Of a stretch of 64,000 nt of DNA, positions 1 to 64,000 are shown in pieces. Positions within the stretch are counted from its first letter, which is position 1, and the number at the start of each line of letters is the position of its first letter. Source of the stretch: an uncultured Clostridia bacterium (GTDB lineage Bacteria; Bacillota; Clostridia; TANB77; CAG-508); NCBI GenBank assembly GCA_934133005.1, contig CAKPAI010000002.1, positions 132,657 through 196,656 on the forward strand, in the 5' to 3' direction. The notes beneath the pieces are model-generated. The model was not told where the DNA came from. It did not search any database and saw only the letters and a list, made by a program, of their open reading frames with translations. The position numbers were made by a program, and so were the translations under genes.

Positions 1-101
1 TGTTTATGCTTAGGATTTTCGCATATTACTCTAATGACACCTTTTCTTTTGATAACTTTGCACTTATCGCAAATCTTTTTAACTGATGGTCTTACCTTCA
101 T
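1..101 (-). CDS. rpmJ: 50S ribosomal protein L36 (partial, 3' end beyond window start)
   Basis: Reverse-strand translation from ATG at 99-101 gives [34 protein letters not shown], a Zn-ribbon L36. AGGAGG sits 9 nt upstream. The position downstream of infA is canonical. Confidence 0.8.
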
Positions 102-146
102 TATCATACACCTCCTGAATAATTTTTATTGTTATAGTATTAGATA

Positions 147-365
147 TTATTTTGCTCTCCAAGTAATTCTTCCTTTAGTTAAATCATATGGTGAAAGTTC
201 TACTTTAACCTTATCTCCAGGAAGAATTTTGATGTAATTCATTCTTAACTTTCCAGAGATGTGAGCTAATATCTGATGACCATTTGCTAACTCTACTTTG
301 AATGTTGTGTTTGGTAATGATTCAACAACAACACCTTCAACTTCAATAACATCCTCTTTTGACAT
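147..365 (-). CDS. infA: translation initiation factor IF-1
   Basis: ORF 147..386 translates to [13 protein letters not shown]...GRITWRAK (S1-like IF-1). The internal ATG at 365 is preceded by GGAGG, so the shorter 72-aa form was chosen. Confidence 0.88.
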
Positions 366-527
366 TATTTTTCCTCCAATTTTCATTTTTCTTTACAATA
401 AGAAATTTTTTTCTTAAAAATAAAGTTTAAGAAAATCAGATTTCTTATTTATATTCTAGTTTTTTCTAGAAATTAAATGCAAATTTAGCTATTATATCCA
501 TAATAGCTAATATAGTATATCAAATTT

Positions 528-1298
528 CTATAATAATGTCAATATTTCTGGTTCATTTTCTGTAATTAAAATTGTATTTTCATAGTGTGCTGCATTTGTT
601 CCATCCTCAGAAATAATTGTCCATCCATCATCTAATTCTAGAATTCCATTTTTCCCCATTATTACCATTGGTTCTATTGCTAAAGTCATACCCGGTTCTA
701 GTCTAATTCCTCTTCCAGCTTTTCCGTAATTTGGTATTCCTGGATCTTCGTGCATTTCTTCTCCTATTCCATGTCCTTGGAATTCTCTTACTACACTATA
801 TCCATTTTTTTCTACAAATTCTCCTATCGCATGACAAATATCGCCTAGTCTATTTCCTGGTTTTGCATATTTTATACCTTCAAAAAATGCCTGTTTTGTA
901 ACTTCAACCAATCTTTTAGTTTTTTCATCAACATTTCCTACTAAGTATGTTCTTGCACAATCTCCATTGTAGCCGTCTTTATATGCAACTAAGTCAACAC
1001 TTATAATATCTCCATCTTTTAGAATTTCTCTTTTTGATGGAATTCCATGAATTACTACATCATTTACAGATGCACAAATTGAACCTGGAAATGGTGGTAC
1101 TCCTTTTACTCCACTTGGATATCCTTTTTCAGCAGGAATTGCACCATTTTCTCTCATAGTTCTTTCTGCAATTTTATCTAATTCATAAGTTGAAATTCCT
1201 GGTCGTATTGCTGCTTCTATTGCCTTTTGTGCAAGATTTGCAACTCTACATGCCTCTCTCATTTTTTCAATTTGATGTTTATTTTTAATACTTACCAC
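528..1298 (-). CDS. map: type I methionine aminopeptidase
   Basis: 256-aa ORF. MetAP metal-ligand motifs (VDLVAYKDGYNGD, HGIGEEMHE) are present. Its position after adk is conserved. Confidence 0.9.
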   Translation of the reverse strand: MVSIKNKHQIEKMREACRVANLAQKAIEAAIRPGISTYELDKIAERTMRENGAIPAEKGYPSGVKGVPPFPGSICASVNDVVIHGIPSKREILKDGDIISVDLVAYKDGYNGDCARTYLVGNVDEKTKRLVEVTKQAFFEGIKYAKPGNRLGDICHAIGEFVEKNGYSVVREFQGHGIGEEMHEDPGIPNYGKAGRGIRLEPGMTLAIEPMVIMGKNGILELDDGWTIISEDGTNAAHYENTILITENEPEILTLL

Positions 1299-1315
1299 TG
1301 TAATTACTTCCTTTT

Positions 1316-1984
1316 TTACATTTCTTTTATTTTATTTAAAACATCTTCTGCTGCATCTTTTCCAAGTCTATTTATTTTTTCACTAATTTCTTCAGTAATT
1401 AGTACACCTTTTTGTGTATAAAAATCTATTAATGGACTTGTTTTTTCATCATATATTGCAAGTCTTTGTTTTATTGCATTTTCATCGCTGTCATCTTCTC
1501 TTTGAACTAGTTTTGAACCACATATATCACAAATACCTTCAACTTTTGATGGATGCATTGTCAAATTGTATGTTGCTTTACATTTTGAATTTGAGCAAAC
1601 TCTTCTATTTAAAATTCTTGTTATTATTTCATCTCTTGGAGTTGTTAGATTTATTACTAAATCAACTTTTTTTCCTTTTCCGCTAAGAATTTCTTCTAAT
1701 TTTTCTGCTTGCTCTACAGTTCTTGGGAATCCATCTAATATAGCACCATTTGCTGCATCTTCTTCATTTAATCTATCTACAACCATTGGAACTGTTATTT
1801 CATCTGGAACAAGTTGTCCTTTTGAAATATATTCATTTGCTTTTATTCCAAGTTCTGTTTTGTTTGAAATATTTGCTCTAAATATATCCCCTGTTGATAT
1901 TTGTGGCCATCCTGTTTCCTTGCTTAAAATTCCTGCAACTGTACCTTTTCCTGTGCCTTGAGCACCTAACATAATTAAATACAT
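1316..1984 (-). CDS. adk: adenylate kinase
   Basis: 222 aa. P-loop GAQGTGKGT, Zn-binding lid CSNSKC...CDICGSK. Canonical position between secY and map. Confidence 0.92.
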   Translation of the reverse strand: MYLIMLGAQGTGKGTVAGILSKETGWPQISTGDIFRANISNKTELGIKANEYISKGQLVPDEITVPMVVDRLNEEDAANGAILDGFPRTVEQAEKLEEILSGKGKKVDLVINLTTPRDEIITRILNRRVCSNSKCKATYNLTMHPSKVEGICDICGSKLVQREDDSDENAIKQRLAIYDEKTSPLIDFYTQKGVLITEEISEKINRLGKDAAEDVLNKIKEM

Positions 1985-2100
1985 ATATTATTCTCCTTTC
2001 AGCTTTTGCTTAAAATCATACATTATTTTAGTTCATTTTTACCGATTTGTCAATGCACTAGAAAATAACTATTTTATGGTGTGATGTTTTCTAGTTGTTG

Positions 2101-2133
2101 AACTAAAAAATAACACTCCTTTTAAGAAGTGCT
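2101..2133 (-). promoter_or_regulatory. terminator/attenuator-like hairpin between secY and adk
   Basis: On the minus strand, AGCACUUC-UUAAAA-GGAGUGUU (8 bp, 2 G-U pairs) followed by AUUUUUUAG. A second 8-bp inverted repeat CTAGAAAA/TTTTCTAG lies at 2061..2097. Confidence 0.35.
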
Positions 2134-2143
2134 ATTTTTGTTT

Positions 2144-3457
2144 TTATTCTAAGAATCCTTTGTAATGTCTTGTTACAAGTTGTGATTCTAATTGTTGTAC
2201 TGTTTCTAATGCAACACCTACTATAATTAATATTGATGTTCCACCAAATGCTATATTTAATCCTGTAAATCTTGTTAACATTGGGATTATTGCAATAGCT
2301 GCTAAGAATACTCCACCAACTAATGTTAATTTTGATATTACTGATGATAAATATTCAGTTGTTGGTTTACCAGCTCTTATTCCTGGTATAAATCCACCAT
2401 TTCTTTTAATTGTTGCAGATATTTCTGCTGGGTTGAATGTTGCATAAGTGTAGAAATATGTAAATCCTAGGATTAATAGTAAATAAACTATTGCATTTGC
2501 TATTGTATATCCTATTCCTACACTTGAAGAAGATGTTGCAATTGAGAAATTATATAATACTCTCCAAAATCCTGTTGGGTTTTGTGTAAATATTTGAATT
2601 ATCATTGCAGGAAATGTCATGAATGATGATGCAAATATTATTGGCATAACTCCTGCCATTGCAAGTTTTAATGGTATATTTGTGTTCTGAGCACCTACCA
2701 TTTTTCTTCCTACTACACGCTTTGCATATTGAACAGGTATTCTTCTTTCTGCATTTTGTACAAATACAACTGCTGCAACAAGTGCAAGCATTCCAACAAC
2801 TAAGCAAACTGCTTTAATTAGTCCTAATGTACTAAATGTTCCTGTTCCAAATATTAGATTCCATACATCTGTTATTCCAGATGCTAAACCTGATACTATA
2901 CCTACAAATATAATTATTGAAATTCCGTTTCCAATACCTTTATTTGTAATTTGTTCTCCGAGCCACATAAGTAATGCTGTACCAGCCATCAAAGATATGA
3001 CTGTTATTGCTCCACCTAAGAATGTTGTATCTAAGAATATTCTTGATGATTTATATGAGAAGAATATTCCTAGTCCTTCAATTAGAGCAAGAATAATAGT
3101 TACAATTTTAGTGTATTTATTAACTTTATTCTTTCCCTCTTCTCCACCTTCTTTAACTAAACGTTCAAGACTTGGTATTACCATCGATAATAATTGAATT
3201 ACTATTGATGCTGTAATATATGGTGTTATCGACATTGCAAATATTGAAAGTCTTGAGAAAGCACCTCCAGATATTGTATCAATTAATCCTGTAACACCAT
3301 TTGTTGCTGAATTCATTTGGTCAGCAAGTGTTATTGTATCTACTCCTGGTACTGTTATATAGCAACCTAATCTAAAGATTACAATTAACAATAATGTATA
3401 AAGTAGTTTTTTTCTAACTTCAGGTGTTTTTAAAGCATTTTTTATTGTCTTAAACAA
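2144..3457 (-). CDS. secY: preprotein translocase subunit SecY
   Basis: 437-aa polytopic membrane protein at the canonical position after rplO. SecY-like helices are visible. Confidence 0.92.
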   Translation of the reverse strand: MFKTIKNALKTPEVRKKLLYTLLLIVIFRLGCYITVPGVDTITLADQMNSATNGVTGLIDTISGGAFSRLSIFAMSITPYITASIVIQLLSMVIPSLERLVKEGGEEGKNKVNKYTKIVTIILALIEGLGIFFSYKSSRIFLDTTFLGGAITVISLMAGTALLMWLGEQITNKGIGNGISIIIFVGIVSGLASGITDVWNLIFGTGTFSTLGLIKAVCLVVGMLALVAAVVFVQNAERRIPVQYAKRVVGRKMVGAQNTNIPLKLAMAGVMPIIFASSFMTFPAMIIQIFTQNPTGFWRVLYNFSIATSSSSVGIGYTIANAIVYLLLILGFTYFYTYATFNPAEISATIKRNGGFIPGIRAGKPTTEYLSSVISKLTLVGGVFLAAIAIIPMLTRFTGLNIAFGGTSILIIVGVALETVQQLESQLVTRHYKGFLE

Positions 3458-3458
3458 A

Positions 3459-3893
3459 TTACATCACCTCTGCCTTTCCACCTAAAGCTTCGATAGCTTC
3501 TTTAGCAGACTTTGTAAATCTTGCAGCTTTAACATTAACTTTTTTCTCTAATTTTCCTGTTCCAAGAATTACAATTCCTGCATTTGCTTTTCTTATAATT
3601 CCGTCAGCAATTAAAGATTCTGCAGTAACATCTTCTGATTTTGATTTTGAAAGCATTGTTAATGTTACTTCTGTATATTCAAGAGCATGGATATTTGTGA
3701 ATCCTCTCTTTGGTAATCTTCTATATAATGGTGTTTGACCACCTTCAAATCCACGTCTTACTCCGCCACCAGATCTTGCTTTTTGACCTTTGTGACCTTT
3801 ACCAGATGTTTTTCCAAGACCAGATCCAACTCCACGTCCAACTCTTCTTCTTGATTCATTTTTTTGTGCTGGTTTTAATTCGTCTAACTTCAT
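3459..3893 (-). CDS. rplO: 50S ribosomal protein L15
   Basis: 144 aa, Gly/Arg-rich N-terminus ([24 protein letters not shown]) typical of uL15. Confidence 0.92.
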
Positions 3894-3926
3894 TTCGTGA
3901 TTGCACCTCCTTATCTTTATACAAAA

Positions 3927-4415
3927 TTATAATATTTCTTCTACTTTTTTACCTCTTTTTGCAGCTACAGTTTCTGCTGTTTGCATGCTCTTTAGGCCTT
4001 CAATTGTAGCATATACAACATTTCTAGGGTTGTTTGTTCCTAGTATTTTTGTTCTTATGTCTCTATATCCAGCTAGTTCTAGAACAGGTCTAACGCTTCC
4101 ACCTGCTATAATTCCAGTACCTTCTGCAGCTGGTTTTAACATAACACTTGCACTTCCGAACTTTCCTATAATCTCATGTGGTATAGTAGTATCTACTATT
4201 GATACTTCTATTAAGTTCTTCTTTGCATCTTGAATTGCTTTCTTTATTGCATCTGGAACTTCTGCAGCCTTTCCGTTTCCAACTCCAACGTGTCCAGCTC
4301 CATCTCCAACTACAACAACTGCACTAAATCTGAAATTTCTTCCACCTTTAACAACTTTTGCAACTCTATTTAAAGCAACTACTTTCTCTTTTAATTCTGT
4401 AGTATTTTCTTGCAC
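3927..4415 (-). CDS. rpsE: 30S ribosomal protein S5
   Basis: 162 aa; [24 protein letters not shown] motif of uS5. Confidence 0.92.
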
Positions 4416-4454
4416 TATTTTTCCCTCCTAACTTAAAAAGTCTTTTATGTAATA

Positions 4455-4814
4455 TTAGAACTCTAATCCTGCTTCTCTTGCAGCTTCAGCTAATGCTTTG
4501 ATAACTCCATGATATAAGTATCCTGATCTATCAAATACAACTGTTTTTATTTTATTGTCTTGAGCTCTTTTTGCAATTAATGCTCCTAATTCTTTAGCAG
4601 CTTCAACATTTGCATGTTTTTCTTTTACTTCTTTATCTAAAGTAGAAGCACTTACTAATGTTGTAGCATTTACATCATCAATTACTTGAACAAATAAATT
4701 TTTATTACTTCTATATACACATAATCTTGGACGTTCAGCAGTTCCACTAACTTTTGTACGTACACGAAGATGTCTTCTCTCTCTATCAGCTTTTCTATTT
4801 ACTTTTCCAACCAT
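4455..4814 (-). CDS. rplR: 50S ribosomal protein L18
   Basis: 119 aa; [34 protein letters not shown] typical of uL18. Confidence 0.92.
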
Positions 4815-4886
4815 TTTCTTACTCCTCTCTAATCAATGTAACAGCATTGATTTATTTAGTAATTTAGTTTTCTTTTATTTTAAGAA

Positions 4887-5426
4887 TTATTTCTTACCAG
4901 CTTTACCTTCTTTACGTCTAATATGCTCTGTAGCATACTTGATACCTTTTCCTCTATAAACTTCTGGTGGTCTCTTGCTTCTTACTACTGTAGCTGTTTG
5001 ACCAACTAATTCTTTATCAATTCCTCTTACTGTGATATGGTTTGCATCAGCTAAATCAAATGTTATTCCTTCTGGTGCTTCCATTTCTACTGGATGAGAA
5101 TATCCAAGGTTCATAACAAGTTTATTTCCTTGTTTTTGAGCTCTGTATCCAACTCCGTTTATTTCAAGTTCAACTTTGAATTCATTAACAACACCTTCAA
5201 CCATGTTATGTATTAATGCTCTAGTTGTTCCATGTAAGCTTCTATTAAGTTTTGAATCATCTGGTCTTGTAACTTTTATTTCATTTCCGTCTAATTCAAC
5301 TTTTATGTTTGGGTGAATATCTCTTTCAAGACTTCCCTTAGGTCCTTTTACAGTAATATGTTGTCCGTCGATTTTAACTTCAACTCCAGCTGGTACTGCA
5401 ACAGGCATGTTTCCTATTCTTGACAT
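4887..5426 (-). CDS. rplF: 50S ribosomal protein L6
   Basis: 179 aa; MSRIGNMPVAVPAGVEVKIDGQHITVKGPKG typical of uL6. Confidence 0.92.
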   Translation of the reverse strand: MSRIGNMPVAVPAGVEVKIDGQHITVKGPKGSLERDIHPNIKVELDGNEIKVTRPDDSKLNRSLHGTTRALIHNMVEGVVNEFKVELEINGVGYRAQKQGNKLVMNLGYSHPVEMEAPEGITFDLADANHITVRGIDKELVGQTATVVRSKRPPEVYRGKGIKYATEHIRRKEGKAGKK

Positions 5427-5456
5427 TTTGGTTTCTCCTTTCTATATCTTAATGTA

Positions 5457-5858
5457 TTACCATACATAAGCTAAAACTTCTCCACCAAGGCCTAAATTAC
5501 GAGCTTCTTTGTCTGTCATTATTCCTTTTGATGTTGAAATTAATGCTATTCCTAATCCGTTTAATACTTTTGGTAATTCGTCTTTAGATGCGTAAACTCT
5601 TAATCCTGGTTTACTAATTCTTTTTAGTCCATCTATTACTTTATTACCTTTTTCTGTATATTTTAATGTAATTCTGATTACACCTTGATTATTTTCCTCT
5701 TTTATTTCTTCAAAAGATTTTATATATCCTTCTTTAAATAGAATTTCAGCTATTGCTAATTTCATATTTGAAGATGGTACATCAACAGTCTTATGCTTAG
5801 AACTGTTTGCATTTCTTATTCTTGTTAGCATATCTGCTATTGGATCTGTAGTAACCAT
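5457..5858 (-). CDS. rpsH: 30S ribosomal protein S8
   Basis: 133 aa; [14 protein letters not shown]-terminus and C-terminal GGEVLAYVW typical of uS8. Confidence 0.92.
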
Positions 5859-5893
5859 TTTTACCCTCCTTTTTCCAAATATTTATTTATATT

Positions 5894-6079
5894 TTACCAA
5901 CTTGCTTTCTTAACTCCTGGTATTTCTCCATCATGAGCTAATTTTCTAAAGCACTCACGGCAAAGTCCAAATTTTCTGATATATGCATGTGGACGTCCAC
6001 ATAATTTGCATCTATTATATTCTCTTGTTGCATATTTTTGTGGTCTTGCTTGCTTTACTTTTAAAGATTTTTTAGCCAT
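5894..6079 (-). CDS. rpsZ: 30S ribosomal protein S14, type Z (zinc-binding, 61 aa)
   Basis: 61 aa with CKLCGR...CRECFR, the short Zn-ribbon S14 form typical of Firmicutes spc operons. Confidence 0.92.
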
Positions 6080-6100
6080 CAGCTTTCTCCTTTCTTTAAC

Positions 6101-6640
6101 CTAAGCTTTAAAAGGCATTCCTAATAACTTAAGAAGTTCTTTTGCTTCTTCATCAGTATTAGCTGTAGTTACGAATATAATATCCATACCTCTTACTTTA
6201 TCTACCTTTTCATATTCAATTTCTGGGAATATTACTTGCTCTTTTATACCCATTGAGTAGTTTCCTCTACCATCGAATGAATTTGCTGGAACTCCTCTAA
6301 AATCTCTAACTCTAGGAAGAGCTACATTAAATAACTTTTCAGCAAAGTCATACATTTTTCCTTGTCTTAAAGTTACTTTGCATCCAATTGGAACACCTGC
6401 TCTTAATTTAAATGCAGCTATAGCTTTTTTAGATTTTGTTATTATTGGTTTTTGTCCTGTTATTTGAGCTAGCTCACTAACAGCATTTTCTAATGATTTA
6501 GGATTTTCTTTTGTATCACCTAAACCTATATTTATAACTATTTTATCTAGTTTTGGAACTTCCATAACTGATGTATAATTAAATTTTTTCATCATTGCTG
6601 GAACTACTTCTTTTTCGTATTGTTCTCTTAAAATTTCCAT
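6101..6640 (-). CDS. rplE: 50S ribosomal protein L5
   Basis: 179 aa; uL5 signature KITLNIGLGD-like (IVINIGLGD); operon position. Confidence 0.92.
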
Positions 6641-6668
6641 AAGTCTTATATAGACCTCCTTTCTTCAA

Positions 6669-6977
6669 CTATTTTAATTTTGCATTACATTTTTTGCATA
6701 CACGTACTTTCTCATCTTTTTCTACTATGTATCCAATTCTTGTAGCTTTACCACATTTAGGGCATACTACTTGTGCTTTGCTTGAATGTATAGCTGCTTC
6801 TGAAGATATAATTCCGCCTTCTTCACCTTGTTTTCTTGGCTTTACACTCTTTTTTCTTATATTGATACCTTTAACGATTATTTTTTCTGTTTTTGGTATT
6901 ACTTCTAGAACTTCTCCAGTCTTTCCTTTATCATTTCCAGATAAAATTTTAACTGTATCACCCTTCTTTATATTCAT
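6669..6977 (-). CDS. rplX: 50S ribosomal protein L24 (C-terminal Cys4 Zn-ribbon variant)
   Basis: ORF 6669..6998. The ATG at 6977 (MNIKKGDTVKILSGNDKGK, KOW motif) has GAGGTG 9 nt upstream. The C-terminus carries CPKCG...CKKCN. Confidence 0.9.
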   Translation of the reverse strand: MNIKKGDTVKILSGNDKGKTGEVLEVIPKTEKIIVKGINIRKKSVKPRKQGEEGGIISSEAAIHSSKAQVVCPKCGKATRIGYIVEKDEKVRVCKKCNAKLK

Positions 6978-7031
6978 TATTATTTTCACCTCACTCACTA
7001 TAATTTGTGATTTTTTAAGTTTTAATTATTA

Positions 7032-7400
7032 CTATAAAACTTCTGGTGCAAGAGATAATATCTTCATGTAGTTTTTCTCTCTTAATTCTCTTGCTACTGG
7101 TCCGAATATACGTGTTCCCTTTGGTTCACCGTCTTCTTTTATTATAACTGCTGCATTTTCATCAAATCTTAAGTATGATCCGTCAGCTCTTCTGATAGGT
7201 TTCTTTGTTCTAACAACAACTGCTTTAACAACATCACCTTTTTTTACAACGCCACCTGGTGTAGCACTTTTTACAGAAGCTACTATTACGTCTCCAACTC
7301 TAGCATATTTTCTATATGATCCACCTAATGCTCTGATACACATTATTTCTTTTGCACCTGTATTATCAGCTACATTTAGTATAGTTTGTTGCTGTACCAT
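7032..7400 (-). CDS. rplN: 50S ribosomal protein L14
   Basis: 122 aa; [17 protein letters not shown] typical of uL14. Confidence 0.92.
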
Positions 7401-7424
7401 TAGATTAGTACCTCCCTCTTAAAA

Positions 7425-7688
7425 TTATTTTATAATTGCTTTTTCTACAATTTCTACAACTCTCCATCTCTTATCTTTTGATAGAGGTCTTGTTTCCATG
7501 ACTTTAACTTTATCGCCTATTTTACAAGCATTTTCTTCGTCATGAGCTTTTAATTTATATGTTCTTTGCTTGATTTTTCCATAATTTTTGTCCATTACTT
7601 TTTCTTCAACAGATACAACTACTGTTTTATCCATTTTGTCAGAAGTAACAACACCAATCATAGTTTTACGAAGATTTCTTTCTTCCAT
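7425..7688 (-). CDS. rpsQ: 30S ribosomal protein S17
   Basis: ORF 7425..7712. The internal ATG at 7688 ([14 protein letters not shown]...) is preceded by AGGAGA. OB-fold uS17. Confidence 0.88.
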
Positions 7689-7762
7689 AAGTATCTCCTT
7701 TCTTAATTTCAAGGTGCAACTTTAATGTTGCTTTCTCATAGTTAATATGTACTTAACTTTAA

Positions 7763-8077
7763 TTATTCTTCATCTTTCTTTTCAGCTACTTTTTTAGTAG
7801 TTCTTTTTCTTGTTGTAGTAGCTTTTTTCTTTGTTTCTTCTGTCTTAACTTCTTCTTTAACTGCTGGAGTAGCTACTACTTCTTCTCCTGACATTTCTCT
7901 TTGAGTTAATACAGTCTTTATTTTTGCAATGTCTTTCTTAACTTCTTTAATTTTCATAGGATTGTCTAATCCATTTGTAGCTAAGCTGAATCTTAGTTTG
8001 AATAGTTCTGACTTTAACTCTCCTAATTCTTTCTCTAAGTCTGGTGAAGACATTTCTCTTATTTTATTTATCTTCAT
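7763..8077 (-). CDS. rpmC: 50S ribosomal protein L29 with ~40-aa Lys/Thr/Glu-rich C-terminal extension
   Basis: The N-terminal 65 aa is classic uL29 ([30 protein letters not shown]). It overlaps the rplP 3' end by 14 nt, the canonical arrangement. Confidence 0.88.
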
Positions 8078-8507
8078 CTAATTCACCACCTACTTCAGTT
8101 TCTTTCTTTACAAATTTACATTTTACTGATAGCTTGTTTGCAGCAAGTCTTAGAGCTTCTCTTGCAACATCTTCTGTTACTTCGTCTAACTCAAATAATA
8201 TTCTTCCTGGTTTTACTAATGCTACCCAGTATTCAACAGATCCTTTTCCTTTACCCATACGAGTATCAGCTGGTTTCTTTGTTATAGGCTTATCTGGAAA
8301 AATTTTGATCCAAACCTTTCCACCTCTTTTTATATATCTTGTCATAGCAACACGGGCTGCTTCTATTTGATTAGAAGTGATTTGTCCAAGCTCTAATGCT
8401 TGTAAACCATATGTTCCATTTGATATTGTATTTCCTCTTGTTGCTTTTCCTCTATTTCTACCTTTTTGTTGTTTTCTGAACTTTGTTCTTTTTGGCATTA
8501 ATGGCAT
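8064..8507 (-). CDS. rplP: 50S ribosomal protein L16
   Basis: 147 aa; [17 protein letters not shown] typical of uL16. An ATGA start/stop overlap with rpsC sits at 8507. Confidence 0.92.
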
Positions 8508-9169
8508 TATTTATCTCCTCCTTCCATTTGCTTTTTCTTAGCTGGAAGAACTTCTCCTTTATATATCCAAACTTTAACACCAACTTTTCCATAAGTTGTA
8601 TTTGCTTCTGCAAATCCATACTCTATGTTAGCTCTTAATGTTTGAAGAGGTATTGTTCCTTCTTTATAGAATTCTGTTCTTGCCATATCAGCTCCACCTA
8701 AACGGCCTGAGCAAGCTGTTTTAATTCCTAGAGCTCCCATCTTCATTGTTTTTTGCATACATTGTTTCATTGCTCTACGGAATGAGATTCTTCTTTCTAG
8801 TTGTCCTGCTATATTTTCAGCAACTAATTGTGCATCTAAATCTGGTGATTTAACTTCAACAATATTTAGATTTACATCTTTTCCTATCATTTTTTGTAAT
8901 TCTTCTTTTAAGCTTTCAGCTAAATTTCCACCTTTTCCTATTACTAGACCTGGTTTAGCTGTGTAAACGTTAACTTTTACAAACTTTGCTGTTCTTTCAA
9001 TTTCAACTTTTGAAATTCCGCTAGCATAAAGTTTTTTCTTAACATATTCACGGATTTTGTGATCTTCAACTAGATAATCTGCAAAATGCTTTGAATCTGC
9101 ATACCATTTTGAGTTCCAGTCTTTTATGATTCCAACTCTAAGTCCGTTTGGATTCACTTTTTGTCCCAT
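8507..9169 (-). CDS. rpsC: 30S ribosomal protein S3
   Basis: 220 aa; KH domain and [17 protein letters not shown] motif of uS3. Confidence 0.92.
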
Positions 9170-9191
9170 TTTATATTATCCTCCTTCTAGA

Positions 9192-9566
9192 TTAGTCTCT
9201 TTCTTTAAGAACTATTGTTATATGACTTGTTCTCTTTCTAATTCTAACAGCTGAACCTTTTGCAGCTGGTCTTATTCTTCTTAATGTTGGTCCTTGGTTT
9301 GCATATATTTCAGCAACATATAATTTGCTAACATTCATACCATGGTTATTTTCTGCATTTGCCATTGCTGATTTTAATAATTTCTCTATTATTTCAGATG
9401 ATGCTTTTGGTGTAAATTTAACTATTGCTAAAGCATCTTCAGCATTTTTTCCTCTTATTAAATCTGCTACAATTTTAACTTTTCTACTTGAAATTCTAGC
9501 ATATTTTAAAGTAGCTACTGCTTTCTTTTCTTCTACTACTTGTAGATTCTCTTGCTTATCTGCCAC
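9192..9566 (-). CDS. rplV: 50S ribosomal protein L22
   Basis: 124 aa; [29 protein letters not shown] typical of uL22. Apparent GTG start, with AAGGAGG upstream. Confidence 0.9.
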
Positions 9567-9657
9567 TTTTTTTACCTCCTTAATTAGTATTTAGAGAGTT
9601 GTTCTTGGTAGAAGTTTTTTCTCAAAACTTCTACTTTGATACTCTTTTTATTTATTA

Positions 9658-9933
9658 TTATTTTGTTGTTGTTTTATCTCCTGCATGACCTTTGAATGTT
9701 CTTGTTGGAGCAAATTCTCCTAATTTATGTCCTATCATTTCTTCAGTAACATAAACTGGAACATGTTTTCTTCCATCATGAACAGCTATTGTATGGCCAA
9801 CCATTTGTGGATATATTGTTGAAGCTCTTGACCATGTCTTTAAAACTTCTTTTTTACCACTTTCATTCATTGCTTCGATTCTTTTTAATAATTCTGGAGC
9901 AACAAATGGTTTCTTTTTGCTAGATCTTGACAT
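9658..9933 (-). CDS. rpsS: 30S ribosomal protein S19
   Basis: 91 aa; [38 protein letters not shown] typical of uS19. Confidence 0.92.
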
Positions 9934-9948
9934 ACCTTATTCCTCCTT

Positions 9949-10773
9949 CTACTTTCTTCTCTTAGCTATGAACTTATCAGTTCTAGAGTTCTTTCTTGTC
10001 TTATATCCAAGAGCTGGTTTACCCCAAGGAGTCATTGGTCCTGCGTGTCCTACTGGAGCCTTTCCTTCACCACCACCATGAGGGTGATCTACTGGGTTCA
10101 TTGCAGATCCTCTAACTTCTGGTCTCTTACCTAAGTGTCTTGTTTTTCCTGCTTTACCTAATTTAACGTTTTCTTGTTCAGCATTTCCAACAGTTCCTAT
10201 TGTAGCTCTACAATTTAGCATTATTAATCTCATTTCTCCTGATGGAAGTCTTAAGTTTGCATATTTTCCTTCTTTAGCCATAAGTTGTGCTTCTTGTCCT
10301 GCACTTCTAACTAATTTTCCACCTTGACCAGGATTTATTTCTATGTTGTGTAACATTGTACCAACTGGGATTTCTGATAACATTTTGCAGTTTCCTGGTT
10401 TAATATCTGCTTTAGAACCAGACATAACTGTGTCACCATCTTTTAGTCCTTTTGGTGCTAATATGTAAGATTTTGTTCCATCTTCATATTGTACTAAAGC
10501 TATGTTTGCTGTTCTATTTGGATCATATTCAACTCCTATTACAGTAGCTGGCATATCATCTTTTTGACGTTTAAAATCAATTATTCTATATTTTTGTCTG
10601 TTTCCTCCACCTTGGTGACGAACTGTTATTCTTCCGTAGCTATTTCTTCCTGCTTTTTCTTTCTTTACATCTAGTAAAGATTTTTCAGGAGTCTTTTTTG
10701 TTACTTCAGCAAAATCAGAAACTGTCATATTTCTTAATGATGGAGTTACTGGATTAAATTTCTTTGTTGCCAT
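9949..10773 (-). CDS. rplB: 50S ribosomal protein L2
   Basis: 274 aa; [16 protein letters not shown] and the C-terminal HPHGGGEG motif of uL2. Confidence 0.93.
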
Positions 10774-10875
10774 TTTTAATTATCTCCTTAAAATTATATT
10801 CGTGAATTTTTTCCTGCTTCACTTACAGATATTTTTTATTATCCGAGTTATCTCTCGATATTATTTTATTCTTAA

Positions 10876-11223
10876 TTAAGCTCCCATGAACTCGTCGATT
10901 GAAGTCTTATATTTCTTAGAAATTTTAACTTCTTTTCCACCTTTTGCTTGGTAAGATTTATCACTTGGATTTGTATCTATAGTAACTATAGCTTTTTTCC
11001 AATCTGATGTTCTTCCAACACTTCTACCAACTCTTTTTTCTTTTCCTTTAACAGTGATAGTATTTACTTTTAAAACTTTTACTTCAAATAGTTTTTCTAC
11101 TGCATTTGCAATATCAACCTTTGTAGCTTTTTTGTTTACTTTGAAAGTGTACTTTCCTTCTTGAGTTGCTTCGTTTGAAGCTTCTGTTATTATAGGTTTT
11201 ATAATTATATCTTCTGGTCTCAT
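10876..11223 (-). CDS. rplW: 50S ribosomal protein L23 (with ~20-aa C-terminal extension)
   Basis: 115 aa. The uL23 core ([10 protein letters not shown]...KKAIVT) is followed by extra Lys-rich residues. It starts at the rplD stop. Confidence 0.88.
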
Positions 11224-11846
11224 TATGCGTACACCTCCTCTAATTTCTTTATAGTATCTTCTGTTACAACTAATTTGTTGTATTTTAATAAATCATAAAT
11301 ATTTATTGTTCCAACTAGTGTTGTTTTTACATTTTCAATGTTTCTTGCAGATTTTTGAACATTTTCGTTCTTTTCAGGAAGCATTATTAATGTTTTTCCT
11401 TCTACTTTTAAGTTTGAAAGAGTTTTTACCATTTCTTTAGTCTTTATTTCTTTCATTGGTATAGAATCAACTACTACTAATTCATTATCTAATACTTTTG
11501 AACTTAATACTGATTTAACAGCTAAAGCTCTTTCTTTCTTATTTACAGTATATTTGTAAGAACGAGGTTTTGGTCCTAATGCTATACCACCTTTAATCCA
11601 TTGTGGTGCTCTAGTACTTCCTTGTCTTGCACGTCCTGTTCCTTTTTGTCTCCATGGTTTTCTTCCACCACCTGAAACTTCTGCTCTTGTTTTTGTACTT
11701 TGTGTACCTTGTCTTTGATTTGCTAAAAAGTTAATTAAAACACTATGTACAACTTCTTCATTTGGTTCAATTCCAAATATAGATTCGTTTAGTTCTAATT
11801 CTTTAACTTTCTTTCCGTTTATATCGTATACATCTATTTTAGGCAT
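11223..11846 (-). CDS. rplD: 50S ribosomal protein L4
   Basis: 207 aa; [34 protein letters not shown] typical of uL4. Confidence 0.92.
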
Positions 11847-11863
11847 ATTCTATTCCTCCTTCC

Positions 11864-12493
11864 TTAAGCTCTTGCACTTGATTTTACTTTTAATATTGAG
11901 CCTTTAGCTCCTGGAACGCTACCTTTTACTAAGATTACGTTCTTATCTAAATCAACTGATATTACTTCTAAGTTTTGTATTGTTATTGTATTTCTTCCCA
12001 TATGTCCTGGAAGTTTTTTACCCTTGAATACTCTACCTGGTGTTGATGTTGATCCCATTGATCCTGGTCTTCTATGATACATAGAACCATGTCCCATAGG
12101 TCCTCTTGATTGACCATGACGTTTTATAACACCTTGGAATCCTTTTCCTTTTGATGTTCCTTGGATATCAACTTTATCTCCTGCTACAAAAGTATCAGCT
12201 TTAACTTCATCTCCAACTTTAACTTCTGCTACAGCTTCTGTTCTGAATTCTCTTAAATGTTTCTTTAATGCTAATTTAGATTTTGTAAAATGTCCTATTT
12301 CTGGTTTGCTTAATTTGCTTTCCTTAACATCTTCAAATCCTAATTGGATTGCATTGTATCCATCTGATTCTACAGTTTTAACTTGTGCAACTACACAAGG
12401 TCCAGCTTCGATTACTGTTACTGGAATAACTTTTCCTGCTTCGTCGAAAATTTGTGTCATTCCGACTTTCTTTCCTACTATTGCTTTGTTCAT
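11864..12493 (-). CDS. rplC: 50S ribosomal protein L3
   Basis: 209 aa; uL3 motifs ([21 protein letters not shown]). Confidence 0.92.
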
Positions 12494-12616
12494 TTTTAAT
12501 TTTCCTCCTACTACTATTGGCTAACATATTAATGCTAGCATGGCGTCAACTCTTTTTAGTCTTGTTGCTAGACTTTAAAATTTATGGATTTTACTTTCGT
12601 TTAATTGGTAACGAAA

Positions 12617-12946
12617 TTATTTTATTTCTATATTTACACCAGCTGGTAGCTCCATTTTGCTTAAGCTTTCAACTGTTTTTTGTGTTGGGTATAGAATATC
12701 TATAACTCTTTTATGTGTTCTCATTTCAAATTGTTCTCTTGAATCTTTATGTTTGTGTGGAGAACGTAAAATTGTTACTATTTCCTTTTCTGTTGGTAAT
12801 GGAATAGGTCCTGAAACTTTAGCTCCTGTTCTTTTAGCAGTATCTACTATTTTTTCAGCAGACTGTTCTAAAAGTTGTGCATCATAAGCTTTAAGTCTTA
12901 TTCTGATTTTACCGTTTGTTACCTCTGTTGTTTTTGTGTTTGCCAT
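12617..12946 (-). CDS. rpsJ: 30S ribosomal protein S10
   Basis: 109 aa; [17 protein letters not shown] typical of uS10; first gene of the cluster. Confidence 0.92.
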
Positions 12947-13170
12947 GCAATTTCCCTCCTTAAATATTTTTGTTTGTACGGAAGTTATAAACGCACCCTG
13001 GTGTTCTATGTATTACCATTATAAAAACCCAAGTTTGCATGATTCTTGGGATAAGTGCTAATTTATTCTTACCGCCTGGTCTAAGCCACGACATGCTCCA
13101 CAAGAGTTCCCTCCAACCTAGATTATTACTAGTTGTAGCCACATCTTGTTTCAACGCTATCATTACATGC
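12947..13170 (-). promoter_or_regulatory. 5' leader of the S10 operon with terminator-like attenuator hairpin (CCCAAG-N11-CTTGGG + U-run at 13020..13050)
   Basis: Read directly: GC-enriched ~220-nt untranslated region between the promoter and rpsJ. A 6-bp GC stem is followed by TTTTTAT on the transcribed strand. Confidence 0.5.
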
Positions 13171-13176
13171 TTTTCT

Positions 13177-13205
13177 ATTATATACTCTTTCTAGTTTATT
13201 GTCAA
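13177..13205 (-). promoter_or_regulatory. sigma-A type promoter of the S10 operon (TTGACA-17 nt-TATAAT)
   Basis: On the minus strand, TTGACA (13205..13200) is spaced 17 nt from TATAAT (13182..13177). It sits ~230 nt upstream of rpsJ. Confidence 0.6.
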
Positions 13206-13240
13206 TATTTTTTCTAGATATTTTTTATCTTAATACTCTT

Positions 13241-13916
13241 TTATCTAACTTCTACTTCTTCTTTCTTCTTCTCTTGCTCTGCAATTTTTATTTCTGGATA
13301 CATTTTGTATAATGTTTCTTCTGCAGAATATGTATGTAGAATTCCTCCAACCACCTCAAAATATTGTGGTAAATTATTCAAAACATCAGCTCTATCATAT
13401 TTTATTTCATCCATTACTCTCAAAAATTCAGATTTCTTATAATGAGAGTATGACAACATTCCATTTACACAATCTTTTTCTACTTCTTTATTCCAATATT
13501 GAACTTCAACTTCCGGAAATAAATTTCTATCAAGCTGTCTTCTTTTTAATACTTCATCTTTCATATGTACCATTTGGTGTAACCCTTTATAATTTGTTTT
13601 TAATTTTTTCTTGTGGTCTTTAATTTGGTCTACCTCAAAAAACCTTTCTAGCTCTTCTATTATAATTTGTAATTCGCTTTCTTGTGCTATAATTCTTACT
13701 CCAAAACAGTCATCTAATTTTTTTCCTTTTTTTACATTTCCGCATTGCTGACCTATAACTTTTTATTCTTCCTGTAACTTTTACATTCTCAGATATTCTC
13801 CCTGCTTTTTGTAATGCTTGTATTACACGGCCTATCATCATTATTGTTGCCTTATATCCATTCTCTTGCCCTGCTATTTTGCTTTCATATTGACTCCTCG
13901 TATAACCGTCTTCCAA
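13241..13916 (-). pseudogene. small alarmone synthetase (RelQ/RelP/YjbM-like RelA_SpoT-domain GTP pyrophosphokinase), interrupted by a frameshift in an A7 homopolymer
   Basis: Two ORFs (13710..13982 and 13241..13573) join into one ~225-aa product if one A is removed near 13713. The fused sequence VTGRIKSYRSAMRKCKKRKKLDDCFGVRIIAQ matches the RelA/SpoT synthetase motif GRxKxxxSIxxKxxRK...GxRI. Downstream motifs EVEVQYW / HYKK align to EVQIRTW / HWAYK of Rel. A TTG start at 13916 has AGGAGAGGTG upstream. Confidence 0.55.
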
Positions 13917-14033
13917 ATTATTATTCACCTCTCCTTTTTTTGGCGCGTCATTTATTATACAACAAGTCTTTGTATTTTTCAATTATTTCTTATCTTCAAA
14001 ATTCGACATTTTATATCATTTTTCAACTATAAT

Positions 14034-14066
14034 ATAAAAAAAATACTCCTTAATGGAGCATTTTTT
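14034..14066 (-). terminator. rho-independent terminator downstream of spoVG
   Basis: On the minus strand, ATGCUCC-AUUAA-GGAGUAU hairpin followed by U8. Confidence 0.5.
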
Positions 14067-14074
14067 ATTATATA

Positions 14075-14371
14075 TTATTCAACATCTTGGTTTTCTGACT
14101 CAGCTATAGGCATTGGATCCTCTGCTTTATCATAAGCTTCAAGTATAGCTTCTTGTATCATATTTCTTACATCTTGATTGATTGGATGAGCTATATCTAT
14201 AAACTTTCCATTTTTTTCTCTTCTAGGCATAGCCATGAATAAACCATCTTTACCTTCTATTACTTTAATTTCATGAACAACAAATCCACCATCAATTGTT
14301 ATAGAAGCAATAGCTTTCATTCTATTTCCTGAATTTACTTTTCTTATTTTTACGTCTGTGATTTCCATCTG
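14075..14371 (-). CDS. spoVG: septation/sporulation regulator SpoVG
   Basis: ORF 14075..14416. The conserved 97-aa SpoVG begins at the internal ATG ([11 protein letters not shown]...). Confidence 0.88.
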
Positions 14372-14529
14372 AGCACCGCCTTCCAAAAGTTTATTTTTGT
14401 ACATTCCTATGTACATTTATATTATTCTCCATTAACTTGTTTTTTCCTTCTATATTTTTACAAAAATTTATCTTTTTTATTATTATAATTTTTGAGCACT
14501 TAGCTATTCGAAATTTAGCAAAAGAGGTA

Positions 14530-14558
14530 TTGAAAAATAAGTGTTTTGAGTATATAAT
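14530..14558 (+). promoter_or_regulatory. candidate sigma-A promoter for murC (TTGAAA-17 nt-TATAAT)
   Basis: TTGAAA at 14530-14535, TATAAT at 14553-14558. Confidence 0.4.
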
Positions 14559-14636
14559 ATACCAAGTAAAAATATAATAGTATAAATTTATGAGAAAGGA
14601 TGTTTAGCATATTATTGCTAACAGGTATTAACAAAA

Positions 14637-16028
14637 TTGACAAATTTAGATGAACTAAAACAATATAAGCATATTCATATGCTTGGTATCGGCGGAACAA
14701 GTATGAGTGGTATAGCTGCCCTTCTTAAAAACTATGGTTTCTATGTAACAGGCTCTGATGCTAACTCATCTGAACTTACAAATAAACTAATTGATAATGG
14801 TATTCATGTTGTAATAGGCCACAATCTTGAGGATTTACGTACTGCCAACCTAGTTGTATATAGTGCAGCAATCAACTATGATGACCTCGAAATGCAAGAA
14901 GCTCGTAGATTAAATATCGAAACAATTGAACGTTCAGCTTTTCTAGGTTTACTTACTAAATATTTCAATAATACCATTTGTATTTCTGGAACTCACGGAA
15001 AAACAACTACAACTTCTATGATCTCACTTGCTTTTCTAGAGGCTAAAAAAGATCCCACAATACAAGTTGGAGCAATTTTAAAGCCTATAAATGGAAATTA
15101 TCGTGTTGGAAATAGTGATACATTTATTTTAGAATCTTGTGAATATTGTGAACAATTTCTAAAATTTCATCCACAAACAGCTGTTGTTTTAAATATTGAT
15201 AATGACCATTTAGATTATTACAAAGATTTAGATCATATAAAACTTGCTTTTGAACATTTTGTAGAACTACTACCAAATGATGGAATTTTAGTATTAAATA
15301 TGGATGATCAAAACTCTTCTGATCTTTACAAATACACAAAAGCCAGAACTGTTACAATTGGTATTGAAAGTGATAGGTGTAATTTTATAGCAAGAAATAT
15401 ATCTTTCGATAATAATGGCTTTCCAATATTTGATGTATATAGAAACAATGCATTTTATAAAAGTTTCCATCTTTCAGTTCCTGGAAAGCACAACATATAT
15501 AATGCTTTAGCTTGTATTGCAGTATGCTATGAGTATGGGATAGATAAAGAAACAATAAAAGATTCTCTTTCAAAATACACAGGTGCGCATAGAAGATTTG
15601 AATTTGTAGGTTCTTCAAATGGAGCTAATATTTATGATGATTATGCTCATCATCCAACAGAGATAAGAGCAACATTTAATGCAATGAAAAACAAAAAATT
15701 CAATAGATCATGGGTTGTTTTTCAGCCCCATACATACTCTAGAACTAAAAATTTATTACAAGACTTTGCTCAAAGTTTATCAGGATTTGATAATATAATT
15801 ATTACCGATATATATGCAGCAAGAGAAGTTGATAATCATGAAGTTTCTTCAAAAGATTTAGTAAATTTAATCAACGTAAATAGAGTTGGTAAGCCAGCAA
15901 TTTATATGTCTGACTTTAATGAAATTTCAAAATATATTCGTGACAGAGTTATGCCTAATGATATAGTTTTAACTATCGGTGCTGGAACTGTTACAAATAT
16001 TGGAGCAATGATAATAAATAATAAATAA
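14637..16028 (+). CDS. murC: UDP-N-acetylmuramate--L-alanine ligase
   Basis: 463 aa. N-terminal HMLGIGGTSMSGIA nucleotide-binding motif and Mur ligase central and C-terminal domains. The annotated start is TTG with no clear SD; the start could lie at the downstream ATG. Confidence 0.85.
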   Translation: MTNLDELKQYKHIHMLGIGGTSMSGIAALLKNYGFYVTGSDANSSELTNKLIDNGIHVVIGHNLEDLRTANLVVYSAAINYDDLEMQEARRLNIETIERSAFLGLLTKYFNNTICISGTHGKTTTTSMISLAFLEAKKDPTIQVGAILKPINGNYRVGNSDTFILESCEYCEQFLKFHPQTAVVLNIDNDHLDYYKDLDHIKLAFEHFVELLPNDGILVLNMDDQNSSDLYKYTKARTVTIGIESDRCNFIARNISFDNNGFPIFDVYRNNAFYKSFHLSVPGKHNIYNALACIAVCYEYGIDKETIKDSLSKYTGAHRRFEFVGSSNGANIYDDYAHHPTEIRATFNAMKNKKFNRSWVVFQPHTYSRTKNLLQDFAQSLSGFDNIIITDIYAAREVDNHEVSSKDLVNLINVNRVGKPAIYMSDFNEISKYIRDRVMPNDIVLTIGAGTVTNIGAMIINNK

Positions 16029-16033
16029 GGTCG

Positions 16034-16056
16034 AAGCATTCCGCTTCAACCTTATT
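16034..16056. terminator. bidirectional rho-independent terminator between convergent murC and transglutaminase-like gene
   Basis: GGTCGAAGC-ATTCC-GCTTCAACC hairpin with U/A-runs on both sides. Confidence 0.55.
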
Positions 16057-16057
16057 T

Positions 16058-17209
16058 TTAATATACCCCATTTATATAACTCGTTTCAGAAAGTGTTGGA
16101 TAAACAAATTCTTTTCCTTGATTTGTTATCTTTCCATTTGGATAATGGTTCTTATTTATAGTATCTGCTCCTTTTAGAAAATACTTATATTTTATGTTAT
16201 TTGTTATTTTTCCGTTTCCTGTTATAATTGGATCGTCCCAAGTGCAATCAACCGCATACCACTTTTCGTTTATTTTTACATAATTCCATTCATGATTTTC
16301 TGTATCTCCATTGCTATTTGTAGCAGATCCTACAACTAAAATACAAGGAACACCAGCGTAATCCATTAAATATTTAAAAGCCTCTGCATACCCTTCACAC
16401 ACAGCTTTCCTTGATACTAAAGCGCCATATAAATTATATATATAACTATCATTTAAAGTTGTATCATATTCTACATTATCTACAAGCCAATCATGTGCTT
16501 TTAAAACTTTATCATAATCACTTCCAACTAAAGTTTTTACAATTTCATCTCTTTTATTTTCTATTTCTTTTACCATACTGTCAACAGTACTTCCATTAAA
16601 TATATCATCCAATAAATATCCAGAACTATCTCTTGGTTTCATTGCAAGCTTATATGAAGTTGACTTAACAAATGTAGTTTTAGTAACTATCATATTTACT
16701 TTTGACACGTCCATAAAGAATAAATCCACTCTATCTAATCCAATTGCATCCCAAGCTGATTGAAAATTTATATTTAATGCCTCATCTCCACCATCTTGTT
16801 TTAGAATATCTGAAACACTACTTGGCAAATCAATCGTATACTGTCCTGACTTTAAGTTTTCTATATTTTTCTCAATTTCATCATATATTAATTTTGCATT
16901 ATCATTTAGTTGGTTATAGAAATATTTATTATTTAATCCATTAGTTGTATATGATGTGCCATTACTCGGATTATCCTTTACCAATGGTATTACTTCTTCA
17001 GTATTTTTTGTTTCATTATTATTCAGTAAATTACCACTTGTAGTATTCTCTCTAACTACTTGTGATTCCTGATTATTATAACTTGCATATTTATCATCAT
17101 TTGCATCTTTTATTAATATGTACATATATAAAAATACCATTATTACTAATGAAATAAGTATAATTTGCAATAGTATATATAATTTAGTTTCTTTTGTATT
17201 ATTTTCCAT
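16058..17209 (-). CDS. membrane-anchored transglutaminase-like cysteine protease domain protein
   Basis: N-terminal TM. The C-terminus carries a Cys...His...Asp transglutaminase core (VCEGYAEAF, ENHEWNYV, AVDCTWDD). Confidence 0.7.
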   Translation of the reverse strand: MENNTKETKLYILLQIILISLVIMVFLYMYILIKDANDDKYASYNNQESQVVRENTTSGNLLNNNETKNTEEVIPLVKDNPSNGTSYTTNGLNNKYFYNQLNDNAKLIYDEIEKNIENLKSGQYTIDLPSSVSDILKQDGGDEALNINFQSAWDAIGLDRVDLFFMDVSKVNMIVTKTTFVKSTSYKLAMKPRDSSGYLLDDIFNGSTVDSMVKEIENKRDEIVKTLVGSDYDKVLKAHDWLVDNVEYDTTLNDSYIYNLYGALVSRKAVCEGYAEAFKYLMDYAGVPCILVVGSATNSNGDTENHEWNYVKINEKWYAVDCTWDDPIITGNGKITNNIKYKYFLKGADTINKNHYPNGKITNQGKEFVYPTLSETSYINGVY

Positions 17210-17235
17210 ACTTTCCTAGGTTCCTCTCTCATAAA

Positions 17236-17952
17236 TTAGTAAAGTCTCACAATTGCATGTAATACTTTATTATCTTTAGACTTTATTGTGACTATATCTT
17301 TTCCATCTTCTATTGTATACTTACACATAATGTCATCATTTAGTTTTATTTGTTTCTTATATGTTATTTCTATATTATCTTTTTCTTCTCCATAATAAAT
17401 ATCTTCTGGTAAAATTTCATAAGCAATATCTAAATAGTACAAATTATGTACATGTCTATTTACATCTATTTGACTTCTTAAAATTTTATAGTCATTTTCC
17501 TTAATAACTGATTTAGGTTCTTTTAATTTTTCAATTTCTTCTTCAAAAACACTCTTATTAAAAAATGTATATTTACTTCTTACTTCTTCTGATATTCCTA
17601 CTAACTTTAGTGTTCTAATATCAACCAATGTCCACTTACTAGTTGCAATAACACAAAGATTTCCATTAGAGTCATAAATTTCATAATCTCTATATGTAAA
17701 AATTTTATTACCGTCTCTTGCCCATGTCCTTGCTATAACTTCCTCATTATATATTGGTCTTCTTAGTACTTTTACCTTCCAAGCAAGAAGAACCCAACTA
17801 AGATTATTTTCTTCAATTTCATTTAAGCCATATCCTGCTTTTTCAGACTCTATTCCCCCAACATCTTCTAACATTTTTATTATTGCTTTATTACTTATTT
17901 TATTTTTTCTGCCTACGTCAGTTAGTCCTAATGTATATTTTTTTTCTTCCAA
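17236..17952 (-). CDS. acyl-ACP thioesterase
   Basis: 238 aa. Double hot-dog fold motifs (LSWVLLAWKVKV, NRHVHNLYYLD) typical of the FatA/B-type acyl-[ACP] thioesterase family. Confidence 0.7.
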   Translation of the reverse strand: MEEKKYTLGLTDVGRKNKISNKAIIKMLEDVGGIESEKAGYGLNEIEENNLSWVLLAWKVKVLRRPIYNEEVIARTWARDGNKIFTYRDYEIYDSNGNLCVIATSKWTLVDIRTLKLVGISEEVRSKYTFFNKSVFEEEIEKLKEPKSVIKENDYKILRSQIDVNRHVHNLYYLDIAYEILPEDIYYGEEKDNIEITYKKQIKLNDDIMCKYTIEDGKDIVTIKSKDNKVLHAIVRLY

Positions 17953-18028
17953 TTTCTATCTTCTCCTTTTTAATTATAAATCTATATACATATTTTTTCA
18001 ACTTTTTTATACTGGTATTTTATTCCTC

Positions 18029-18946
18029 TTAAAAATCCGGAACATATTCTTCTTCATGTTCTCCTAAGTCTTGCATATATCCGTTTTCTATATCTAGTAT
18101 GAATAAATATTTTTCAATTTCTGAATATTCTTTTTTATTTATCTTTCTATTTAATAAATTATCTTCTCTTGCTTTATATGTTGGAAAATATTGTGCCATA
18201 ACACTAATATATGCTTTTCCCTCAAGATTTTCCTTAAACCATTTAAGTATATTTTTTGAATTTTGAATATGATTTGGTAATACTAAATGTCTTACTATTA
18301 CTCCTTTTTTTATTATTCCATTTTCATCAAACTCTGGACATCCAACTTGTTCTATCATTTCTTTTATTGCAGATGTTGCAATATTAAAATATTCTGGTGC
18401 TTTTGAATATTTTATTGCAAGTTCATTTGAATAATACTTTAAATCTGGCAAATATACATCAATATATCCTTTTAAATTTTTAATTGTTTCAATATTTTCA
18501 TATCCATTACTATTATATATTATTGGAATGTTTAATCCCCTCTTTTTTGCAATCTTAATAGCTTCAATTATTTGATAAGCATACATAGTTGGTGTTACTA
18601 AATTTATATTATTTGCACCTTTTTTTTGTTGTTTTAAAAATATATCAGCAAGCTCTTCTATTGTTATTTCATATCCTTTTCCTTCACTACTTATTTTGTA
18701 GTTTTGGCAATATATACAATTTAGATTACAATTAGAAAAAAATACTGTTCCAGAACCATTTTTACCGCTTATGCATGGTTCTTCATAATAGTGTAACGAA
18801 TATAGTGCAATTTTTATTTTATTATCACATTTACATCTTCCTTTTTCTCCATTTAGTCTATTTACTTTACACTCAAATGGACATACTTTACATTTGCTAA
18901 GTTCCTCTAACATTTTTATCACCTTTCTTCCACATTTTATCATCAA
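18029..18946 (-). CDS. radical SAM protein (PflX-like glycyl-radical activase family)
   Basis: CNLNCIYCQNY CxxxCxxC cluster plus an N-terminal Cys-rich region (CKVCPFEC...GRCKC). Confidence 0.65.
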   Translation of the reverse strand: MMIKCGRKVIKMLEELSKCKVCPFECKVNRLNGEKGRCKCDNKIKIALYSLHYYEEPCISGKNGSGTVFFSNCNLNCIYCQNYKISSEGKGYEITIEELADIFLKQQKKGANNINLVTPTMYAYQIIEAIKIAKKRGLNIPIIYNSNGYENIETIKNLKGYIDVYLPDLKYYSNELAIKYSKAPEYFNIATSAIKEMIEQVGCPEFDENGIIKKGVIVRHLVLPNHIQNSKNILKWFKENLEGKAYISVMAQYFPTYKAREDNLLNRKINKKEYSEIEKYLFILDIENGYMQDLGEHEEEYVPDF

Positions 18947-19031
18947 TTTAACCTCTTTACAACTTTAATTTGACAAAACTTAACAAACATTGTAAAATAT
19001 TTATGTTATTATAATAAAAGGGAGATTTAAA

Positions 19032-19883
19032 ATGTTTGGTCATAGAAGTGATGGTAGAAGACTAAAACACCTTCCACCATTTTTTAAGGTTATACCTAAT
19101 ATAATGCCAACGCGTAATGACGCACAGGTATTTTTTAAGCAAGATATTGTACTATCTGGTATAGATGAATATATCGCAAAAAAAGCAACTGAAGGAATAA
19201 GGCTTTCTTATATGAATATAGTTTACGCCTCTTTAGTTAGAGTAATATCACAAAAACCTGCTTTAAACAGATTTACTATGAATGGACTTACTTATGCACG
19301 TGATGGAATTTATGTATCTTTAGCTATAAAAAAAAGCCTTACAGATGAAGGTCAAGAAACCACTACAAAAATTAGATTTACTGGTAATGAAAATATTTTT
19401 GAAATTAAAGAAAAATTAGATAGTGTAATTGGTGAAAATAAACAACAATCTACCGAAAATAATACAGATAATGTAGCTAAATTTCTTGGTCATATTCCAG
19501 ATTCTTTAGCAAGAAAAATAGTAAAATTATTATTTTTCTTTGATAAACATGGAATTTTACCAAGAGCAATTATTGATGCAAGCCCATTTCATACAAGTGT
19601 GTTTTTGACAAATGTTGGTTCTCTTGGAATTGACAGTATTTATCATCATTTATATAATTTTGGTACAACTAGTTTATTTTTTGCAATGGGTAAAAAAAAG
19701 AAAAGCTTTATTTATGATGATGATGAAATCTTTGAGGAAAAATGTTTTTCGATTGCTTTTGTTGGTGATGAAAGAATTTGTGATGGTTATTACTACGCTT
19801 CTTCTTTCAAATTGCTTTGTAAATATCTAAAAAAGCCTGAATTGTTAGAAGAAAATGTTGTAGTAAAGCAAGACATTGAATAA
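19032..19883 (+). CDS. 2-oxoacid dehydrogenase E2 acyltransferase catalytic-domain-like protein (CAT-like fold, catalytic His replaced by Glu)
   Basis: The C-terminus aligns to the E2 catalytic core (TNVGSLGIDS ~ ISNLGMFG; FVGDERICDGYYYASSF ~ SYDHRLIDGREAV). There are no lipoyl or E3-binding domains. DHR has become DER. Confidence 0.45.
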   Translation: MFGHRSDGRRLKHLPPFFKVIPNIMPTRNDAQVFFKQDIVLSGIDEYIAKKATEGIRLSYMNIVYASLVRVISQKPALNRFTMNGLTYARDGIYVSLAIKKSLTDEGQETTTKIRFTGNENIFEIKEKLDSVIGENKQQSTENNTDNVAKFLGHIPDSLARKIVKLLFFFDKHGILPRAIIDASPFHTSVFLTNVGSLGIDSIYHHLYNFGTTSLFFAMGKKKKSFIYDDDEIFEEKCFSIAFVGDERICDGYYYASSFKLLCKYLKKPELLEENVVVKQDIE

Positions 19884-19888
19884 ATTTT

Positions 19889-19920
19889 AAGTGAATCCAA
19901 TTTATACACTGGATTCACTT
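19889..19920. terminator. bidirectional terminator hairpin between convergent genes
   Basis: AAGTGAATCCA-N10-TGGATTCACTT perfect 11-bp stem followed by TTTATTT. Confidence 0.55.
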
Positions 19921-19926
19921 TTATTT

Positions 19927-22251
19927 CTATCTTTTTATTAGATCATATTCAAATACTTTTACATTTTTTATGAAATGTTCAAAATCGTCTTTTTCTACAT
20001 TCATATTAAATTCGTCTTGTCCTTTTAATTGTAAATTATATAAGTCCATGTCTATTAGTCCTTCTTGAGATACATCCATTCCTAATGGAAGTGTCTTATT
20101 TTCATTTTCAAAAAATGTAATATTTGAATAAAACATCATTTTTGTATTTTCTGGTACATTTACTTTATATAAGTATGTTTCCTTTGATGGTTCTATCTCT
20201 TCTAATTTATCTAGTGTTTCATATGGATTTAAGCTAAATTTGCAAAAACCATATGGTTCAATTTTTTCATTTGATGCTTTATACAAACTTATATTACATG
20301 GTACTTCAACCATTTCTTCTTCTTTATTTAATATTTCATGAATGTCTTTTAATTTTTGTATGAATTCTGGTAGCTCTGTCTGTAAATTCACATTTAATAC
20401 CTTAAATTTATCTTTTTCAACTTCTCTATGTTTATTATTTTTTAATGTTTTTATTTTTGTTTTATCTTCAGTAACGTTTCCAAATATATCAAAATCTTTT
20501 GCTTCAATCTTTTCTATATCTTTTTTATAATCCTCTTTTAGCTTGTTTAATATCGCTTCCAATTTATCATTTTCTTCACTTTTATTATCTATAATGTTAA
20601 TTCCATCTAATACAAAGTTTGAAGCAAATACTGCATCTTGGGCACTATGTGACATTTTTTCCCTCTGCCTTGTATCAATGTTTGCAGCCAATGTCTCCAT
20701 ATCTTCTTCATAATTAAAATTCTTTTTTATTTTCTCTTTAGAAGTTTGTTCTTCAGTAACACCTTCTACAAGCATTTTTGATTCATCCTGGTTTGCATAT
20801 TTCCAAAAGTCAAATATACTCTTTCTATGCTCTTGTATTTCCTCTAAATAATTATTTGCAGAATCTACCCTTTTTTGAATACTTGCAATTTTCATTTTCA
20901 AAGCATTCATATCTAATATAGTATTTTTATTTTCTCTTTGAGCATCTCTTACTTCTTTTCCATATTTTATTACATCTTCAACTGTATATTTCTTCATTTC
21001 AAGTTCTGCTTCTGAAAAGTGTTCTTCTTTTGTTTTATCTCCATCTAGAATATCTTTCATTCTACTTTTATTCATTTCAGAATGTATTTCTTCTTTTTGA
21101 TTTTTGTCTCCTTTGAAGAAATATTTAAGTTTTCCTATAAAACTCTTTTTACACTCTTGAAAGTGTGAAATTTGAGCTTGTTTATTCATATACTCCTCTT
21201 CTAGTTCTTTTTCTCTTTTTTGAAAATCTTTTATGTCCGCTTTTAATTGCTTATTTTTTGTTTTTAGTCTTTCCGCTTCTCTTATTTTTTGTATAGCTTG
21301 ATCCTTTAAAAATTCGGGAAGTGTTTCATATTCAATTTTCATATCTTCAAAGAAAAATTCTAGTCCGCCTTTACTATCTACACGTAACTTAAATTTATAT
21401 TCGTTTGTAAGTTCATAAGCTAATATGAATAATGCTTTAATTAACTTATATGTATTACTTGCCTCTTTTTTATCAGATAATTCAATTTTATATTTGCTTG
21501 TCATTTTATCAAATATTGTGGTTTCTCCAACAATATGAATACTTAAATTTTGATCCTTATTTGTAACTTCATAAACTTGTGCCCAATTTTTTGTAAAATA
21601 CCATAAATAATTAATTATATCCTCTATTTCTGATTTTTTTAAAATTCTTTCACTATATTCTTCATTACTTATTGGTACAAAAATATGTCTACTATCACTA
21701 GACTTATGTTGTTCTATTTTTTCTTTCATTAGATAAAACATTGGTGCATTATCATTTTCTTCAATAGATGCCAGCATAAAATATTTTTTTGCATAATCAG
21801 AATAAAAAATTTGCCACTTGAAATTATTACTAAATTTTATATCAAATGGTATCTGTTTAGAAAATTCTGCTTGTTCTTCTTCTATTTTTTTAATATCTTC
21901 TAAATTTGTTTGATTCATCATTCTTAAAAAATAAGCATACTTTTCTAAATTTTCCTTATTCTGTTCCATATAAGTTGATACAGGACTTGCAAATTTATAT
22001 CTTTCTGAAAGTTCAGCTAATCTGTCTTTAGGTGTTACTAAAATTTCAACATCACTTACATCTATATACTTATATATTTTATAAGACTTTTCATCATATA
22101 CTTTTGGAAGTCTATAATTTAATGGTTCAAATTCTTGTAACACTTCCGGTACTTTTCCCAATTCAAATCCTATATATTTTACTTTGTTCGTTAATATATT
22201 TAAATTTTCAGTTGTTCCTTCAACTTTTTTTCTTTGCATTATTTCCTCCAT
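19927..22251 (-). CDS. hypothetical 774-aa protein, coiled-coil rich
   Basis: Long ORF in the AT-rich codon style. No motif recognised. Central Lys/Glu-rich heptad-like segments. Confidence 0.5.
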   Translation of the reverse strand: MEEIMQRKKVEGTTENLNILTNKVKYIGFELGKVPEVLQEFEPLNYRLPKVYDEKSYKIYKYIDVSDVEILVTPKDRLAELSERYKFASPVSTYMEQNKENLEKYAYFLRMMNQTNLEDIKKIEEEQAEFSKQIPFDIKFSNNFKWQIFYSDYAKKYFMLASIEENDNAPMFYLMKEKIEQHKSSDSRHIFVPISNEEYSERILKKSEIEDIINYLWYFTKNWAQVYEVTNKDQNLSIHIVGETTIFDKMTSKYKIELSDKKEASNTYKLIKALFILAYELTNEYKFKLRVDSKGGLEFFFEDMKIEYETLPEFLKDQAIQKIREAERLKTKNKQLKADIKDFQKREKELEEEYMNKQAQISHFQECKKSFIGKLKYFFKGDKNQKEEIHSEMNKSRMKDILDGDKTKEEHFSEAELEMKKYTVEDVIKYGKEVRDAQRENKNTILDMNALKMKIASIQKRVDSANNYLEEIQEHRKSIFDFWKYANQDESKMLVEGVTEEQTSKEKIKKNFNYEEDMETLAANIDTRQREKMSHSAQDAVFASNFVLDGINIIDNKSEENDKLEAILNKLKEDYKKDIEKIEAKDFDIFGNVTEDKTKIKTLKNNKHREVEKDKFKVLNVNLQTELPEFIQKLKDIHEILNKEEEMVEVPCNISLYKASNEKIEPYGFCKFSLNPYETLDKLEEIEPSKETYLYKVNVPENTKMMFYSNITFFENENKTLPLGMDVSQEGLIDMDLYNLQLKGQDEFNMNVEKDDFEHFIKNVKVFEYDLIKR

Positions 22252-22473
22252 ATATTTTTATGTGGCATTAGTATATCATAACATTTTTAAATTATCTATA
22301 AAAATTAAATGTTTTTTAGAATTATGTATCTTTAACATACATAATTTTTTTAAAATTTTACAATATATTTATTATATCTACAAAAAATCTAATTTTTTCT
22401 TTATTTACTATTTATATTTTTATCAAGTTATGTTAGAATTCAAATTAATAATTTATAGATTGGAGGATTCTTT

Positions 22474-22749
22474 ATGAATTTAAATAAATGTGAACGTTGT
22501 GGTTGTTTCTTTTCAGCAAAAAATTCTGTATGCCCTAACTGTCAAGCAAAAGATGTTAATGATATAAATTGCTTAAAGAAATTTTTAAGTGAACAAGAAG
22601 CTCATATATCTGTTGAAAGTCTTTCTTATGGAGCAGGTGTATCTGTAAAAAATATTAACAGATATTTGCAAGATAAAAAATTATGTTCTACTTTTTCTGA
22701 TTTAGGTTTATCTTTTGAAAAGCAAAATAATATTGAAATAAAAGCATAA
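22474..22749 (+). CDS. small zinc-ribbon protein (YvyF/TIGR03826-like)
   Basis: GGAGG RBS. CxxC...CxxC at the N-terminus (CERCG...CPNC), followed by an FL-rich segment resembling the flagellar-operon protein YvyF family. Confidence 0.45.
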   Translation: MNLNKCERCGCFFSAKNSVCPNCQAKDVNDINCLKKFLSEQEAHISVESLSYGAGVSVKNINRYLQDKKLCSTFSDLGLSFEKQNNIEIKA

Positions 22750-22755
22750 TTTTAA

Positions 22756-22786
22756 AAGTCTTTGTATAAAAACAAAGACTTTTTTC
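22756..22786. terminator. bidirectional terminator between zinc-ribbon gene and rnhB
   Basis: AAGTCTTTGT-ATAAAA-ACAAAGACTT hairpin flanked by T-runs on both strands. Confidence 0.55.
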
Positions 22787-23418
22787 TATATAAATTTTTT
22801 TATGAATGAATTTCTGTGAAGTGAACATGGACCATATTCTTTTATTGCAGCAATATGAGCTGCTGTTCCATATCCTTTATGTTTGATAAATCCATATTGA
22901 GGATAGATTTCATCCCATTGTCTCATTATTCTGTCCCTAGTAACTTTTGCTATAATTGATGCTGCTGCAATTGAATAACATTTAGCATCTCCTTTAATCA
23001 TTGATTCATATGGTATTCCATCTGTATCAATGCCTTTTAAAGCATCAACTATTATTAAGTCTGGTCTTATGCTTAGTTCTTTTACTGCCATCGTTAAGCC
23101 TTCTTTAGTTGCATTTAAAATATTTATTCTATCAATTTCCTTTTGGTCTATTATTCCAACACCATAACTTATTGCTTCTTCTGTAATTTTTTCAAATAAT
23201 TCCTCCCTTTTCTTTTCTGAAATTTTCTTAGAATCATTTACTCCTTCTATCATCGAATTTCTTGGCATTATTGCACAAGCTACTACTACGGGTCCAGCAA
23301 GTGGTCCACGTCCAGCTTCATCTATTCCACATATATATTTAAAATTTGGATTCTTCAAATATATTTCCTCTTCTATTTTTTTTAGCTCAATTAGTCTTTG
23401 TTCTTCTTTTTCTTTCAT
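22786..23418 (-). CDS. rnhB: ribonuclease HII
   Basis: 210 aa; GIDEAGRGPLAGPVVVACAI catalytic motif. Confidence 0.9.
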   Translation of the reverse strand: MKEKEEQRLIELKKIEEEIYLKNPNFKYICGIDEAGRGPLAGPVVVACAIMPRNSMIEGVNDSKKISEKKREELFEKITEEAISYGVGIIDQKEIDRINILNATKEGLTMAVKELSIRPDLIIVDALKGIDTDGIPYESMIKGDAKCYSIAAASIIAKVTRDRIMRQWDEIYPQYGFIKHKGYGTAAHIAAIKEYGPCSLHRNSFIKKFI

Positions 23419-23421
23419 TTA

Positions 23422-23955
23422 TTATTCTACCTCTGACATCTCATTATTTTCAGTGTTGTTTTCCTCATTTTTTACACTTTTGCTTGTTTCTTTTTCTATA
23501 TCTGAAAGTTTATACAATATTTTGCTATCTGAAATTTTGCATCCTCCTGTAAGAATTATTTCATAGCTATTATAATCTATTAAATAATAATTTCCTTCCG
23601 GACTCGTAATCTCTAGTTTTGCTTCTGCCAAGTCTTCGTCACTTAGTACATAATACTTTTCCTTTTCTTCTTCTGTTAAAATATCTTTTTCTAAAAAGTT
23701 TTTGACTATTTCATCATTTTGCATATCTTGTAGCTTTTTTCCTAAATAGTTTATATTTTCAACTTTGTCCGCAGTTTGACTATCTACATAGCTTTTCAAT
23801 TTCCACTCTACTAACAACATATCAGTCTTTATTGTTTCTATTCTTGCTTCATTATATTTAAGTCTTACAAAATATACAGCTGTACCAGCAATAATTGCAA
23901 TTACTATGACTATACATATAAGACTTATTATTCCCATTCCTTTATTGTTTTTCAT
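23422..23955 (-). CDS. hypothetical membrane-anchored protein
   Basis: N-terminal TM (IISLICIVIVIAIIAG), acidic C-terminus. 3 nt upstream of rnhB. Confidence 0.5.
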   Translation of the reverse strand: MKNNKGMGIISLICIVIVIAIIAGTAVYFVRLKYNEARIETIKTDMLLVEWKLKSYVDSQTADKVENINYLGKKLQDMQNDEIVKNFLEKDILTEEEKEKYYVLSDEDLAEAKLEITSPEGNYYLIDYNSYEIILTGGCKISDSKILYKLSDIEKETSKSVKNEENNTENNEMSEVE

Positions 23956-24040
23956 TTTTTTCTCTCCTTTTAGTCTTTTTTTATTTTACTAAAATTATCT
24001 CCAAATATCAAGTATCATGCTAAATTACATTATATTTTTG

Positions 24041-24079
24041 TAAAAAAAATAGATTACCTCTCACTCATGAGCGGTAATC
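24041..24079 (-). terminator. rho-independent terminator in htrA 3' region
   Basis: On the minus strand, GATTACC-GCTCATGAGTGAGA-GGTAATC followed by T8. Confidence 0.55.
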
Positions 24080-24186
24080 TTCGAAAATAAAAGGGGATGT
24101 TTTTGTTTTTTAGTAAGTTTGGTATTACTTACTATGTTTATATATTACCAATAATTTTTGTCCATTTTGTGAACTAATTGTAAATA

Positions 24187-25428
24187 TTATTGTTCTTTTA
24201 ATGTTAAAGTAAATGTTTTTTCAGAGCCTTTTCTATTTACTGTTATCGTCATTTCATCACCTATTTGATGTGAATTTTTTATTTCGTTTAAAGTATCCAT
24301 TGTTTTTACTTCTTTGCTATCTGCTGAAATTATAACATCTCCGGCCTTTATTCCTGCAATTTCTGCTGCAGAGTATTCTTCAACAGAAACAACATAAATT
24401 CCTTCTACTATATTATTTCTTTTTGCAGTTTCTTCATCAACGTCTCTTCCTGTTATTCCTATATATGGTCTTTTTACTTTGTTATATTCAATTAGTTGCT
24501 CTATTATTGGCTTTGCAGAATCTATTGGAATCGCAAATCCCATTCCTTCAACACCTGTTGATGATACTTTTAATGTATTTATTCCTATTACTTGACCTTT
24601 ACTATTTACTAATGCACCTCCACTATTTCCTGAGTTAATAGCTGCATCAGTTTGTATTAATGTATATGTCTTTCCTTCAGAGTCTGTAACTTTTCTATTT
24701 AATGCAGAAATCATTCCTCCTGTAACAGTATTCTGCATTCCTAGAGGACTTCCCACTGCCATTGCAAATTCTCCTACCTGTACTGAACTAGAACTTCCAA
24801 GTTCAGCAGCTGTAAGTCCTGTTTTTTCAATTTTAATTACAGCTAAATCTGTTTGTGCATCTGTTCCAACTATTGTAGCATCATATTTTGTTTCATCTCC
24901 TTCAAGAGTTACTTTTATTGAATTGGCTTCGCCAATTGAGTAATATGATGAACTAGATGTAGAATTAGAATTTATTACATGATTATTTGTAATTATATAT
25001 CCATCTTCACTTATAATTATACCTGAACCTGTTGCAGTTGCTGTACTTGTTTGATTAAAGAACATTGAATTTACAGTATAATTTACTTCTATACCAACTA
25101 TAGAAGGTAATACTTTTTGTGCTACTGCAATTCCTGTATCAGAATAATTTTCTAATGATATTTGTGTTGTATTTATTGAACTAGATGATGTACTTGTATC
25201 AACAACAGCATTATTAGTATCTGTATTCAAAATATTATTTCTTATTTCTGGAACTCCAAGACATGTACCTAATACTATTCCAGCGCCTAAAACTCCACTT
25301 AAAAATGGAATTCCTATATTCTTTCCAAAATCATATTTCTTTTCTTTTTTCTCAGTGAAATTAACTGCTTTAAATTCCTTTCCTGTTTTATCAATAACTT
25401 GGTCTGGTCTTTTTTCTTCCATTTCCAA
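24187..25428 (-). CDS. htrA: HtrA/DegP-family serine protease with PDZ domain
   Basis: Trypsin-like catalytic motifs (ITNNHVI, GNSGGALVN), C-terminal PDZ, N-terminal TM anchor. Confidence 0.88.
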   Translation of the reverse strand: MEMEEKRPDQVIDKTGKEFKAVNFTEKKEKKYDFGKNIGIPFLSGVLGAGIVLGTCLGVPEIRNNILNTDTNNAVVDTSTSSSSINTTQISLENYSDTGIAVAQKVLPSIVGIEVNYTVNSMFFNQTSTATATGSGIIISEDGYIITNNHVINSNSTSSSSYYSIGEANSIKVTLEGDETKYDATIVGTDAQTDLAVIKIEKTGLTAAELGSSSSVQVGEFAMAVGSPLGMQNTVTGGMISALNRKVTDSEGKTYTLIQTDAAINSGNSGGALVNSKGQVIGINTLKVSSTGVEGMGFAIPIDSAKPIIEQLIEYNKVKRPYIGITGRDVDEETAKRNNIVEGIYVVSVEEYSAAEIAGIKAGDVIISADSKEVKTMDTLNEIKNSHQIGDEMTITVNRKGSEKTFTLTLKEQ

Positions 25429-25580
25429 TTCTTCCTTTCTTTATACATAATAATATTATTTTCAAATTCATAATTATAATACAAAACTAATGTGAATAAT
25501 GTGTGAAAATTTTATTATTTTTGACGTAATTTGTGATATAAAAAAAAAAGCATTTATAAAATTTATAAATACCTTTTCTA

Positions 25581-26603
25581 TTATTTATATAAATATTTTT
25601 GTGGGTTTATTGTTGAACCATTTAATCTTATTTCGAAGTGTAAGTGATTTCCTGTTGAATTTCCTGTTGATCCAACTCTAGAAATTACATCTCCAGCTTC
25701 TACTTCATCTCCGACATTTGCAATTAAACTACTACAATGTCCATAATATGATTCTACACCATTTCCATGGTCTATTATTATTAAATATCCATATCCACTT
25801 TGCCATCCAGAATATGTTACTGTTCCAGATGCTGCAGCTTTTATTTCTGTTCCATATGGAGCTGCTATATCCATACCACTGTGAGCATGGTTTCTTACAC
25901 TTGACTCATATACACCATATCTTGATGTAATGTTTCCAATTACTGGTGTTACTGCAAAATATACACCATTAAAGGTTGCAGATTCAATTCTTTCTTGTTC
26001 ATCCATCAAGCCTCTTAATTCAGTGTTTATACTTGCCTCTGCAGTTTGTAATTCTACAGTTCCAATTTCATCAATATTTTTTGTATATTCCTCAACAATT
26101 GCTATTTCTAAATTATCTAATTTTTCATATTCAGATTTCATCTCGTCTGAAATTTGTTGTGCTTCTTCATAAGTATTTACATAACTTTTATTTTCCCCAT
26201 TTACATTTATTGAGTATACTTTATATAAAGTTGTAACTTCATTTGATAGACTTGCTACAACTTCTTCTTGATTTTCAAGATTTTTATTTGCTAAAACCAA
26301 ATTATATGTTGGCTCTACATCTAAAGTAGATAATACAGCACATTCATGTTCTGATTTTAATAATTCTTCATTTATTATTTTTTCAATTTCTTCTTTGCTT
26401 TTTACATAGCCTATTGTTTCATCGCCAAGTTTTACCTCATATACTGGTTCAAACTTTATAAATATTATTAAAAATAGTGTAAATAGTGCTACTATAAATA
26501 CTGCAAATAACTTTATTATATCTTTCGTGCAATAGTTTATTTTATTGCTAAAAATAATTTCACTCTCCTTTTTCTTTAAGCGACAATATTTATTATAACA
26601 CAT
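25581..26603 (-). CDS. M23 family metallopeptidase (membrane-anchored)
   Basis: HxxxD and HxH M23 motifs (HSGMDIAAP, GNHLHFEIR). N-terminal TM. Confidence 0.85.
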   Translation of the reverse strand: MCYNKYCRLKKKESEIIFSNKINYCTKDIIKLFAVFIVALFTLFLIIFIKFEPVYEVKLGDETIGYVKSKEEIEKIINEELLKSEHECAVLSTLDVEPTYNLVLANKNLENQEEVVASLSNEVTTLYKVYSINVNGENKSYVNTYEEAQQISDEMKSEYEKLDNLEIAIVEEYTKNIDEIGTVELQTAEASINTELRGLMDEQERIESATFNGVYFAVTPVIGNITSRYGVYESSVRNHAHSGMDIAAPYGTEIKAAASGTVTYSGWQSGYGYLIIIDHGNGVESYYGHCSSLIANVGDEVEAGDVISRVGSTGNSTGNHLHFEIRLNGSTINPQKYLYK

Positions 26604-26644
26604 ATTTTATTCAAATGCAAATTTTTTATACATTTTGCCATTTT

Positions 26645-26683
26645 ATACATAAAAATAAAGACAAATCCTGTTAAAATTTGTCC
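26645..26683 (-). terminator. rho-independent terminator of thrS
   Basis: GACAAAT-N9-ATTTGTC hairpin followed by TTTATTTTT on the minus strand. Confidence 0.55.
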
Positions 26684-26693
26684 TTATTTTTTG

Positions 26694-28622
26694 CTATTTT
26701 TCAAAGTTTTTAACTTCTTCTTCTATTTTGTTTGCAAATTCAGTAAGATTCATTTGGCCAACATCACCTTCGCCTCTTTTTCTTACTCCTACAGCGTTTA
26801 CTTCTTGCTCTTTATCTCCAACTACTAACATGTATGGAACTTTTTTAAGTTGAGCTTCACGAATTTTGTAGCCTATCTTTTCAGCTCTTGAATCTACTTC
26901 AACTCTTATTCCTTTTTGCTCTAGAACTTCTCTTACTTTTTCAGCATATTCTACATGTTTTTCTGAAATTGGAAGAACTTTTACCTGAACTGGTGCAAGC
27001 CATGTTGGGAAAGCTCCTTTTGTTTCTTCAATTAAGAATGCCATAAATCTATCTAAAGTTCCAAGTATTGCTCTATGAATTACAACTGGTCTATGCATTT
27101 CTCCATCTTCGCCAACATATTCAAGTTCAAATCTTTGTGGTAATAAGAAATCTAATTGGCAAGTTGAAACTGTTACATCATGTCCTATTGCAGATTTTAA
27201 TTGAACATCTAGCTTTGGTCCATAGAAAGCCGCTTCTCCTTCTGCCTCATAGAATGGAATTCCTATTTCTGTAAGAATTTCACGAAGTTCAGATTCTGCT
27301 TTTTCCCACATTTCATCATCATCAAAATATTTATGTTTATCGTTTTTATCTCTTAAAGATAATCTAAATTCATAATTTTCAAATCCAAAGTCTTTGTAGA
27401 CTTCAAGTATTAGTTTAACTACCTTAGCAACTTCTTCTTTTATTTGGTCAGGTCTTACAAATAAATGGGCATCATTTTGACACATTTGTCTAACTCTTTC
27501 AATTCCACAAACAGTTCCACTATCTTCAAATCTAAAGTCATGAGCAAGCTCACCTATTCTTATTGGTAAATCCTTATAAGAACGCATTTTGCTCTTATAA
27601 ATTAACATGTGATGTGGACAGTTCATTGGTCTTAAAACTAATTCTTCATTATCCATTTTCATTACTGGGAACATGTCCTCTTTGTAGTGATCCCAATGTC
27701 CTGATGTTTTATATAATGCAACATTTGCAAGGGATGGTGTATAAACATGTTTATATCCCATTTTTATTTCTTTATCTTGAATATATCTTTCTAGTAATCT
27801 TCTTACTGTTGCACCATTTGGTAAATACATTGGAAGTCCTGAACCTACTAATTTATGTGTCATAAATAGCTCTAATTCTTTTCCAAGTCTTCTATGATCT
27901 CTTGCTTTTGCTTCTTCTAATGCTTGCAAATGTTCTTCTAACATGCTTGCTTTAGGGAATGAAATTCCATAAATTCTTTGAAGCATTTTATTGTTTTCAT
28001 TTCCTCTCCAATAAGCTCCTGCAACAGATAATAATTTTACACATTTAACTTTTCCTGTGCTCATTAAATGTGGACCTGCACATAAATCTACATATTCACC
28101 TTGTTTATAAAATGATAAAACTTCGTCTTCTGGTAAGTCTTCTATTAATTCTACTTTATAATCTTCTCCTGCATCTTTCATTAATTTGATAGCTTCATTT
28201 CTTGGAAGTTCAAATCTTGTTATTTCTAAATCTTCTTTTATGATTTTTTTCATCTCTTCTTCGATTTTTTCAAAGTCAGATTCTGAAAATCTATAGTCTG
28301 TGTCAAAGTCATAATAGAAACCGCCATCTATTGCTGGTCCTATTGCAAGTTTTACATCTTTATATAATCTTTTTATAGCTTGAGCCATTATGTGTGATGT
28401 TGTATGCCAATAAGCCTTTTTTCCATCTAAATCATCAAATGTTAAAATCTCTAATTTGCAGTCTTTTTCTACTTTAAATCTTAAATCTTCTACTTTTCCA
28501 TCAACTCTTCCAGCCATTGCATTTCTTGCTAGACCTTCACTAATTGATTTTGCAATTTCAAGTACACTTAAGCCACTTTCAACTTCTCTTTTGCTTCCAT
28601 CTTTTAATTCAATTGTAATCAT
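26694..28622 (-). CDS. thrS: threonine--tRNA ligase
   Basis: 642 aa. N-terminal TGS domain, editing domain, class II core and C-terminal anticodon-binding domain. AAAGGAGGA RBS. Confidence 0.92.
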   Translation of the reverse strand: MITIELKDGSKREVESGLSVLEIAKSISEGLARNAMAGRVDGKVEDLRFKVEKDCKLEILTFDDLDGKKAYWHTTSHIMAQAIKRLYKDVKLAIGPAIDGGFYYDFDTDYRFSESDFEKIEEEMKKIIKEDLEITRFELPRNEAIKLMKDAGEDYKVELIEDLPEDEVLSFYKQGEYVDLCAGPHLMSTGKVKCVKLLSVAGAYWRGNENNKMLQRIYGISFPKASMLEEHLQALEEAKARDHRRLGKELELFMTHKLVGSGLPMYLPNGATVRRLLERYIQDKEIKMGYKHVYTPSLANVALYKTSGHWDHYKEDMFPVMKMDNEELVLRPMNCPHHMLIYKSKMRSYKDLPIRIGELAHDFRFEDSGTVCGIERVRQMCQNDAHLFVRPDQIKEEVAKVVKLILEVYKDFGFENYEFRLSLRDKNDKHKYFDDDEMWEKAESELREILTEIGIPFYEAEGEAAFYGPKLDVQLKSAIGHDVTVSTCQLDFLLPQRFELEYVGEDGEMHRPVVIHRAILGTLDRFMAFLIEETKGAFPTWLAPVQVKVLPISEKHVEYAEKVREVLEQKGIRVEVDSRAEKIGYKIREAQLKKVPYMLVVGDKEQEVNAVGVRKRGEGDVGQMNLTEFANKIEEEVKNFEK

Positions 28623-29057
28623 TAAAAATCCTCCTTTTAAATTATTAGCTCATGTTTTTGGAAACTGTTCATCTGGTTAGAAACTGTGAAATTATATTTT
28701 TACAATTATGATTCAATCTTTTTGGCCAGGCGTTTATTGGTACAAAAATTGAATTTTTAATTTGAAAATGAATGAACAGTTATAAATCATAAATAGCTAC
28801 TTCATTTTAAAATAATTTAATGCAATTAAAAATACACCCCACAAGTGCATTTTTTGCACTTAGGAGTGTAATATTATTTACACGGTTCCATCCTAATTTT
28901 TAACTTAATTTATACTACTCAGCTTGTTGCCAAAGATTATTCTTTGTGGGGTAGTTTTTCAAATATGTTTTCCGCAGGTTAGCTTTCAGCCCATGACTAA
29001 CTTCTCTTTCTTGGTAACCTTTATTTTACTTTGTCCCATAAGTAATTAATATTTACA
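28623..29057 (-). promoter_or_regulatory. T-box riboswitch leader (Thr-specific) of thrS
   Basis: On the minus strand, AAUUAGGAUGGAACCGUG (plus coordinates 28881..28898) matches the T-box consensus AAUUAGGGUGGUACCGCG. A terminator hairpin lies at 28834..28870 with a U-run. Stem I carries an AGAGA motif and ACC codons (GCUAACCUG, AAACUACCCC). Confidence 0.8.
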
Positions 29058-29063
29058 TTGTTT

Positions 29064-29092
29064 ATAATAAACCTTTTTTTACTTTATGTCAA
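29064..29092 (-). promoter_or_regulatory. candidate sigma-A promoter for thrS leader (TTGACA-17-TATTAT)
   Basis: On the minus strand, TTGACA (29092..29087) and TATTAT (29069..29064). Confidence 0.45.
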
Positions 29093-29103
29093 TAGATTTT
29101 TTA

Positions 29104-30420
29104 TTATTTTTCTGTATATCCAGGTTTTTCTAGTAGTCTAAACATATTCTTTTTGTATTTTTCAACACCTGGTTGGTTAAATGGATTTACTCCTAATATT
29201 TTTCCACTCATTGCACAAGCAAGTTCAAAGAAATAGATTAATTTTCCTAAGTTTAATTCGTCTAATTTTTCCATTTCAATTAATATATTTGGAACATCTC
29301 CTGCGACATGTGCTTCTATTGTTCCCTCCATAGCTTTTTTATTGATATAATCAATAGATTTTCCTGTTAAATAATTTAGTCCATCTAAGTCATCCTCATC
29401 AAGACCTACTTTCATATCATTTTCAGGTGTATTTATTTTTATTACTGTTTCAAATAAATTTCTTCTTCCCTCTTGGATATATTGACCTAGTGAGTGTAAA
29501 TCAGTTGTAAATTCTGCTCCTGTTGGGAAAATTCCTTTTTCATCTTTTCCTTCACTTTCACCATATAATTGTTTCCACCACTCTGTCATATAATGCATTT
29601 TAGGTTCATAATTTACTAATATTTCAATATTTTTGTCATTTCCATATAAAATATTTCTTGCAACAGCATATTTATAACATTCATTATATTTTAAGCTACT
29701 ATCACTGTATTTTTCTCTTGCTTGTCTTGCACCTTCCATAAGTTTATCAATTTTTATACCAGCAACTGCTATGGGAAGAAGTCCAACTGCTGTTAATACA
29801 GAGTATCTTCCTCCTATATTATCTGGTATAACGAAAGTTTGATAATTTTCTTTTATTGCAAGTTTTTTTAGAGCTCCTTTTTCCTTATCTGTTGTAACAA
29901 AAATTCTTCCTCTTGCTTCTTTTAAATCATATTTTGCTTCTAGTAATTCTCTAAAAATTCTAAATGCTACTGCAGGTTCTGTTGTTGTTCCAGATTTTGA
30001 TATTACATTTATAGAAAAGTCTTTGTCTTCTATTAACTCTATTACATCATGAATATAATTTGGACTTAAAGTATTTCCTACATATATTATTTGTGGAGTT
30101 TTTCTTTTTCCTTTTTCTTGCATATTGTAGAAAGAATTTGTTAAACTCTCAATTACCGCTCTTGCACCTAAATAAGAGCCACCTATTCCTATTACTAAAA
30201 GTACATCTGAGTCTTTTTGAATCTTCTTAGCAGCTTTCTTTATTCTTTCAAATTCTTCTTTATCATAGTTTTCAGGTAAGTCTATCCATCCTAAAAATTC
30301 ATCTTCATTATTTTTATTTTTTTGTAACTCTTCATGAATTTCTTTTACTTTTTTTGAATATTCTTGAATTTCTTTAGTATCTATTCCTGAATTTTGTAAA
30401 TCTAATTTTAAGTTTTCCAT
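29104..30420 (-). CDS. pgi: glucose-6-phosphate isomerase
   Basis: 438 aa. Firmicutes-type PGI motifs ([26 protein letters not shown]). Confidence 0.9.
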
Positions 30421-30489
30421 AATATCACTCCTTTGTTTTTTATTATCATATAATAAACTTTAAATTTATTCAACTATCTATATAATAAA

Positions 30490-30531
30490 AAACTTAAATT
30501 ATTAAACTTTTGCCTAATAATTTAAGTTTTT
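30490..30531 (-). terminator. rho-independent terminator closing the F1-like ATPase locus
   Basis: 14-bp perfect stem AAACTTAAATTATT/AATAATTTAAGTTT with a 12-nt loop, followed by T5 on the minus strand. Confidence 0.55.
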
Positions 30532-30534
30532 GTT

Positions 30535-31191
30535 CTAGTCTTTCACTACATAGTCATTTATATCTGGCTCAGAAAATACAGATTCGTCTATATTTTCAAA
30601 ATCATATTCTTTAACAGTTACACTATCTTCCCATTTTTGACCTATTAAAAGTCCTGTGTCTTTATTTATATACATTGTATTTTTTCCATTGTTAAATAAT
30701 ATATCAAAAATAGATCCATAATTTACTGCATAACATTCTTCATTATTGTAAATTGTTTTCCAAATAGTTGATGTCATTCCTGTTATAATAGCTTGTAAAT
30801 TATTTGAAAAAGCAAATTGATTTTCAACTGATGGAGCAAGAATTACGTTTTCAGTATTTATTTTAACACTTTTTTCAGTTTCAGTATTTACATACATCCT
30901 TTTACTTTCACTATACCAAGAAAGTTTTACTTTTTTTCCGTCTTTGTCAGTCTTTTCAAGAAGTGTTACTTTCTTATTGCCTTTTTTATAACTATCTATT
31001 ACTAAATCATATTCATTCATTGTTGTTACAGATTTTACATGATAATTTTCCTTACTACAATAATCCGCTGCTTCCACTTGCAAAGCTGAAAGTATAACAA
31101 AATTTCTTCCTGTATGCAATACTAATAATACCAATATTACTAAAACTACAATTCCTACAATTTGGGGCCATTTTCTTTTTTTCTTCTCCAT
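30535..31191 (-). CDS. hypothetical membrane-anchored protein (last gene of F1-like ATPase locus)
   Basis: N-terminal TM (IVGIVVLVILVLLVL), otherwise no recognised motif. 23-nt gap from the upstream gene. Confidence 0.5.
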   Translation of the reverse strand: MEKKKRKWPQIVGIVVLVILVLLVLHTGRNFVILSALQVEAADYCSKENYHVKSVTTMNEYDLVIDSYKKGNKKVTLLEKTDKDGKKVKLSWYSESKRMYVNTETEKSVKINTENVILAPSVENQFAFSNNLQAIITGMTSTIWKTIYNNEECYAVNYGSIFDILFNNGKNTMYINKDTGLLIGQKWEDSVTVKEYDFENIDESVFSEPDINDYVVKD

Positions 31192-31214
31192 AATAATCCT
31201 CTTTTCTTTAGTTT

Positions 31215-32024
31215 TTAATATTTATATTCTTTTAAATCATTTATGCTTTTTATCAATAATTGCTCTCCTTTTGATGTTGAAAGTGAGTCAATACTCATAT
31301 TTATTGAATATTTATTTGATATTCCTGTTGCAAGTACATCAAATTTTAAAGATTCATCATCATTTATTGTTATATAATCATCTTTTTCATAATCATAAAT
31401 TTCGATGCTTGTTCTATAATTTACAATAGCATATGATAATGGTGAAACAACATATTGATTTGCACCTATAGTAATAGTAGTAGTTTCTAAGAAAAAGTAC
31501 ATATCATTTCCATCATATAAAAAACTTCCGTTTACTTCTTCTTGATTATTCTTATTAAACTTTTTAATTTTTGATGTATAATTTTCTCTTATTATATTAG
31601 TAAATTTATCTAACTTATATATATCTCCAGTTGGCATTACAAGTTCCACCTGTGCTGGAATTAAAGCCTTACCTAAAACATCAGTATAATACATAGGTGT
31701 TGAATCTAAATACACCGTTTTTCCACCCTCTAGTACTAATTTTATATCATCATTTATTTGCTGAACATCCATAGAACCAGAATATTCTTGCTTTATTCCT
31801 GCAAAATATTGATAATATGATCCTCCTGATAAGTTAATTTTAGTTTGACTTGATACTATTGCATTAAATATTTGATATATTATAAATACAAAAGCTATAA
31901 TCACTGCAACAAGTGCAATTCTAATTACTTTATCATTACTTCCAAATTTTTTAATTTTTCTTTTGCTCTGTGATTTCTTTATTCTGTTTGCCAACTTTAT
32001 TTGCACTTCCTTTCTCTTTCTCAA
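31215..32024 (-). CDS. hypothetical membrane-anchored protein (F1-like ATPase locus)
   Basis: Basic N-tail plus one TM. Apparent TTG start with a 74-nt out-of-frame overlap with the upstream gene; the start is uncertain. Confidence 0.45.
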   Translation of the reverse strand: MRKRKEVQIKLANRIKKSQSKRKIKKFGSNDKVIRIALVAVIIAFVFIIYQIFNAIVSSQTKINLSGGSYYQYFAGIKQEYSGSMDVQQINDDIKLVLEGGKTVYLDSTPMYYTDVLGKALIPAQVELVMPTGDIYKLDKFTNIIRENYTSKIKKFNKNNQEEVNGSFLYDGNDMYFFLETTTITIGANQYVVSPLSYAIVNYRTSIEIYDYEKDDYITINDDESLKFDVLATGISNKYSINMSIDSLSTSKGEQLLIKSINDLKEYKY

Positions 32025-32541
32025 ACTCTTTATTTACTCTATCTTCCGATATCAAATCTATATCTCTTAGGAATATGTATGCTATTAGCATTAACACAAA
32101 TACAACTAAACATGTCTTAATTGTTAAAATTACAATAGAGTACTCAATATCTGCTAAATAATTATCCATTACATATACAAAGTATATCATTACAATCTGC
32201 ATCGCTGTACAAATTACTTGGTATACAATTCTTTTTCTAGTTATTATTACGTTTATTGCCGTCAATATAACAAGCATTATAAAACATACCCACATAGAAA
32301 ATTCTTGTATTGTTATTATAGCATAACATGCCAGAAATGTCTTTAGTATGACTATAGAAATTTTTAAAATATCAATTTTTTTCATTCTCAAAAATAGTCC
32401 ATATATGAATATCTTTGATTTTTTATCTTGCCTAAAGTTTCTTATTGCTAGATAACTTATACCTCCAATAAGAAACATTAGTACTAAGAAAGATATGAGT
32501 AGCCATCTAGACTCTTGTATATAATATAATACTAGTTCCAT
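31951..32541 (-). CDS. hypothetical polytopic membrane protein (F1-like ATPase locus)
   Basis: 4-5 predicted TM helices. Follows the epsilon-like gene after a 25-nt gap. Confidence 0.5.
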   Translation of the reverse strand: MELVLYYIQESRWLLISFLVLMFLIGGISYLAIRNFRQDKKSKIFIYGLFLRMKKIDILKISIVILKTFLACYAIITIQEFSMWVCFIMLVILTAINVIITRKRIVYQVICTAMQIVMIYFVYVMDNYLADIEYSIVILTIKTCLVVFVLMLIAYIFLRDIDLISEDRVNKEFEKEKGSANKVGKQNKEITEQKKN

Positions 32542-32566
32542 ATCTTATGTTTTTAACCTTTCTTTT

Positions 32567-34190
<1,624 letters not shown>

Positions 34191-34226
34191 TTATTTTTCT
34201 TCCTCTCCTCTTTATCTTAAGAAAAC

Positions 34227-35012
34227 TTATGAATTCAAGTTTACCTTATTTATGTTATCTAGCTGTTTCTTTAAACTCTTCATTTGTCTTTCTTTACGTT
34301 CTTCTCTAGTCTTTTCTTCTTCAATTTCATCAATTTTTTTCAAAGATTCTTTTGTTATCATTTGTCTCATGATATTTTCAGAAGCATAACTATTTTCAAC
34401 AGCAACTTTTATTTCATAACCTAAATATAATGCAATTATATTTAATAATATACTGTTAATATTTCCTTCAACAGCAAAGTCATCTTGATAATCTTCTGCC
34501 TTTGCCTTTGTTTTATCTAGTGGTAATATTTTTTGCTTTACACGCTCAATTCTACTTACATTATAATAATGATTATAAACTAGGTTTATTGTTTTATATT
34601 TTTTATCTCTAATACTTTCAAACATTATTCTATTTATTTCATTATTATTTTCAAAATATTCATCTTTTGACATTGATAATAGAACATTTGAATAAGTTTT
34701 ATCCTTTATTACTTTTTTACCTATTATAATTTTATCATTTTCTGTATCTTTTTTTAGCATTTCTGTAATATTAGAATTGAAGCTTCCACAGAACCCTAAA
34801 TCATTTGCTATATAAATGTTCAGTTCTTTTCCTTGATCATTCATTTGTATCATTTTTTTATCTAATATTAAGTTACTGTTATTTAATATATTATCAATAA
34901 AATCTCTTACTGATTGTTCATATCCAGAATATTTTTCTGCTTTTTTCTTAGAAGAGTCAACTCTTAGTAGTGAATGAAAGTTCATAACTTTTACTACACT
35001 TTTTATTCTCAT
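34227..35012 (-). CDS. atpG: F1 ATPase gamma subunit homolog
   Basis: 261 aa. DLGFCGSFN (cf. DRGLCGGLN) and a C-terminal ASENIMRQM helix (cf. ASEQAARM). Confidence 0.7.
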   Translation of the reverse strand: MRIKSVVKVMNFHSLLRVDSSKKKAEKYSGYEQSVRDFIDNILNNSNLILDKKMIQMNDQGKELNIYIANDLGFCGSFNSNITEMLKKDTENDKIIIGKKVIKDKTYSNVLLSMSKDEYFENNNEINRIMFESIRDKKYKTINLVYNHYYNVSRIERVKQKILPLDKTKAKAEDYQDDFAVEGNINSILLNIIALYLGYEIKVAVENSYASENIMRQMITKESLKKIDEIEEEKTREERKERQMKSLKKQLDNINKVNLNS

Positions 35013-35030
35013 TTCCTTGTCTCCTCTCTT

Positions 35031-36365
35031 TTATTCTGCAAAATCTTCAAATCTTTCTATAATTTCTTCATTTGAAAGTGGATCGAATTTTTCTTGTCTT
35101 AATAACATTTCAATTTTCTTTCCTTCTTTTAATTTTTCTTTCAAATCTTCACTTAATTCATCAGTATTTGCAAGTTCATAAACATCTCTAGTTTCTAGAT
35201 AATTTAAAAGTTTCATTCTTACTGTTGCACCTAATTTTTTAATTTCTTTAGTTTGAACGGCACCACCAAGTCTTGATACTGAAATTCCATAGTCAATAGC
35301 TGGTTTTTGTCCTTTTAAGAATGATTTATTTGATAAAACAATTTGTCCATCTGTTATAGAAATTATATTTGTAGAAATATAGTCTGTTATATCTCCACCT
35401 TTAGTTTCAACTATTGGAAGTACTGTTATAGATCCACCATTTTTATGTTGACAGCCTTTTTCAAGAAGTCTTGAGTGTGTATAGAATATATCTGCTGGAT
35501 ATGCTTCTCTACCCGGAGTTTTGTTTGATGTTAAACTTATTTCCCTGTATATTTCAGCATGTCTTTTTAAATCATCTATTACAACTAACACATCTCTTCC
35601 TTTTTCCATGTATTCTTCCGCAATTGACATACCTACATAAGGAATTAAGCTTATTACTGGTGTTTTATCATCATTTGTTGCAACAACCATTATAGTATAG
35701 CTTAAAGCATTTCTTTTTAGTAATTCATTATAAATTGACTTTATTTCCTTTTTAGTTTTTCCTACTGCAACATATATACATATCATTTGTCCATTTCCAT
35801 CAGGTTTTACTTTTCCTTGGTTTACAATTGTATCTAGCGCAATTTGAGTTTTACCTGTTCTTTTATCTCCTAGAATTAATTGTCTTTGTCCCTTTCCTAT
35901 TGGGTATATTAAATCGATTCCAGCAATTCCTGTAAGAAGTGGTCTACATACTGCTGTTCTATCAATTATTGGAACATTTGGTTTTTCTATATCTATATAT
36001 TTATATTTTTCAAATGGTTTTCCAGATAGTTGATCTGTTCCAAATATATCTGTTATTCTTCCCATTGCATCTTCTGAGAATATTGCTCTAAATATCTCTC
36101 CTGTTGAATTAACAACATCTCCAATTTCAATTTTTGAACTTTCTTTTACTATAGCTATACTTACAGAATTTTCATATATGGCATTTACATATCCCATTCC
36201 CTTTTCCATAATTACAACTTTTTCAAAGTACATAACATTTTCTAGTCCTGCAACTTCTACTATATAGTCTTTTATCTTTATAACTTTTCCTGAATCAAAA
36301 ATATTGTTTTTTGATTTTATTTTTTCAACTTTTTCATTAACAAGATTCGTTATATGTGTTTCCAT
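35031..36365 (-). CDS. atpA: F1 ATPase alpha subunit homolog (C-terminally shortened)
   Basis: 444 aa. PIGKGQRQLILGDKRTGKTQIALDTIVNQ (Walker A), GREAYPADIFYTHSRLLEK, TNIISITDGQIVL and the arginine finger SVSRLGG. About 60 aa shorter than canonical alpha at the C-terminus. Confidence 0.85.
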   Translation of the reverse strand: METHITNLVNEKVEKIKSKNNIFDSGKVIKIKDYIVEVAGLENVMYFEKVVIMEKGMGYVNAIYENSVSIAIVKESSKIEIGDVVNSTGEIFRAIFSEDAMGRITDIFGTDQLSGKPFEKYKYIDIEKPNVPIIDRTAVCRPLLTGIAGIDLIYPIGKGQRQLILGDKRTGKTQIALDTIVNQGKVKPDGNGQMICIYVAVGKTKKEIKSIYNELLKRNALSYTIMVVATNDDKTPVISLIPYVGMSIAEEYMEKGRDVLVVIDDLKRHAEIYREISLTSNKTPGREAYPADIFYTHSRLLEKGCQHKNGGSITVLPIVETKGGDITDYISTNIISITDGQIVLSNKSFLKGQKPAIDYGISVSRLGGAVQTKEIKKLGATVRMKLLNYLETRDVYELANTDELSEDLKEKLKEGKKIEMLLRQEKFDPLSNEEIIERFEDFAE

Positions 36366-36382
36366 TTACTTTTATCCTTCCT

Positions 36383-37204
36383 TTATATACTATAATCATA
36401 GATTTTATCTCTATATTTAATAATTATTCCTTCTGACATATTATTATAAGGTTTTACAACAATATCATCATCTATTAAATCATATCTACTTTCTACATTA
36501 TTCGTGTAAATATACACTGTAGGTTCGATTTTTTCTAGTCTCTCATCTAAAGCTTCTATAAGTTTTCTTACATCAAATTTTTTCATTTGACTCATTTTTT
36601 CAAAATCAATTGTGCTTTTTTCCTTTGCAGTTAATACTTCGCTTAATACTTGTATTTGCTCATTAGGCTCTAATGTTAGTATATTATAAATAGCCTCTTC
36701 ATCAAATTTATCTCTGATTTTCTTTAATGCTTTGTATTCTTTGTTTTCGGATTCATTTCTATGCTCAGCAATAAAACTTTTTATAATCTTTTCGTTATTT
36801 ACAGTAAATACTCTTTTGACCTCTTTATAATTATTAAAAAATTGTGTCTCTCTGTAATCTGGAACATTTAAATTATATTTTATTTCTTCTGTTTGCTCTG
36901 CTTTAGCATCTTCTACTATGCTCTTTTTCTTCTTTTTACTGTTTTCTAATTCTGCAAATTCAGCTTCTTCTTCATCACTTTGTAAAATATTTTTATTAGC
37001 AGATTTTATTTCATCTATTTGTATTTTTATTTCATTTAGTTTTGATTGCTTTTCATCTAATATATAATCATAATCTTGCATCTTATTTACAAAATATTTT
37101 TTTGCATTATCATCCATTCTTTTAATAATGTTACTGAAAAGAATAAATACAAACACAAGCATTATTGCAATTAGTATCACTGCTACAATTACTAAACTTA
37201 ACAT
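36383..37204 (-). CDS. b/delta-fusion-like stalk protein: N-terminal TM + long coiled coil + OSCP/delta-like C-terminus
   Basis: 273 aa. TM at residues 1-25, then a Lys/Glu-rich helix. The C-terminal GIIIKYRDKIYDYSI resembles the delta C-terminus GGLVVRIGDKVIDGSV. It occupies the atpF-atpH position between the c-like gene and alpha. Confidence 0.55.
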   Translation of the reverse strand: MLSLVIVAVILIAIMLVFVFILFSNIIKRMDDNAKKYFVNKMQDYDYILDEKQSKLNEIKIQIDEIKSANKNILQSDEEEAEFAELENSKKKKKSIVEDAKAEQTEEIKYNLNVPDYRETQFFNNYKEVKRVFTVNNEKIIKSFIAEHRNESENKEYKALKKIRDKFDEEAIYNILTLEPNEQIQVLSEVLTAKEKSTIDFEKMSQMKKFDVRKLIEALDERLEKIEPTVYIYTNNVESRYDLIDDDIVVKPYNNMSEGIIIKYRDKIYDYSI

Positions 37205-37317
37205 ATTCTTTTCCTTTCACTTATGATATTTATATATCATATTTTATACATTAGTATTATTACATTTAGCCTATATTTGCTTAATACTAAATTAAGAAAA
37301 TATAGGCTCCTTGTTTT

Positions 37318-37575
<258 letters not shown>

Positions 37576-37618
37576 TTACCTCGGAGAAAACTTTTTTAAG
37601 CTTTCTCCTATCCTTTCT

Positions 37619-39151
37619 TTAATAATTTATTATTTTTGAACTTAAATATTTGTTTATCTCTTGTCCATTATATTTTAAATTTTGTAGTTCTATTTTTATA
37701 GCACCATTTGAAGTTTTATACTCATTTGGTATAGCAAAACTACCTGTATAACCGTTAACACCTGCTTGTTCTAGTTCACTGCTTGTAAGTGTTATAATGT
37801 TATCTGCAGTTTCTTGATTATTTACATACACTGCAATTTCGGCTCCAGAATCATACACAAATTCACTATCTAATTTTAATGAATAATATACTTTATCTGT
37901 TGATACTCTTGTAATTTTCAAACTTTCCACTGGAGATTTAGTTCTAGTTACCATAGTATCTTCAATCATTTCTTCTACAGATGCGTCTGCAAATATTGTT
38001 TTATATCCCATTTCAATATAATAGTTAGTATTTGGAGAAAGTCCTGTTACTCTATAAGATGTATTTGATTTATCAAGTGAAATATTGTATGGTGTTATAT
38101 TATCACCAGATATTCTTAGATATACAACATTATATTTACTTTCAGGGTCAGTTACTGAATAATTTACATCTATGTAAGTAACTCCTGAACTTAAACTATT
38201 TAATTTTATGCTTTTTGCAAGTGTTGCGTCATCTTTCTTGCCACTATTGCCATTATATATACTATCAAATCCTGCTGCGACATCTTTTATCCATTTATTT
38301 AAATCATCTACCCAAGTTGTATCCATTTTAGTTCCAGGAGTAATATTGCTATTATTTCCAACATTTCCTGTTGTTCCCGAACCACCATTTATAATAGTTG
38401 TAGATGAATTATTATTATTTGTAGTAGAATTAGATGCATAATTTCCACCTTGATTTGGAATTGTGTTTTGATTTTCTTCAGTATTTTTCTCTTCTTCTTT
38501 TTCTACTTTTACATACTCGTTTGTACTTCCAAGTATCCTTTTTAAATTGATTGATGCTTCTTCTTGTTTAAATGTAAGTTGTTCATTTGCAACATCAAAA
38601 TCAAAATCGCTTGTACTTATAACCATTTCATTTATAGTTTTAGCATCAATTTGGTTATTTAATAATTGAGCATTTCCTAATCTGTCCACTATTACAATTA
38701 AATAATTTTTAGTAGATAGTGAACCTGTGTTGTTTTCTATGTTTGGAGCTACTATCAAATATTTTCTATCTGCAATTTTATAAAATTTACAATCATTGGT
38801 TCCATTAATTGTATTGTAGTTGGTTAGTTTATTAACATTTCCTCCTTCGAAGACTTGGTAAAAGTCTCCGAAAAGAGTTAATGAATTTCTGTTTTTATCA
38901 AATGCTACTGAATAGCTTCCTAAATTGTATTCTTTGTCCGTTTGGCTTTCTTTTAAATAATATCCACCTGTCCATTTTTTAGACACTGTTCCTATATTTT
39001 CCAGCTCTATATAATTATAATCAGAGTCATATACACATATAGAACTTGATACTTCATACTCTGTTTTACCATTTTGCAATACTATAACTACTGCTCCTGC
39101 AAGAATTAGTAAAATTATTATTACTATAAACGTAAATATTGTAAAATTCAT
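37619..39151 (-). CDS. membrane-anchored surface protein with FN3-like domain, paralog of the N-terminal module of the giant proteins
   Basis: ORF 37619..39178 (TTG). The RBS-supported ATG at 39151 begins MNFTIFTFIVIIILLILAG (TM). KIADRKYLIVAPNIE matches KISATKYLILANNMK of the 1950-aa protein. Shared N/T/G-rich linker TNNNNSSTTIINGGSG. FN3-like LSPNTNYYIEMGYK. Confidence 0.65.
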   Translation of the reverse strand: MNFTIFTFIVIIILLILAGAVVIVLQNGKTEYEVSSSICVYDSDYNYIELENIGTVSKKWTGGYYLKESQTDKEYNLGSYSVAFDKNRNSLTLFGDFYQVFEGGNVNKLTNYNTINGTNDCKFYKIADRKYLIVAPNIENNTGSLSTKNYLIVIVDRLGNAQLLNNQIDAKTINEMVISTSDFDFDVANEQLTFKQEEASINLKRILGSTNEYVKVEKEEEKNTEENQNTIPNQGGNYASNSTTNNNNSSTTIINGGSGTTGNVGNNSNITPGTKMDTTWVDDLNKWIKDVAAGFDSIYNGNSGKKDDATLAKSIKLNSLSSGVTYIDVNYSVTDPESKYNVVYLRISGDNITPYNISLDKSNTSYRVTGLSPNTNYYIEMGYKTIFADASVEEMIEDTMVTRTKSPVESLKITRVSTDKVYYSLKLDSEFVYDSGAEIAVYVNNQETADNIITLTSSELEQAGVNGYTGSFAIPNEYKTSNGAIKIELQNLKYNGQEINKYLSSKIINY

Positions 39152-39207
39152 TTTATTTCCTGCTGCTAAGTTTCTCAAATGGTCTCACCTCCTATTTTCT
39201 ATATTCT

Positions 39208-42200
39208 CTAATTATTTTTGTTTATATATGCTGTATTATTTATTGTGCCTACTAATGTGTTTCCTACAAACAAGTTCATTTGAATTGTATACGTTCCGCT
39301 TGACTTGAATGTCTCTGGTAATATTACTTTATAATATGAAACTCCAGAATTCTCGCTATCTTCTTCTTGTCTCCACGTAGGTGTAAATGTACCACTTTGT
39401 GTTTGGCTATTCGTTAAATTATACATTGTGTATGTTATTTTATCAATTTTTGTAATATTGTAATAGCTATCATAGAATCTCATTTCACAAGAATTTTCAT
39501 TTTGTACTAATGCTGTACTTCCTATTGCAACATCTTGATCATTTTCAATCTTACTTATACTATATTTTTCTTCTTTATCTTCTGTATTTCCATCATTGTT
39601 CCTGTCATATTTTAATTTTATAACTGCTATATAGCTATAAGTTCTATAATCAATACTGCTTTGTTGTACATACACTGAGAAATTTGTTCCATAGTCATTT
39701 ATATTGAATTTTTTCTCAGTTATAGCACTTCCTCCAATTGGAGTTGAATATATTGGAACTTCATTTTCTTCTGTAAATTCTGGAGAACCTCCTTTATATC
39801 TATATACATGTAATTCATATTCTCCATATTCTTGTCCTTGAATCATTGCATCTGGATCTTGAACGGTAGTTGTTACTCTGATGTAATCAATTTCATTATT
39901 ATTTTGATTTACTTTTTGTCTTCTCATTGTCAAACCTATCTTTGGCTCCTGCAATGTATCTAAAGTAAATTCTGCTTCTTCTGTTTCAATTTCAACAAGT
40001 GCTCCATTATAAGTAACCATTGGTGTTATCTTTAATATATATTTCTTATTTATGCTGAATGTATTATAATCTGGACTTATTGATATTTTTTCATTTATAG
40101 CATTTATTAAGTTTTCTGTTTCATATTTTGCATTAGTTACAATAAGCTCTCCATTTTCATTTATCTCATATTTTGAATTTTCGCCTCTAACTACATTATT
40201 ATCAGTAAGTGGTACTAATGTTGTACCATCAGCTTCATAGAATGCATATTTTGTAAATTCATACATATTTGACCTGTTTTGAGTTATTTTATAATCTATG
40301 TCTATATACTTTTCTTTATATTTTACAGCATCATACTTAATTGATATTGAATTAATTCCTATAGTTGCTAATGTTTCAAATTGATAAACAGCTCCAACTT
40401 CTTTTGTATCCATATCATATAAATATACATCGCTTACACCATCATTGTATCTGAATCTTATATAGTAATATTCAGCAGGTGATAAATCATCTAATACTAT
40501 AGTATTTTCAAATTCATTTTCTTGTAATAATTTTGTTATTACTGTATCACTTTTCCAATTTGGTTTAGCATCTTTATCTTTTGTATGGTATATCTCTATC
40601 GTTATTCCACCTGGAATTGTCATACTATTTGGTTTTATAAGTGAAGCACTAATTTCTGCTTTCTTTATACTTGTTTCTATTTTATTCATTTTTATTCCAG
40701 CTCTTAAACTTTGAATTGAAATAGTTTTTTCTGTTGCAAATTCTGTTTTTGCAATTTCTTTTTGAGTTATTATCATATCATTTTGTTTTAAGCCAGATTC
40801 AGTATATTGCATACTTAAAGTTACACCAGCAGTTCCATTGTTTATTGCATCAATGTTTGATATTCCAAGTCTTGCTTCGCTATTCTCTGCTGAGAAAGAA
40901 TAGTTATACATATTTCCTCCAATTTTATCTACTACTTCAAAGTTTGCATCATTTAAAGCTACATATGCGCCATTTGCATTTGTATATGCTGAATATTCAA
41001 ATGCATTTGTAGGAGCATATCCAATTACTCCATCATCATAATATAGAATTACTTCTATATTTGATTGTTTTCCTATAAAACTATCAAAATTACTATTTGT
41101 AGCTGCAAGTTCTAGTAAATCAACATCAAAGTAATAGTTATCATCATCGTTCACTTTTAATAACTTACTTGTCATTGTTTCTCCATTTTGTGTAAATTTA
41201 ACTTGAGCTGCTGCAATTCTTGAAGCTTTATCTCCGCTGAGCTTTAACCTAATACTATTAGGACTTTTATCATTATCATAAGCTATGCTTTCAATACTCA
41301 CATCATTACAATTTACAATTCCTTCAAATTTTTGTGTAACCATTGTTACAGTTTGATATACTTTTCCATTTTTTGCTTTATTTACGTTTTTATTATAGCT
41401 TAATGTAAATGTAACATTTTTCTGTGGTATATATATGCTTAGATTATCTAATTTTCCATCAGTTTTTACTTGAATATCACTATTTTGTATTGAACCATTT
41501 ACAGCAAGTATTAAATGAGCATATTCTCTTGTATCATTTTCGTTATATTGTAGAGCCGCATCCACATCTTTGCAAGAATATTTGTATGTTACTGTCGTAT
41601 CATCAGATGTTATTGGATACATTACAAAACTTGGATCTTGTTTTTGTGGATATAATATTTCTGTCTTTAATGTTTGTGTTGTATATTTTGAACTACCATC
41701 ATCTTCAGTTATATTAAGTGGCCATATTATATCATTTCCATTATTATCAGTATATGTTACTGTATATGAGAAGATATATCCATCACCTCTATGCAATTTT
41801 CCTGTTTCATTATCTTTTTCGATTGTATCAATTGTACCATAATCCAATTCGAATATTGCTGATGGAGCTTTATCTTGTGTCACAAAATTTAGTGTTTGTT
41901 TTAATTGTACTCTATTTCCATTATCGTCTGTTACATATTTTCCACTCTCATCTTTTTCATATATTGGATTTCCTTCAGCATCCCATACATAATATGTTAC
42001 AGATTTAGCACTTAAAGAACCAGTATTTGCAAACTTAGTTGATACAAAGTATCCAACTGCTGTGTTGTCTAATAAATTACTATCTTTTTCTAGACCATAT
42101 CTATTGGCTTCAGCATTTGTAATTACAGTAGCTGTTGGTCTTGCAGTATCTTCTGTAATATCTGCAGTCGTTCCTTTTCCTTTCACTATTATATATGCTG

Positions 42201-45060
42201 CTGTATATGTTTCTTTTGTTGATTTATTAGTATATGTTGTATCTCCTGTATTTATATCATCATCGTCAGCAGATTTAACTGGAATTTTATTTGTATACTG
42301 TGTTCCATCAACAGTAGCTGTTACAACAACTTGATAGTTTGCTTCAGTATAACTACTTTCATATCCACCACCTATTAAAGATGGAGTTACAACTAAGCTA
42401 TTTTCAAAGAATAAGTCTTGCAAACTGGCTACTTCTGTTGGATATTTTGCATTATCCACAACTTGATCAAAATTATTATTTGTTATTGTTCTTGACCAGC
42501 TATTATATTCACCACTATTTATGTCTCCAGATCCCTCATATACCATTATGTCTACACTAGATAAACTTTCTTCTGAGGAAATTGTATCAGCATCAAAACT
42601 AAGGTCAACAGTAAATGCGTTTCCAGCAGGTGCATTTTCTGGTACAGATAAATTAGCTGTTATTGGACTATACTTATCTGTTGTAATTATGCTACTTCCA
42701 ATATAAGCATTCTTATATCCTCCTGAAGTACTTTCTTCATCTTGTAAATCTACAGTTCCATATGCTGAGAATGTATATGATGTTTGTGCTTTTAATCCGT
42801 CTTTCTTATTTCCTTCTTTACCAAGATCAACGTTAATTCTTATTACACTATTTCCATCAACATCTTCTGTCTTTCCATATAATTTTCCATCTCCATATGC
42901 ATCAAGATTTGTTATTTTTAAATATGTTGTATTTTCAACTACGTCACTATAATAGCTTATTGTTAATGGATTTTGGTCATCTACTACTATTGTATTTTGG
43001 TTATCGATTATGTCTAAGTATCCAATTATTTCTGTTGTTTCAAAGTCATTGTTTGTTGCTTTTGTAAATTTAACCGTTGGGAAAGTTTTTCCATTTAATG
43101 AGAAAGCTCCTGCAATTGTACTCTCTACATCAACATATTTCTCATTGTCATATGTTGTCGCAATTACTTTAAATCCATATGATTTTCCTCTTATAATCGA
43201 ATCATTTGATTGCTCATTTCCTACATCTATAACAATATTTCTATCTGTTGTTTGTTTTTGATAAACAGGATTTTTTACATCATATGTTGTCTCATATAAA
43301 CCATCATCATTTAATATAGTTTTAAATTCATATACATAATATTCATATGATTTAATCGCAGAATCTTTATCTGTTACTTCATCAATATATAATGTAAATG
43401 TTCCATCTCTTTTATTTACAGCATAATTTAGCTTATCAATGCTTGCTTTTTCTTTTAAAGTTTGGCAGTTATAATATATTGCCCAATTTTCACCTTCTTG
43501 AACTGCTCCATTGTAACTTATATTTTTTACTTTTACTATATAATTTGTATTTGCCTCAAGTCCAGTAAATTCAACTTCTTCAATTCCGCCACTGTTTTTC
43601 TTTGTTTGATTTTGATTTATAATTTCATTACCATTAGCATCTAATAAATATATTTCCGCACTATCAACATTTGAATCTTTAAATTCTAGATTGAATGTAA
43701 GTGAATTTGCAGTATAAACTTCCTTGCTTATTTCAACACCTATTGAAGATGTTACAAATGTTTTATATAAGAAATTTTTTGTATATACATTGTCATTTAA
43801 AGTATATGTTGCAGTTGCTACTATTGAATAGCTTGTATCAGGTAATAATGTTTGAACATCTATTGGTATACTAAATGTTCCATATGCCTCTTCATCCATG
43901 TATACAACTTTTCCAGTTGCATTGTTTGTAATTTTTATAGTAACATTATCATTTTTTGATAATAAGTCTTCATCATCAGTAATTTGAACTGTTGCTTTTA
44001 TTCCTACTGAAGATATATCCATATCCTCTAATTTAAACTTAGGTTCAGTCTTTGATACTGTTTCATCAACTTTTGTTTCATTATTTTGTATATATTGATA
44101 AATAATATTTACTATTTCAAGGTTTACTTTAGTTTCATCATTTTCTATATTTGTATCAGTTGTTGTTCCTGCATTTGAACCACCATTTGTTCCACCGTTT
44201 CCACCATTTATTATTGTTGTTCCTGAATTGTTGTTATTTGTAGTATTTGTAATTGTTGTGCTACCGCCATTTCCGCCTGTAGTATTATCTATTTCTGTAT
44301 TTTCTTCTGTATTAGTGTTAGTATTTTTATTTTCATTTAAATCAATTAATGTAACATTATCATTAGAATTTATTACCATATCTTCTAAACTCATTTTGTT
44401 TTCATCATTTACACTAACAATTTTTGTTCCTAAATTTAACTTAACACCACTGCTTAATTCTATAAAAGAGTCTGAAGAAATTGTTTGATAACTGAATTCT
44501 TGATTATAAATATTAACAACCTCGCTATCAGAATACTCTACTTCTAGATATCCTGTTACATCTTTTGTATTTCCATTATTAAGTGTTACTTTCATATTAT
44601 TTGCTAAAATCAAATACTTTGTAGCAGATATTTTCCATATTGCTTCTTCAAAATTAACATCTTCTTTTAAATTTTGTACAGTATATCTATTTGAGACTTT
44701 TTTTATCTCTTTATTTGAAGCTACATTATAGTATACAATTGGATCATCATTTATTTTTGACAAATCTAATAAAACACCATCTTGTAACGATATAATATTT
44801 CCACTTGTATAGTGAATAAAATTATCATTACCTAGTGTAACCTTTGTTCCCTCTGTATCATTAAAAACTATTTGTTTATCATAAGATGTTGTATATTTCT
44901 CTTTTTCATAGAAATAATACCTATCTGATGAACCGTTTAAAATATATCCAGATTCAGCAAATTCCATCCTCTTACTTTTTTGTACATTTATTACATTAAA
45001 TGTAAGTACTGTTCCTAATATTAGTCCTATCATTATAAAAAATACAATATACTTTTTCAT
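39208..45060 (-). CDS. giant secreted/anchored surface protein (1950 aa) with multiple FN3-like/Ig-like repeats
   Basis: AAGGAG RBS, N-terminal signal/anchor MKKYIVFFIMIGLILGTVL, N/T-rich linker, repeated L-P-x-T-x-Y-x-[IV] FN3-like strands (LLPDTSYSIVATATY, LEANTNYIVKVKN). No C-terminal TM. Confidence 0.8.
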   Translation of the reverse strand: MKKYIVFFIMIGLILGTVLTFNVINVQKSKRMEFAESGYILNGSSDRYYFYEKEKYTTSYDKQIVFNDTEGTKVTLGNDNFIHYTSGNIISLQDGVLLDLSKINDDPIVYYNVASNKEIKKVSNRYTVQNLKEDVNFEEAIWKISATKYLILANNMKVTLNNGNTKDVTGYLEVEYSDSEVVNIYNQEFSYQTISSDSFIELSSGVKLNLGTKIVSVNDENKMSLEDMVINSNDNVTLIDLNENKNTNTNTEENTEIDNTTGGNGGSTTITNTTNNNNSGTTIINGGNGGTNGGSNAGTTTDTNIENDETKVNLEIVNIIYQYIQNNETKVDETVSKTEPKFKLEDMDISSVGIKATVQITDDEDLLSKNDNVTIKITNNATGKVVYMDEEAYGTFSIPIDVQTLLPDTSYSIVATATYTLNDNVYTKNFLYKTFVTSSIGVEISKEVYTANSLTFNLEFKDSNVDSAEIYLLDANGNEIINQNQTKKNSGGIEEVEFTGLEANTNYIVKVKNISYNGAVQEGENWAIYYNCQTLKEKASIDKLNYAVNKRDGTFTLYIDEVTDKDSAIKSYEYYVYEFKTILNDDGLYETTYDVKNPVYQKQTTDRNIVIDVGNEQSNDSIIRGKSYGFKVIATTYDNEKYVDVESTIAGAFSLNGKTFPTVKFTKATNNDFETTEIIGYLDIIDNQNTIVVDDQNPLTISYYSDVVENTTYLKITNLDAYGDGKLYGKTEDVDGNSVIRINVDLGKEGNKKDGLKAQTSYTFSAYGTVDLQDEESTSGGYKNAYIGSSIITTDKYSPITANLSVPENAPAGNAFTVDLSFDADTISSEESLSSVDIMVYEGSGDINSGEYNSWSRTITNNNFDQVVDNAKYPTEVASLQDLFFENSLVVTPSLIGGGYESSYTEANYQVVVTATVDGTQYTNKIPVKSADDDDINTGDTTYTNKSTKETYTAAYIIVKGKGTTADITEDTARPTATVITNAEANRYGLEKDSNLLDNTAVGYFVSTKFANTGSLSAKSVTYYVWDAEGNPIYEKDESGKYVTDDNGNRVQLKQTLNFVTQDKAPSAIFELDYGTIDTIEKDNETGKLHRGDGYIFSYTVTYTDNNGNDIIWPLNITEDDGSSKYTTQTLKTEILYPQKQDPSFVMYPITSDDTTVTYKYSCKDVDAALQYNENDTREYAHLILAVNGSIQNSDIQVKTDGKLDNLSIYIPQKNVTFTLSYNKNVNKAKNGKVYQTVTMVTQKFEGIVNCNDVSIESIAYDNDKSPNSIRLKLSGDKASRIAAAQVKFTQNGETMTSKLLKVNDDDNYYFDVDLLELAATNSNFDSFIGKQSNIEVILYYDDGVIGYAPTNAFEYSAYTNANGAYVALNDANFEVVDKIGGNMYNYSFSAENSEARLGISNIDAINNGTAGVTLSMQYTESGLKQNDMIITQKEIAKTEFATEKTISIQSLRAGIKMNKIETSIKKAEISASLIKPNSMTIPGGITIEIYHTKDKDAKPNWKSDTVITKLLQENEFENTIVLDDLSPAEYYYIRFRYNDGVSDVYLYDMDTKEVGAVYQFETLATIGINSISIKYDAVKYKEKYIDIDYKITQNRSNMYEFTKYAFYEADGTTLVPLTDNNVVRGENSKYEINENGELIVTNAKYETENLINAINEKISISPDYNTFSINKKYILKITPMVTYNGALVEIETEEAEFTLDTLQEPKIGLTMRRQKVNQNNNEIDYIRVTTTVQDPDAMIQGQEYGEYELHVYRYKGGSPEFTEENEVPIYSTPIGGSAITEKKFNINDYGTNFSVYVQQSSIDYRTYSYIAVIKLKYDRNNDGNTEDKEEKYSISKIENDQDVAIGSTALVQNENSCEMRFYDSYYNITKIDKITYTMYNLTNSQTQSGTFTPTWRQEEDSENSGVSYYKVILPETFKSSGTYTIQMNLFVGNTLVGTINNTAYINKNN

Positions 45061-45267
45061 ATTTTTTTATCTCCTTGCATTTGTTCAAAAATCTTCTTTT
45101 ATAGCTTATCATACTGGTTTTGAAATTTCAATACACATTTTTTCCATTTTTTTTAATTTTATACCATTAATGTGTAAACCTCTCTATTTTTCAAGCATTT
45201 TCGAGCTTATTTTGCAATTTCTCTCATTATTTTTTTTTCATTTCATTTTTGTTACAAAAAAATTACA

Positions 45268-45295
45268 CTATCCTCATTGTGATAGTGTAACTTTA
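45268..45295 (-). terminator. rho-independent terminator after the 3484-aa gene
   Basis: TTACACTATC-N8-GATAGTGTAA 10-bp stem immediately after the stop, followed by T7 on the minus strand. Confidence 0.6.
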
Positions 45296-45298
45296 ATA

Positions 45299-48200
45299 TT
45301 ATCTATTACTTTTTCTATACATTACAATCAAAGCTAAAATTATTACTAAAACTATAATTGAAATCAATATAGTTCCTATATTTTGCATTGTTTTCTTTCC
45401 AGTAGATATGTTATTGTAATAGTTTGTTAATTCTTGACTCTTATTTATCTTTGCATTTTCTGTAGTTATAGTTGATGTTGTTGTATCTAAAAGTTCATTT
45501 GCACTATATACTACATAGTTTTGTGAATTTGAATCATATGCAGTTACATAACCTGCACTTGCGTTATTATTGCTACTTTGATTTGAGTTCGAAGGTTTTT
45601 CTCCTGTTGTATTTGTCTCAGTCATAGTATTATTCGAATTGCCACTATTTCCTGTTTCACTATTTTCAGTATTTTGCTTTAATTCAATTTCACTTGTTGC
45701 ATCAGCAATAGATTTTTTCTCTAATTTTTGTACTAACTCTTGAGCCTCTTTATAATCTTTTTCATCAATTTTATATGATAGATTTTCTAAACTCAATCCA
45801 TTTAATAAGTAACTTACAAAGTTTGTACTTTCATTATTTACTCCATTATCATATATTTCTTCACCAGTTATATAATTAAATCCATATACATTTCCTGTCG
45901 CAGAATATATTAAAACTATTTCACTGTCATTATTTAAGTTATTAGTCATTTGTATAATCTTTTCATTTTTAAAGTTTACTGGATATTTAATATCAGTTAG
46001 AAGATTATATATTTTACCATCAGTACCAAGAGTTGATTCATACTGCTTATTATTGTATGAATCTATTACTACAGAAGTTCCTACATTAGAGAACTTTCCA
46101 TCAATTACATACATAGTACCTTTTTTGATAAATATTTGTCCATCTTTGAATACATTTGTTCCATCTTCTTCTGTTACTTTTGTACAATGATAGAATGTTT
46201 GAACTTTTTTACCTAAATATGTGCTTTCTGTTATTGGAGTAATATTATCTAATAATTTCATTCCAGATACATTTCTAATATTTTTCATAGAACTTAAATC
46301 ATAAACATTTCCATTTGAATCTAGTACTTCGCTCTCATATAAGTTTGTAAAAGTTCCTTTTATTGTTCTTTTATTTGAATTTAGACTTCCATCTGATAGA
46401 TAGAAATATTCATCATTAGATATTGCAAGCATATTTCTTATATCATCTGCTTCAAAATCTTTTGTATCCCAATAATTAGCATTTGTAATTCTTATAGTAA
46501 ATGGAGATTTAAAATCATATTCAAAAGTATATACTCTTTGATTTATTTTTTGCTTTTCACTTATAATTTCGCCATTTGAAGTTACAGAAAATGTTGCACT
46601 TGTATTTGCCTTGCTAAATTCAATATTTATTTTATCTGCTCCTACAGTATATACATAAACTTGTGGCAAGTCTTCTTCCAATTGATCATCCTCATAATAT
46701 GCTACTGGCATAATCTCATCATCTAAAAGCATTAAATTTGCTAACGTTGCTTCACTTGCTAGTTGTTCACTAAACAATCTTATTGTAGCTTCACTATAAG
46801 TTATTGTTCTTTCTGGTATTGCAAATTCTTTAATAGTTACTCCCATTTCACTCCAATAAGTTTGTGCTGAATAATTTGGTTTTAGTGTTGGAAAATATCC
46901 AGATTTATAATTGTATCTTCCTGTACCAAAGTTTAAGCCTTCATTTCCTACAGCAACTTGTCCTATAACAGTAGAACCAATTATATTTCCTTCTTCATCA
47001 TACTCATACTCGTATTCATCCTCATAGATTCTTACATTTTTAGTATAATTACTTACAACTTTTAGCTCATCACTAGTTATCATTTTATAGTTTTCATTTT
47101 CTTCTACAATTCCTGATACTTGTGTTTTTGTAGCTAATAATTGGTTTTGCAAATTGCTTCCATTATATATGTAAATATTATTCATATATTTTGCTTGAAA
47201 TAACCCATAGTCAGAATTTTTAATTGATGCAATTCCCATATCAGCATATTTGCTTGATGTAGATATAACATCTGTTGCAATTAAATTACACTCAATAATA
47301 TTATATTTTTCAACATCAGGATCATAATTTATTTCTTTATATATTTCACCAATTAAGCCTCCTGCTGAACTTTTAGCAGATATATTTATTGTCTCATCAC
47401 TGTTTGCAATATAGTTATATTTTATTGTAGCTTTATATTGTAAGTTATTTAATTTGCTATTATCAAAATATCCTACTATTCCACCGGCGCCTTCTCCTGT
47501 TGCTGTTACATCAGTATTTACAGCATAACAGTATTGGATATTTCCAACTTGGCTTCCTCCTGCGATTCCACCAACATAATTTGCTCCTTTTACATAGCTA
47601 TCTTCTATATATGAATGCCACAAATAGTAATTGCTAGATTTTATTGAATTTGCTGAAGTTCCAACATAACCTGTATAGTATCCAACAATTCCTCCAACAT
47701 AATTTCCTCTTCCTGTAACTGTAGTATTATTAGTTACAGCTCCACCATGTATTGTTCCTCTCTCATATCCTGCAATTCCTCCAACATAACCAGAACCAAT
47801 AATCGTTACATTTGATACATATGCTCCAGCAGTTGAATAATTTGAATTATTAGATGTTGATATTGAAGTATTAGTATACTCATTATATCCAACAGCTCCA
47901 CCTACATAATTTCCAGAAGCCGTTACTTGGCAGTTCTCAACTTTTAATTCTTTTATTCTTCCATTTGTCCATCCAACAGAACCAGATACATAGTTTCTAC
48001 CTATTATTTCTTGGTTTGTTCCTGTAGATAGTGAGTTATTTAAAGTAGCATTATTGTTATTTAGTCTTCCTACATTTCCTGCTACATAATCTAATCCTTT
48101 AATATAATTGTTTCTAGATACAGGGTTTGAAACTGATGACCAACCAGTATTTCCATAATTTCCACCTACATAAGAACCCGTTGCACTCTTTGTTTTGTAG

Positions 48201-51200
48201 TCACTTACTTTATTTAGATTATTTGTTGCAATTATTATGTTATTTTCTGAAGTTGCACTTATGCCACTCCATCCTCCTTGTTGACCATTGTTGCCTCCAA
48301 CATAATTTGCTCCAAGTATAATATTATTTGTTGAAACCATATTATTGGTTGAACTTGCACCATTTCCACAATTTGCACCTACATAATTTCCAGTTCCTAA
48401 AATTATACTATTGCTTACTTTTGAGTTATAGAAAGTTGATCCACTTCCACCATATTCACCAATCGCTCCTCCAATGATACTTCTTCCTTTTATTAAGTAA
48501 TCGGTTTCTTCATCGCTATCTTTTTTACCATTTTCAGAATATTGATATGCATAAACTCCATTGATTGTATTTTGTGTACTTCCGAATATTCCACCAGCAT
48601 AATCGCCCGATGCAGTTACCTGTAAATATGTTCCTTTTATGTTACTTGTTGATCCCAATGACGCTGTATATCCACATAATGAACCAACATAGCTTTCACC
48701 TGTAACATTCATTCTATTTAGTGTAATATTATTAAATCTACCAGAAACTGCTCTTGATACTACTCCGACGTAATTCTTTCCGCCTTCGATAGTTATGTTA
48801 TCAAAAGTACAATCCTTCATTTCTCCTCTTAGTATGCTAATGATTCCACTATAATTTCCAGTACATGTAATCTTAGAATCTTTAAAGTGAATATTTTCGC
48901 AATTTGTTTTTATTTCTTTTATAAGACCAGAACTATCTCCTACTGATATATTTACATTTTTAAATGAATATTCTGTACTTCCTTCTAGTCTACCAATTAC
49001 AACATTTGTTACAATATGATCAACTGTACTAAAATCAATATCTCCAGTTATTCTTACATTTTGACCTATGTAATTTTTTCCTGAATTTTCAAAAAAGTCA
49101 TTCCACTCATCAGCATTTGAAATACCTTTATATAATGTAACTTTTATTTTCGTTGATATTTCTTTTTGTACAAAGTTTGTTCCATCTCTTGTATAAATTA
49201 TATTTTCAATTTTATAACTTTCAAAAGCTTTATTTGGAGTTGCAACAAATTTTGCTATTGTAAGTCCTGTTCCTTCCTCCTTTGATGTAGTCCAGCTTCC
49301 ATCAACAACAGACATATCATTGTCTTCTATTGTTACACCTGTTAAACTTAAATCATTAGGATTTTCAAATTTCATTTCTACTGTAACATTTGTTTTGTCT
49401 TCTGATGGTGTAGAAGTAATACTATATAGTTTTAAATCATTATCAAGTGTAATTAGTTTTTGATTTGCAAGCAATCCACTCTTTGATGTATTCATTAATT
49501 GTGGGAAATATCTATTATTTAATAAATTCATTTCTTGACCATTTTGAACTATCGTTCTTGCAAAATTATCATCAAATTTTAACAAGTTTGCAAAAGTATT
49601 GTCTGTAAATATTTCATTATCTTTTAATAGTTTAGTTGCTCCATATAAATCTGTTTTCTTTTCGCCACTCATTAATTGGTCTGCATAAGCATAGTTATTA
49701 TATGAAGTAGTTCCGCCATTGTTTCCTAAAATTCTATTGAAGTTATATATACCTGTGTTTCCTGCTATATAAATATTTCCTAAGAATAAACAGTTTTGTA
49801 CTCCTGAAGCACCAGTATCACTATAACCTGCAATACCTCCAAAGTAAATATTTCCACTTGTAGTTTTTGTATTTAAGTTAATCAAACTATAACAATTCTT
49901 TACATAGCAAGAACCATATTTTCCAAATCCTAAAATTCCTCCTGCATTTGTAAATGTATTTATCCTTCCTGTAGTATAACAGTTTTGAATATAGAATACT
50001 GGTGAACCTGCTTTTACTCTTTCATCTGAGTCATGTCTTTTATAACCAACAATTCCTCCGATACCATCTACTTGAGTTACACTCGTTGCTTCAACATTAT
50101 AATTTTGTACATAACAGTTTTGTATATATGTAGTAACACCACCAAATGCATATAAGTTTCCAACAATTCCTCCTGCATCAATATACAATGAATTTGGAGA
50201 ATTAAATGTCAAATCAAATCCTTGAACAGAACAGTTTTGTACTTTTATACTGTCAGCTGGATTACTACTTCCACTACTAATTGAACCTACTATTCCTCCA
50301 TATTTTCCATTGTCTTTATTATATGACACATTCATTTCCATATTTGATATACTAACATTATCAATTAGTATATTATCAGTCATATCTGCTCTAGCAATCA
50401 TTCCTGCATATTGAGAATTTGTATTTATTGTAAAGTTATTTATATTAAGATTTTTTATTTCACCTTCTGCAAATCCTGCAAATAACGATTCTGTTCCACT
50501 TATGTTATTTATAGTGTGCACTTTTCCTTCATATTCGCCATCTAAGTAGCCTGTAAATGTTCCTGTTATATATGGGCTATATTCAGAATCAGCAAAATTT
50601 AAATCATTAACTAATCTATAGTTTTGTATTAATCCACTTACGCCATTTTCATCAGTTTGATCTATATTTGTCCAGTCTTTTTCGTTTGCTATCTTCTTTA
50701 CAAATCTTACATCAATATATCTTGTTCCCATTGCTTCATTTTCACCATATACTGATGTTTTTATGACACCATTTGCCTGCTTACTTTGAATCTTTGATAC
50801 ATTGTAAGTATCTAAGAATGAAGTTGGATTATTTAATAACATATATACTGTACTTACTCTCTTGCTATATGATTGGCTTAAAATTACTTCATCCAAATAA
50901 TCAACATCAATTACACTTATTGTTGTTCCTGCAGGGTTATAAACTCTAAATGAAACAAGTTTTGTATTTTCATCGGTCAAATCAACATTATTTAATGTAA
51001 TATATGAATTTATTTCATTTCTAACCTTATCTGTTATATCTAATGAACTTATATCATTATTTTCTATTACAGAACCTGAAAGTATATCAATTATTTCATT
51101 ACCTGTAATATCTATTTTTACATTGTCTTGTTTAGGCATACAATAATTTAGTTTTAATTGAGGATAATATCCATTTGAAACTAAATTTTCAACAGTAAAG

Positions 51201-54200
51201 TTTTTATAACTATTAGCATTTAATATTACTTCTTGAACCCCTGGTTCGTAAAGTCCTGTTGATGCTGTTTTAGTATTATAATCACTGTCATCATACATTA
51301 CTTCACAGAAATAGTAACAATCATTTACATTTGTTCCTGCATTTTTATTCAAAATACTTGGTCCTAAATATTGTTCTTTATTTTCTGCATCTAATTCTCC
51401 TGAATATTCAAAATCTTCATATGCAGTAATAATTGACATTACAGAATATACATTTCTTATAGTAGCACTGCATGATGGTCTTGATATTATCTGTCCTAAG
51501 TTATTAGTTACAGGTGGATATCCTAAATCATATACAATATTTCCTGCATAAGAATATGTTCCACTTGTATGATTTATTTTTATTGTTGTTGTATTAAATA
51601 TATTTTGCATTAGTCCATTATTTCCATCTAATTGAACTGCTACTCCTCCAATATATCTATAGTCATATGCAGCTATATCTCCATATGTTTCAATTCCTTG
51701 CCCATAAATATATCCATTTTGTATTGTTCCATGTGAATATAAGCAAACTCCTGCTATATATTGTGATGCATATAATGGTACTTCATAATCTATGATAAAG
51801 TTATCTATTTTTCCTGAATTGTCATATCCAAGTAAAGCGACATTTGCTCTTGCTTTTTGAGTTGCCTTCTTTAGTCTAACAATTACATTATCTATGTTTC
51901 CTTCATTATATAAGAATAGTGAATAATATCCATCTTCTTTTGCAGCTGGTACTTCAACAATTTTATCTCCAACTACAGTTACTGTCATTTTAGGAGATAC
52001 ACTATTTAAAGAATAATCTATTACAATATTCTTTAAATCAGCTTCTGCTCCTAATTTATAGAATATATATGAAGTTACTTCTCTTTTTGTTGTTAGCGAA
52101 TAAGTATCTTTAGTTATGGTTTTTCCATTGAAGTCTATTGTTCCATTAAATGTTATATTTGGATTTCCAAATGTATAAGATGTTGCTCCTCCAGCATTAC
52201 TTAAATCTATATCATTTAATAGTATATAATTTCCATTAGGTTGTATCTCTAGAAATTCATCAATTGTTGATATACTCTTAATTTCAGTTTTAGCATTTAC
52301 GTCATATTCAAAAGTTACTTGTGACAATACATATTCCCTACTATATTGCCTTATTATAAGCTCTACTGTGTAATCAATAGTATCATTTCCACTTTCTTCA
52401 ATAATATATTTTTTCACTTCTTCGATCATAGTTACAGAATCATAATTATAATCAAATTCTTGTACTTTTGTTTGATTTGAAGAATTTTTAGAAGTTATTT
52501 TTATATAATATTTACATGAATTTGCACTTTCATCAAATGTAACATGTTTTTCATCTATAAATTTAACATCCATATTTGCATAGAATGTATATTTATATTT
52601 TTCATAACTTGTCGCAGAATTTCCTTTTTCTGCTTGTAAATCTTTTACTTTCAAATAATAGTCTTTTTGATTTATAACTTCTTCATCATCAGTTATTTTT
52701 TCACCATCTTCATTGGTCTCGCCAGGAATTATATCCACTTGTGAATAATCTTCTAGGTAAAAACCTACAAAACCATCATCTGGTACAGTTATTGTTTGTA
52801 CAAATTCTGCCCAATTATCAGTTGTTATTCCACTAAGTTCAGTTATATTTCTGCCAATTCCTTTTCCTAATTGCATATATATTTTTGGTGTTCCTGTTGC
52901 TACAGGATTGTTATCTTTCCATTGATATTGTGCCTTAAACGATAATGTAACTTTTTCACCCACATAATTTCCTAAATCATAAACATAACATTGATTTGAT
53001 AAGAATGTAATTTGATTACTATTTTCATCATATGTCTTACCATAATTATACTTAGATCTTGTTTCATAATTTACAACATCATTATCTAATACATACTCTG
53101 TCTCTAGTACACCAAATGTTTTTGCATACCAATTGTTGTTAGATGATACATCTATAAGATTCTTTCCATTATCTGCAATTTCTCTTTGAAGTCCTATTAA
53201 ATCTATACTTCCTCCAAGACCACTTGTAGTAAACTCTTTTTTACCAATTTGATAATTGTTTTGAACTTTATTAGCATTATTAGTCTCATTATACGAAGCC
53301 GCCTCACAAGTGAATGTATAAATTTCATTTTCTGTTAAGCCTTCATATGTTAATCTTATCCATCTGTTTGTAGGAATTTTAGTTGTGCTTTTTACTTCTT
53401 CTTTGTTCTCATCTATTACTTCTATAGTTGGCAAATATTCTTTTGAAAATCTGTCAACCAATCTTACTATTGTTAGATTATCAGCAACTGCTCCATCTTC
53501 ATCGTCAATATAAATATCCATATCAATTAAGTTTGTAGTTGCAATTACATTTCTTATTTGAAGGGTTGCTGTTTTCTTGTTTGTCATAAAACTATTTGTA
53601 GTATATGATGTTACAATTTCTTTTTCTACACTTCCTTGTTTTGCTACTGCCTTTAACTCAATTTTATATGTTGTATTTGATTCCAAGTTTTCAAATAAAT
53701 TTGCAATTCCATCAGTTTTTAATGAATTTATATCGTCCATAAATACTGATTTAATTTCATTATTCTTACTATCTCTTATAATCATAGTGACATTTTGTAA
53801 AATATTAACTAGCCTATGATCTGTTTTGTCTGTATTTATTGTGGTCCTTAGATTTGCACTACTTGATGTTATATCATTATCTATATCATATGTTACTTCT
53901 AATTTTAAACTACCTAATTTACTTAAACTTAATGTAGTAAATGTTGCACTTCCAATTTCTTGATCTTGTTTTATTCCATTACCATCACCTATATCAAAGT
54001 CACCAAAAACTCTAATTGTATAAGTATTTTCTGGATCTAAATCGCTAAATTCTAATTTATTATCACCTATTTCTAAGTTATCTCTTTTTACTACTTCACC
54101 ATTACTTGATAATAAAATATATCTATAATTATCTATCGTTACTTTATCTTCATTTATTAAAGATACATTTATCGTTACACTTGTTACATTTTGTGCATTT

Positions 54201-55753
54201 ACATTAACTTTTGTAGCTGGAGCTTTCTTAGAAGTTTCTGTATTTCCTGTATTATTCTTTACATTCATTTTATTTCCAGCAGTGTCATATAAGTTAATTT
54301 CGTAGCTGTACTTAGAATTTGATTTTAATCCTTCTGGCGATTGATATGTAATACTTCCTCCATTTATAATATTTCTTAATAGTCCAGAAGATATTGAATA
54401 TGTTGCTCCATTTATGATTATTTCACCTTTTGAAATTCCAAAAACTGCTTCATCTTTAATATCTGAACTAATTTTTATATCTTTTATTTCTATTTTATTT
54501 GAGTATCTTTGTCCATTTTCAAAACTTAGTTCTATTGGATTTAATATATCAATCCCTTTTGTAGTTATTTCTTGTTCATATAATGTATTTTCAATTAAGC
54601 TTCCTTCTTTATTTCGATATTGATATTTTGCAACAATTGTATATGTGGTATCTGGTAATAATTTGGTTACACTTACTGTTCCAGATGAAGTTGCAGAAGT
54701 TCTAAATGCAAGTTGTCCATTTTTATAAAAAGCATATGTTACACCCTTCATTACTCTACTTGGATCTTTAATCGACACTTCAGCATATGATGTATATACA
54801 TTAGCTGTAAATTTAGAACTTTCGACTGTAGGTGCAATCCATTTTACTTCCGGAGTAGGTCTGTCATTATTCTTATTATCATCTTCACTTGGAGTTGTTG
54901 GAATTACTTCTGTATTTGTTTCTACATTATTTTCTGGTTTTTGTTCTGTATTATTTTCTGATTCAGTATTTTTTTCAGTATTTGCCTCTACATTATTATT
55001 TTTATCTTCTCTTGGTTTGCTTTCTTTTATAATCTTTAATCCAATTAAAAATTGTTTATATGTATATTCTTTATTATAGTCTTCTAGTTTTATTATAGAA
55101 TTTTCATCAATATCAATTACTTTATTATATATAAACTCATCATTTTTTAATGTGTAGTAAGTTATAAAACTATTTGTAAAATTTATAATACTATTCATTG
55201 GAATTGTATATTCATTAAACATTGTTTTAATTTTGATTTCTTTTGCATTTACATATAAATTATCTTTGTTTTTCATTAAAATATAGTCATAATAATCAGC
55301 TCTTTCAAGAGTATTTGAATTATATAATGCCCCTGATGTAAGAGTAAAACCTGAATATCCCTCTATTTCCTGAAAATCATCAGTTATTAGAGTGACATCA
55401 GAAGATAAGTTATACACAGCTAATGATCCATTTATATATATAGGATAATTCAAATTTATATTATCTTGCTTGCTAGCACCCAAATAATATGAATTCAAAT
55501 TTTGATATATTGAATCCTGCTCACTTACCTTTAACGCCTTTACCGTATTATCTACATTAAATGTTGAATTTAATAAATTACTTGTTATATCTTTTCCAGA
55601 TACTGCATATCCATTATATTCCATCGTCATATATGGTATGAATCTCAAATATATTATATATATAACTAGCAATATTATAATTAAAAAACTTAATAATGTG
55701 ACAAAAAATAATGGTGTCTTTGTCAATTTTCTTTTTGTTCCTCTATTTTTCAT
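45299..55753 (-). CDS. giant surface protein (3484 aa), N- and C-terminally membrane-anchored, FN3-like repeats plus GLUG/beta-helix-like repeat region
   Basis: AGGAG RBS. N-terminal TM (LFFVTLLSFLIIILLVIYIIYL) and C-terminal TM (IGTILISIIVLVIILALIVMY + RKSNR). FN3-like LLPDTTYTIVAKYQY and NTYTIRVFGDFD. The central region has repeated (I/V)(Q/K)NC(Y/S) ... GGI(V/A)G rungs. Confidence 0.8.
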   Translation of the reverse strand: MKNRGTKRKLTKTPLFFVTLLSFLIIILLVIYIIYLRFIPYMTMEYNGYAVSGKDITSNLLNSTFNVDNTVKALKVSEQDSIYQNLNSYYLGASKQDNINLNYPIYINGSLAVYNLSSDVTLITDDFQEIEGYSGFTLTSGALYNSNTLERADYYDYILMKNKDNLYVNAKEIKIKTMFNEYTIPMNSIINFTNSFITYYTLKNDEFIYNKVIDIDENSIIKLEDYNKEYTYKQFLIGLKIIKESKPREDKNNNVEANTEKNTESENNTEQKPENNVETNTEVIPTTPSEDDNKNNDRPTPEVKWIAPTVESSKFTANVYTSYAEVSIKDPSRVMKGVTYAFYKNGQLAFRTSATSSGTVSVTKLLPDTTYTIVAKYQYRNKEGSLIENTLYEQEITTKGIDILNPIELSFENGQRYSNKIEIKDIKISSDIKDEAVFGISKGEIIINGATYSISSGLLRNIINGGSITYQSPEGLKSNSKYSYEINLYDTAGNKMNVKNNTGNTETSKKAPATKVNVNAQNVTSVTINVSLINEDKVTIDNYRYILLSSNGEVVKRDNLEIGDNKLEFSDLDPENTYTIRVFGDFDIGDGNGIKQDQEIGSATFTTLSLSKLGSLKLEVTYDIDNDITSSSANLRTTINTDKTDHRLVNILQNVTMIIRDSKNNEIKSVFMDDINSLKTDGIANLFENLESNTTYKIELKAVAKQGSVEKEIVTSYTTNSFMTNKKTATLQIRNVIATTNLIDMDIYIDDEDGAVADNLTIVRLVDRFSKEYLPTIEVIDENKEEVKSTTKIPTNRWIRLTYEGLTENEIYTFTCEAASYNETNNANKVQNNYQIGKKEFTTSGLGGSIDLIGLQREIADNGKNLIDVSSNNNWYAKTFGVLETEYVLDNDVVNYETRSKYNYGKTYDENSNQITFLSNQCYVYDLGNYVGEKVTLSFKAQYQWKDNNPVATGTPKIYMQLGKGIGRNITELSGITTDNWAEFVQTITVPDDGFVGFYLEDYSQVDIIPGETNEDGEKITDDEEVINQKDYYLKVKDLQAEKGNSATSYEKYKYTFYANMDVKFIDEKHVTFDESANSCKYYIKITSKNSSNQTKVQEFDYNYDSVTMIEEVKKYIIEESGNDTIDYTVELIIRQYSREYVLSQVTFEYDVNAKTEIKSISTIDEFLEIQPNGNYILLNDIDLSNAGGATSYTFGNPNITFNGTIDFNGKTITKDTYSLTTKREVTSYIFYKLGAEADLKNIVIDYSLNSVSPKMTVTVVGDKIVEVPAAKEDGYYSLFLYNEGNIDNVIVRLKKATQKARANVALLGYDNSGKIDNFIIDYEVPLYASQYIAGVCLYSHGTIQNGYIYGQGIETYGDIAAYDYRYIGGVAVQLDGNNGLMQNIFNTTTIKINHTSGTYSYAGNIVYDLGYPPVTNNLGQIISRPSCSATIRNVYSVMSIITAYEDFEYSGELDAENKEQYLGPSILNKNAGTNVNDCYYFCEVMYDDSDYNTKTASTGLYEPGVQEVILNANSYKNFTVENLVSNGYYPQLKLNYCMPKQDNVKIDITGNEIIDILSGSVIENNDISSLDITDKVRNEINSYITLNNVDLTDENTKLVSFRVYNPAGTTISVIDVDYLDEVILSQSYSKRVSTVYMLLNNPTSFLDTYNVSKIQSKQANGVIKTSVYGENEAMGTRYIDVRFVKKIANEKDWTNIDQTDENGVSGLIQNYRLVNDLNFADSEYSPYITGTFTGYLDGEYEGKVHTINNISGTESLFAGFAEGEIKNLNINNFTINTNSQYAGMIARADMTDNILIDNVSISNMEMNVSYNKDNGKYGGIVGSISSGSSNPADSIKVQNCSVQGFDLTFNSPNSLYIDAGGIVGNLYAFGGVTTYIQNCYVQNYNVEATSVTQVDGIGGIVGYKRHDSDERVKAGSPVFYIQNCYTTGRINTFTNAGGILGFGKYGSCYVKNCYSLINLNTKTTSGNIYFGGIAGYSDTGASGVQNCLFLGNIYIAGNTGIYNFNRILGNNGGTTSYNNYAYADQLMSGEKKTDLYGATKLLKDNEIFTDNTFANLLKFDDNFARTIVQNGQEMNLLNNRYFPQLMNTSKSGLLANQKLITLDNDLKLYSITSTPSEDKTNVTVEMKFENPNDLSLTGVTIEDNDMSVVDGSWTTSKEEGTGLTIAKFVATPNKAFESYKIENIIYTRDGTNFVQKEISTKIKVTLYKGISNADEWNDFFENSGKNYIGQNVRITGDIDFSTVDHIVTNVVIGRLEGSTEYSFKNVNISVGDSSGLIKEIKTNCENIHFKDSKITCTGNYSGIISILRGEMKDCTFDNITIEGGKNYVGVVSRAVSGRFNNITLNRMNVTGESYVGSLCGYTASLGSTSNIKGTYLQVTASGDYAGGIFGSTQNTINGVYAYQYSENGKKDSDEETDYLIKGRSIIGGAIGEYGGSGSTFYNSKVSNSIILGTGNYVGANCGNGASSTNNMVSTNNIILGANYVGGNNGQQGGWSGISATSENNIIIATNNLNKVSDYKTKSATGSYVGGNYGNTGWSSVSNPVSRNNYIKGLDYVAGNVGRLNNNNATLNNSLSTGTNQEIIGRNYVSGSVGWTNGRIKELKVENCQVTASGNYVGGAVGYNEYTNTSISTSNNSNYSTAGAYVSNVTIIGSGYVGGIAGYERGTIHGGAVTNNTTVTGRGNYVGGIVGYYTGYVGTSANSIKSSNYYLWHSYIEDSYVKGANYVGGIAGGSQVGNIQYCYAVNTDVTATGEGAGGIVGYFDNSKLNNLQYKATIKYNYIANSDETINISAKSSAGGLIGEIYKEINYDPDVEKYNIIECNLIATDVISTSSKYADMGIASIKNSDYGLFQAKYMNNIYIYNGSNLQNQLLATKTQVSGIVEENENYKMITSDELKVVSNYTKNVRIYEDEYEYEYDEEGNIIGSTVIGQVAVGNEGLNFGTGRYNYKSGYFPTLKPNYSAQTYWSEMGVTIKEFAIPERTITYSEATIRLFSEQLASEATLANLMLLDDEIMPVAYYEDDQLEEDLPQVYVYTVGADKINIEFSKANTSATFSVTSNGEIISEKQKINQRVYTFEYDFKSPFTIRITNANYWDTKDFEADDIRNMLAISNDEYFYLSDGSLNSNKRTIKGTFTNLYESEVLDSNGNVYDLSSMKNIRNVSGMKLLDNITPITESTYLGKKVQTFYHCTKVTEEDGTNVFKDGQIFIKKGTMYVIDGKFSNVGTSVVIDSYNNKQYESTLGTDGKIYNLLTDIKYPVNFKNEKIIQMTNNLNNDSEIVLIYSATGNVYGFNYITGEEIYDNGVNNESTNFVSYLLNGLSLENLSYKIDEKDYKEAQELVQKLEKKSIADATSEIELKQNTENSETGNSGNSNNTMTETNTTGEKPSNSNQSSNNNASAGYVTAYDSNSQNYVVYSANELLDTTTSTITTENAKINKSQELTNYYNNISTGKKTMQNIGTILISIIVLVIILALIVMYRKSNR

Positions 55754-55965
55754 TTTATTACTCCTATGTTTTATATAATTTTCCTTCTAAAATTTTAACA
55801 CAAGCAAAATAAAAAGGCAATAAAAATTACCCTATTTTTTCAATTTCCGTAAGGTAAAATTATACCAAATGAAACATGTTTTTACATAAATTTATATTAT
55901 TCATATTTTTATAATTTAAGCATATATTATTGTATGCTTGTACACTTTTTGAAAGGACTATTATT

Positions 55966-57075
55966 ATGATAGTTTTAAATTTTAGAAAAAAAATCAATAA
56001 ATTTTTTATATGTTGTATTTTTTTAGTTTTGCTATGTATCTTATGCTCACATCTTTCTAACTATATCACCTCTTTCAATGAGACTAGTATAAACTATATC
56101 CCAATTTCAAATTACATTCTTGCTTCATCCCTTCCAGCAATGGAACAAGTATCTTTTGATCAATCCATTTCCGACGCAAATAATAATTTTCTTTACTCTG
56201 TTTTAAATTTGCAACTTCCGATTTTAAATTCACTAAATTACATTGCTGAAATGGATGAAAATGATGAAGATCTGCTTACTCAGGAAAGTCAAAATTTAGA
56301 ATCAAAACATGCAGAAGTTGGTGCAAACACTCAAGTTGTTGAAACCAATGTTCCAAATACATATACCGATAGTAACAATGGAGTTTTTATAAAAAATGGA
56401 ACAAACTATGAAATTTCACAAGACATTTGGGATACTTCAAACTTAAATATAAATAAAAATGATATAATTATTTTTCATTCTCATACTTGTGAAAGTTATA
56501 CTCCAACAGAAAATTATAGTTATGATGAATCTGGAAATTTTAGGACTACTGACTTAAACTATTCTGTTGCAAAAGTAGGTTCTGTACTCTCTGACCAACT
56601 GCTTTCTTATGGTTTTAATGTAACACATGATACAACTTATCACGATTACCCAAATTATTCAGGTTCTTATGGCCGTTCAATGGCAACTGTTGAAAATGTT
56701 CTCCTTTCTCATAGTGGAACTGACATAATAATTGATTTACATAGAGATGCAATTGCAGATTCAAGCTATGCCCCATCTGTTATAATTGGCGAGGAAAAAG
56801 TTGCACAACTCATGTTTGTTATTGGAACAGACGGCGGTGGACTAGAACATCCTAACTGGAAAAACAATTTAAAATTTGCAATAGCAATTCAACAAAAAGC
56901 AAATGAATTATACCCAGGACTATTTCGTTCAATATTACTTAGAAATAGCAGATACAACCAACAACTTGGAAATGCAGCTTGTATAATTGAAGTGGGTGCT
57001 ACTGGAAATACTTTAGAAGAATCTATGGGAGCCATGAAATATTTAGCATTAGTGCTAAATTCAGTGCTACACTAG
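55966..57075 (+). CDS. spoIIP: stage II sporulation protein P (SpoIIP-family amidase/peptidase)
   Basis: ORF from 55930. The AAAGGA-supported ATG at 55966 gives a signal-anchor (MIVLNFRKKINKFFICCIFLVLL). SpoIIP motifs are present (FHSHTCESYTP, IIDLHRDA, IIEVGATGNT). Confidence 0.75.
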   Translation: MIVLNFRKKINKFFICCIFLVLLCILCSHLSNYITSFNETSINYIPISNYILASSLPAMEQVSFDQSISDANNNFLYSVLNLQLPILNSLNYIAEMDENDEDLLTQESQNLESKHAEVGANTQVVETNVPNTYTDSNNGVFIKNGTNYEISQDIWDTSNLNINKNDIIIFHSHTCESYTPTENYSYDESGNFRTTDLNYSVAKVGSVLSDQLLSYGFNVTHDTTYHDYPNYSGSYGRSMATVENVLLSHSGTDIIIDLHRDAIADSSYAPSVIIGEEKVAQLMFVIGTDGGGLEHPNWKNNLKFAIAIQQKANELYPGLFRSILLRNSRYNQQLGNAACIIEVGATGNTLEESMGAMKYLALVLNSVLH

Positions 57076-57093
57076 TTGAAGATAATTGTATTA

Positions 57094-57183
57094 GAAAAGT
57101 ACTTATAGAATTTTAAAATATAGACCTATTCTGAACGAGTTCATCTTTAGCGGTCATATTTGTAAAATTTATAAGTACTTTTC
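57094..57183. terminator. large inverted-repeat structure between convergent spoIIP and hisS (likely bidirectional terminator)
   Basis: 13-bp perfect inverted repeat GAAAAGTACTTAT / ATAAGTACTTTTC flanks a 64-nt core with nested GACC...GGTC and GAACGAGTTC palindromes. Confidence 0.4.
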
Positions 57184-57221
57184 TTCAATATATTTTACCT
57201 GTTTTGATAGCTTTTAATTTT

Positions 57222-58532
57222 TTATTTTATTAATGCTTTAATCTCTTTTGTATCAAAGCTTGCATCCTTTTCTTCCCCTGTTTCCATGTTTTTTACTTTT
57301 AGTTTATTAGCTTGTACTTCGTTTTCGCCAACTACTATTACATAAGGAATTTTTAATCTATCGGCATATTTCATTTTTGCTTTTATTTTTTTGTCATTTA
57401 AGTAAATTTCTGTATTTATTCCAGCATTTCTTAAATTTGTTCCTAAAGCAATTGCTTCTTTCATATCATCCATCATTGGAACTATTAGTACATCTGCTAC
57501 CGATTTTTTAGTAGCTTTTATTAGCCCTAATTCATTTAATTTATAGAATAAACGAGTTAAACCTATTGATATTCCTACACCTGGAAGCTTTTTATCTGTA
57601 TAATTTTCAGCTAGATTTTCATATCTTCCACCTGAACATACGCTTCCAAGTTCTCTATACTCATTTAAGAAAGTTTCATAAACTGTTCCTGTATAGTAAT
57701 CAAGACCTCTTGCTATTGTAAAATCAACAGTAATGTTTTCTTCTGGCAAACCAAACATACGAATATATTTTATAACATCTTTTAATTCATTTACACCTTT
57801 TTGATAAGTTTCATTTTTAATATTCATTTCGTCTAGTTTTGCAAGCTTTTCATCAGTTGTTCCTTCTATTTTTATAAAGCTTACTAGCTTGTCTACTATT
57901 TCGTTTGAAACACCTAGTTCAGAAATTTCTTTTCTTACTTTTTCTTCTCCAATTTTATCTATTTTATCAATAATTCTCATTATATCAACAGAATTTTCTT
58001 TTTGACCTAAGCCTTCATATAATCCGTTTAATATTTTTCTATTATTAATTTTTATAGTAAAATTGCTAAATCCTAAATTTTTAAATGTTGTGCTAATTAC
58101 AACTGGAAGCTCAGCATCATGTATTATAGATAGCTCTCCATCTCCAATAATATCAATGTCACATTGATAAAATTCTCTATATCTACCTTTTTGAGCTTTT
58201 TCGCCTCTATAAACTTTTCCTATTTGATACCTTCTAAATGGAAAACTTAAATCGTTGTAATTTTTAGCTACAAATTTTGCAAGTGGTACAGTCAAGTCAA
58301 ATCTTAAAGATAAATCTGTTTCACCTTTATTAAATCTGTATATTTGCTTTTCTGTTTCGCCACCGGCTTTTGCAAGTAGAACTTCTGATAGTTCAATTAC
58401 AGGTGTATCTATTGGCAAAAATCCAAATTTTTGGTAACTTTCTTCTATAGTTTTTTTCATTTGATTGAACAATATTTGTTCATTAGGAAGTAGTTCCATA
58501 AATCCTGGCAATGTTCTTGGTTCTGTTTTCAT
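57222..58532 (-). CDS. hisS: histidine--tRNA ligase
   Basis: 436 aa. Class IIa motifs (GRYREFYQCDIDIIG) and a C-terminal anticodon-binding domain (KYADRLKIPYVIVVGENE). Conserved relA-MBL-hisS neighbourhood. Confidence 0.8.
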   Translation of the reverse strand: MKTEPRTLPGFMELLPNEQILFNQMKKTIEESYQKFGFLPIDTPVIELSEVLLAKAGGETEKQIYRFNKGETDLSLRFDLTVPLAKFVAKNYNDLSFPFRRYQIGKVYRGEKAQKGRYREFYQCDIDIIGDGELSIIHDAELPVVISTTFKNLGFSNFTIKINNRKILNGLYEGLGQKENSVDIMRIIDKIDKIGEEKVRKEISELGVSNEIVDKLVSFIKIEGTTDEKLAKLDEMNIKNETYQKGVNELKDVIKYIRMFGLPEENITVDFTIARGLDYYTGTVYETFLNEYRELGSVCSGGRYENLAENYTDKKLPGVGISIGLTRLFYKLNELGLIKATKKSVADVLIVPMMDDMKEAIALGTNLRNAGINTEIYLNDKKIKAKMKYADRLKIPYVIVVGENEVQANKLKVKNMETGEEKDASFDTKEIKALIK

Positions 58533-58547
58533 TTTTTATTTCCTTTC

Positions 58548-59195
58548 TTAAAATTCTCTTGGTTTTAATTCTAAATAAATCGGTTTTTCCTCTTTTATTT
58601 CGGTTGGCTTGCCATGTCCTGGATATACAATAGTCTCATCAGGTAATTTCAATAGCTTGTTTGTTATTGAATCTATTATACTCACAAAAGAACTAGTTGG
58701 AAGATCAGTTCTTCCCCAAGTTCCCCTAAATAATGTATCTCCAGAAAATAATAGTCCTTCTTCTTTACAATACAAACTACTGCTTCCTATTGTATGACCA
58801 GGAGTTGCAATAATATCAAATTCTAAGTCTCCAATATGAATTTTATCTCCATCATCAACTCTTGAATCCGCTTCTAATTCAATATCTCCCATATTTATAC
58901 ATTCACTTAAATTTATATCTTCATTATAAAGTCCTTCAGCATCAGCTCTTAAAATCAGTATCTTTCCACCCTTTGCTTTTTTTAATTCAGTTACTGCTCC
59001 AATATGATCAGCATGACAATGTGTTAAATAAATATATTTTAGCCTTGCCTCTAATATATCTAGCATTTCTATTATTTTTTCTGGTTCTCCACCAGGATCA
59101 ATCACCATTGTCTCTTTTGAAATTTCATCTTCTACTATATAACAGTTCGTAGGTTCTCCTAAAGCTGTTTCAACCTTTAATATTTTTAATATCAT
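58548..59195 (-). CDS. MBL-fold metallo-hydrolase
   Basis: HCHADH motif (THCHADHIGAV), 215 aa. Conserved position between rel and hisS. Confidence 0.8.
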   Translation of the reverse strand: MILKILKVETALGEPTNCYIVEDEISKETMVIDPGGEPEKIIEMLDILEARLKYIYLTHCHADHIGAVTELKKAKGGKILILRADAEGLYNEDINLSECINMGDIELEADSRVDDGDKIHIGDLEFDIIATPGHTIGSSSLYCKEEGLLFSGDTLFRGTWGRTDLPTSSFVSIIDSITNKLLKLPDETIVYPGHGKPTEIKEEKPIYLELKPREF

Positions 59196-59205
59196 CTTTT
59201 GCCTC

Positions 59206-61407
59206 TTATTTATTTCTTCTTACTTCGTACACGCTATCAACTTTTCTTAATTGTTTTATTACATCATTTAATCTTGAAATATCACTTACCTCTATAGTTA
59301 ATTCTGTAATAACAATTCTTTCTTTTGAAACTCTTGAATTTACATTAATCATTGGTATTTTTTCAGTTGTTACAGCATTTATTATATCTGCAAGTAATCC
59401 ATCTCTATCATTTGAAAGTATTGTAATATCAACATTGTAACTTGATGGTTTATCTGTATACCAAGCAACATCAATCATTCTTCCTTGCTCTGTACCAAAC
59501 AAGTCGCCTATATTTTTGCAATCTTTACGATGAACAGAAACGCCTCTTCCTTTTGTAATGTAACCAACAATTTCATCGCCTGGTACAGGGTTACAACATT
59601 TAGAAAGTTTTACTAGGCAGTTATCTATTCCTTTAACTATTACTCCACTATTAGATGGTTTAATTGTATTTTTCTTTTCTTTTGAAAGCTCTGCTATTTT
59701 TTGTTCAATATTTTCTTCTTTATGATCTTTTCTATATTCTTCTAATAATTTGGAAATTATTTTATTAGCAGTTATAGCTCCAAATCCTAAAGCTGAATAC
59801 ATATCATCCTCAGTTTGATAATTATATCTTGCCATTGCAACTTTTAAATATTCATCTTTTAAAAGCTCTTGATGACTTCCACCTAATTTTTTAACTTCTT
59901 TTTCAAGAATTTCTTTTCCTTTTATAATGTTATCTTCACGTTCGTTTTTCTTAAACCAACGTTGAATTCTTGTTTTTGCAGTTGTACTTTTAACAAATTT
60001 TAACCAATCTCTACTTGGTCCTTTTGAATTGTCTGATGTCATTATTTCAATAATATCACCATTTTTAAGGGATGTAACAATTGGCATCATTTTGCTATTT
60101 ATTTTGCAACCCGTCATTTTGTTTCCAACTTCTTCATGTATGCTGTATGCAAAGTCTATTGGTGTTGCTCCCCTTGGTAGTACTAAAATTTTTCCTTTTG
60201 GAGTAAACACATAAACTTCATCTTCAAATAATTCTGTTTTTAATGTATTTAAAAACTCTTGTGGGTCTTCTATATCTTTTTGCCATTCCAAAGTTTCTCT
60301 TAACCATGAAAGCTTATCTTCAGATACTTTTACGTTTGCCTTTTTTCCGCCCATGAAGCTTGCTTCTTTGTAAGCCCAATGCGCAGCAATACCAAATTCT
60401 GCAATTCTATGCATATCCCATGTACGAATTTGAACTTCAAATGGAGTTCCTTTTGGTCCAATTAAAGTTGTATGTAATGATTGGTACATGTTTGGCTTTG
60501 GCACAGATATATAATCTTTAAATCTTCCTGGCATTGGATTATATAATTCATGAACTACACCTAAAGCTGCATAACAATCTTTTACTGAATTTACAATTAT
60601 TCTTAATGCAAATAAATCATATATTTGGTCAAGAGTTTTATTATCTCTTTGCATTTTTCTATATATACTATATAAATGTTTTGCACGACCTGTAATTTCG
60701 GCATCAATTTTTTGTTTTTTTAATTGGACTCTTATTTCATCTATAATTTGGTCAATAAATTTTAATCTTTCTTCACGCTTTTTATTTATTCCTTCAACTA
60801 GTTCTCTGTAATCTTCTGGATATAAATATTTGAAAGATAGATCTTCAAGCTCCCATTTTAATGTGTACATACCAAGTCTATTTGCAAGTGGTGCATACAA
60901 ATCCATTGTTTCTCTTGCATTTGCAATTTGTCTATCTCTTGTTAAAAATTTAAGAGTTCTCATGTTATGAAGTCTATCTGCAAGTTTTATCATAATTACT
61001 CTTATGTCTTTTCCCATTGCCAAGAACATTTTTCTGTAATTTTCAACCTGTTCTTCTTCTTTACTTGTATAATTTAACTTTCCAAGCTTAGTAACACCAT
61101 CAACCATTTCAGCAATTTCTTCTGAAAATGTTTTTGCAAGTTCTTCTCTAGTTACTTCTGTATCCTCTACAACATCATGTAAAAGGGCTGCAGATATTGT
61201 GCTTTCATCAAGTCCAAGCTCTGCTAAAGTGTAAGCTACTTGCACTGGATGAATTATATATGGTTCTCCTGAACGTCTTAATTGGTCACCATGTTTTTCT
61301 TTTGCAAAATCATAAGCTTTTCTTATTTTTTTTAAATCAGCTCTTCTATTCATTTTTTTAGCTGTTTCTAATACCTCTTCTATTGTATGATTTATAACTT
61401 CTGACAA
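59206..61407 (-). CDS. rel: bifunctional (p)ppGpp synthetase/hydrolase Rel
   Basis: 733 aa. HD domain (HDVVEDT), synthetase motifs (GRAKHLYSIYRKM, EVQIRTWDMH), TGS and ACT regions. Confidence 0.92.
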   Translation of the reverse strand: MSEVINHTIEEVLETAKKMNRRADLKKIRKAYDFAKEKHGDQLRRSGEPYIIHPVQVAYTLAELGLDESTISAALLHDVVEDTEVTREELAKTFSEEIAEMVDGVTKLGKLNYTSKEEEQVENYRKMFLAMGKDIRVIMIKLADRLHNMRTLKFLTRDRQIANARETMDLYAPLANRLGMYTLKWELEDLSFKYLYPEDYRELVEGINKKREERLKFIDQIIDEIRVQLKKQKIDAEITGRAKHLYSIYRKMQRDNKTLDQIYDLFALRIIVNSVKDCYAALGVVHELYNPMPGRFKDYISVPKPNMYQSLHTTLIGPKGTPFEVQIRTWDMHRIAEFGIAAHWAYKEASFMGGKKANVKVSEDKLSWLRETLEWQKDIEDPQEFLNTLKTELFEDEVYVFTPKGKILVLPRGATPIDFAYSIHEEVGNKMTGCKINSKMMPIVTSLKNGDIIEIMTSDNSKGPSRDWLKFVKSTTAKTRIQRWFKKNEREDNIIKGKEILEKEVKKLGGSHQELLKDEYLKVAMARYNYQTEDDMYSALGFGAITANKIISKLLEEYRKDHKEENIEQKIAELSKEKKNTIKPSNSGVIVKGIDNCLVKLSKCCNPVPGDEIVGYITKGRGVSVHRKDCKNIGDLFGTEQGRMIDVAWYTDKPSSYNVDITILSNDRDGLLADIINAVTTEKIPMINVNSRVSKERIVITELTIEVSDISRLNDVIKQLRKVDSVYEVRRNK

Positions 61408-61432
61408 CTTTAACCAGCCCCTTTCACTGTTA

Positions 61433-63121
61433 TTATATACTATGTCTTATATCTTTTAAGTTTACCTGTATATTTTCAATTCCTCTAAATTCATTTATCT
61501 CTAAGTTTCCAATTATATCTATTTTACTTCCAATTGGATAATCTGTAGCTAAGTTTCCTAAATTGAAACCTATACAATCTATTCTTCTATTCTCATCTTT
61601 TACTGTTAATTTTAAATGCTTTCCTTCAGATAAAGTTCTTATTGATTCTATTTTTACATTATTTATTTGGAATATTGGCATTTTATTTGCTTCACCATAA
61701 GGTTCTAATAATTCTAATGATTTAATATCTTGTATGCTTATCTCTCCCATTGCAATTTTTTGATCTATTTTTATTATTGGTACAATAGAATCTACTTTCA
61801 TCTTCTTTGCATAATTTTCTAATGATTTTTTGAACTCATTAAATTTTTTCGACTCAATAGTTAGTCCTACTGCCATACTGTGTCCACCAAATTGTTTTAT
61901 ATTTTCTTTACAATTTTCTAAAGCTTCGTGTAAATCAAAACCTTGTACACTTCTTCCAGACCCTTTTGCGTCTTCTCCTTCAAAACATAAAAGCAAACTT
62001 GGTTTAGAATACATATCAGTTATTTTTGATGATACAATTCCAATGACTCCGTGATGCCAATTTTGCCCTCCAAGCACTATACAAGGAAGTTCTTGTTCTT
62101 GTTTATTTTCCATCATTACTTGCGCTTCCTTAAAAATTTGCTTTTCTATATCTTGCCTTTGAGTATTGTATTCATTTAATTTTATAGTCAAATTTCTTGC
62201 TTCGTCTAAATTATCTGTCAAAAATAATTTTAAAGCTTCATCTTCATGTCCCATTCTTCCACAAGCATTTATTCGTGGTGCTAGGCCAAATGACACTGCA
62301 GTAGAATCAATTTTTTTATATCCAGTACTTTCTATCAATGCTTTTAATCCTGGATTTTTTGTTTGATTTAATAATCTTAAACCTAACTTTGAAATTGTTC
62401 TATTTTCATCTTCTAATGGAACTATATCTGAAATAGTTCCGACACACACTATATCTAAATATTTTAATGCTTTCTCTTCTGGTAATTCTAGTCTTTTAGA
62501 TATTCCTTGGGCAAGCTTAAATGCTACTCCACAACCAGCTAGGCCATTAAATGGATAAGTATTATCTTTTCTTTTGCAATCAACTACAGCTACCGCTTCT
62601 GGTAATACTTCTCCTGTCTCATGATGATCTGTAACTACGGTATCTATTCCTAAAGACTTGGCAAGTTTAACTTCTTCTATTCCTGTTATTCCACAATCAA
62701 CAGTTATTATCAGACTTGTTCCTTCCTCTGCAATTTTTCTTACTGCATTTTCATTTAGTCCATAACCTTCTGTTATTCTGTTTGGAATATAAATTTTTGT
62801 CTCTAATCCACATTCCTTCAAAAATCTGTGTAAAATACTAGAACTTGTAATCCCATCAACATCATAGTCCCCAAATATTGTTACTTTTTCTTTGTTTTGA
62901 ATTGCCTTTACAACTCTATCTACAGCCTTTTCCATGTCAGGCATTAAAAATGGATCGTGAAAATCCCCTCTTCTTGGACTTAAAAATACTTCTATCTCAT
63001 CATCACTATTCAATCCCTTATTTACTATTGCCTTTGCAACTAACTTACTTATATTGAATTTACTTGCAATTTTTATTGCTTCATCTTCATCTACGTTAAT
63101 TAATTCCCATTTCTTATTCAA
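61433..63121 (-). CDS. recJ: single-stranded-DNA-specific exonuclease RecJ
   Basis: 562 aa. DHH motifs (DYDVDGITS, TDHHE) and a DHHA1 region. Immediately upstream of rel, as in many Firmicutes. Confidence 0.88.
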   Translation of the reverse strand: MNKKWELINVDEDEAIKIASKFNISKLVAKAIVNKGLNSDDEIEVFLSPRRGDFHDPFLMPDMEKAVDRVVKAIQNKEKVTIFGDYDVDGITSSSILHRFLKECGLETKIYIPNRITEGYGLNENAVRKIAEEGTSLIITVDCGITGIEEVKLAKSLGIDTVVTDHHETGEVLPEAVAVVDCKRKDNTYPFNGLAGCGVAFKLAQGISKRLELPEEKALKYLDIVCVGTISDIVPLEDENRTISKLGLRLLNQTKNPGLKALIESTGYKKIDSTAVSFGLAPRINACGRMGHEDEALKLFLTDNLDEARNLTIKLNEYNTQRQDIEKQIFKEAQVMMENKQEQELPCIVLGGQNWHHGVIGIVSSKITDMYSKPSLLLCFEGEDAKGSGRSVQGFDLHEALENCKENIKQFGGHSMAVGLTIESKKFNEFKKSLENYAKKMKVDSIVPIIKIDQKIAMGEISIQDIKSLELLEPYGEANKMPIFQINNVKIESIRTLSEGKHLKLTVKDENRRIDCIGFNLGNLATDYPIGSKIDIIGNLEINEFRGIENIQVNLKDIRHSI

Positions 63122-63190
63122 TGTTTTCTTACCTACTTCTATATTTTCATATATATTTTATAACAAAGCAGTTGAAATTACAAGATGTTA

Positions 63191-63229
63191 TATATAAAAA
63201 GAGCCTAGAATAGTAAACTTCCAGGCTTT
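63191..63229 (-). terminator. rho-independent terminator of lysS
   Basis: AGCCUGGAA-N8-UUCUAGGCU 9-bp stem followed by CUUUUUAUAUA on the minus strand. Confidence 0.55.
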
Positions 63230-63244
63230 TGATATATTTAATAA

Positions 63245-64000
63245 TTAATTTAATGGTTTCATTAAAGGGTATAAAACTACGTCTCTAATGTTATCACTAT
63301 TTGTTAAGAATTGTAGGAATCTATCAATTCCTAATCCCCAACCTGAGATTGGTGGCATACCATATTGCATAGCTCTTATATATTCATTATCTATACTCAT
63401 CGCTTCTTCGTCACCGTTTGCTTTTAATTCTGCTTGTTCAATAAATCTTCTTTCTTGTTCATCACAATCAACAAGTTCTGAATATCCATTAATAATTTCT
63501 TGTCCATTTACTACTAATTGGAATCTATCTGTTATTTTTGGATTTTCATCATTACTTCTTGCAAGTGGTGATAAATCTATTGGATGCTTAATTAAATATG
63601 TTGGATTTATTATGTTTGGTCTACTTACTTTTTTGTATAATGTATCAATTAGATTTCCTCTTCCTAATTGCTCTAGGTTATCTGCTTCTAGCTTGATTCC
63701 TTTTGCTTTTATTTCAGCAAGTAAACTTTCTGCTGTTTCAAATTCATCAATATCAATTCCGCAATCTTTAAGTATTAAATCTCTAAATGATACTATTTGC
63801 CATTCTCCACCAAAGTCAATTTCTTGTTCTCCGATTTTGATATTCAAGTTTCCATCAAATAATTTTGATAATATGTATATAATCATTTCTCTCAAGAATT
63901 TCATATTATCTTTATAGCACCAGTAGGCACTATATCCTTCAACCATTGTGAAGTCTTGTAAATGGTTTGAATCCATTCCTTCATTTCTGAAGTCTCTTGC
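63245..64000 (-). CDS. lysS: lysine--tRNA ligase, class II (partial, 5' end beyond window)
   Basis: Class IIb motif 2/3 region FQLVVNGQEIINGYSELVDCDEQERRF...GMPPISGWGLGIDRF. The frame is open to the window end. Confidence 0.8.
   Translation of the reverse strand, partial: ARDFRNEGMDSNHLQDFTMVEGYSAYWCYKDNMKFLREMIIYILSKLFDGNLNIKIGEQEIDFGGEWQIVSFRDLILKDCGIDIDEFETAESLLAEIKAKGIKLEADNLEQLGRGNLIDTLYKKVSRPNIINPTYLIKHPIDLSPLARSNDENPKITDRFQLVVNGQEIINGYSELVDCDEQERRFIEQAELKANGDEEAMSIDNEYIRAMQYGMPPISGWGLGIDRFLQFLTNSDNIRDVVLYPLMKPLN

Follow-up and report, generated by a model that had tools for sequence, protein, structure and literature searches.

Homologous membrane-proximal modules in surface proteins encoded beside F1-like ATPase genes in an uncultured Clostridia bacterium

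What do three membrane-anchored surface proteins, two of them very large, have in common, and why should they be encoded next to the genes of an F1-like ATPase? The locus that raises these questions lies in a window of 64,000 nucleotides (the whole stretch of DNA analysed, from contig CAKPAI010000002.1 of an uncultured Clostridia bacterium; positions count from its first letter). The open reading frames of the three proteins, here called A, B and C, all lie on the minus strand and are as given in the initial annotation of this DNA.

37619..39178, minus strand: A, 519 aa from a TTG start or 510 aa from the ATG at 39151
39208..45060, minus strand: B, a surface protein of 1950 aa
45299..55753, minus strand: C, a giant surface protein of 3484 aa
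45323..45379, minus strand: C-terminal TM anchor of C; a basic tail plus TM helix kept in 15/15 orthologues

The layout claimed for the three proteins was borne out by TM scans, AlphaFold2 (AF2) models of A and C, and FN3 matches: a TM anchor (an N-terminal TM helix was found in each by hydropathy scan) is followed by an all-beta module of ~190 aa, a disordered low-complexity spacer of 60-70 residues and FN3-like domains. In A (510-aa numbering), which carries a conserved cytoplasmic peptide, MRxLxxGNK, at its N-terminus, the TM helix (2-27) precedes the module (30-202), the spacer (211-276), a further helix (279-300) and two FN3 domains (314-508); its AF2 model contains the same TM helix, an all-beta module with pLDDT ~90, disorder across 211-276 and two beta-sandwich domains. 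B comprises a signal-anchor (5-23), module (27-250), T/N/G-rich spacer (251-320) and FN3-like domains from 331. In C, an N-terminal TM helix (16-38), beta module (40-238) and N/E/T/K/P-rich spacer (246-302), modelled by AF2 from residues 1-330 as TM 15-37, beta module 40-231 and disorder over 246-302, lead into an FN3-like array from ~301, beta-helix/GLUG-like regions (~1120-2800) with GLUG-like GGIxG repeats, a second, N/T/S-rich spacer (3360-3458) and a C-terminal TM helix (3459-3477). The LPxTG sorting motif is absent from A, B and C.

The FN3 domains are the part of these proteins with the clearest relatives. Residues 314-508 of the A model correspond to tandem FN3 pairs in the PDB (Foldseek E ~6e-6, probability 1.00; 121 matches at E<=1e-3). 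Against PF00041, whose gathering threshold is 25 bits, whole C scores 25.4 bits and a segment of it 37.8, with B (24.0) and A (18.1) falling just under. Profile-profile comparison connects the FN3 domains of all three proteins (A-B, P=1.3e-9; B-C, P=7e-14; A-C, P=3.9e-6), and C shares the FN3 array.

The neighbouring ATPase genes had been described as kept between the copies of the module. This is incorrect for A, B and C, since the ATPase genes lie downstream of all three; they fall between module copies only if n269 is counted, a further gene located beyond them, at their far end, that the earlier reading had missed.

37318..37569, minus strand: c-subunit-like protein, 83 aa; PF00137 match; GRNPETK loop kept, TM helices without an acidic residue
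36383..37204, minus strand: protein with a single N-terminal TM helix, 273 aa; charged stretch and C-terminal domain; candidate b/delta-like stator stalk, by position only
35031..36365, minus strand: F1 alpha-like subunit, 444 aa; C-terminally shortened and below the atpA cut-off
34227..35012, minus strand: F1 gamma-like subunit, 261 aa; Pfam match
32820..34190, minus strand: F1 beta-like subunit, 456 aa; Walker A (GGAGVGKT), GERSREG and DELSDED motifs present
32567..32830, minus strand: epsilon-like protein, 87 aa, by position and size
31951..32541, minus strand: polytopic membrane protein, 196 aa; ~5-6 TM helices, no conserved membrane Arg
31215..32024, minus strand: n269; N-terminal TM helix plus ~200-aa all-beta domain, a fourth, stand-alone copy of the module

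Taken together, the c-like, b-like, alpha, gamma, beta, epsilon-like and polytopic proteins constitute an F-type derivative in which the catalytic residues of the ATPase are intact and the ion-binding carboxylate of the c-ring has been lost. The alpha, gamma and beta subunits match Pfam. In the c-like protein the carboxylate column is occupied by Ala, Thr or Ser in 49/50 orthologues. Searches for a and delta subunits left the 196-aa and 273-aa proteins without a match in Pfam, NCBIfam or PDB profiles, and among PDB sequences the epsilon-like profile reached at best mitochondrial delta, which is homologous to bacterial epsilon, at a non-significant E=0.63. Identities for the b-like, epsilon-like and polytopic proteins are offered as positional guesses, as is the placing of the polytopic protein in the membrane sector.

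The genes of the cluster all lie on one strand and are separated by short gaps or overlap; promoter and terminator scans were uninformative in the AT-rich DNA found here. Among uncultured gut Clostridia and Bacilli, 190 species-level genomes contain relatives of A, some of these genomes being labelled Mollicutes, Tenericutes or Mycoplasma sp. CAG:956. Among 54 loci with full flanks, B is present in 54/54, n269 in 52/54, alpha plus beta in 39/54 and a C-like gene in 35/54; gene order varies among loci, and the linkage is kept across Clostridia-labelled and Bacilli-labelled lineages. A 218-aa TM protein at 30535-31191 was considered as a part of the system and rejected, having no homologue in 84 related loci. 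The present host encodes the sporulation protein SpoIIP in a gene next to the locus and is therefore presumably walled, which suggests a walled spore-former. A literature search found no paper describing the cluster.

This conserved synteny is what suggests a link between the ATPase and the surface proteins. On balance we favour, with guarded confidence, the view that these genes specify the extracellular arms of a membrane machine that is conserved and built from several proteins, in which paralogous "feet", the juxtamembrane modules, would dock the surface proteins to an ATP-driven motor.

An unlikely alternative is that A, B and C are ordinary membrane-anchored adhesins, that the ATPase is an F-type ATP synthase, perhaps degenerate, that serves the cell itself, and that their co-location is incidental. 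Such a view would accommodate the beta subunit, which passes the NCBIfam equivalog cut-off for atpD (480.9 vs 462.85), the closest PDB relatives of alpha and beta, which are canonical bacterial F1 (Bacillus PS3, Caldalkalibacillus), and the 15/54 full-flank loci that lack alpha and beta within 10 kb of A. It also draws on the ProAD findings that gut lineages are seemingly without complete rotary ATPases and that 20 F/N-type operons have c subunits lacking Glu/Asp (PMC11738941). However, incidental co-location sits poorly with a linkage that persists across Clostridia- and Bacilli-labelled lineages despite reshuffled gene order, and with the presence of n269, a paralogue of A and B, within the ATPase set at its far end. 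Moreover, alpha is truncated and fails the atpA cut-off (419.3 vs 484.45), and with a c-ring devoid of the membrane carboxylate and no a or delta found, the enzyme could not be an ion-coupled synthase.

It is quite improbable, too, that the ATPase serves as a motor by which the giant proteins are exported or assembled, comparable to FliI/FliH/FliJ and SctN of type III export, with the N-terminal modules forming an assembly platform. F1-like ATPases are homologous to T3SS export ATPases, alpha and beta here match FliI/SctN models at 1e-50 to 1e-71, and the genes just upstream code for very large, cargo-like proteins. Yet the N-terminal signal-anchor helices of A, B, C and n269 are all of the classical kind, suited to insertion by Sec/YidC, and what has been kept is a set of rotor parts (gamma, c-ring) rather than an export gate, homologues of which were absent from profile scans.

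That the feet are paralogous is part of the view we favour.

38546..39064, minus strand: N-terminal all-beta module of A; AF2 pLDDT ~90, profile homology to B
44311..44982, minus strand: N-terminal module of B, with homologues in A and n269 (hhalign, decoy-controlled jackhmmer)
55040..55636, minus strand: N-terminal all-beta module of C (aa 40-238); AF2 model, weak hhalign matches to n269 and to merged A+B+n269
38382..38426, minus strand: linker core of A (TTNNNNSSTTIINGG), pairing with the core of B
44201..44245, minus strand: linker core of B (TTNNNNSGTTIINGG), pairing with the core of A

Composition is the obvious concern, as A, B and C might simply be surface proteins of low complexity, rich in N/K/I/T and unrelated to one another, from an AT-rich genome. 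In keeping with this, composition-adjusted BLASTP of their N-terminal regions gave no significant match; the best, between A and B, extends over 548 columns with E=4e-23 when uncorrected and falls to E=0.12 once adjusted, and single-sequence evidence is therefore inadequate. Family profiles from which the TM helix and linker had been excluded nevertheless relate the modules of A and B in hhalign (Prob 84%, P=7e-6; reversed controls P>=0.02) and those of B and n269 (P=8.5e-6 over 173 columns). The two quoted motifs, KIADRKYLIVAPNIE and KISATKYLILANNMK, pair within the top-scoring profile-profile segment, just as the initial annotation had matched them. Reciprocal HMM matches between A and B fall at the correct positions (1e-5 and 8e-6), and decoy-controlled jackhmmer both reaches B from A (E=4e-5; best decoy 0.054) and unites A, B and n269, with all decoys at 0.01 or above. 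An additional half-module at residues 1816-1892 of B, which emerged from an iterated HMM (iE 1e-10), was discarded as an iteration artefact, independent A and B HMMs giving E>=0.11.

The linkers tell a similar story for A and B. Their best 15-mer is identical at 14/15 positions, a value not approached by 3000 composition-preserving shuffles (<=10/15). The DNA of the two cores (38382-38426 vs 44201-44245), encoding TTNNNNS[S/G]TTIINGG, is identical at 38/45 nt (84%), a level that codon bias by itself accounts for: 9/13 codons agree, where usage would lead one to expect 7.4 (P=0.26). Because codon identity is near expectation, the signal lies at the protein level and does not reflect a recent DNA copy, and recent gene conversion of the linker is likewise unsupported. 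Within genomes, the linkers of A and B vary together (permutation p<5e-4). Exact "TTIIN" was rejected as a conserved linear motif, being absent from B orthologues of other genomes, and a looser [ST][TSVI][IV][IVL] island occurs in only 12-13/60 linkers, chiefly in the window's clade. The N/T/G linker attributed to all three proteins is thus shared by A and B but not by C, whose linker is N/E/T/K/P-rich, contains no Gly and lacks the common core.

Since A is colinear with the first ~520 aa of B through module, linker core and two FN3 domains, these comparisons make a merely compositional similarity very improbable, and the profile, decoy and shuffle results rule it out for A, B and n269, although the absence of the exact core elsewhere and the near-noise links of the C module might have spoken for it. 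A and B are paralogues over the whole length of A, and the demonstrable set of paralogues comprises A, B and n269. No Pfam or NCBIfam family covers the foot module, which we propose, from these alignments, as a new superfamily with A, B and n269 as members.

The position of C within this superfamily is less direct, and the claim of three paralogous modules stands for A and B alone. No direct profile match connects the C module to A or B (P 0.07-0.29); its hhalign links are weak ones, with n269 (P=4.5e-4) and with a profile merged from A, B and n269 (P=1.9e-4; reversed controls >=0.07), and in jackhmmer from C the first n269 match scored about equal to a decoy. A PDB fold search with the AF2 model of the module gave no match. 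The C and A modules share their position and, in the AF2 models, all-beta secondary structure. Along the hhalign register the secondary structures of the two models agree at 62%, but shifts of +/-8-9 residues give 60-65%, and this agreement is uninformative because beta-hairpins are periodic. A protein from another metagenome, P0201, joins a C-type body (E=1e-75 to C residues 1117-2337) to an N-terminal module that is genuinely of the n269 type (E=6.6e-20). The C module is probably a divergent member of the foot-module superfamily.

These relationships also bear on how the locus arose. Growth by duplication and domain accretion had been suggested, and the colinearity of A with B, the bare module of n269 and the composite P0201 all speak for duplication and accretion; the notion of local growth, on the other hand, was not upheld. 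The duplications are ancient rather than a product of the present locus, because A, B, C and n269 form separate orthologous groups across loci labelled Clostridia and Bacilli.

That the system captures or processes host proteins such as immunoglobulins, as the ATPase-dependent MIB-MIP of mycoplasmas does, is exceedingly improbable: residues ~1723-1802 of C match PF05342 (M26_N, the N-terminal region of the M26 IgA1-specific metalloendopeptidase; E=4.4e-9, 36.4 bits vs a cut-off of 27.7), the hosts are gut commensals and MIB-MIP requires a Type 3 F1-like ATPase (PMC12994834), but the matched part of C is generic GLUG/beta-helix sequence, neither HExxH nor another protease signature is present in A, B, C or n269, and MIB and MIP homologues are absent from Pfam/NCBIfam scans.

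Returning to the membrane machine, it is possible to outline how it might work. A, B, C and n269 would each be held in the membrane by the N-terminal helix, C also by its C-terminal helix, with the feet directly outside the membrane. Feet and TM helices would together form a hetero-oligomeric platform at or around the membrane sector of the ATPase. Hydrolysis of ATP would turn gamma, epsilon and the c-ring without moving ions, as the c-ring lacks the carboxylate and no a subunit is detectable; the resulting torque or conformational change would pass to the platform and from there to the arms, which may cross the cell wall on their flexible spacers. The output, in such a scheme, would be mechanical work at the cell surface, in the form of binding and release, pulling or movement.

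Because the surface proteins share an operon with a motor that lacks the rotor-ring ion site, they may belong to an undescribed class of ATP-powered surface machine in gut Firmicutes. In this more speculative proposal, which we advance tentatively, a motor without ion transport drives FN3/beta-helix legs through a ring or stack of paralogous feet, the legs crossing the wall on disordered spacers in hosts of which some are presumably walled; the output might be gliding-type motility or cyclic attachment to, and release from, mucus, fibre or host surfaces, and the system might represent the ancestral state of the Mycoplasma Type 2 (gliding) and Type 3 (MIB-MIP) F1-like ATPases, some of the carrying genomes having Mollicutes, Tenericutes or Mycoplasma labels. 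If the coupling is real, ATP-driven rotary mechanotransduction extends to Firmicutes outside the mycoplasmas. In evolutionary terms the system would stand as an intermediate, with ATP synthase on one side and the motors of mycoplasmas on the other, and it would give a role to proteins that are very large, abundant and entirely without annotation in common human gut bacteria. It may further explain the gut lineages that seemingly have no complete rotary ATPase (PMC11738941). Looking forward, the paralogous foot module offers a handle for the structure prediction of complexes and for finding further members.

Like the giant FN3/GLUG surface proteins of Gram-positive bacteria (e.g. the N-terminal region of the streptococcal M26 IgA1 protease), the proteins described here have FN3 arrays, GGIxG repeats, a PF05342 match (in C) and low-complexity spacers beside the anchor. 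Unlike them, they are anchored by TM helices rather than LPxTG, have no catalytic domain and possess a family-specific juxtamembrane module without a Pfam or NCBIfam model and, for that of C, without a PDB fold match.

Canonical atp operons have alpha, gamma and beta adjacent in this order. The same arrangement is found here, with intact catalytic motifs, a c hairpin bearing the R-x-P-E loop, and Bacillus PS3 and Caldalkalibacillus F1 as the best PDB matches. The set departs from canonical F1Fo in a c subunit without the essential Glu/Asp, in having no detectable a or delta, in an alpha that lacks ~60 C-terminal residues and fails the atpA cut-off, in an epsilon reduced to ~85 aa, and in the embedding of its genes among those of surface proteins.

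[quoted passage not shown] The Type 3 system with MIB-MIP resembles the present locus in having seven F1-like genes clustered downstream of those for surface or membrane proteins and transcribed together with them, as the gene layout suggests here, and in the need of an extracellular protein system for the ATPase, which would apply here by analogy (PMC3369863, PMC12994834). It differs in that the MSC_0619 and MSC_0618 models score under their cut-offs here (308 vs 520 and 401 vs 570), and in the presence here of a c-like subunit and no 12-TM protein, MIB or MIP. A 12-TM ORF is absent from the cluster, which instead holds the 83-aa c-like, the single-TM 273-aa and the ~5-6-TM 196-aa proteins.

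The gliding machinery of Mycoplasma mobile, built from the Type 2 ATPase "G1" with Gli123, Gli349 and Gli521, offers the remaining parallel. The alpha and beta subunits described here are closer to canonical F1 than to G1 (MMOB1660 and MMOB1670 models, 384 vs a cut-off of 600 and 394 vs 850), beta is without the N-terminal dimerisation extension, a true c-like subunit is present where mycoplasmas have the 12-TM protein, and the host is presumably walled (SpoIIP). No likeness of A, B or C to the Gli proteins was seen via NCBIfam/Pfam, libraries that may hold no Gli models. In M. mobile the surface-protein and ATPase genes lie at separate loci, whereas here they form one operon. The two systems nevertheless share extra alpha, beta, gamma and epsilon-like subunits with no recognisable ion-translocating Fo, PDB 9io5 being matched, and one small plus two giant membrane-anchored surface proteins; in M. 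mobile, ATP-driven force is proposed to be passed across the membrane to very large surface proteins (PMC12994834), as we suggest may happen here.

Twelve co-oriented, tightly packed minus-strand genes run from 55753 down to ~31215 in an apparent operon, whose members include the three large surface proteins (C, B and A), an 83-aa c-subunit-like protein, a 273-aa single-TM protein, F1 alpha-like, gamma-like and beta-like subunits, an 87-aa epsilon-like protein, a 196-aa polytopic protein and the 269-aa single-TM protein n269. The gene order places the ATPase genes downstream of all three large proteins, and not between them as the initial annotation had it.

Features of the locus (window positions)
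55930-57075, plus strand: SpoIIP sporulation gene, divergent from the operon
45299-55753, minus strand: C, 3484 aa
50348-50587, minus strand: match in C (aa ~1723-1802) to PF05342, N-terminal region of the M26 IgA1-specific metalloendopeptidase (E=4.4e-9, above cut-off)
39208-45060, minus strand: B, 1950 aa
37619-39178, minus strand: A, 519 aa
37318-37569, minus strand: 83-aa c-subunit-like protein
31215-32024, minus strand: n269
30535-31191, minus strand: 218-aa protein with an N-terminal TM helix, directly after n269

The 218-aa protein has no homologue among 84 related loci and appears to be lineage-specific. A 10-bp-stem inverted repeat at 45263-45290, inside the 238-nt C-B intergenic gap, is the sole terminator-like hairpin in three scanned regions (55650-56000, 30350-30600 and 44950-45400) and might act in attenuation between these two genes. 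The window is AT-rich (GC ~28%). Its other genes, comprising PGI, HisRS, SpoIIP and an upstream run of small ribosomal-protein-sized ORFs (window 1-14000), mark it as chromosomal DNA from a low-GC Firmicute with a sporulation gene and, presumably, a cell wall. Identical copies of the beta, c and B proteins are encoded on 60-265 metagenomic contigs, which makes the host a common gut species.

As first described, A, B and C each start with a hydrophobic N-terminal anchor, and AlphaFold2 models of A and of C 1-330 agree. In the model of A (93 input sequences, mean pLDDT 80.8), the TM helix leads into an all-beta module predicted with confidence (30-202, ~20 short strands); disorder at 211-276 and a helix follow, and then two beta-sandwich domains for which Foldseek returned tandem FN3 pairs from the PDB (E ~6e-6). 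The model of C comprises a TM helix, a beta module (40-231, ~21 strands) and disorder at 246-302; Foldseek found no neighbor for this module among PDB folds (best E 0.38). The most likely start of A is the TTG at 39178, giving 519 rather than 510 aa, and the resulting peptide MRNLAAGNK (39152-39178, minus strand) fits the nearly invariant MRxLxxGNKxxF of orthologue alignments (23 and 93 sequences). The near-invariance of this cytoplasmic MRxLxxGNK peptide suggests a cytoplasmic contact.

Whether the likeness between A and B goes beyond composition was the point on which the initial annotation had staked its claim, and pairwise BLASTP alone would almost have reduced it to composition: the long A-B alignment fell from E=4e-23 uncorrected to E=0.12 with composition adjustment. 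Because this comparison was too weak, we collected orthologues for profile comparison (~120 A-family proteins and 190 genomic relatives, 80 loci of which were fetched and supplied the B, C and n269 families). With TM helix and linker removed, the profiles establish A-B homology. The modules align over 79 columns in hhalign (Prob 84%, P=7e-6; best reversed-profile control P=0.02), a segment within which the two motifs originally quoted from these proteins are paired together. HMM searches are reciprocal at the correct positions (A to B 1.1e-5, B to A 7.9e-6), and with reversed decoys in the database A finds B at E=4e-5 in round 1, the best decoy scoring 0.054. Downstream of the linker, the two FN3 domains of A are colinear with B residues ~319-512 (Prob 96%, P=1.3e-9). 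Together with the linker core, this makes A homologous over its full length to the N-terminal ~520 residues of B.

The linker core is identical at 14/15 residues between A and B, against a maximum of 10/15 in 3000 shuffles of both linkers. The corresponding DNA (38382-38426 and 44201-44245) does show the reported similarity, at 38/45 nt (84%), but without excess over shared amino acids and codon bias (9/13 codons identical, 7.4 expected, P=0.26). A common linker across all three proteins cannot be upheld, as the C spacer is N/E/T/K/P-rich and lacks both Gly and the core. When the A and B linkers (38324-38521 and 44101-44310) and equivalent regions of 60 loci were compared, 3-mer Jaccard similarity of A to B linkers was 0.070 within genomes and 0.030 between them (permutation p<5e-4), a pattern suggesting that the linkers evolve in concert or drift in composition lineage by lineage.

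The A-B paralogy is real and extends to a fourth gene. n269 consists of a TM helix and a bare module; its broad profile, built by exhaustive search (382 clusters at 50% identity), matches B over 173 columns (Prob 83%, P=8.5e-6). Jackhmmer seeded from A or B converges on A, B and n269 with no decoy below 0.01. The TTG-initiated n269 ORF overlaps the 196-aa gene by 74 nt (31951-32024), and orthologue alignments suggest a true start ~19 codons later. In locus L082 (16696-19666), two adjoining ORFs carry n269-type modules far from the N-terminus, at aa ~220-361 of 404 and aa 375-569 of 571, the longer ORF also having a far weaker match at aa 211-358.

C stands apart, and its place among three paralogous modules needs correction. 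Its FN3 array matches that of B (Prob 98%, P=7e-14, 397 columns) and the first FN3 domain of A (P=3.9e-6), the best register each time beginning at the first domain past the linker. Its N-module shares position and all-beta character with that of A, yet direct profile comparison with the A or B modules gave no match. Modest, colinear matches were obtained with n269 (P=4.5e-4) and, at Prob 48% and P=1.9e-4 over 135 columns, with a profile merging A, B and n269, while reversed controls were at 0.07 or worse; in the decoy test, the first C-to-n269 match (1.4e-3) was about equalled by a decoy (3.4e-3). Besides the shared position and all-beta character, indirect support comes from a 1693-aa metagenomic protein, P0201, which argues that module and body can be exchanged in nature: it lacks the FN3 array, and its C-type body (similar to C aa 1117-2337, E=1e-75) stands behind a genuine n269-type module (E=6.6e-20). 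On all this evidence, the N-module of C is fairly likely to belong to the module superfamily. At the other end of C (45299-45700, minus strand), a second low-complexity stretch, N/T/S-rich (aa 3360-3458), leads into a TM helix and a basic tail, both kept in 15/15 orthologues, so that the 3400-aa ectodomain is tethered at both ends. Two regions of C (aa 1819-1972 and 2658-2798) are dense in GGIxG (GLUG-like) repeats.

Alpha, gamma and beta give strong Pfam matches, and their closest solved relatives are bacterial F1 (E ~1e-99 to 1e-123), with the M. mobile G1-ATPase (9io5) scoring lower. Beta lies narrowly above the atpD cut-off and retains Walker A, the catalytic GERxxEG and the DELSDED loop; alpha falls below the atpA cut-off and lacks ~60 C-terminal residues. 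Much longer alpha-like subunits occur in L003 (12567-14618), L039 and L034 (683, 890 and 582 aa, respectively, against the usual ~444), implying extension or fusion in particular lineages. The 83-aa protein matches PF00137 and has the invariant GRNPETK loop, with neither Glu nor Asp in either TM helix; the ion-binding column (E. coli D61, PS3 E56) holds Ala, Thr or Ser in 49/50 orthologues. Neither a nor delta subunits were detectable, nor was a conserved membrane arginine in the 196-aa polytopic protein. From its sequence, the ATPase can probably hydrolyse ATP and turn its rotor, but cannot couple hydrolysis to ion flow in the known way.

Among 54 related loci with full flanks, B is present in 54, n269 in 52, alpha plus beta in 39 and C-like proteins in 35, and B-A-n269 is the most constant trio. 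Four loci (L044, L046, L051 and L076) share the order B-A-n269-c-(b-like)-alpha-beta-epsilon-(polytopic protein)-gamma, the b-like gene being labelled in L051 and L076 only. Genomes with these families are labelled Clostridia, Bacilli, Erysipelotrichaceae, Tenericutes/Mollicutes and 'Mycoplasma sp. CAG:956'; since A, B, C and n269 form separate orthologous groups across them, the duplications are old.

Purely from anatomy and synteny, we infer a functional mechanism. In the best-supported reading, the paralogous feet and their TM helices would form a hetero-oligomeric platform at the membrane sector of the motor, and ATP-driven rotation or conformational cycling would be handed on to FN3 and beta-helix arms that cross the cell wall by means of disordered spacers; in C, one such spacer lies past the N-terminal module and another ahead of the conserved C-terminal anchor. 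Mycoplasmas offer a parallel in the proposals made for their F1-like ATPases of Type 2 (gliding) and Type 3 (MIB-MIP) (PMC12994834, PMC3369863). A rival explanation is incidental co-location with a degenerate ATP synthase; a Bacilli-labelled subset (L035, L037, L048, L049, L052, L055, L069-L071 and similar) has the B-A-n269 trio with no ATPase genes within 10 kb. In another, the ATPase would be an export or assembly motor. An immunoglobulin-processing system is hinted at by the PF05342 match, but C lacks an HExxH motif.

Neither Pfam nor NCBIfam holds a model for the module family, all of whose homologues are unnamed or 'hypothetical', and no account of the cluster turned up in full-text searches of the literature. 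The original observation was largely right, and undersold: the A-B-n269 paralogy marks a conserved and apparently undescribed machine. In the ProAD survey (PMC11738941), 20 F/N-type operons have c subunits devoid of Glu/Asp, and the gut lineages TANB77, CAG-508 and UBA660 seem to be missing complete rotary ATPases; the present system may be among these cases. By defining features the system does not belong to the canonical F1Fo family. Likewise, it falls outside the mycoplasma Type 2 and Type 3 families, whose models all score below cut-off on this ATPase, and its likeness to them is one of logic.

Follow-up and report, generated by a model that had tools for sequence, protein, structure and literature searches.

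F1-like ATPases serve surface proteins in two mycoplasma systems, the gliding of M. mobile and the MIB-MIP system (PMC11864180, PMC12994834). In M. mobile, the Type 2 G1 ATPase works with Gli349, Gli521 and Gli123 and is believed to power surface proteins of very large size that terminal helices anchor in the membrane (PMC11864180, PMC12994834). The Type 3 F1-like X0/MIB-MIP system, which acts in antibody cleavage, has a seven-gene F1-like cluster with genetic linkage to surface proteins that require it to function, and the locus described here resembles it in this linkage. The X0 proteins of mycoplasmas have no similarity to subunits a, b or c (PMC3369863). Judged by titles and abstracts, the papers found on F1-like ATPases deal only with mycoplasmas and other mollicutes or with rotary motors in general.

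We analysed a stretch of 64,000 nucleotides, hereafter the window, from an uncultured Clostridia bacterium of the human gut. It encodes a 3484-aa surface protein, referred to here as the giant, whose gene heads a conserved cluster with F1-like alpha, gamma, beta and c-ring genes lying 6 to 12 kb downstream. Comparison of its sequences points to a previously undescribed F1-like rotary motor, and the lasting proximity of the two suggests an ATP-powered surface machine of a sort known from mycoplasmas only. All coordinates below are positions in the window, and all features lie on its minus strand.

The F1-like gene cluster

The alpha-like subunit (444 aa; 35031..36365) matched Pfam ATP-synt_ab (E=6e-73), carries the Walker A sequence GDKRTGKT and was closest to genuine F1 alpha. 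The gamma-like subunit (261 aa; 34227..35012) matched Pfam ATP-synt (E=1.5e-28) as well as gamma chains in the PDB, and keeps its globular part. In the beta-like subunit (456 aa; 32820..34190), assigned by Pfam, the Walker A motif, the catalytic Glu and a DELSEED-like motif (DELSDED) are all intact. The order alpha-gamma-beta is shared with genuine F1Fo ATP synthase, and beta passed the NCBIfam atpD equivalog (TIGR01039) with 480.9 bits against a cut-off of 462.85. The locus departs from genuine F1Fo in that the other subunits stayed under their equivalog cut-offs, with alpha reaching 419 of 484 bits for atpA and 437 of 554 for NF009884, gamma 62 of 194 and the c-like protein at most 36.8 of 71, and in that giant surface-protein genes flank the cluster.

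The c-like protein (83 aa; 37318..37569) is a homolog of the ATP-synthase c subunit (PF00137, 31.9 bits against a cut-off of 24) that lacks the ion-binding carboxylate. Its Ile63 aligned with E65 of I. tartaricus, D61 of E. coli and E56 of PS3. This column is I, V or A in 79 of 79 metagenomic matches, with no D or E in the helix-2 core, and the carboxylate was absent from all 100 sequences compared (these 79 plus 21 genome-derived orthologs). The protein keeps the cytoplasmic-loop motif of genuine F1Fo (GRNPE versus ARQPE). Its identity across lineages is 46–97%, compared with 27–65% for the giant in the same lineages. Searches of the other cluster proteins with Pfam and NCBIfam detected no subunit a, delta or epsilon. 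Since none of these subunits was detected and the carboxylate of c is missing, the cluster is not a working ion-coupled ATP synthase.

The cluster also differs from both mycoplasma types. As in M. mobile, alpha, beta and gamma are F1-derived and there is no recognizable ion-translocating Fo; both systems are taken to be driven by ATP rather than by pmf, and both belong to the Bacillota/Mollicutes lineage. Alpha and beta, however, scored below the Type 2 models MMOB1660 (NF045863; 384 against 600 bits) and MMOB1670 (NF045858; 394 against 850 bits). They are nearer genuine F1: the window beta scored 313 bits with G1 beta (PDB 9io5) and 384–416 bits with genuine F1 beta. Unlike the M. mobile system, the cluster keeps a true c-subunit homolog, albeit without the carboxylate, and has the gene order of real atp operons. 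No 12-TM protein (by hydropathy), no epsilon-like protein (by Pfam and NCBIfam) and no N-terminal extension of beta were detected in it, and NCBIfam searches with the giant and the cluster proteins detected no similarity to mycoplasma gliding or X0 proteins. The Type 3 models MSC_0619 (NF045936; alpha, 308 against 520 bits) and MSC_0618 (NF045934; beta, 401 against 570 bits) were failed as well. The seven-gene Type 3 set includes a 12-TM protein and an epsilon-like protein, neither of which was detected here. Compared with Type 3, the accessory proteins differ, with no MIB or MIP family in any cluster protein by Pfam or NCBIfam, and the surface partners are 10 to 20 times larger.

Several further proteins are encoded with the F1-like subunits. 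Two co-conserved surface proteins have related N-terminal regions (hhalign probability 96%): a second giant of 1950 aa (39208..45060), whose single hydrophobic segment is N-terminal, and one of 519 aa (37619..39178), which combines an N-terminal TM and a region resembling FN3. A co-conserved 269-aa protein (31215..32024) also has an N-terminal TM; its listed TTG start overlaps the previous ORF and the true start probably lies downstream. The N-terminal region of the giant gave hhalign probabilities of 5–56% with the 1950-aa, 519-aa and 269-aa proteins. Two proteins belong to no Pfam or NCBIfam family: a 196-aa polytopic membrane protein with about 5 TM (31951..32541), and a 273-aa protein (36383..37204) consisting of an N-terminal TM, a long charged helical region and a conserved C-terminal globular domain. 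The latter, a TM-plus-long-helix protein in the place that subunit b takes in genuine F1Fo, is a candidate b-like stalk. A 218-aa protein with an N-terminal TM (30535..31191) is encoded last before pgi. It gave no tblastn match in related loci, and its place in the cluster is less certain. The locus is flanked by a ribosomal-protein operon and by genes for SecY, ThrRS, HisRS, RelA and RecJ, as well as pgi; a mobile-element origin was discarded because these flanks are core genes.

Membrane anchoring of the giant

The giant gene (45299..55753) starts with ATG, is preceded by an AGGAG Shine-Dalgarno sequence 8 nt 5' of the start and encodes 3484 aa according to the ORF list and its translation. 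An open reading frame of 10.4 kb in DNA of 28% G+C cannot have arisen by chance. Records of the identical 3484-aa product occur in 73 assembly-collection blocks (22 contigs read), among them contigs of Hadza human-gut metagenome assemblies. Its C-terminal helix is therefore not an assembly artefact, and the helix described in the first-pass annotation withstands this check. We found 378 homologs, with full-length members of 2800–3650 aa; their carriers are uncultured MAGs throughout. Pfam returned nothing for the giant beyond a marginal fn3 match (aa 517–584), and NCBIfam assigned it to no family, Gli-type or other. An identity as metalloprotease was rejected on the absence of HExxH, and a type IV pilin-like signal on the absence, by reading of the sequence, of a G/F cleavage motif and of Glu at +5.

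The giant contains exactly two hydrophobic segments, aa 15–38 and aa 3459–3482. Kyte-Doolittle hydropathy peaked at aa 16–34 (3.16) and aa 3459–3477 (3.35), the next window reaching 1.04, and AlphaFold2 (AF2) modelled both segments as helices. The first forms, with a basic and presumably cytoplasmic tail (+6; MKNRGTKRKLTKTP), the region aa 1–38 (55640..55753), which is conserved above average. The second ends in the basic tail YRKSNR (aa 3459–3484; 45302..45379) and is backed by hydropathy, by AF2 (fragment residues 1160–1183) and by conservation in homologs. Of 120 homologs, with identities as low as about 31%, 109 retain both segments; among the other 11 are 7 gene calls truncated at the C-terminus and 3 truncated at the N-terminus. 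Both are also retained in 64 of 67 long distant representatives found with the N-terminal module alone. The two helices, the basic N-terminal tail and the RKSNR end had all been noted from the letters of the window, with both tails quoted correctly, and the two helices hold across these relatives. Mean tail charges in the family are +5.7 at the N-terminus and +4.1 at the C-terminus (the latter over 110 homologs), a positive-inside pattern.

The reported lack of LPXTG was borne out by a scan of the last 80 aa, which contained no sortase-type motif (LPxT[GAS], NPxTG, [SP]PxTG, NVQTG or xPxTG). The nearest look-alike, NISTG, is not conserved, being replaced by SVG, STS, STN, SKQ or SSS in homologs. 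The first 60 aa contain no lipobox ([LVI][AST][GA]C). For the last 52 aa, NCBIfam returned nothing above threshold; no known C-terminal sorting-signal model thus fits the giant.

The N-terminal helix looks like an uncleaved signal anchor because its h-region is about 23 residues long (23–24), its tail carries a charge of +6 and a rule-based check of the window protein found no (-3,-1) small-residue site from four residues before the end of the h-region to ten residues after it. By the same rules, which for a cleaved Sec (SPase I) signal peptide call for a short n-region, an h-region of 7–15 residues and small residues at -3 and -1 soon after it, the protein does not qualify as having such a peptide. 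It is improbable, in our estimate, that the helix is instead a cleaved signal peptide and that the mature giant is held by its C-terminal helix alone. Distant relatives do show classical N-termini (MKK, an h-region of 17–20 residues and VFA|LS-type sites), with plausible signal-peptidase sites in 37 of 67 representatives by the rule-based check, and the pair G48/A50 of the window giant could in principle act as a (-3,-1) site. This pair, however, sits 14 residues past the end of the 23-residue h-region and within a predicted beta-strand. The n-region has 6–7 K/R, and the helix, FLIIILLxIYIIYLRFIPY, is conserved beyond the average of the protein. Only 5 of 113 closer homologs have a (-3,-1) site, and the window protein has none near the end of its h-region. 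In the AF2 model the helix runs directly into a folded beta domain, with a YxGYA motif in its first strands. An uncleaved signal anchor is thus the probable reading for the window giant; as far as sequence analysis can tell, a helix at each end very probably anchors it in the membrane. The double-anchored topology proposed at first pass is supported in this form for the window protein and its closer homologs; with plausible cleavage sites in 37 of the 67 distant members, N-terminal anchoring may not be family-wide.

In M. mobile, the TM of Gli349 is N-terminal and that of Gli521 C-terminal, whereas here one giant carries both anchors. We also count it against a motor reading that useful work by a rotating ring on a protein with such a two-point tether calls for an explanation.

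Ectodomain and genomic linkage

Between its helices the giant is modular. A membrane-proximal beta-rich domain with the invariant YxGYA (aa 42–238; 55040..55630; AF2 block pLDDT 60–91) is the best-conserved part, with a majority-residue frequency of 0.67 against 0.50 overall. The N-terminal module (query aa 1–250) is always N-terminal in its 330 representatives, and nearly all of the full-length ones are giant proteins. It is followed by a disordered linker rich in E, N and T (aa 245–303; 54845..55021; pLDDT <50, conservation 0.34), which possibly crosses the cell wall. Residues 309–1149 (52307..54829) form an array of FN3/Ig/macroglobulin-like beta-sandwiches with a jelly-roll-like domain (AF2 pLDDT mostly 80–93), for which Foldseek returned C3/C4, alpha2-macroglobulin, fibronectin and receptor ectodomains with E down to 3e-14. 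The region aa 1150–2940 (46934..52306) contains 13 GG[IVLA]xG (GLUG-like) repeats, placed by motif positions and a profile match; the part modelled with AF2 (aa 2300–2940) has a solenoid-like beta structure of short regular strands with pLDDT >90. The family profile matched PDB 3n6z, a putative IgA1 protease (E=7e-6), which we take to be a GLUG-domain structure. Glug (PF07581) was precomputed on the homologs P0066 and P0074, while the window giant had no Pfam Glug match at E<=0.01. A beta-propeller (aa 3032–3302; 45848..46660) was recognized by AF2 and by Foldseek, which returned WD40, BamB, RCC1 and Sevenless propellers with E down to 4e-5. Foldseek with multi-domain models gave generic beta-sandwich and propeller matches and no functional lead.

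Such parts are typical of adhesins, and the giant could be a passive adhesin or wall scaffold with its helices as mere tethers, next to an unrelated ATPase such as a degenerate or specialized F-type enzyme. Staphylococcal Ebh/Embp set a precedent among the giant surface proteins of Gram-positive bacteria: they lack LPXTG and are anchored in the membrane by a C-terminal helix with a basic tail. Like the giant, they have a modular ectodomain on the megadalton scale. The GLUG-like GG[IV]xG repeats, with the profile match to 3n6z, recall GLUG-domain proteins of the streptococcal IgA1 protease/Zmp kind. Compared with all of these, however, the N-terminal helix of the giant appears to be retained and belongs to its most conserved part, YSIRK-type signal and HExxH are both absent, the domain order is unrelated and the gene is linked to an ATPase. 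Conservation is highest in the N-terminal anchor and membrane-proximal domain and lower in the distal parts, the opposite of what would be expected of a pure ligand-binding adhesin.

Two features of the locus also fit a passive role. Just after the giant stop codon lies a 10-bp hairpin with T7 behind it in the coding strand (45263..45290), found by palindrome scan and direct reading; it is terminator-like, so the giant and the rest of the cluster need not be co-transcribed. Extra giant paralogs lie away from the cluster at three loci (L004, L022 and L042). On the other hand, of the 20 giant-family loci whose 10-kb flanks were complete in both directions, 17 carried the F1-like cluster; conversely, a giant homolog was present at 11 of the 14 c-like loci flanked by 9 kb or more on either side. 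The linkage spans uncultured lineages labelled Clostridia and Bacilli despite rearrangement, with one clade carrying the giant upstream of the cluster and the other downstream of it. Linkage across lineages and gene orders would otherwise be hard to explain, which favours a shared function of giant and cluster. The cluster is not an ion-coupled synthase, yet judging by its conservation it is under strong purifying selection (alpha 55–95% identical across loci). We therefore regard a passive giant beside an unrelated ATPase as unlikely, though the least unlikely of the alternatives weighed here.

A proposed surface machine

Our preferred reading, held with moderate confidence, is that an F1-like motor of a new type works at the surface through the giant, which has both termini in the cytoplasm, with topology, contact and force coupling all predicted. 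The uncleaved N-terminal signal anchor would start Sec export and the C-terminal stop-transfer helix would end it, so that about 3400 residues would loop outside the membrane between two cytoplasmic termini. Along the loop would follow the membrane-proximal domain, the linker, the beta-sandwich rod, the GLUG-like solenoid, the beta-propeller, a second linker and the second anchor. The cytoplasmic engine would be an F1-like alpha3beta3-gamma ATPase on a ring of c homologs unable to bind H+ or Na+. ATP hydrolysis would make gamma and the c-like ring rotate or flex relative to a stator, for which the b-like 273-aa protein and the polytopic 196-aa protein are the candidates. Across the membrane, the movement would reach the giant and the 1950-aa, 519-aa and 269-aa proteins at their anchors and membrane-proximal domains, and these surface proteins would then pull, reposition or cycle their exposed binding domains, in a mode of work likened to that of the mycoplasma gliding and MIB-MIP machines.

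The first-pass annotation had guessed at an inner-membrane motor that pulls or rotates the giant. An F1-like cluster linked to the giant across lineages now provides a candidate for it, and the physical coupling is what we infer, namely contact between giant and motor, transmission of force and an output in motility, adhesion cycling or ligand processing.

The same complex of F1-like ATPase and c-ring might instead be a dedicated export or assembly motor, engaged in the translocation, membrane insertion or wall passage of the giants and not in moving the mature protein, much as the FliI/FliJ ATPase serves flagellar export. With proteins of 3484 and 1950 aa the cargo would be of unusual size, this role agrees with the linkage data just as well, and precedent exists in an earlier proposal, discussed in PMC3369863, that the mycoplasma Type 2 ATPase acts in translocation. 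Alpha, beta and gamma, however, are nearest genuine rotary F1 and not FliI/SctN (beta: 481 bits with atpD against 240 with FliI), and both the DELSEED-like lever and the globular part of gamma are retained. SecY is encoded in the same window, and the giants bear ordinary Sec-type N-terminal hydrophobic segments. We know of no protein pore in a c-ring, which further speaks against export by this complex. An export motor thus seems improbable to us, and a motor acting on the mature giant remains the preferred reading.

Only tentatively, and with more doubt than for the role of the giant itself, we propose that the locus represents a fourth kind of F1-derived rotary ATPase, built on an ion-free c-ring and mechanically coupled to giant double-anchored surface proteins. 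Among Bacillota with a cell wall it would then be the first rotary surface machine driven by ATP, and possibly a surviving intermediate between ATP synthase and the motors of mycoplasma gliding and MIB-MIP. In contrast to M. mobile, the hosts carry cell-wall and sporulation genes (Mur ligases, SpoIIP).

F1-like ATPases that power surface proteins have been reported from mycoplasmas only; this cluster sets such a motor beside the surface proteins presumed to work with it, in abundant walled Bacillota of the gut. Because the c-ring and the b-like stalk are recognizable, the structure of ATP synthase can serve as a guide to the membrane part, and the cluster may offer a more tractable model of how rotation is turned into surface work and of how ATP synthase is repurposed. 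If the machine reading is true, a function would be assigned to more than 300 uncharacterized proteins of 3000–4400 residues from human and animal gut metagenomes.

Probable terminal anchors of the giant protein

The ORF at 45299..55753 (minus strand) encodes, according to the ORF list and its translation, a giant protein of 3484 aa, with a Shine-Dalgarno sequence AGGAG 8 nt 5' of its ATG. The first-pass annotation had predicted that this protein is tethered to the membrane at both ends, had described it as free of LPXTG and had judged that it would suit a part pulled or rotated by an inner-membrane motor. Translation confirmed both terminal tails as quoted there, and a Kyte-Doolittle scan of the whole protein revealed only two hydrophobic segments, one at each end, peaking at aa 16-34 (3.16) and aa 3459-3477 (3.35), with the third-ranked window at 1.04. 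A motif search found no LPXTG-type motif, as claimed, and no lipobox. Resequencing, raised in the same annotation as a way in which the C-terminal helix might be lost, would not abolish it, since the assembly collection records the 3484-aa protein unchanged in 73 blocks (of 22 contigs read, the two shown come from assemblies of Hadza human-gut samples).

We modelled the two parts of the giant on either side of aa 1150-2299 with AlphaFold2 from a 50-sequence alignment (mean pLDDT 81.5 and 85.2). A basic tail and transmembrane helix (aa 1-38, also seen by hydropathy) open the protein, the helix (aa 15-38) being continuous with a conserved membrane-proximal beta domain at aa 42-238, in which an invariant YxGYA motif sits on the first strands. 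A disordered linker (aa 245-303) leads to an array of FN3/Ig/macroglobulin-like beta-sandwiches with a jelly-roll-like domain (aa 309-1149). By motif positions, 13 GG[IVLA]xG (GLUG-like) repeats occupy aa ~1150-2940; the family profile matches PDB 3n6z in this region, and its modelled part (aa 2300-2940) is solenoid-like. Then come a beta-propeller (aa 3032-3302), a helical hairpin (aa 3312-3363), a second disordered stretch (aa 3364-3399), a small conserved element (aa 3402-3448) and the C-terminal transmembrane helix with its basic tail (aa 3459-3484 by hydropathy and AlphaFold2; helix aa 3459-3482). Because a flexible linker lies beside each anchor, a rigid body of ~3000 residues could stand outside the cell wall, tethered at two points.

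A database search returned 378 relatives of the giant, no named protein among them, in a full-length family of 2800-3650 aa with identity down to ~31%. Both terminal segments were retained in 109 of the 120 best homologs, the other 11 including seven C-terminally and three N-terminally truncated gene calls. When aa 1-250 alone were searched against 1.84 billion representatives, 330 proteins matched, always at their N-terminus; full-length carriers of this module have 2.8-4.4 thousand residues, and 64 of 67 long proteins possess both hydrophobic segments. Charges flanking the helices obey the positive-inside rule: family means were +5.7 in the N tail versus +0.3 past its helix, and +4.1 in the C tail versus +0.6 ahead of its helix. 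Majority-residue frequency was 0.60 in the N-terminal helix and 0.67 in the adjoining domain, compared with 0.50 over the whole giant.

A rule-based signal-peptidase check gave the giant an h-region of ~24 residues and an n-region with six K/R, with no (-3,-1) site near the end of the h-region; 108 of 113 closer homologs likewise lacked such a site. In contrast, 37 of 67 distant representatives had classical-looking sites. Among distant relatives, P0194, P0208, P0227 and P0254 have short MKK-type N-termini with plausible sites, whereas the window's clade has a long basic tail and a 23-residue helix. The family may have acquired or given up its N-terminal anchor in the course of its history. 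Cleavage of the N-terminus, leaving the C-terminal anchor alone, would agree with the distant relatives and disagree with the missing site here; we consider it improbable, and as a matter of topology only it fits either functional reading of the giant. The two terminal hydrophobic segments are thus confirmed, and the reading of them as a two-ended tether is supported in part: the segments are conserved and flanked by charges of the expected pattern, while the sites in distant relatives make the predicted N-in/C-in double anchor only likely for this giant and possibly not universal in its family.

An F1-like gene cluster beside the giant

On the same strand, 3' of the giant, lie in this order genes for proteins of 1950, 519, 83 and 273 aa, F1 alpha-, gamma- and beta-like subunits, proteins of 196, 269 and 218 aa, and pgi. 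The 1950-aa protein, a second giant (39208-45060, minus strand), and the 519-aa protein (37619-39178, minus strand) each have one N-terminal hydrophobic segment only; their N-terminal regions are related (hhalign probability 96%) and are followed in both by G/N/T-rich low-complexity linkers. The 83-aa protein (37318-37569, minus strand), missing from listings of ORFs of at least 100 aa, is an ATP-synthase c-subunit homolog scoring above the Pfam cut-off for ATP-synt_C. The 273-aa protein is b-like, combining a transmembrane helix with a long, charged helical stretch. The alpha-, gamma- and beta-like proteins have 444, 261 and 456 aa, and the beta-like one retains a 15-residue segment and DELSDED. 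Next to its gene are a polytopic 196-aa membrane protein and the single-transmembrane 269-aa and 218-aa proteins. The 269-aa ORF, as listed from a TTG, shares 74 nt (31951-32024) with the end of the 196-aa ORF, and its true start is probably further downstream.

Aligned with c-subunit sequences from I. tartaricus, E. coli and Bacillus PS3, the 83-aa protein has Ile63 at the column of the essential, ion-binding carboxylate. All 79 metagenomic matches have I, V or A there, and their helix-2 core is free of acidic residues in every case; the family (46-97% identity) keeps the cytoplasmic GRNPE loop. Neither Pfam nor NCBIfam detected subunits a, delta or epsilon among the cluster proteins. Judged from its sequence, the cluster is not an ion-coupled ATP synthase, since the carboxylate is missing and these subunits were not detected; it is, on the same reading, an F1-type engine on a ring predicted to be unable to carry ions.

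In mycoplasmas, two systems have an F1-like ATPase serving surface proteins: M. mobile gliding (Type 2; Gli349, Gli521) and MIB-MIP (Type 3) (PMC3369863, PMC11864180, PMC12994834). The cluster belongs to neither, its alpha and beta scoring well below the MMOB1660/1670 and the MSC_0619/0618 cut-offs. Both are nearest to genuine F1; the beta-like protein exceeds the atpD cut-off, while the corresponding cut-offs are not reached by alpha, gamma or c. The mycoplasma X0 proteins resemble none of the subunits a, b and c (PMC3369863), whereas here a c homolog is retained along with a b-like protein. We found no prior description of the system; by title and abstract, the papers searched that mention an 'F1-like ATPase' all concern mollicutes or generic rotary motors.

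Genomic linkage and hosts

Loci of the window's clade run in the order giant, 1950, 519, c, 273, alpha, gamma, beta; in a more distant clade, at 27-33% identity, the giant homolog is found downstream of this cluster instead. Of 20 giant-family loci with complete 10-kb flanks in both directions, 17 carried the cluster. The three loci without it (L004, L022, L042) are in genomes that hold further giant-family loci. Conversely, at least 189 relatives of the c-like protein turned up in a metagenome scan, and a giant homolog accompanied the c-like gene at 11 of the 14 loci flanked by 9 kb or more in each direction. L112, L131 and L132 have no giant homolog within 10 kb. A passive adhesin next to an unrelated ATPase appears unlikely. 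As to order, the c-like gene precedes the 1950-like and 519-like genes at L112, L114, L118 and L123, and beta is listed ahead of gamma at L130-L132.

Directly 3' of the giant's stop codon, a perfect 10-bp palindrome followed by T7 on the coding strand (45263-45290) resembles a terminator or attenuator that separates the giant from the other cluster genes, so the giant may be transcribed separately.

All carriers are uncultured gut MAGs, labelled Clostridia, Clostridium sp. CAG:354, Ca. Merdicola (Clostridia incertae sedis), Ca. Coprovivens (Bacilli incertae sedis), Erysipelotrichaceae or 'Mycoplasma sp.'. The window is part of the core chromosome, and genes for sporulation and the cell wall are close by. 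Among otherwise ordinary housekeeping genes, a 774-aa ORF (19927-22251, minus strand) and a 177-aa ORF (23422-23955, minus strand) matched no Pfam family at E<=1e-5. In related genomes (L001-L003, 1650-9773) the glycolytic operon gap, pgk, tpi, gpmI, eno is directly 5' of the cluster, and in the window pgi lies 3' of it (29104-30420). The M. mobile F1-like motor chain reportedly includes phosphoglycerate kinase (bioRxiv 10.1101/2024.06.11.597861); the resemblance may be coincidence.

A possible ATP-driven surface machine

The giant's topology is plausible and conserved. The suggestion that a motor moves it is backed by the F1-like motor encoded next door, coupling between the two being inferred. 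We give roughly even chances to the giant acting outside the cell as the working part of a machine driven by ATP. ATP hydrolysis by the F1-like subunits would set gamma and the c-like ring in motion relative to a stator formed by the 273-aa and 196-aa proteins, and this motion would be passed on to the surface proteins through their anchors and membrane-proximal domains. A motor dedicated to export or assembly, which would handle the giant during its delivery rather than move it once mature, seems distinctly less probable. The output of an ATP-driven machine with the giant as its working part could be motility, adhesion cycles or ligand handling. MAGs of the more distant clade have four to seven giant-family loci each (L004 1-18559; CATZPY, CAMMLJ, USAE, USBY, CAAEBO; L015-L056), among them three tandem copies of 2852-2868 aa that lie apart from the ATPase cluster. 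This expansion suggests that one motor may be served by surface parts that are interchangeable or variable.
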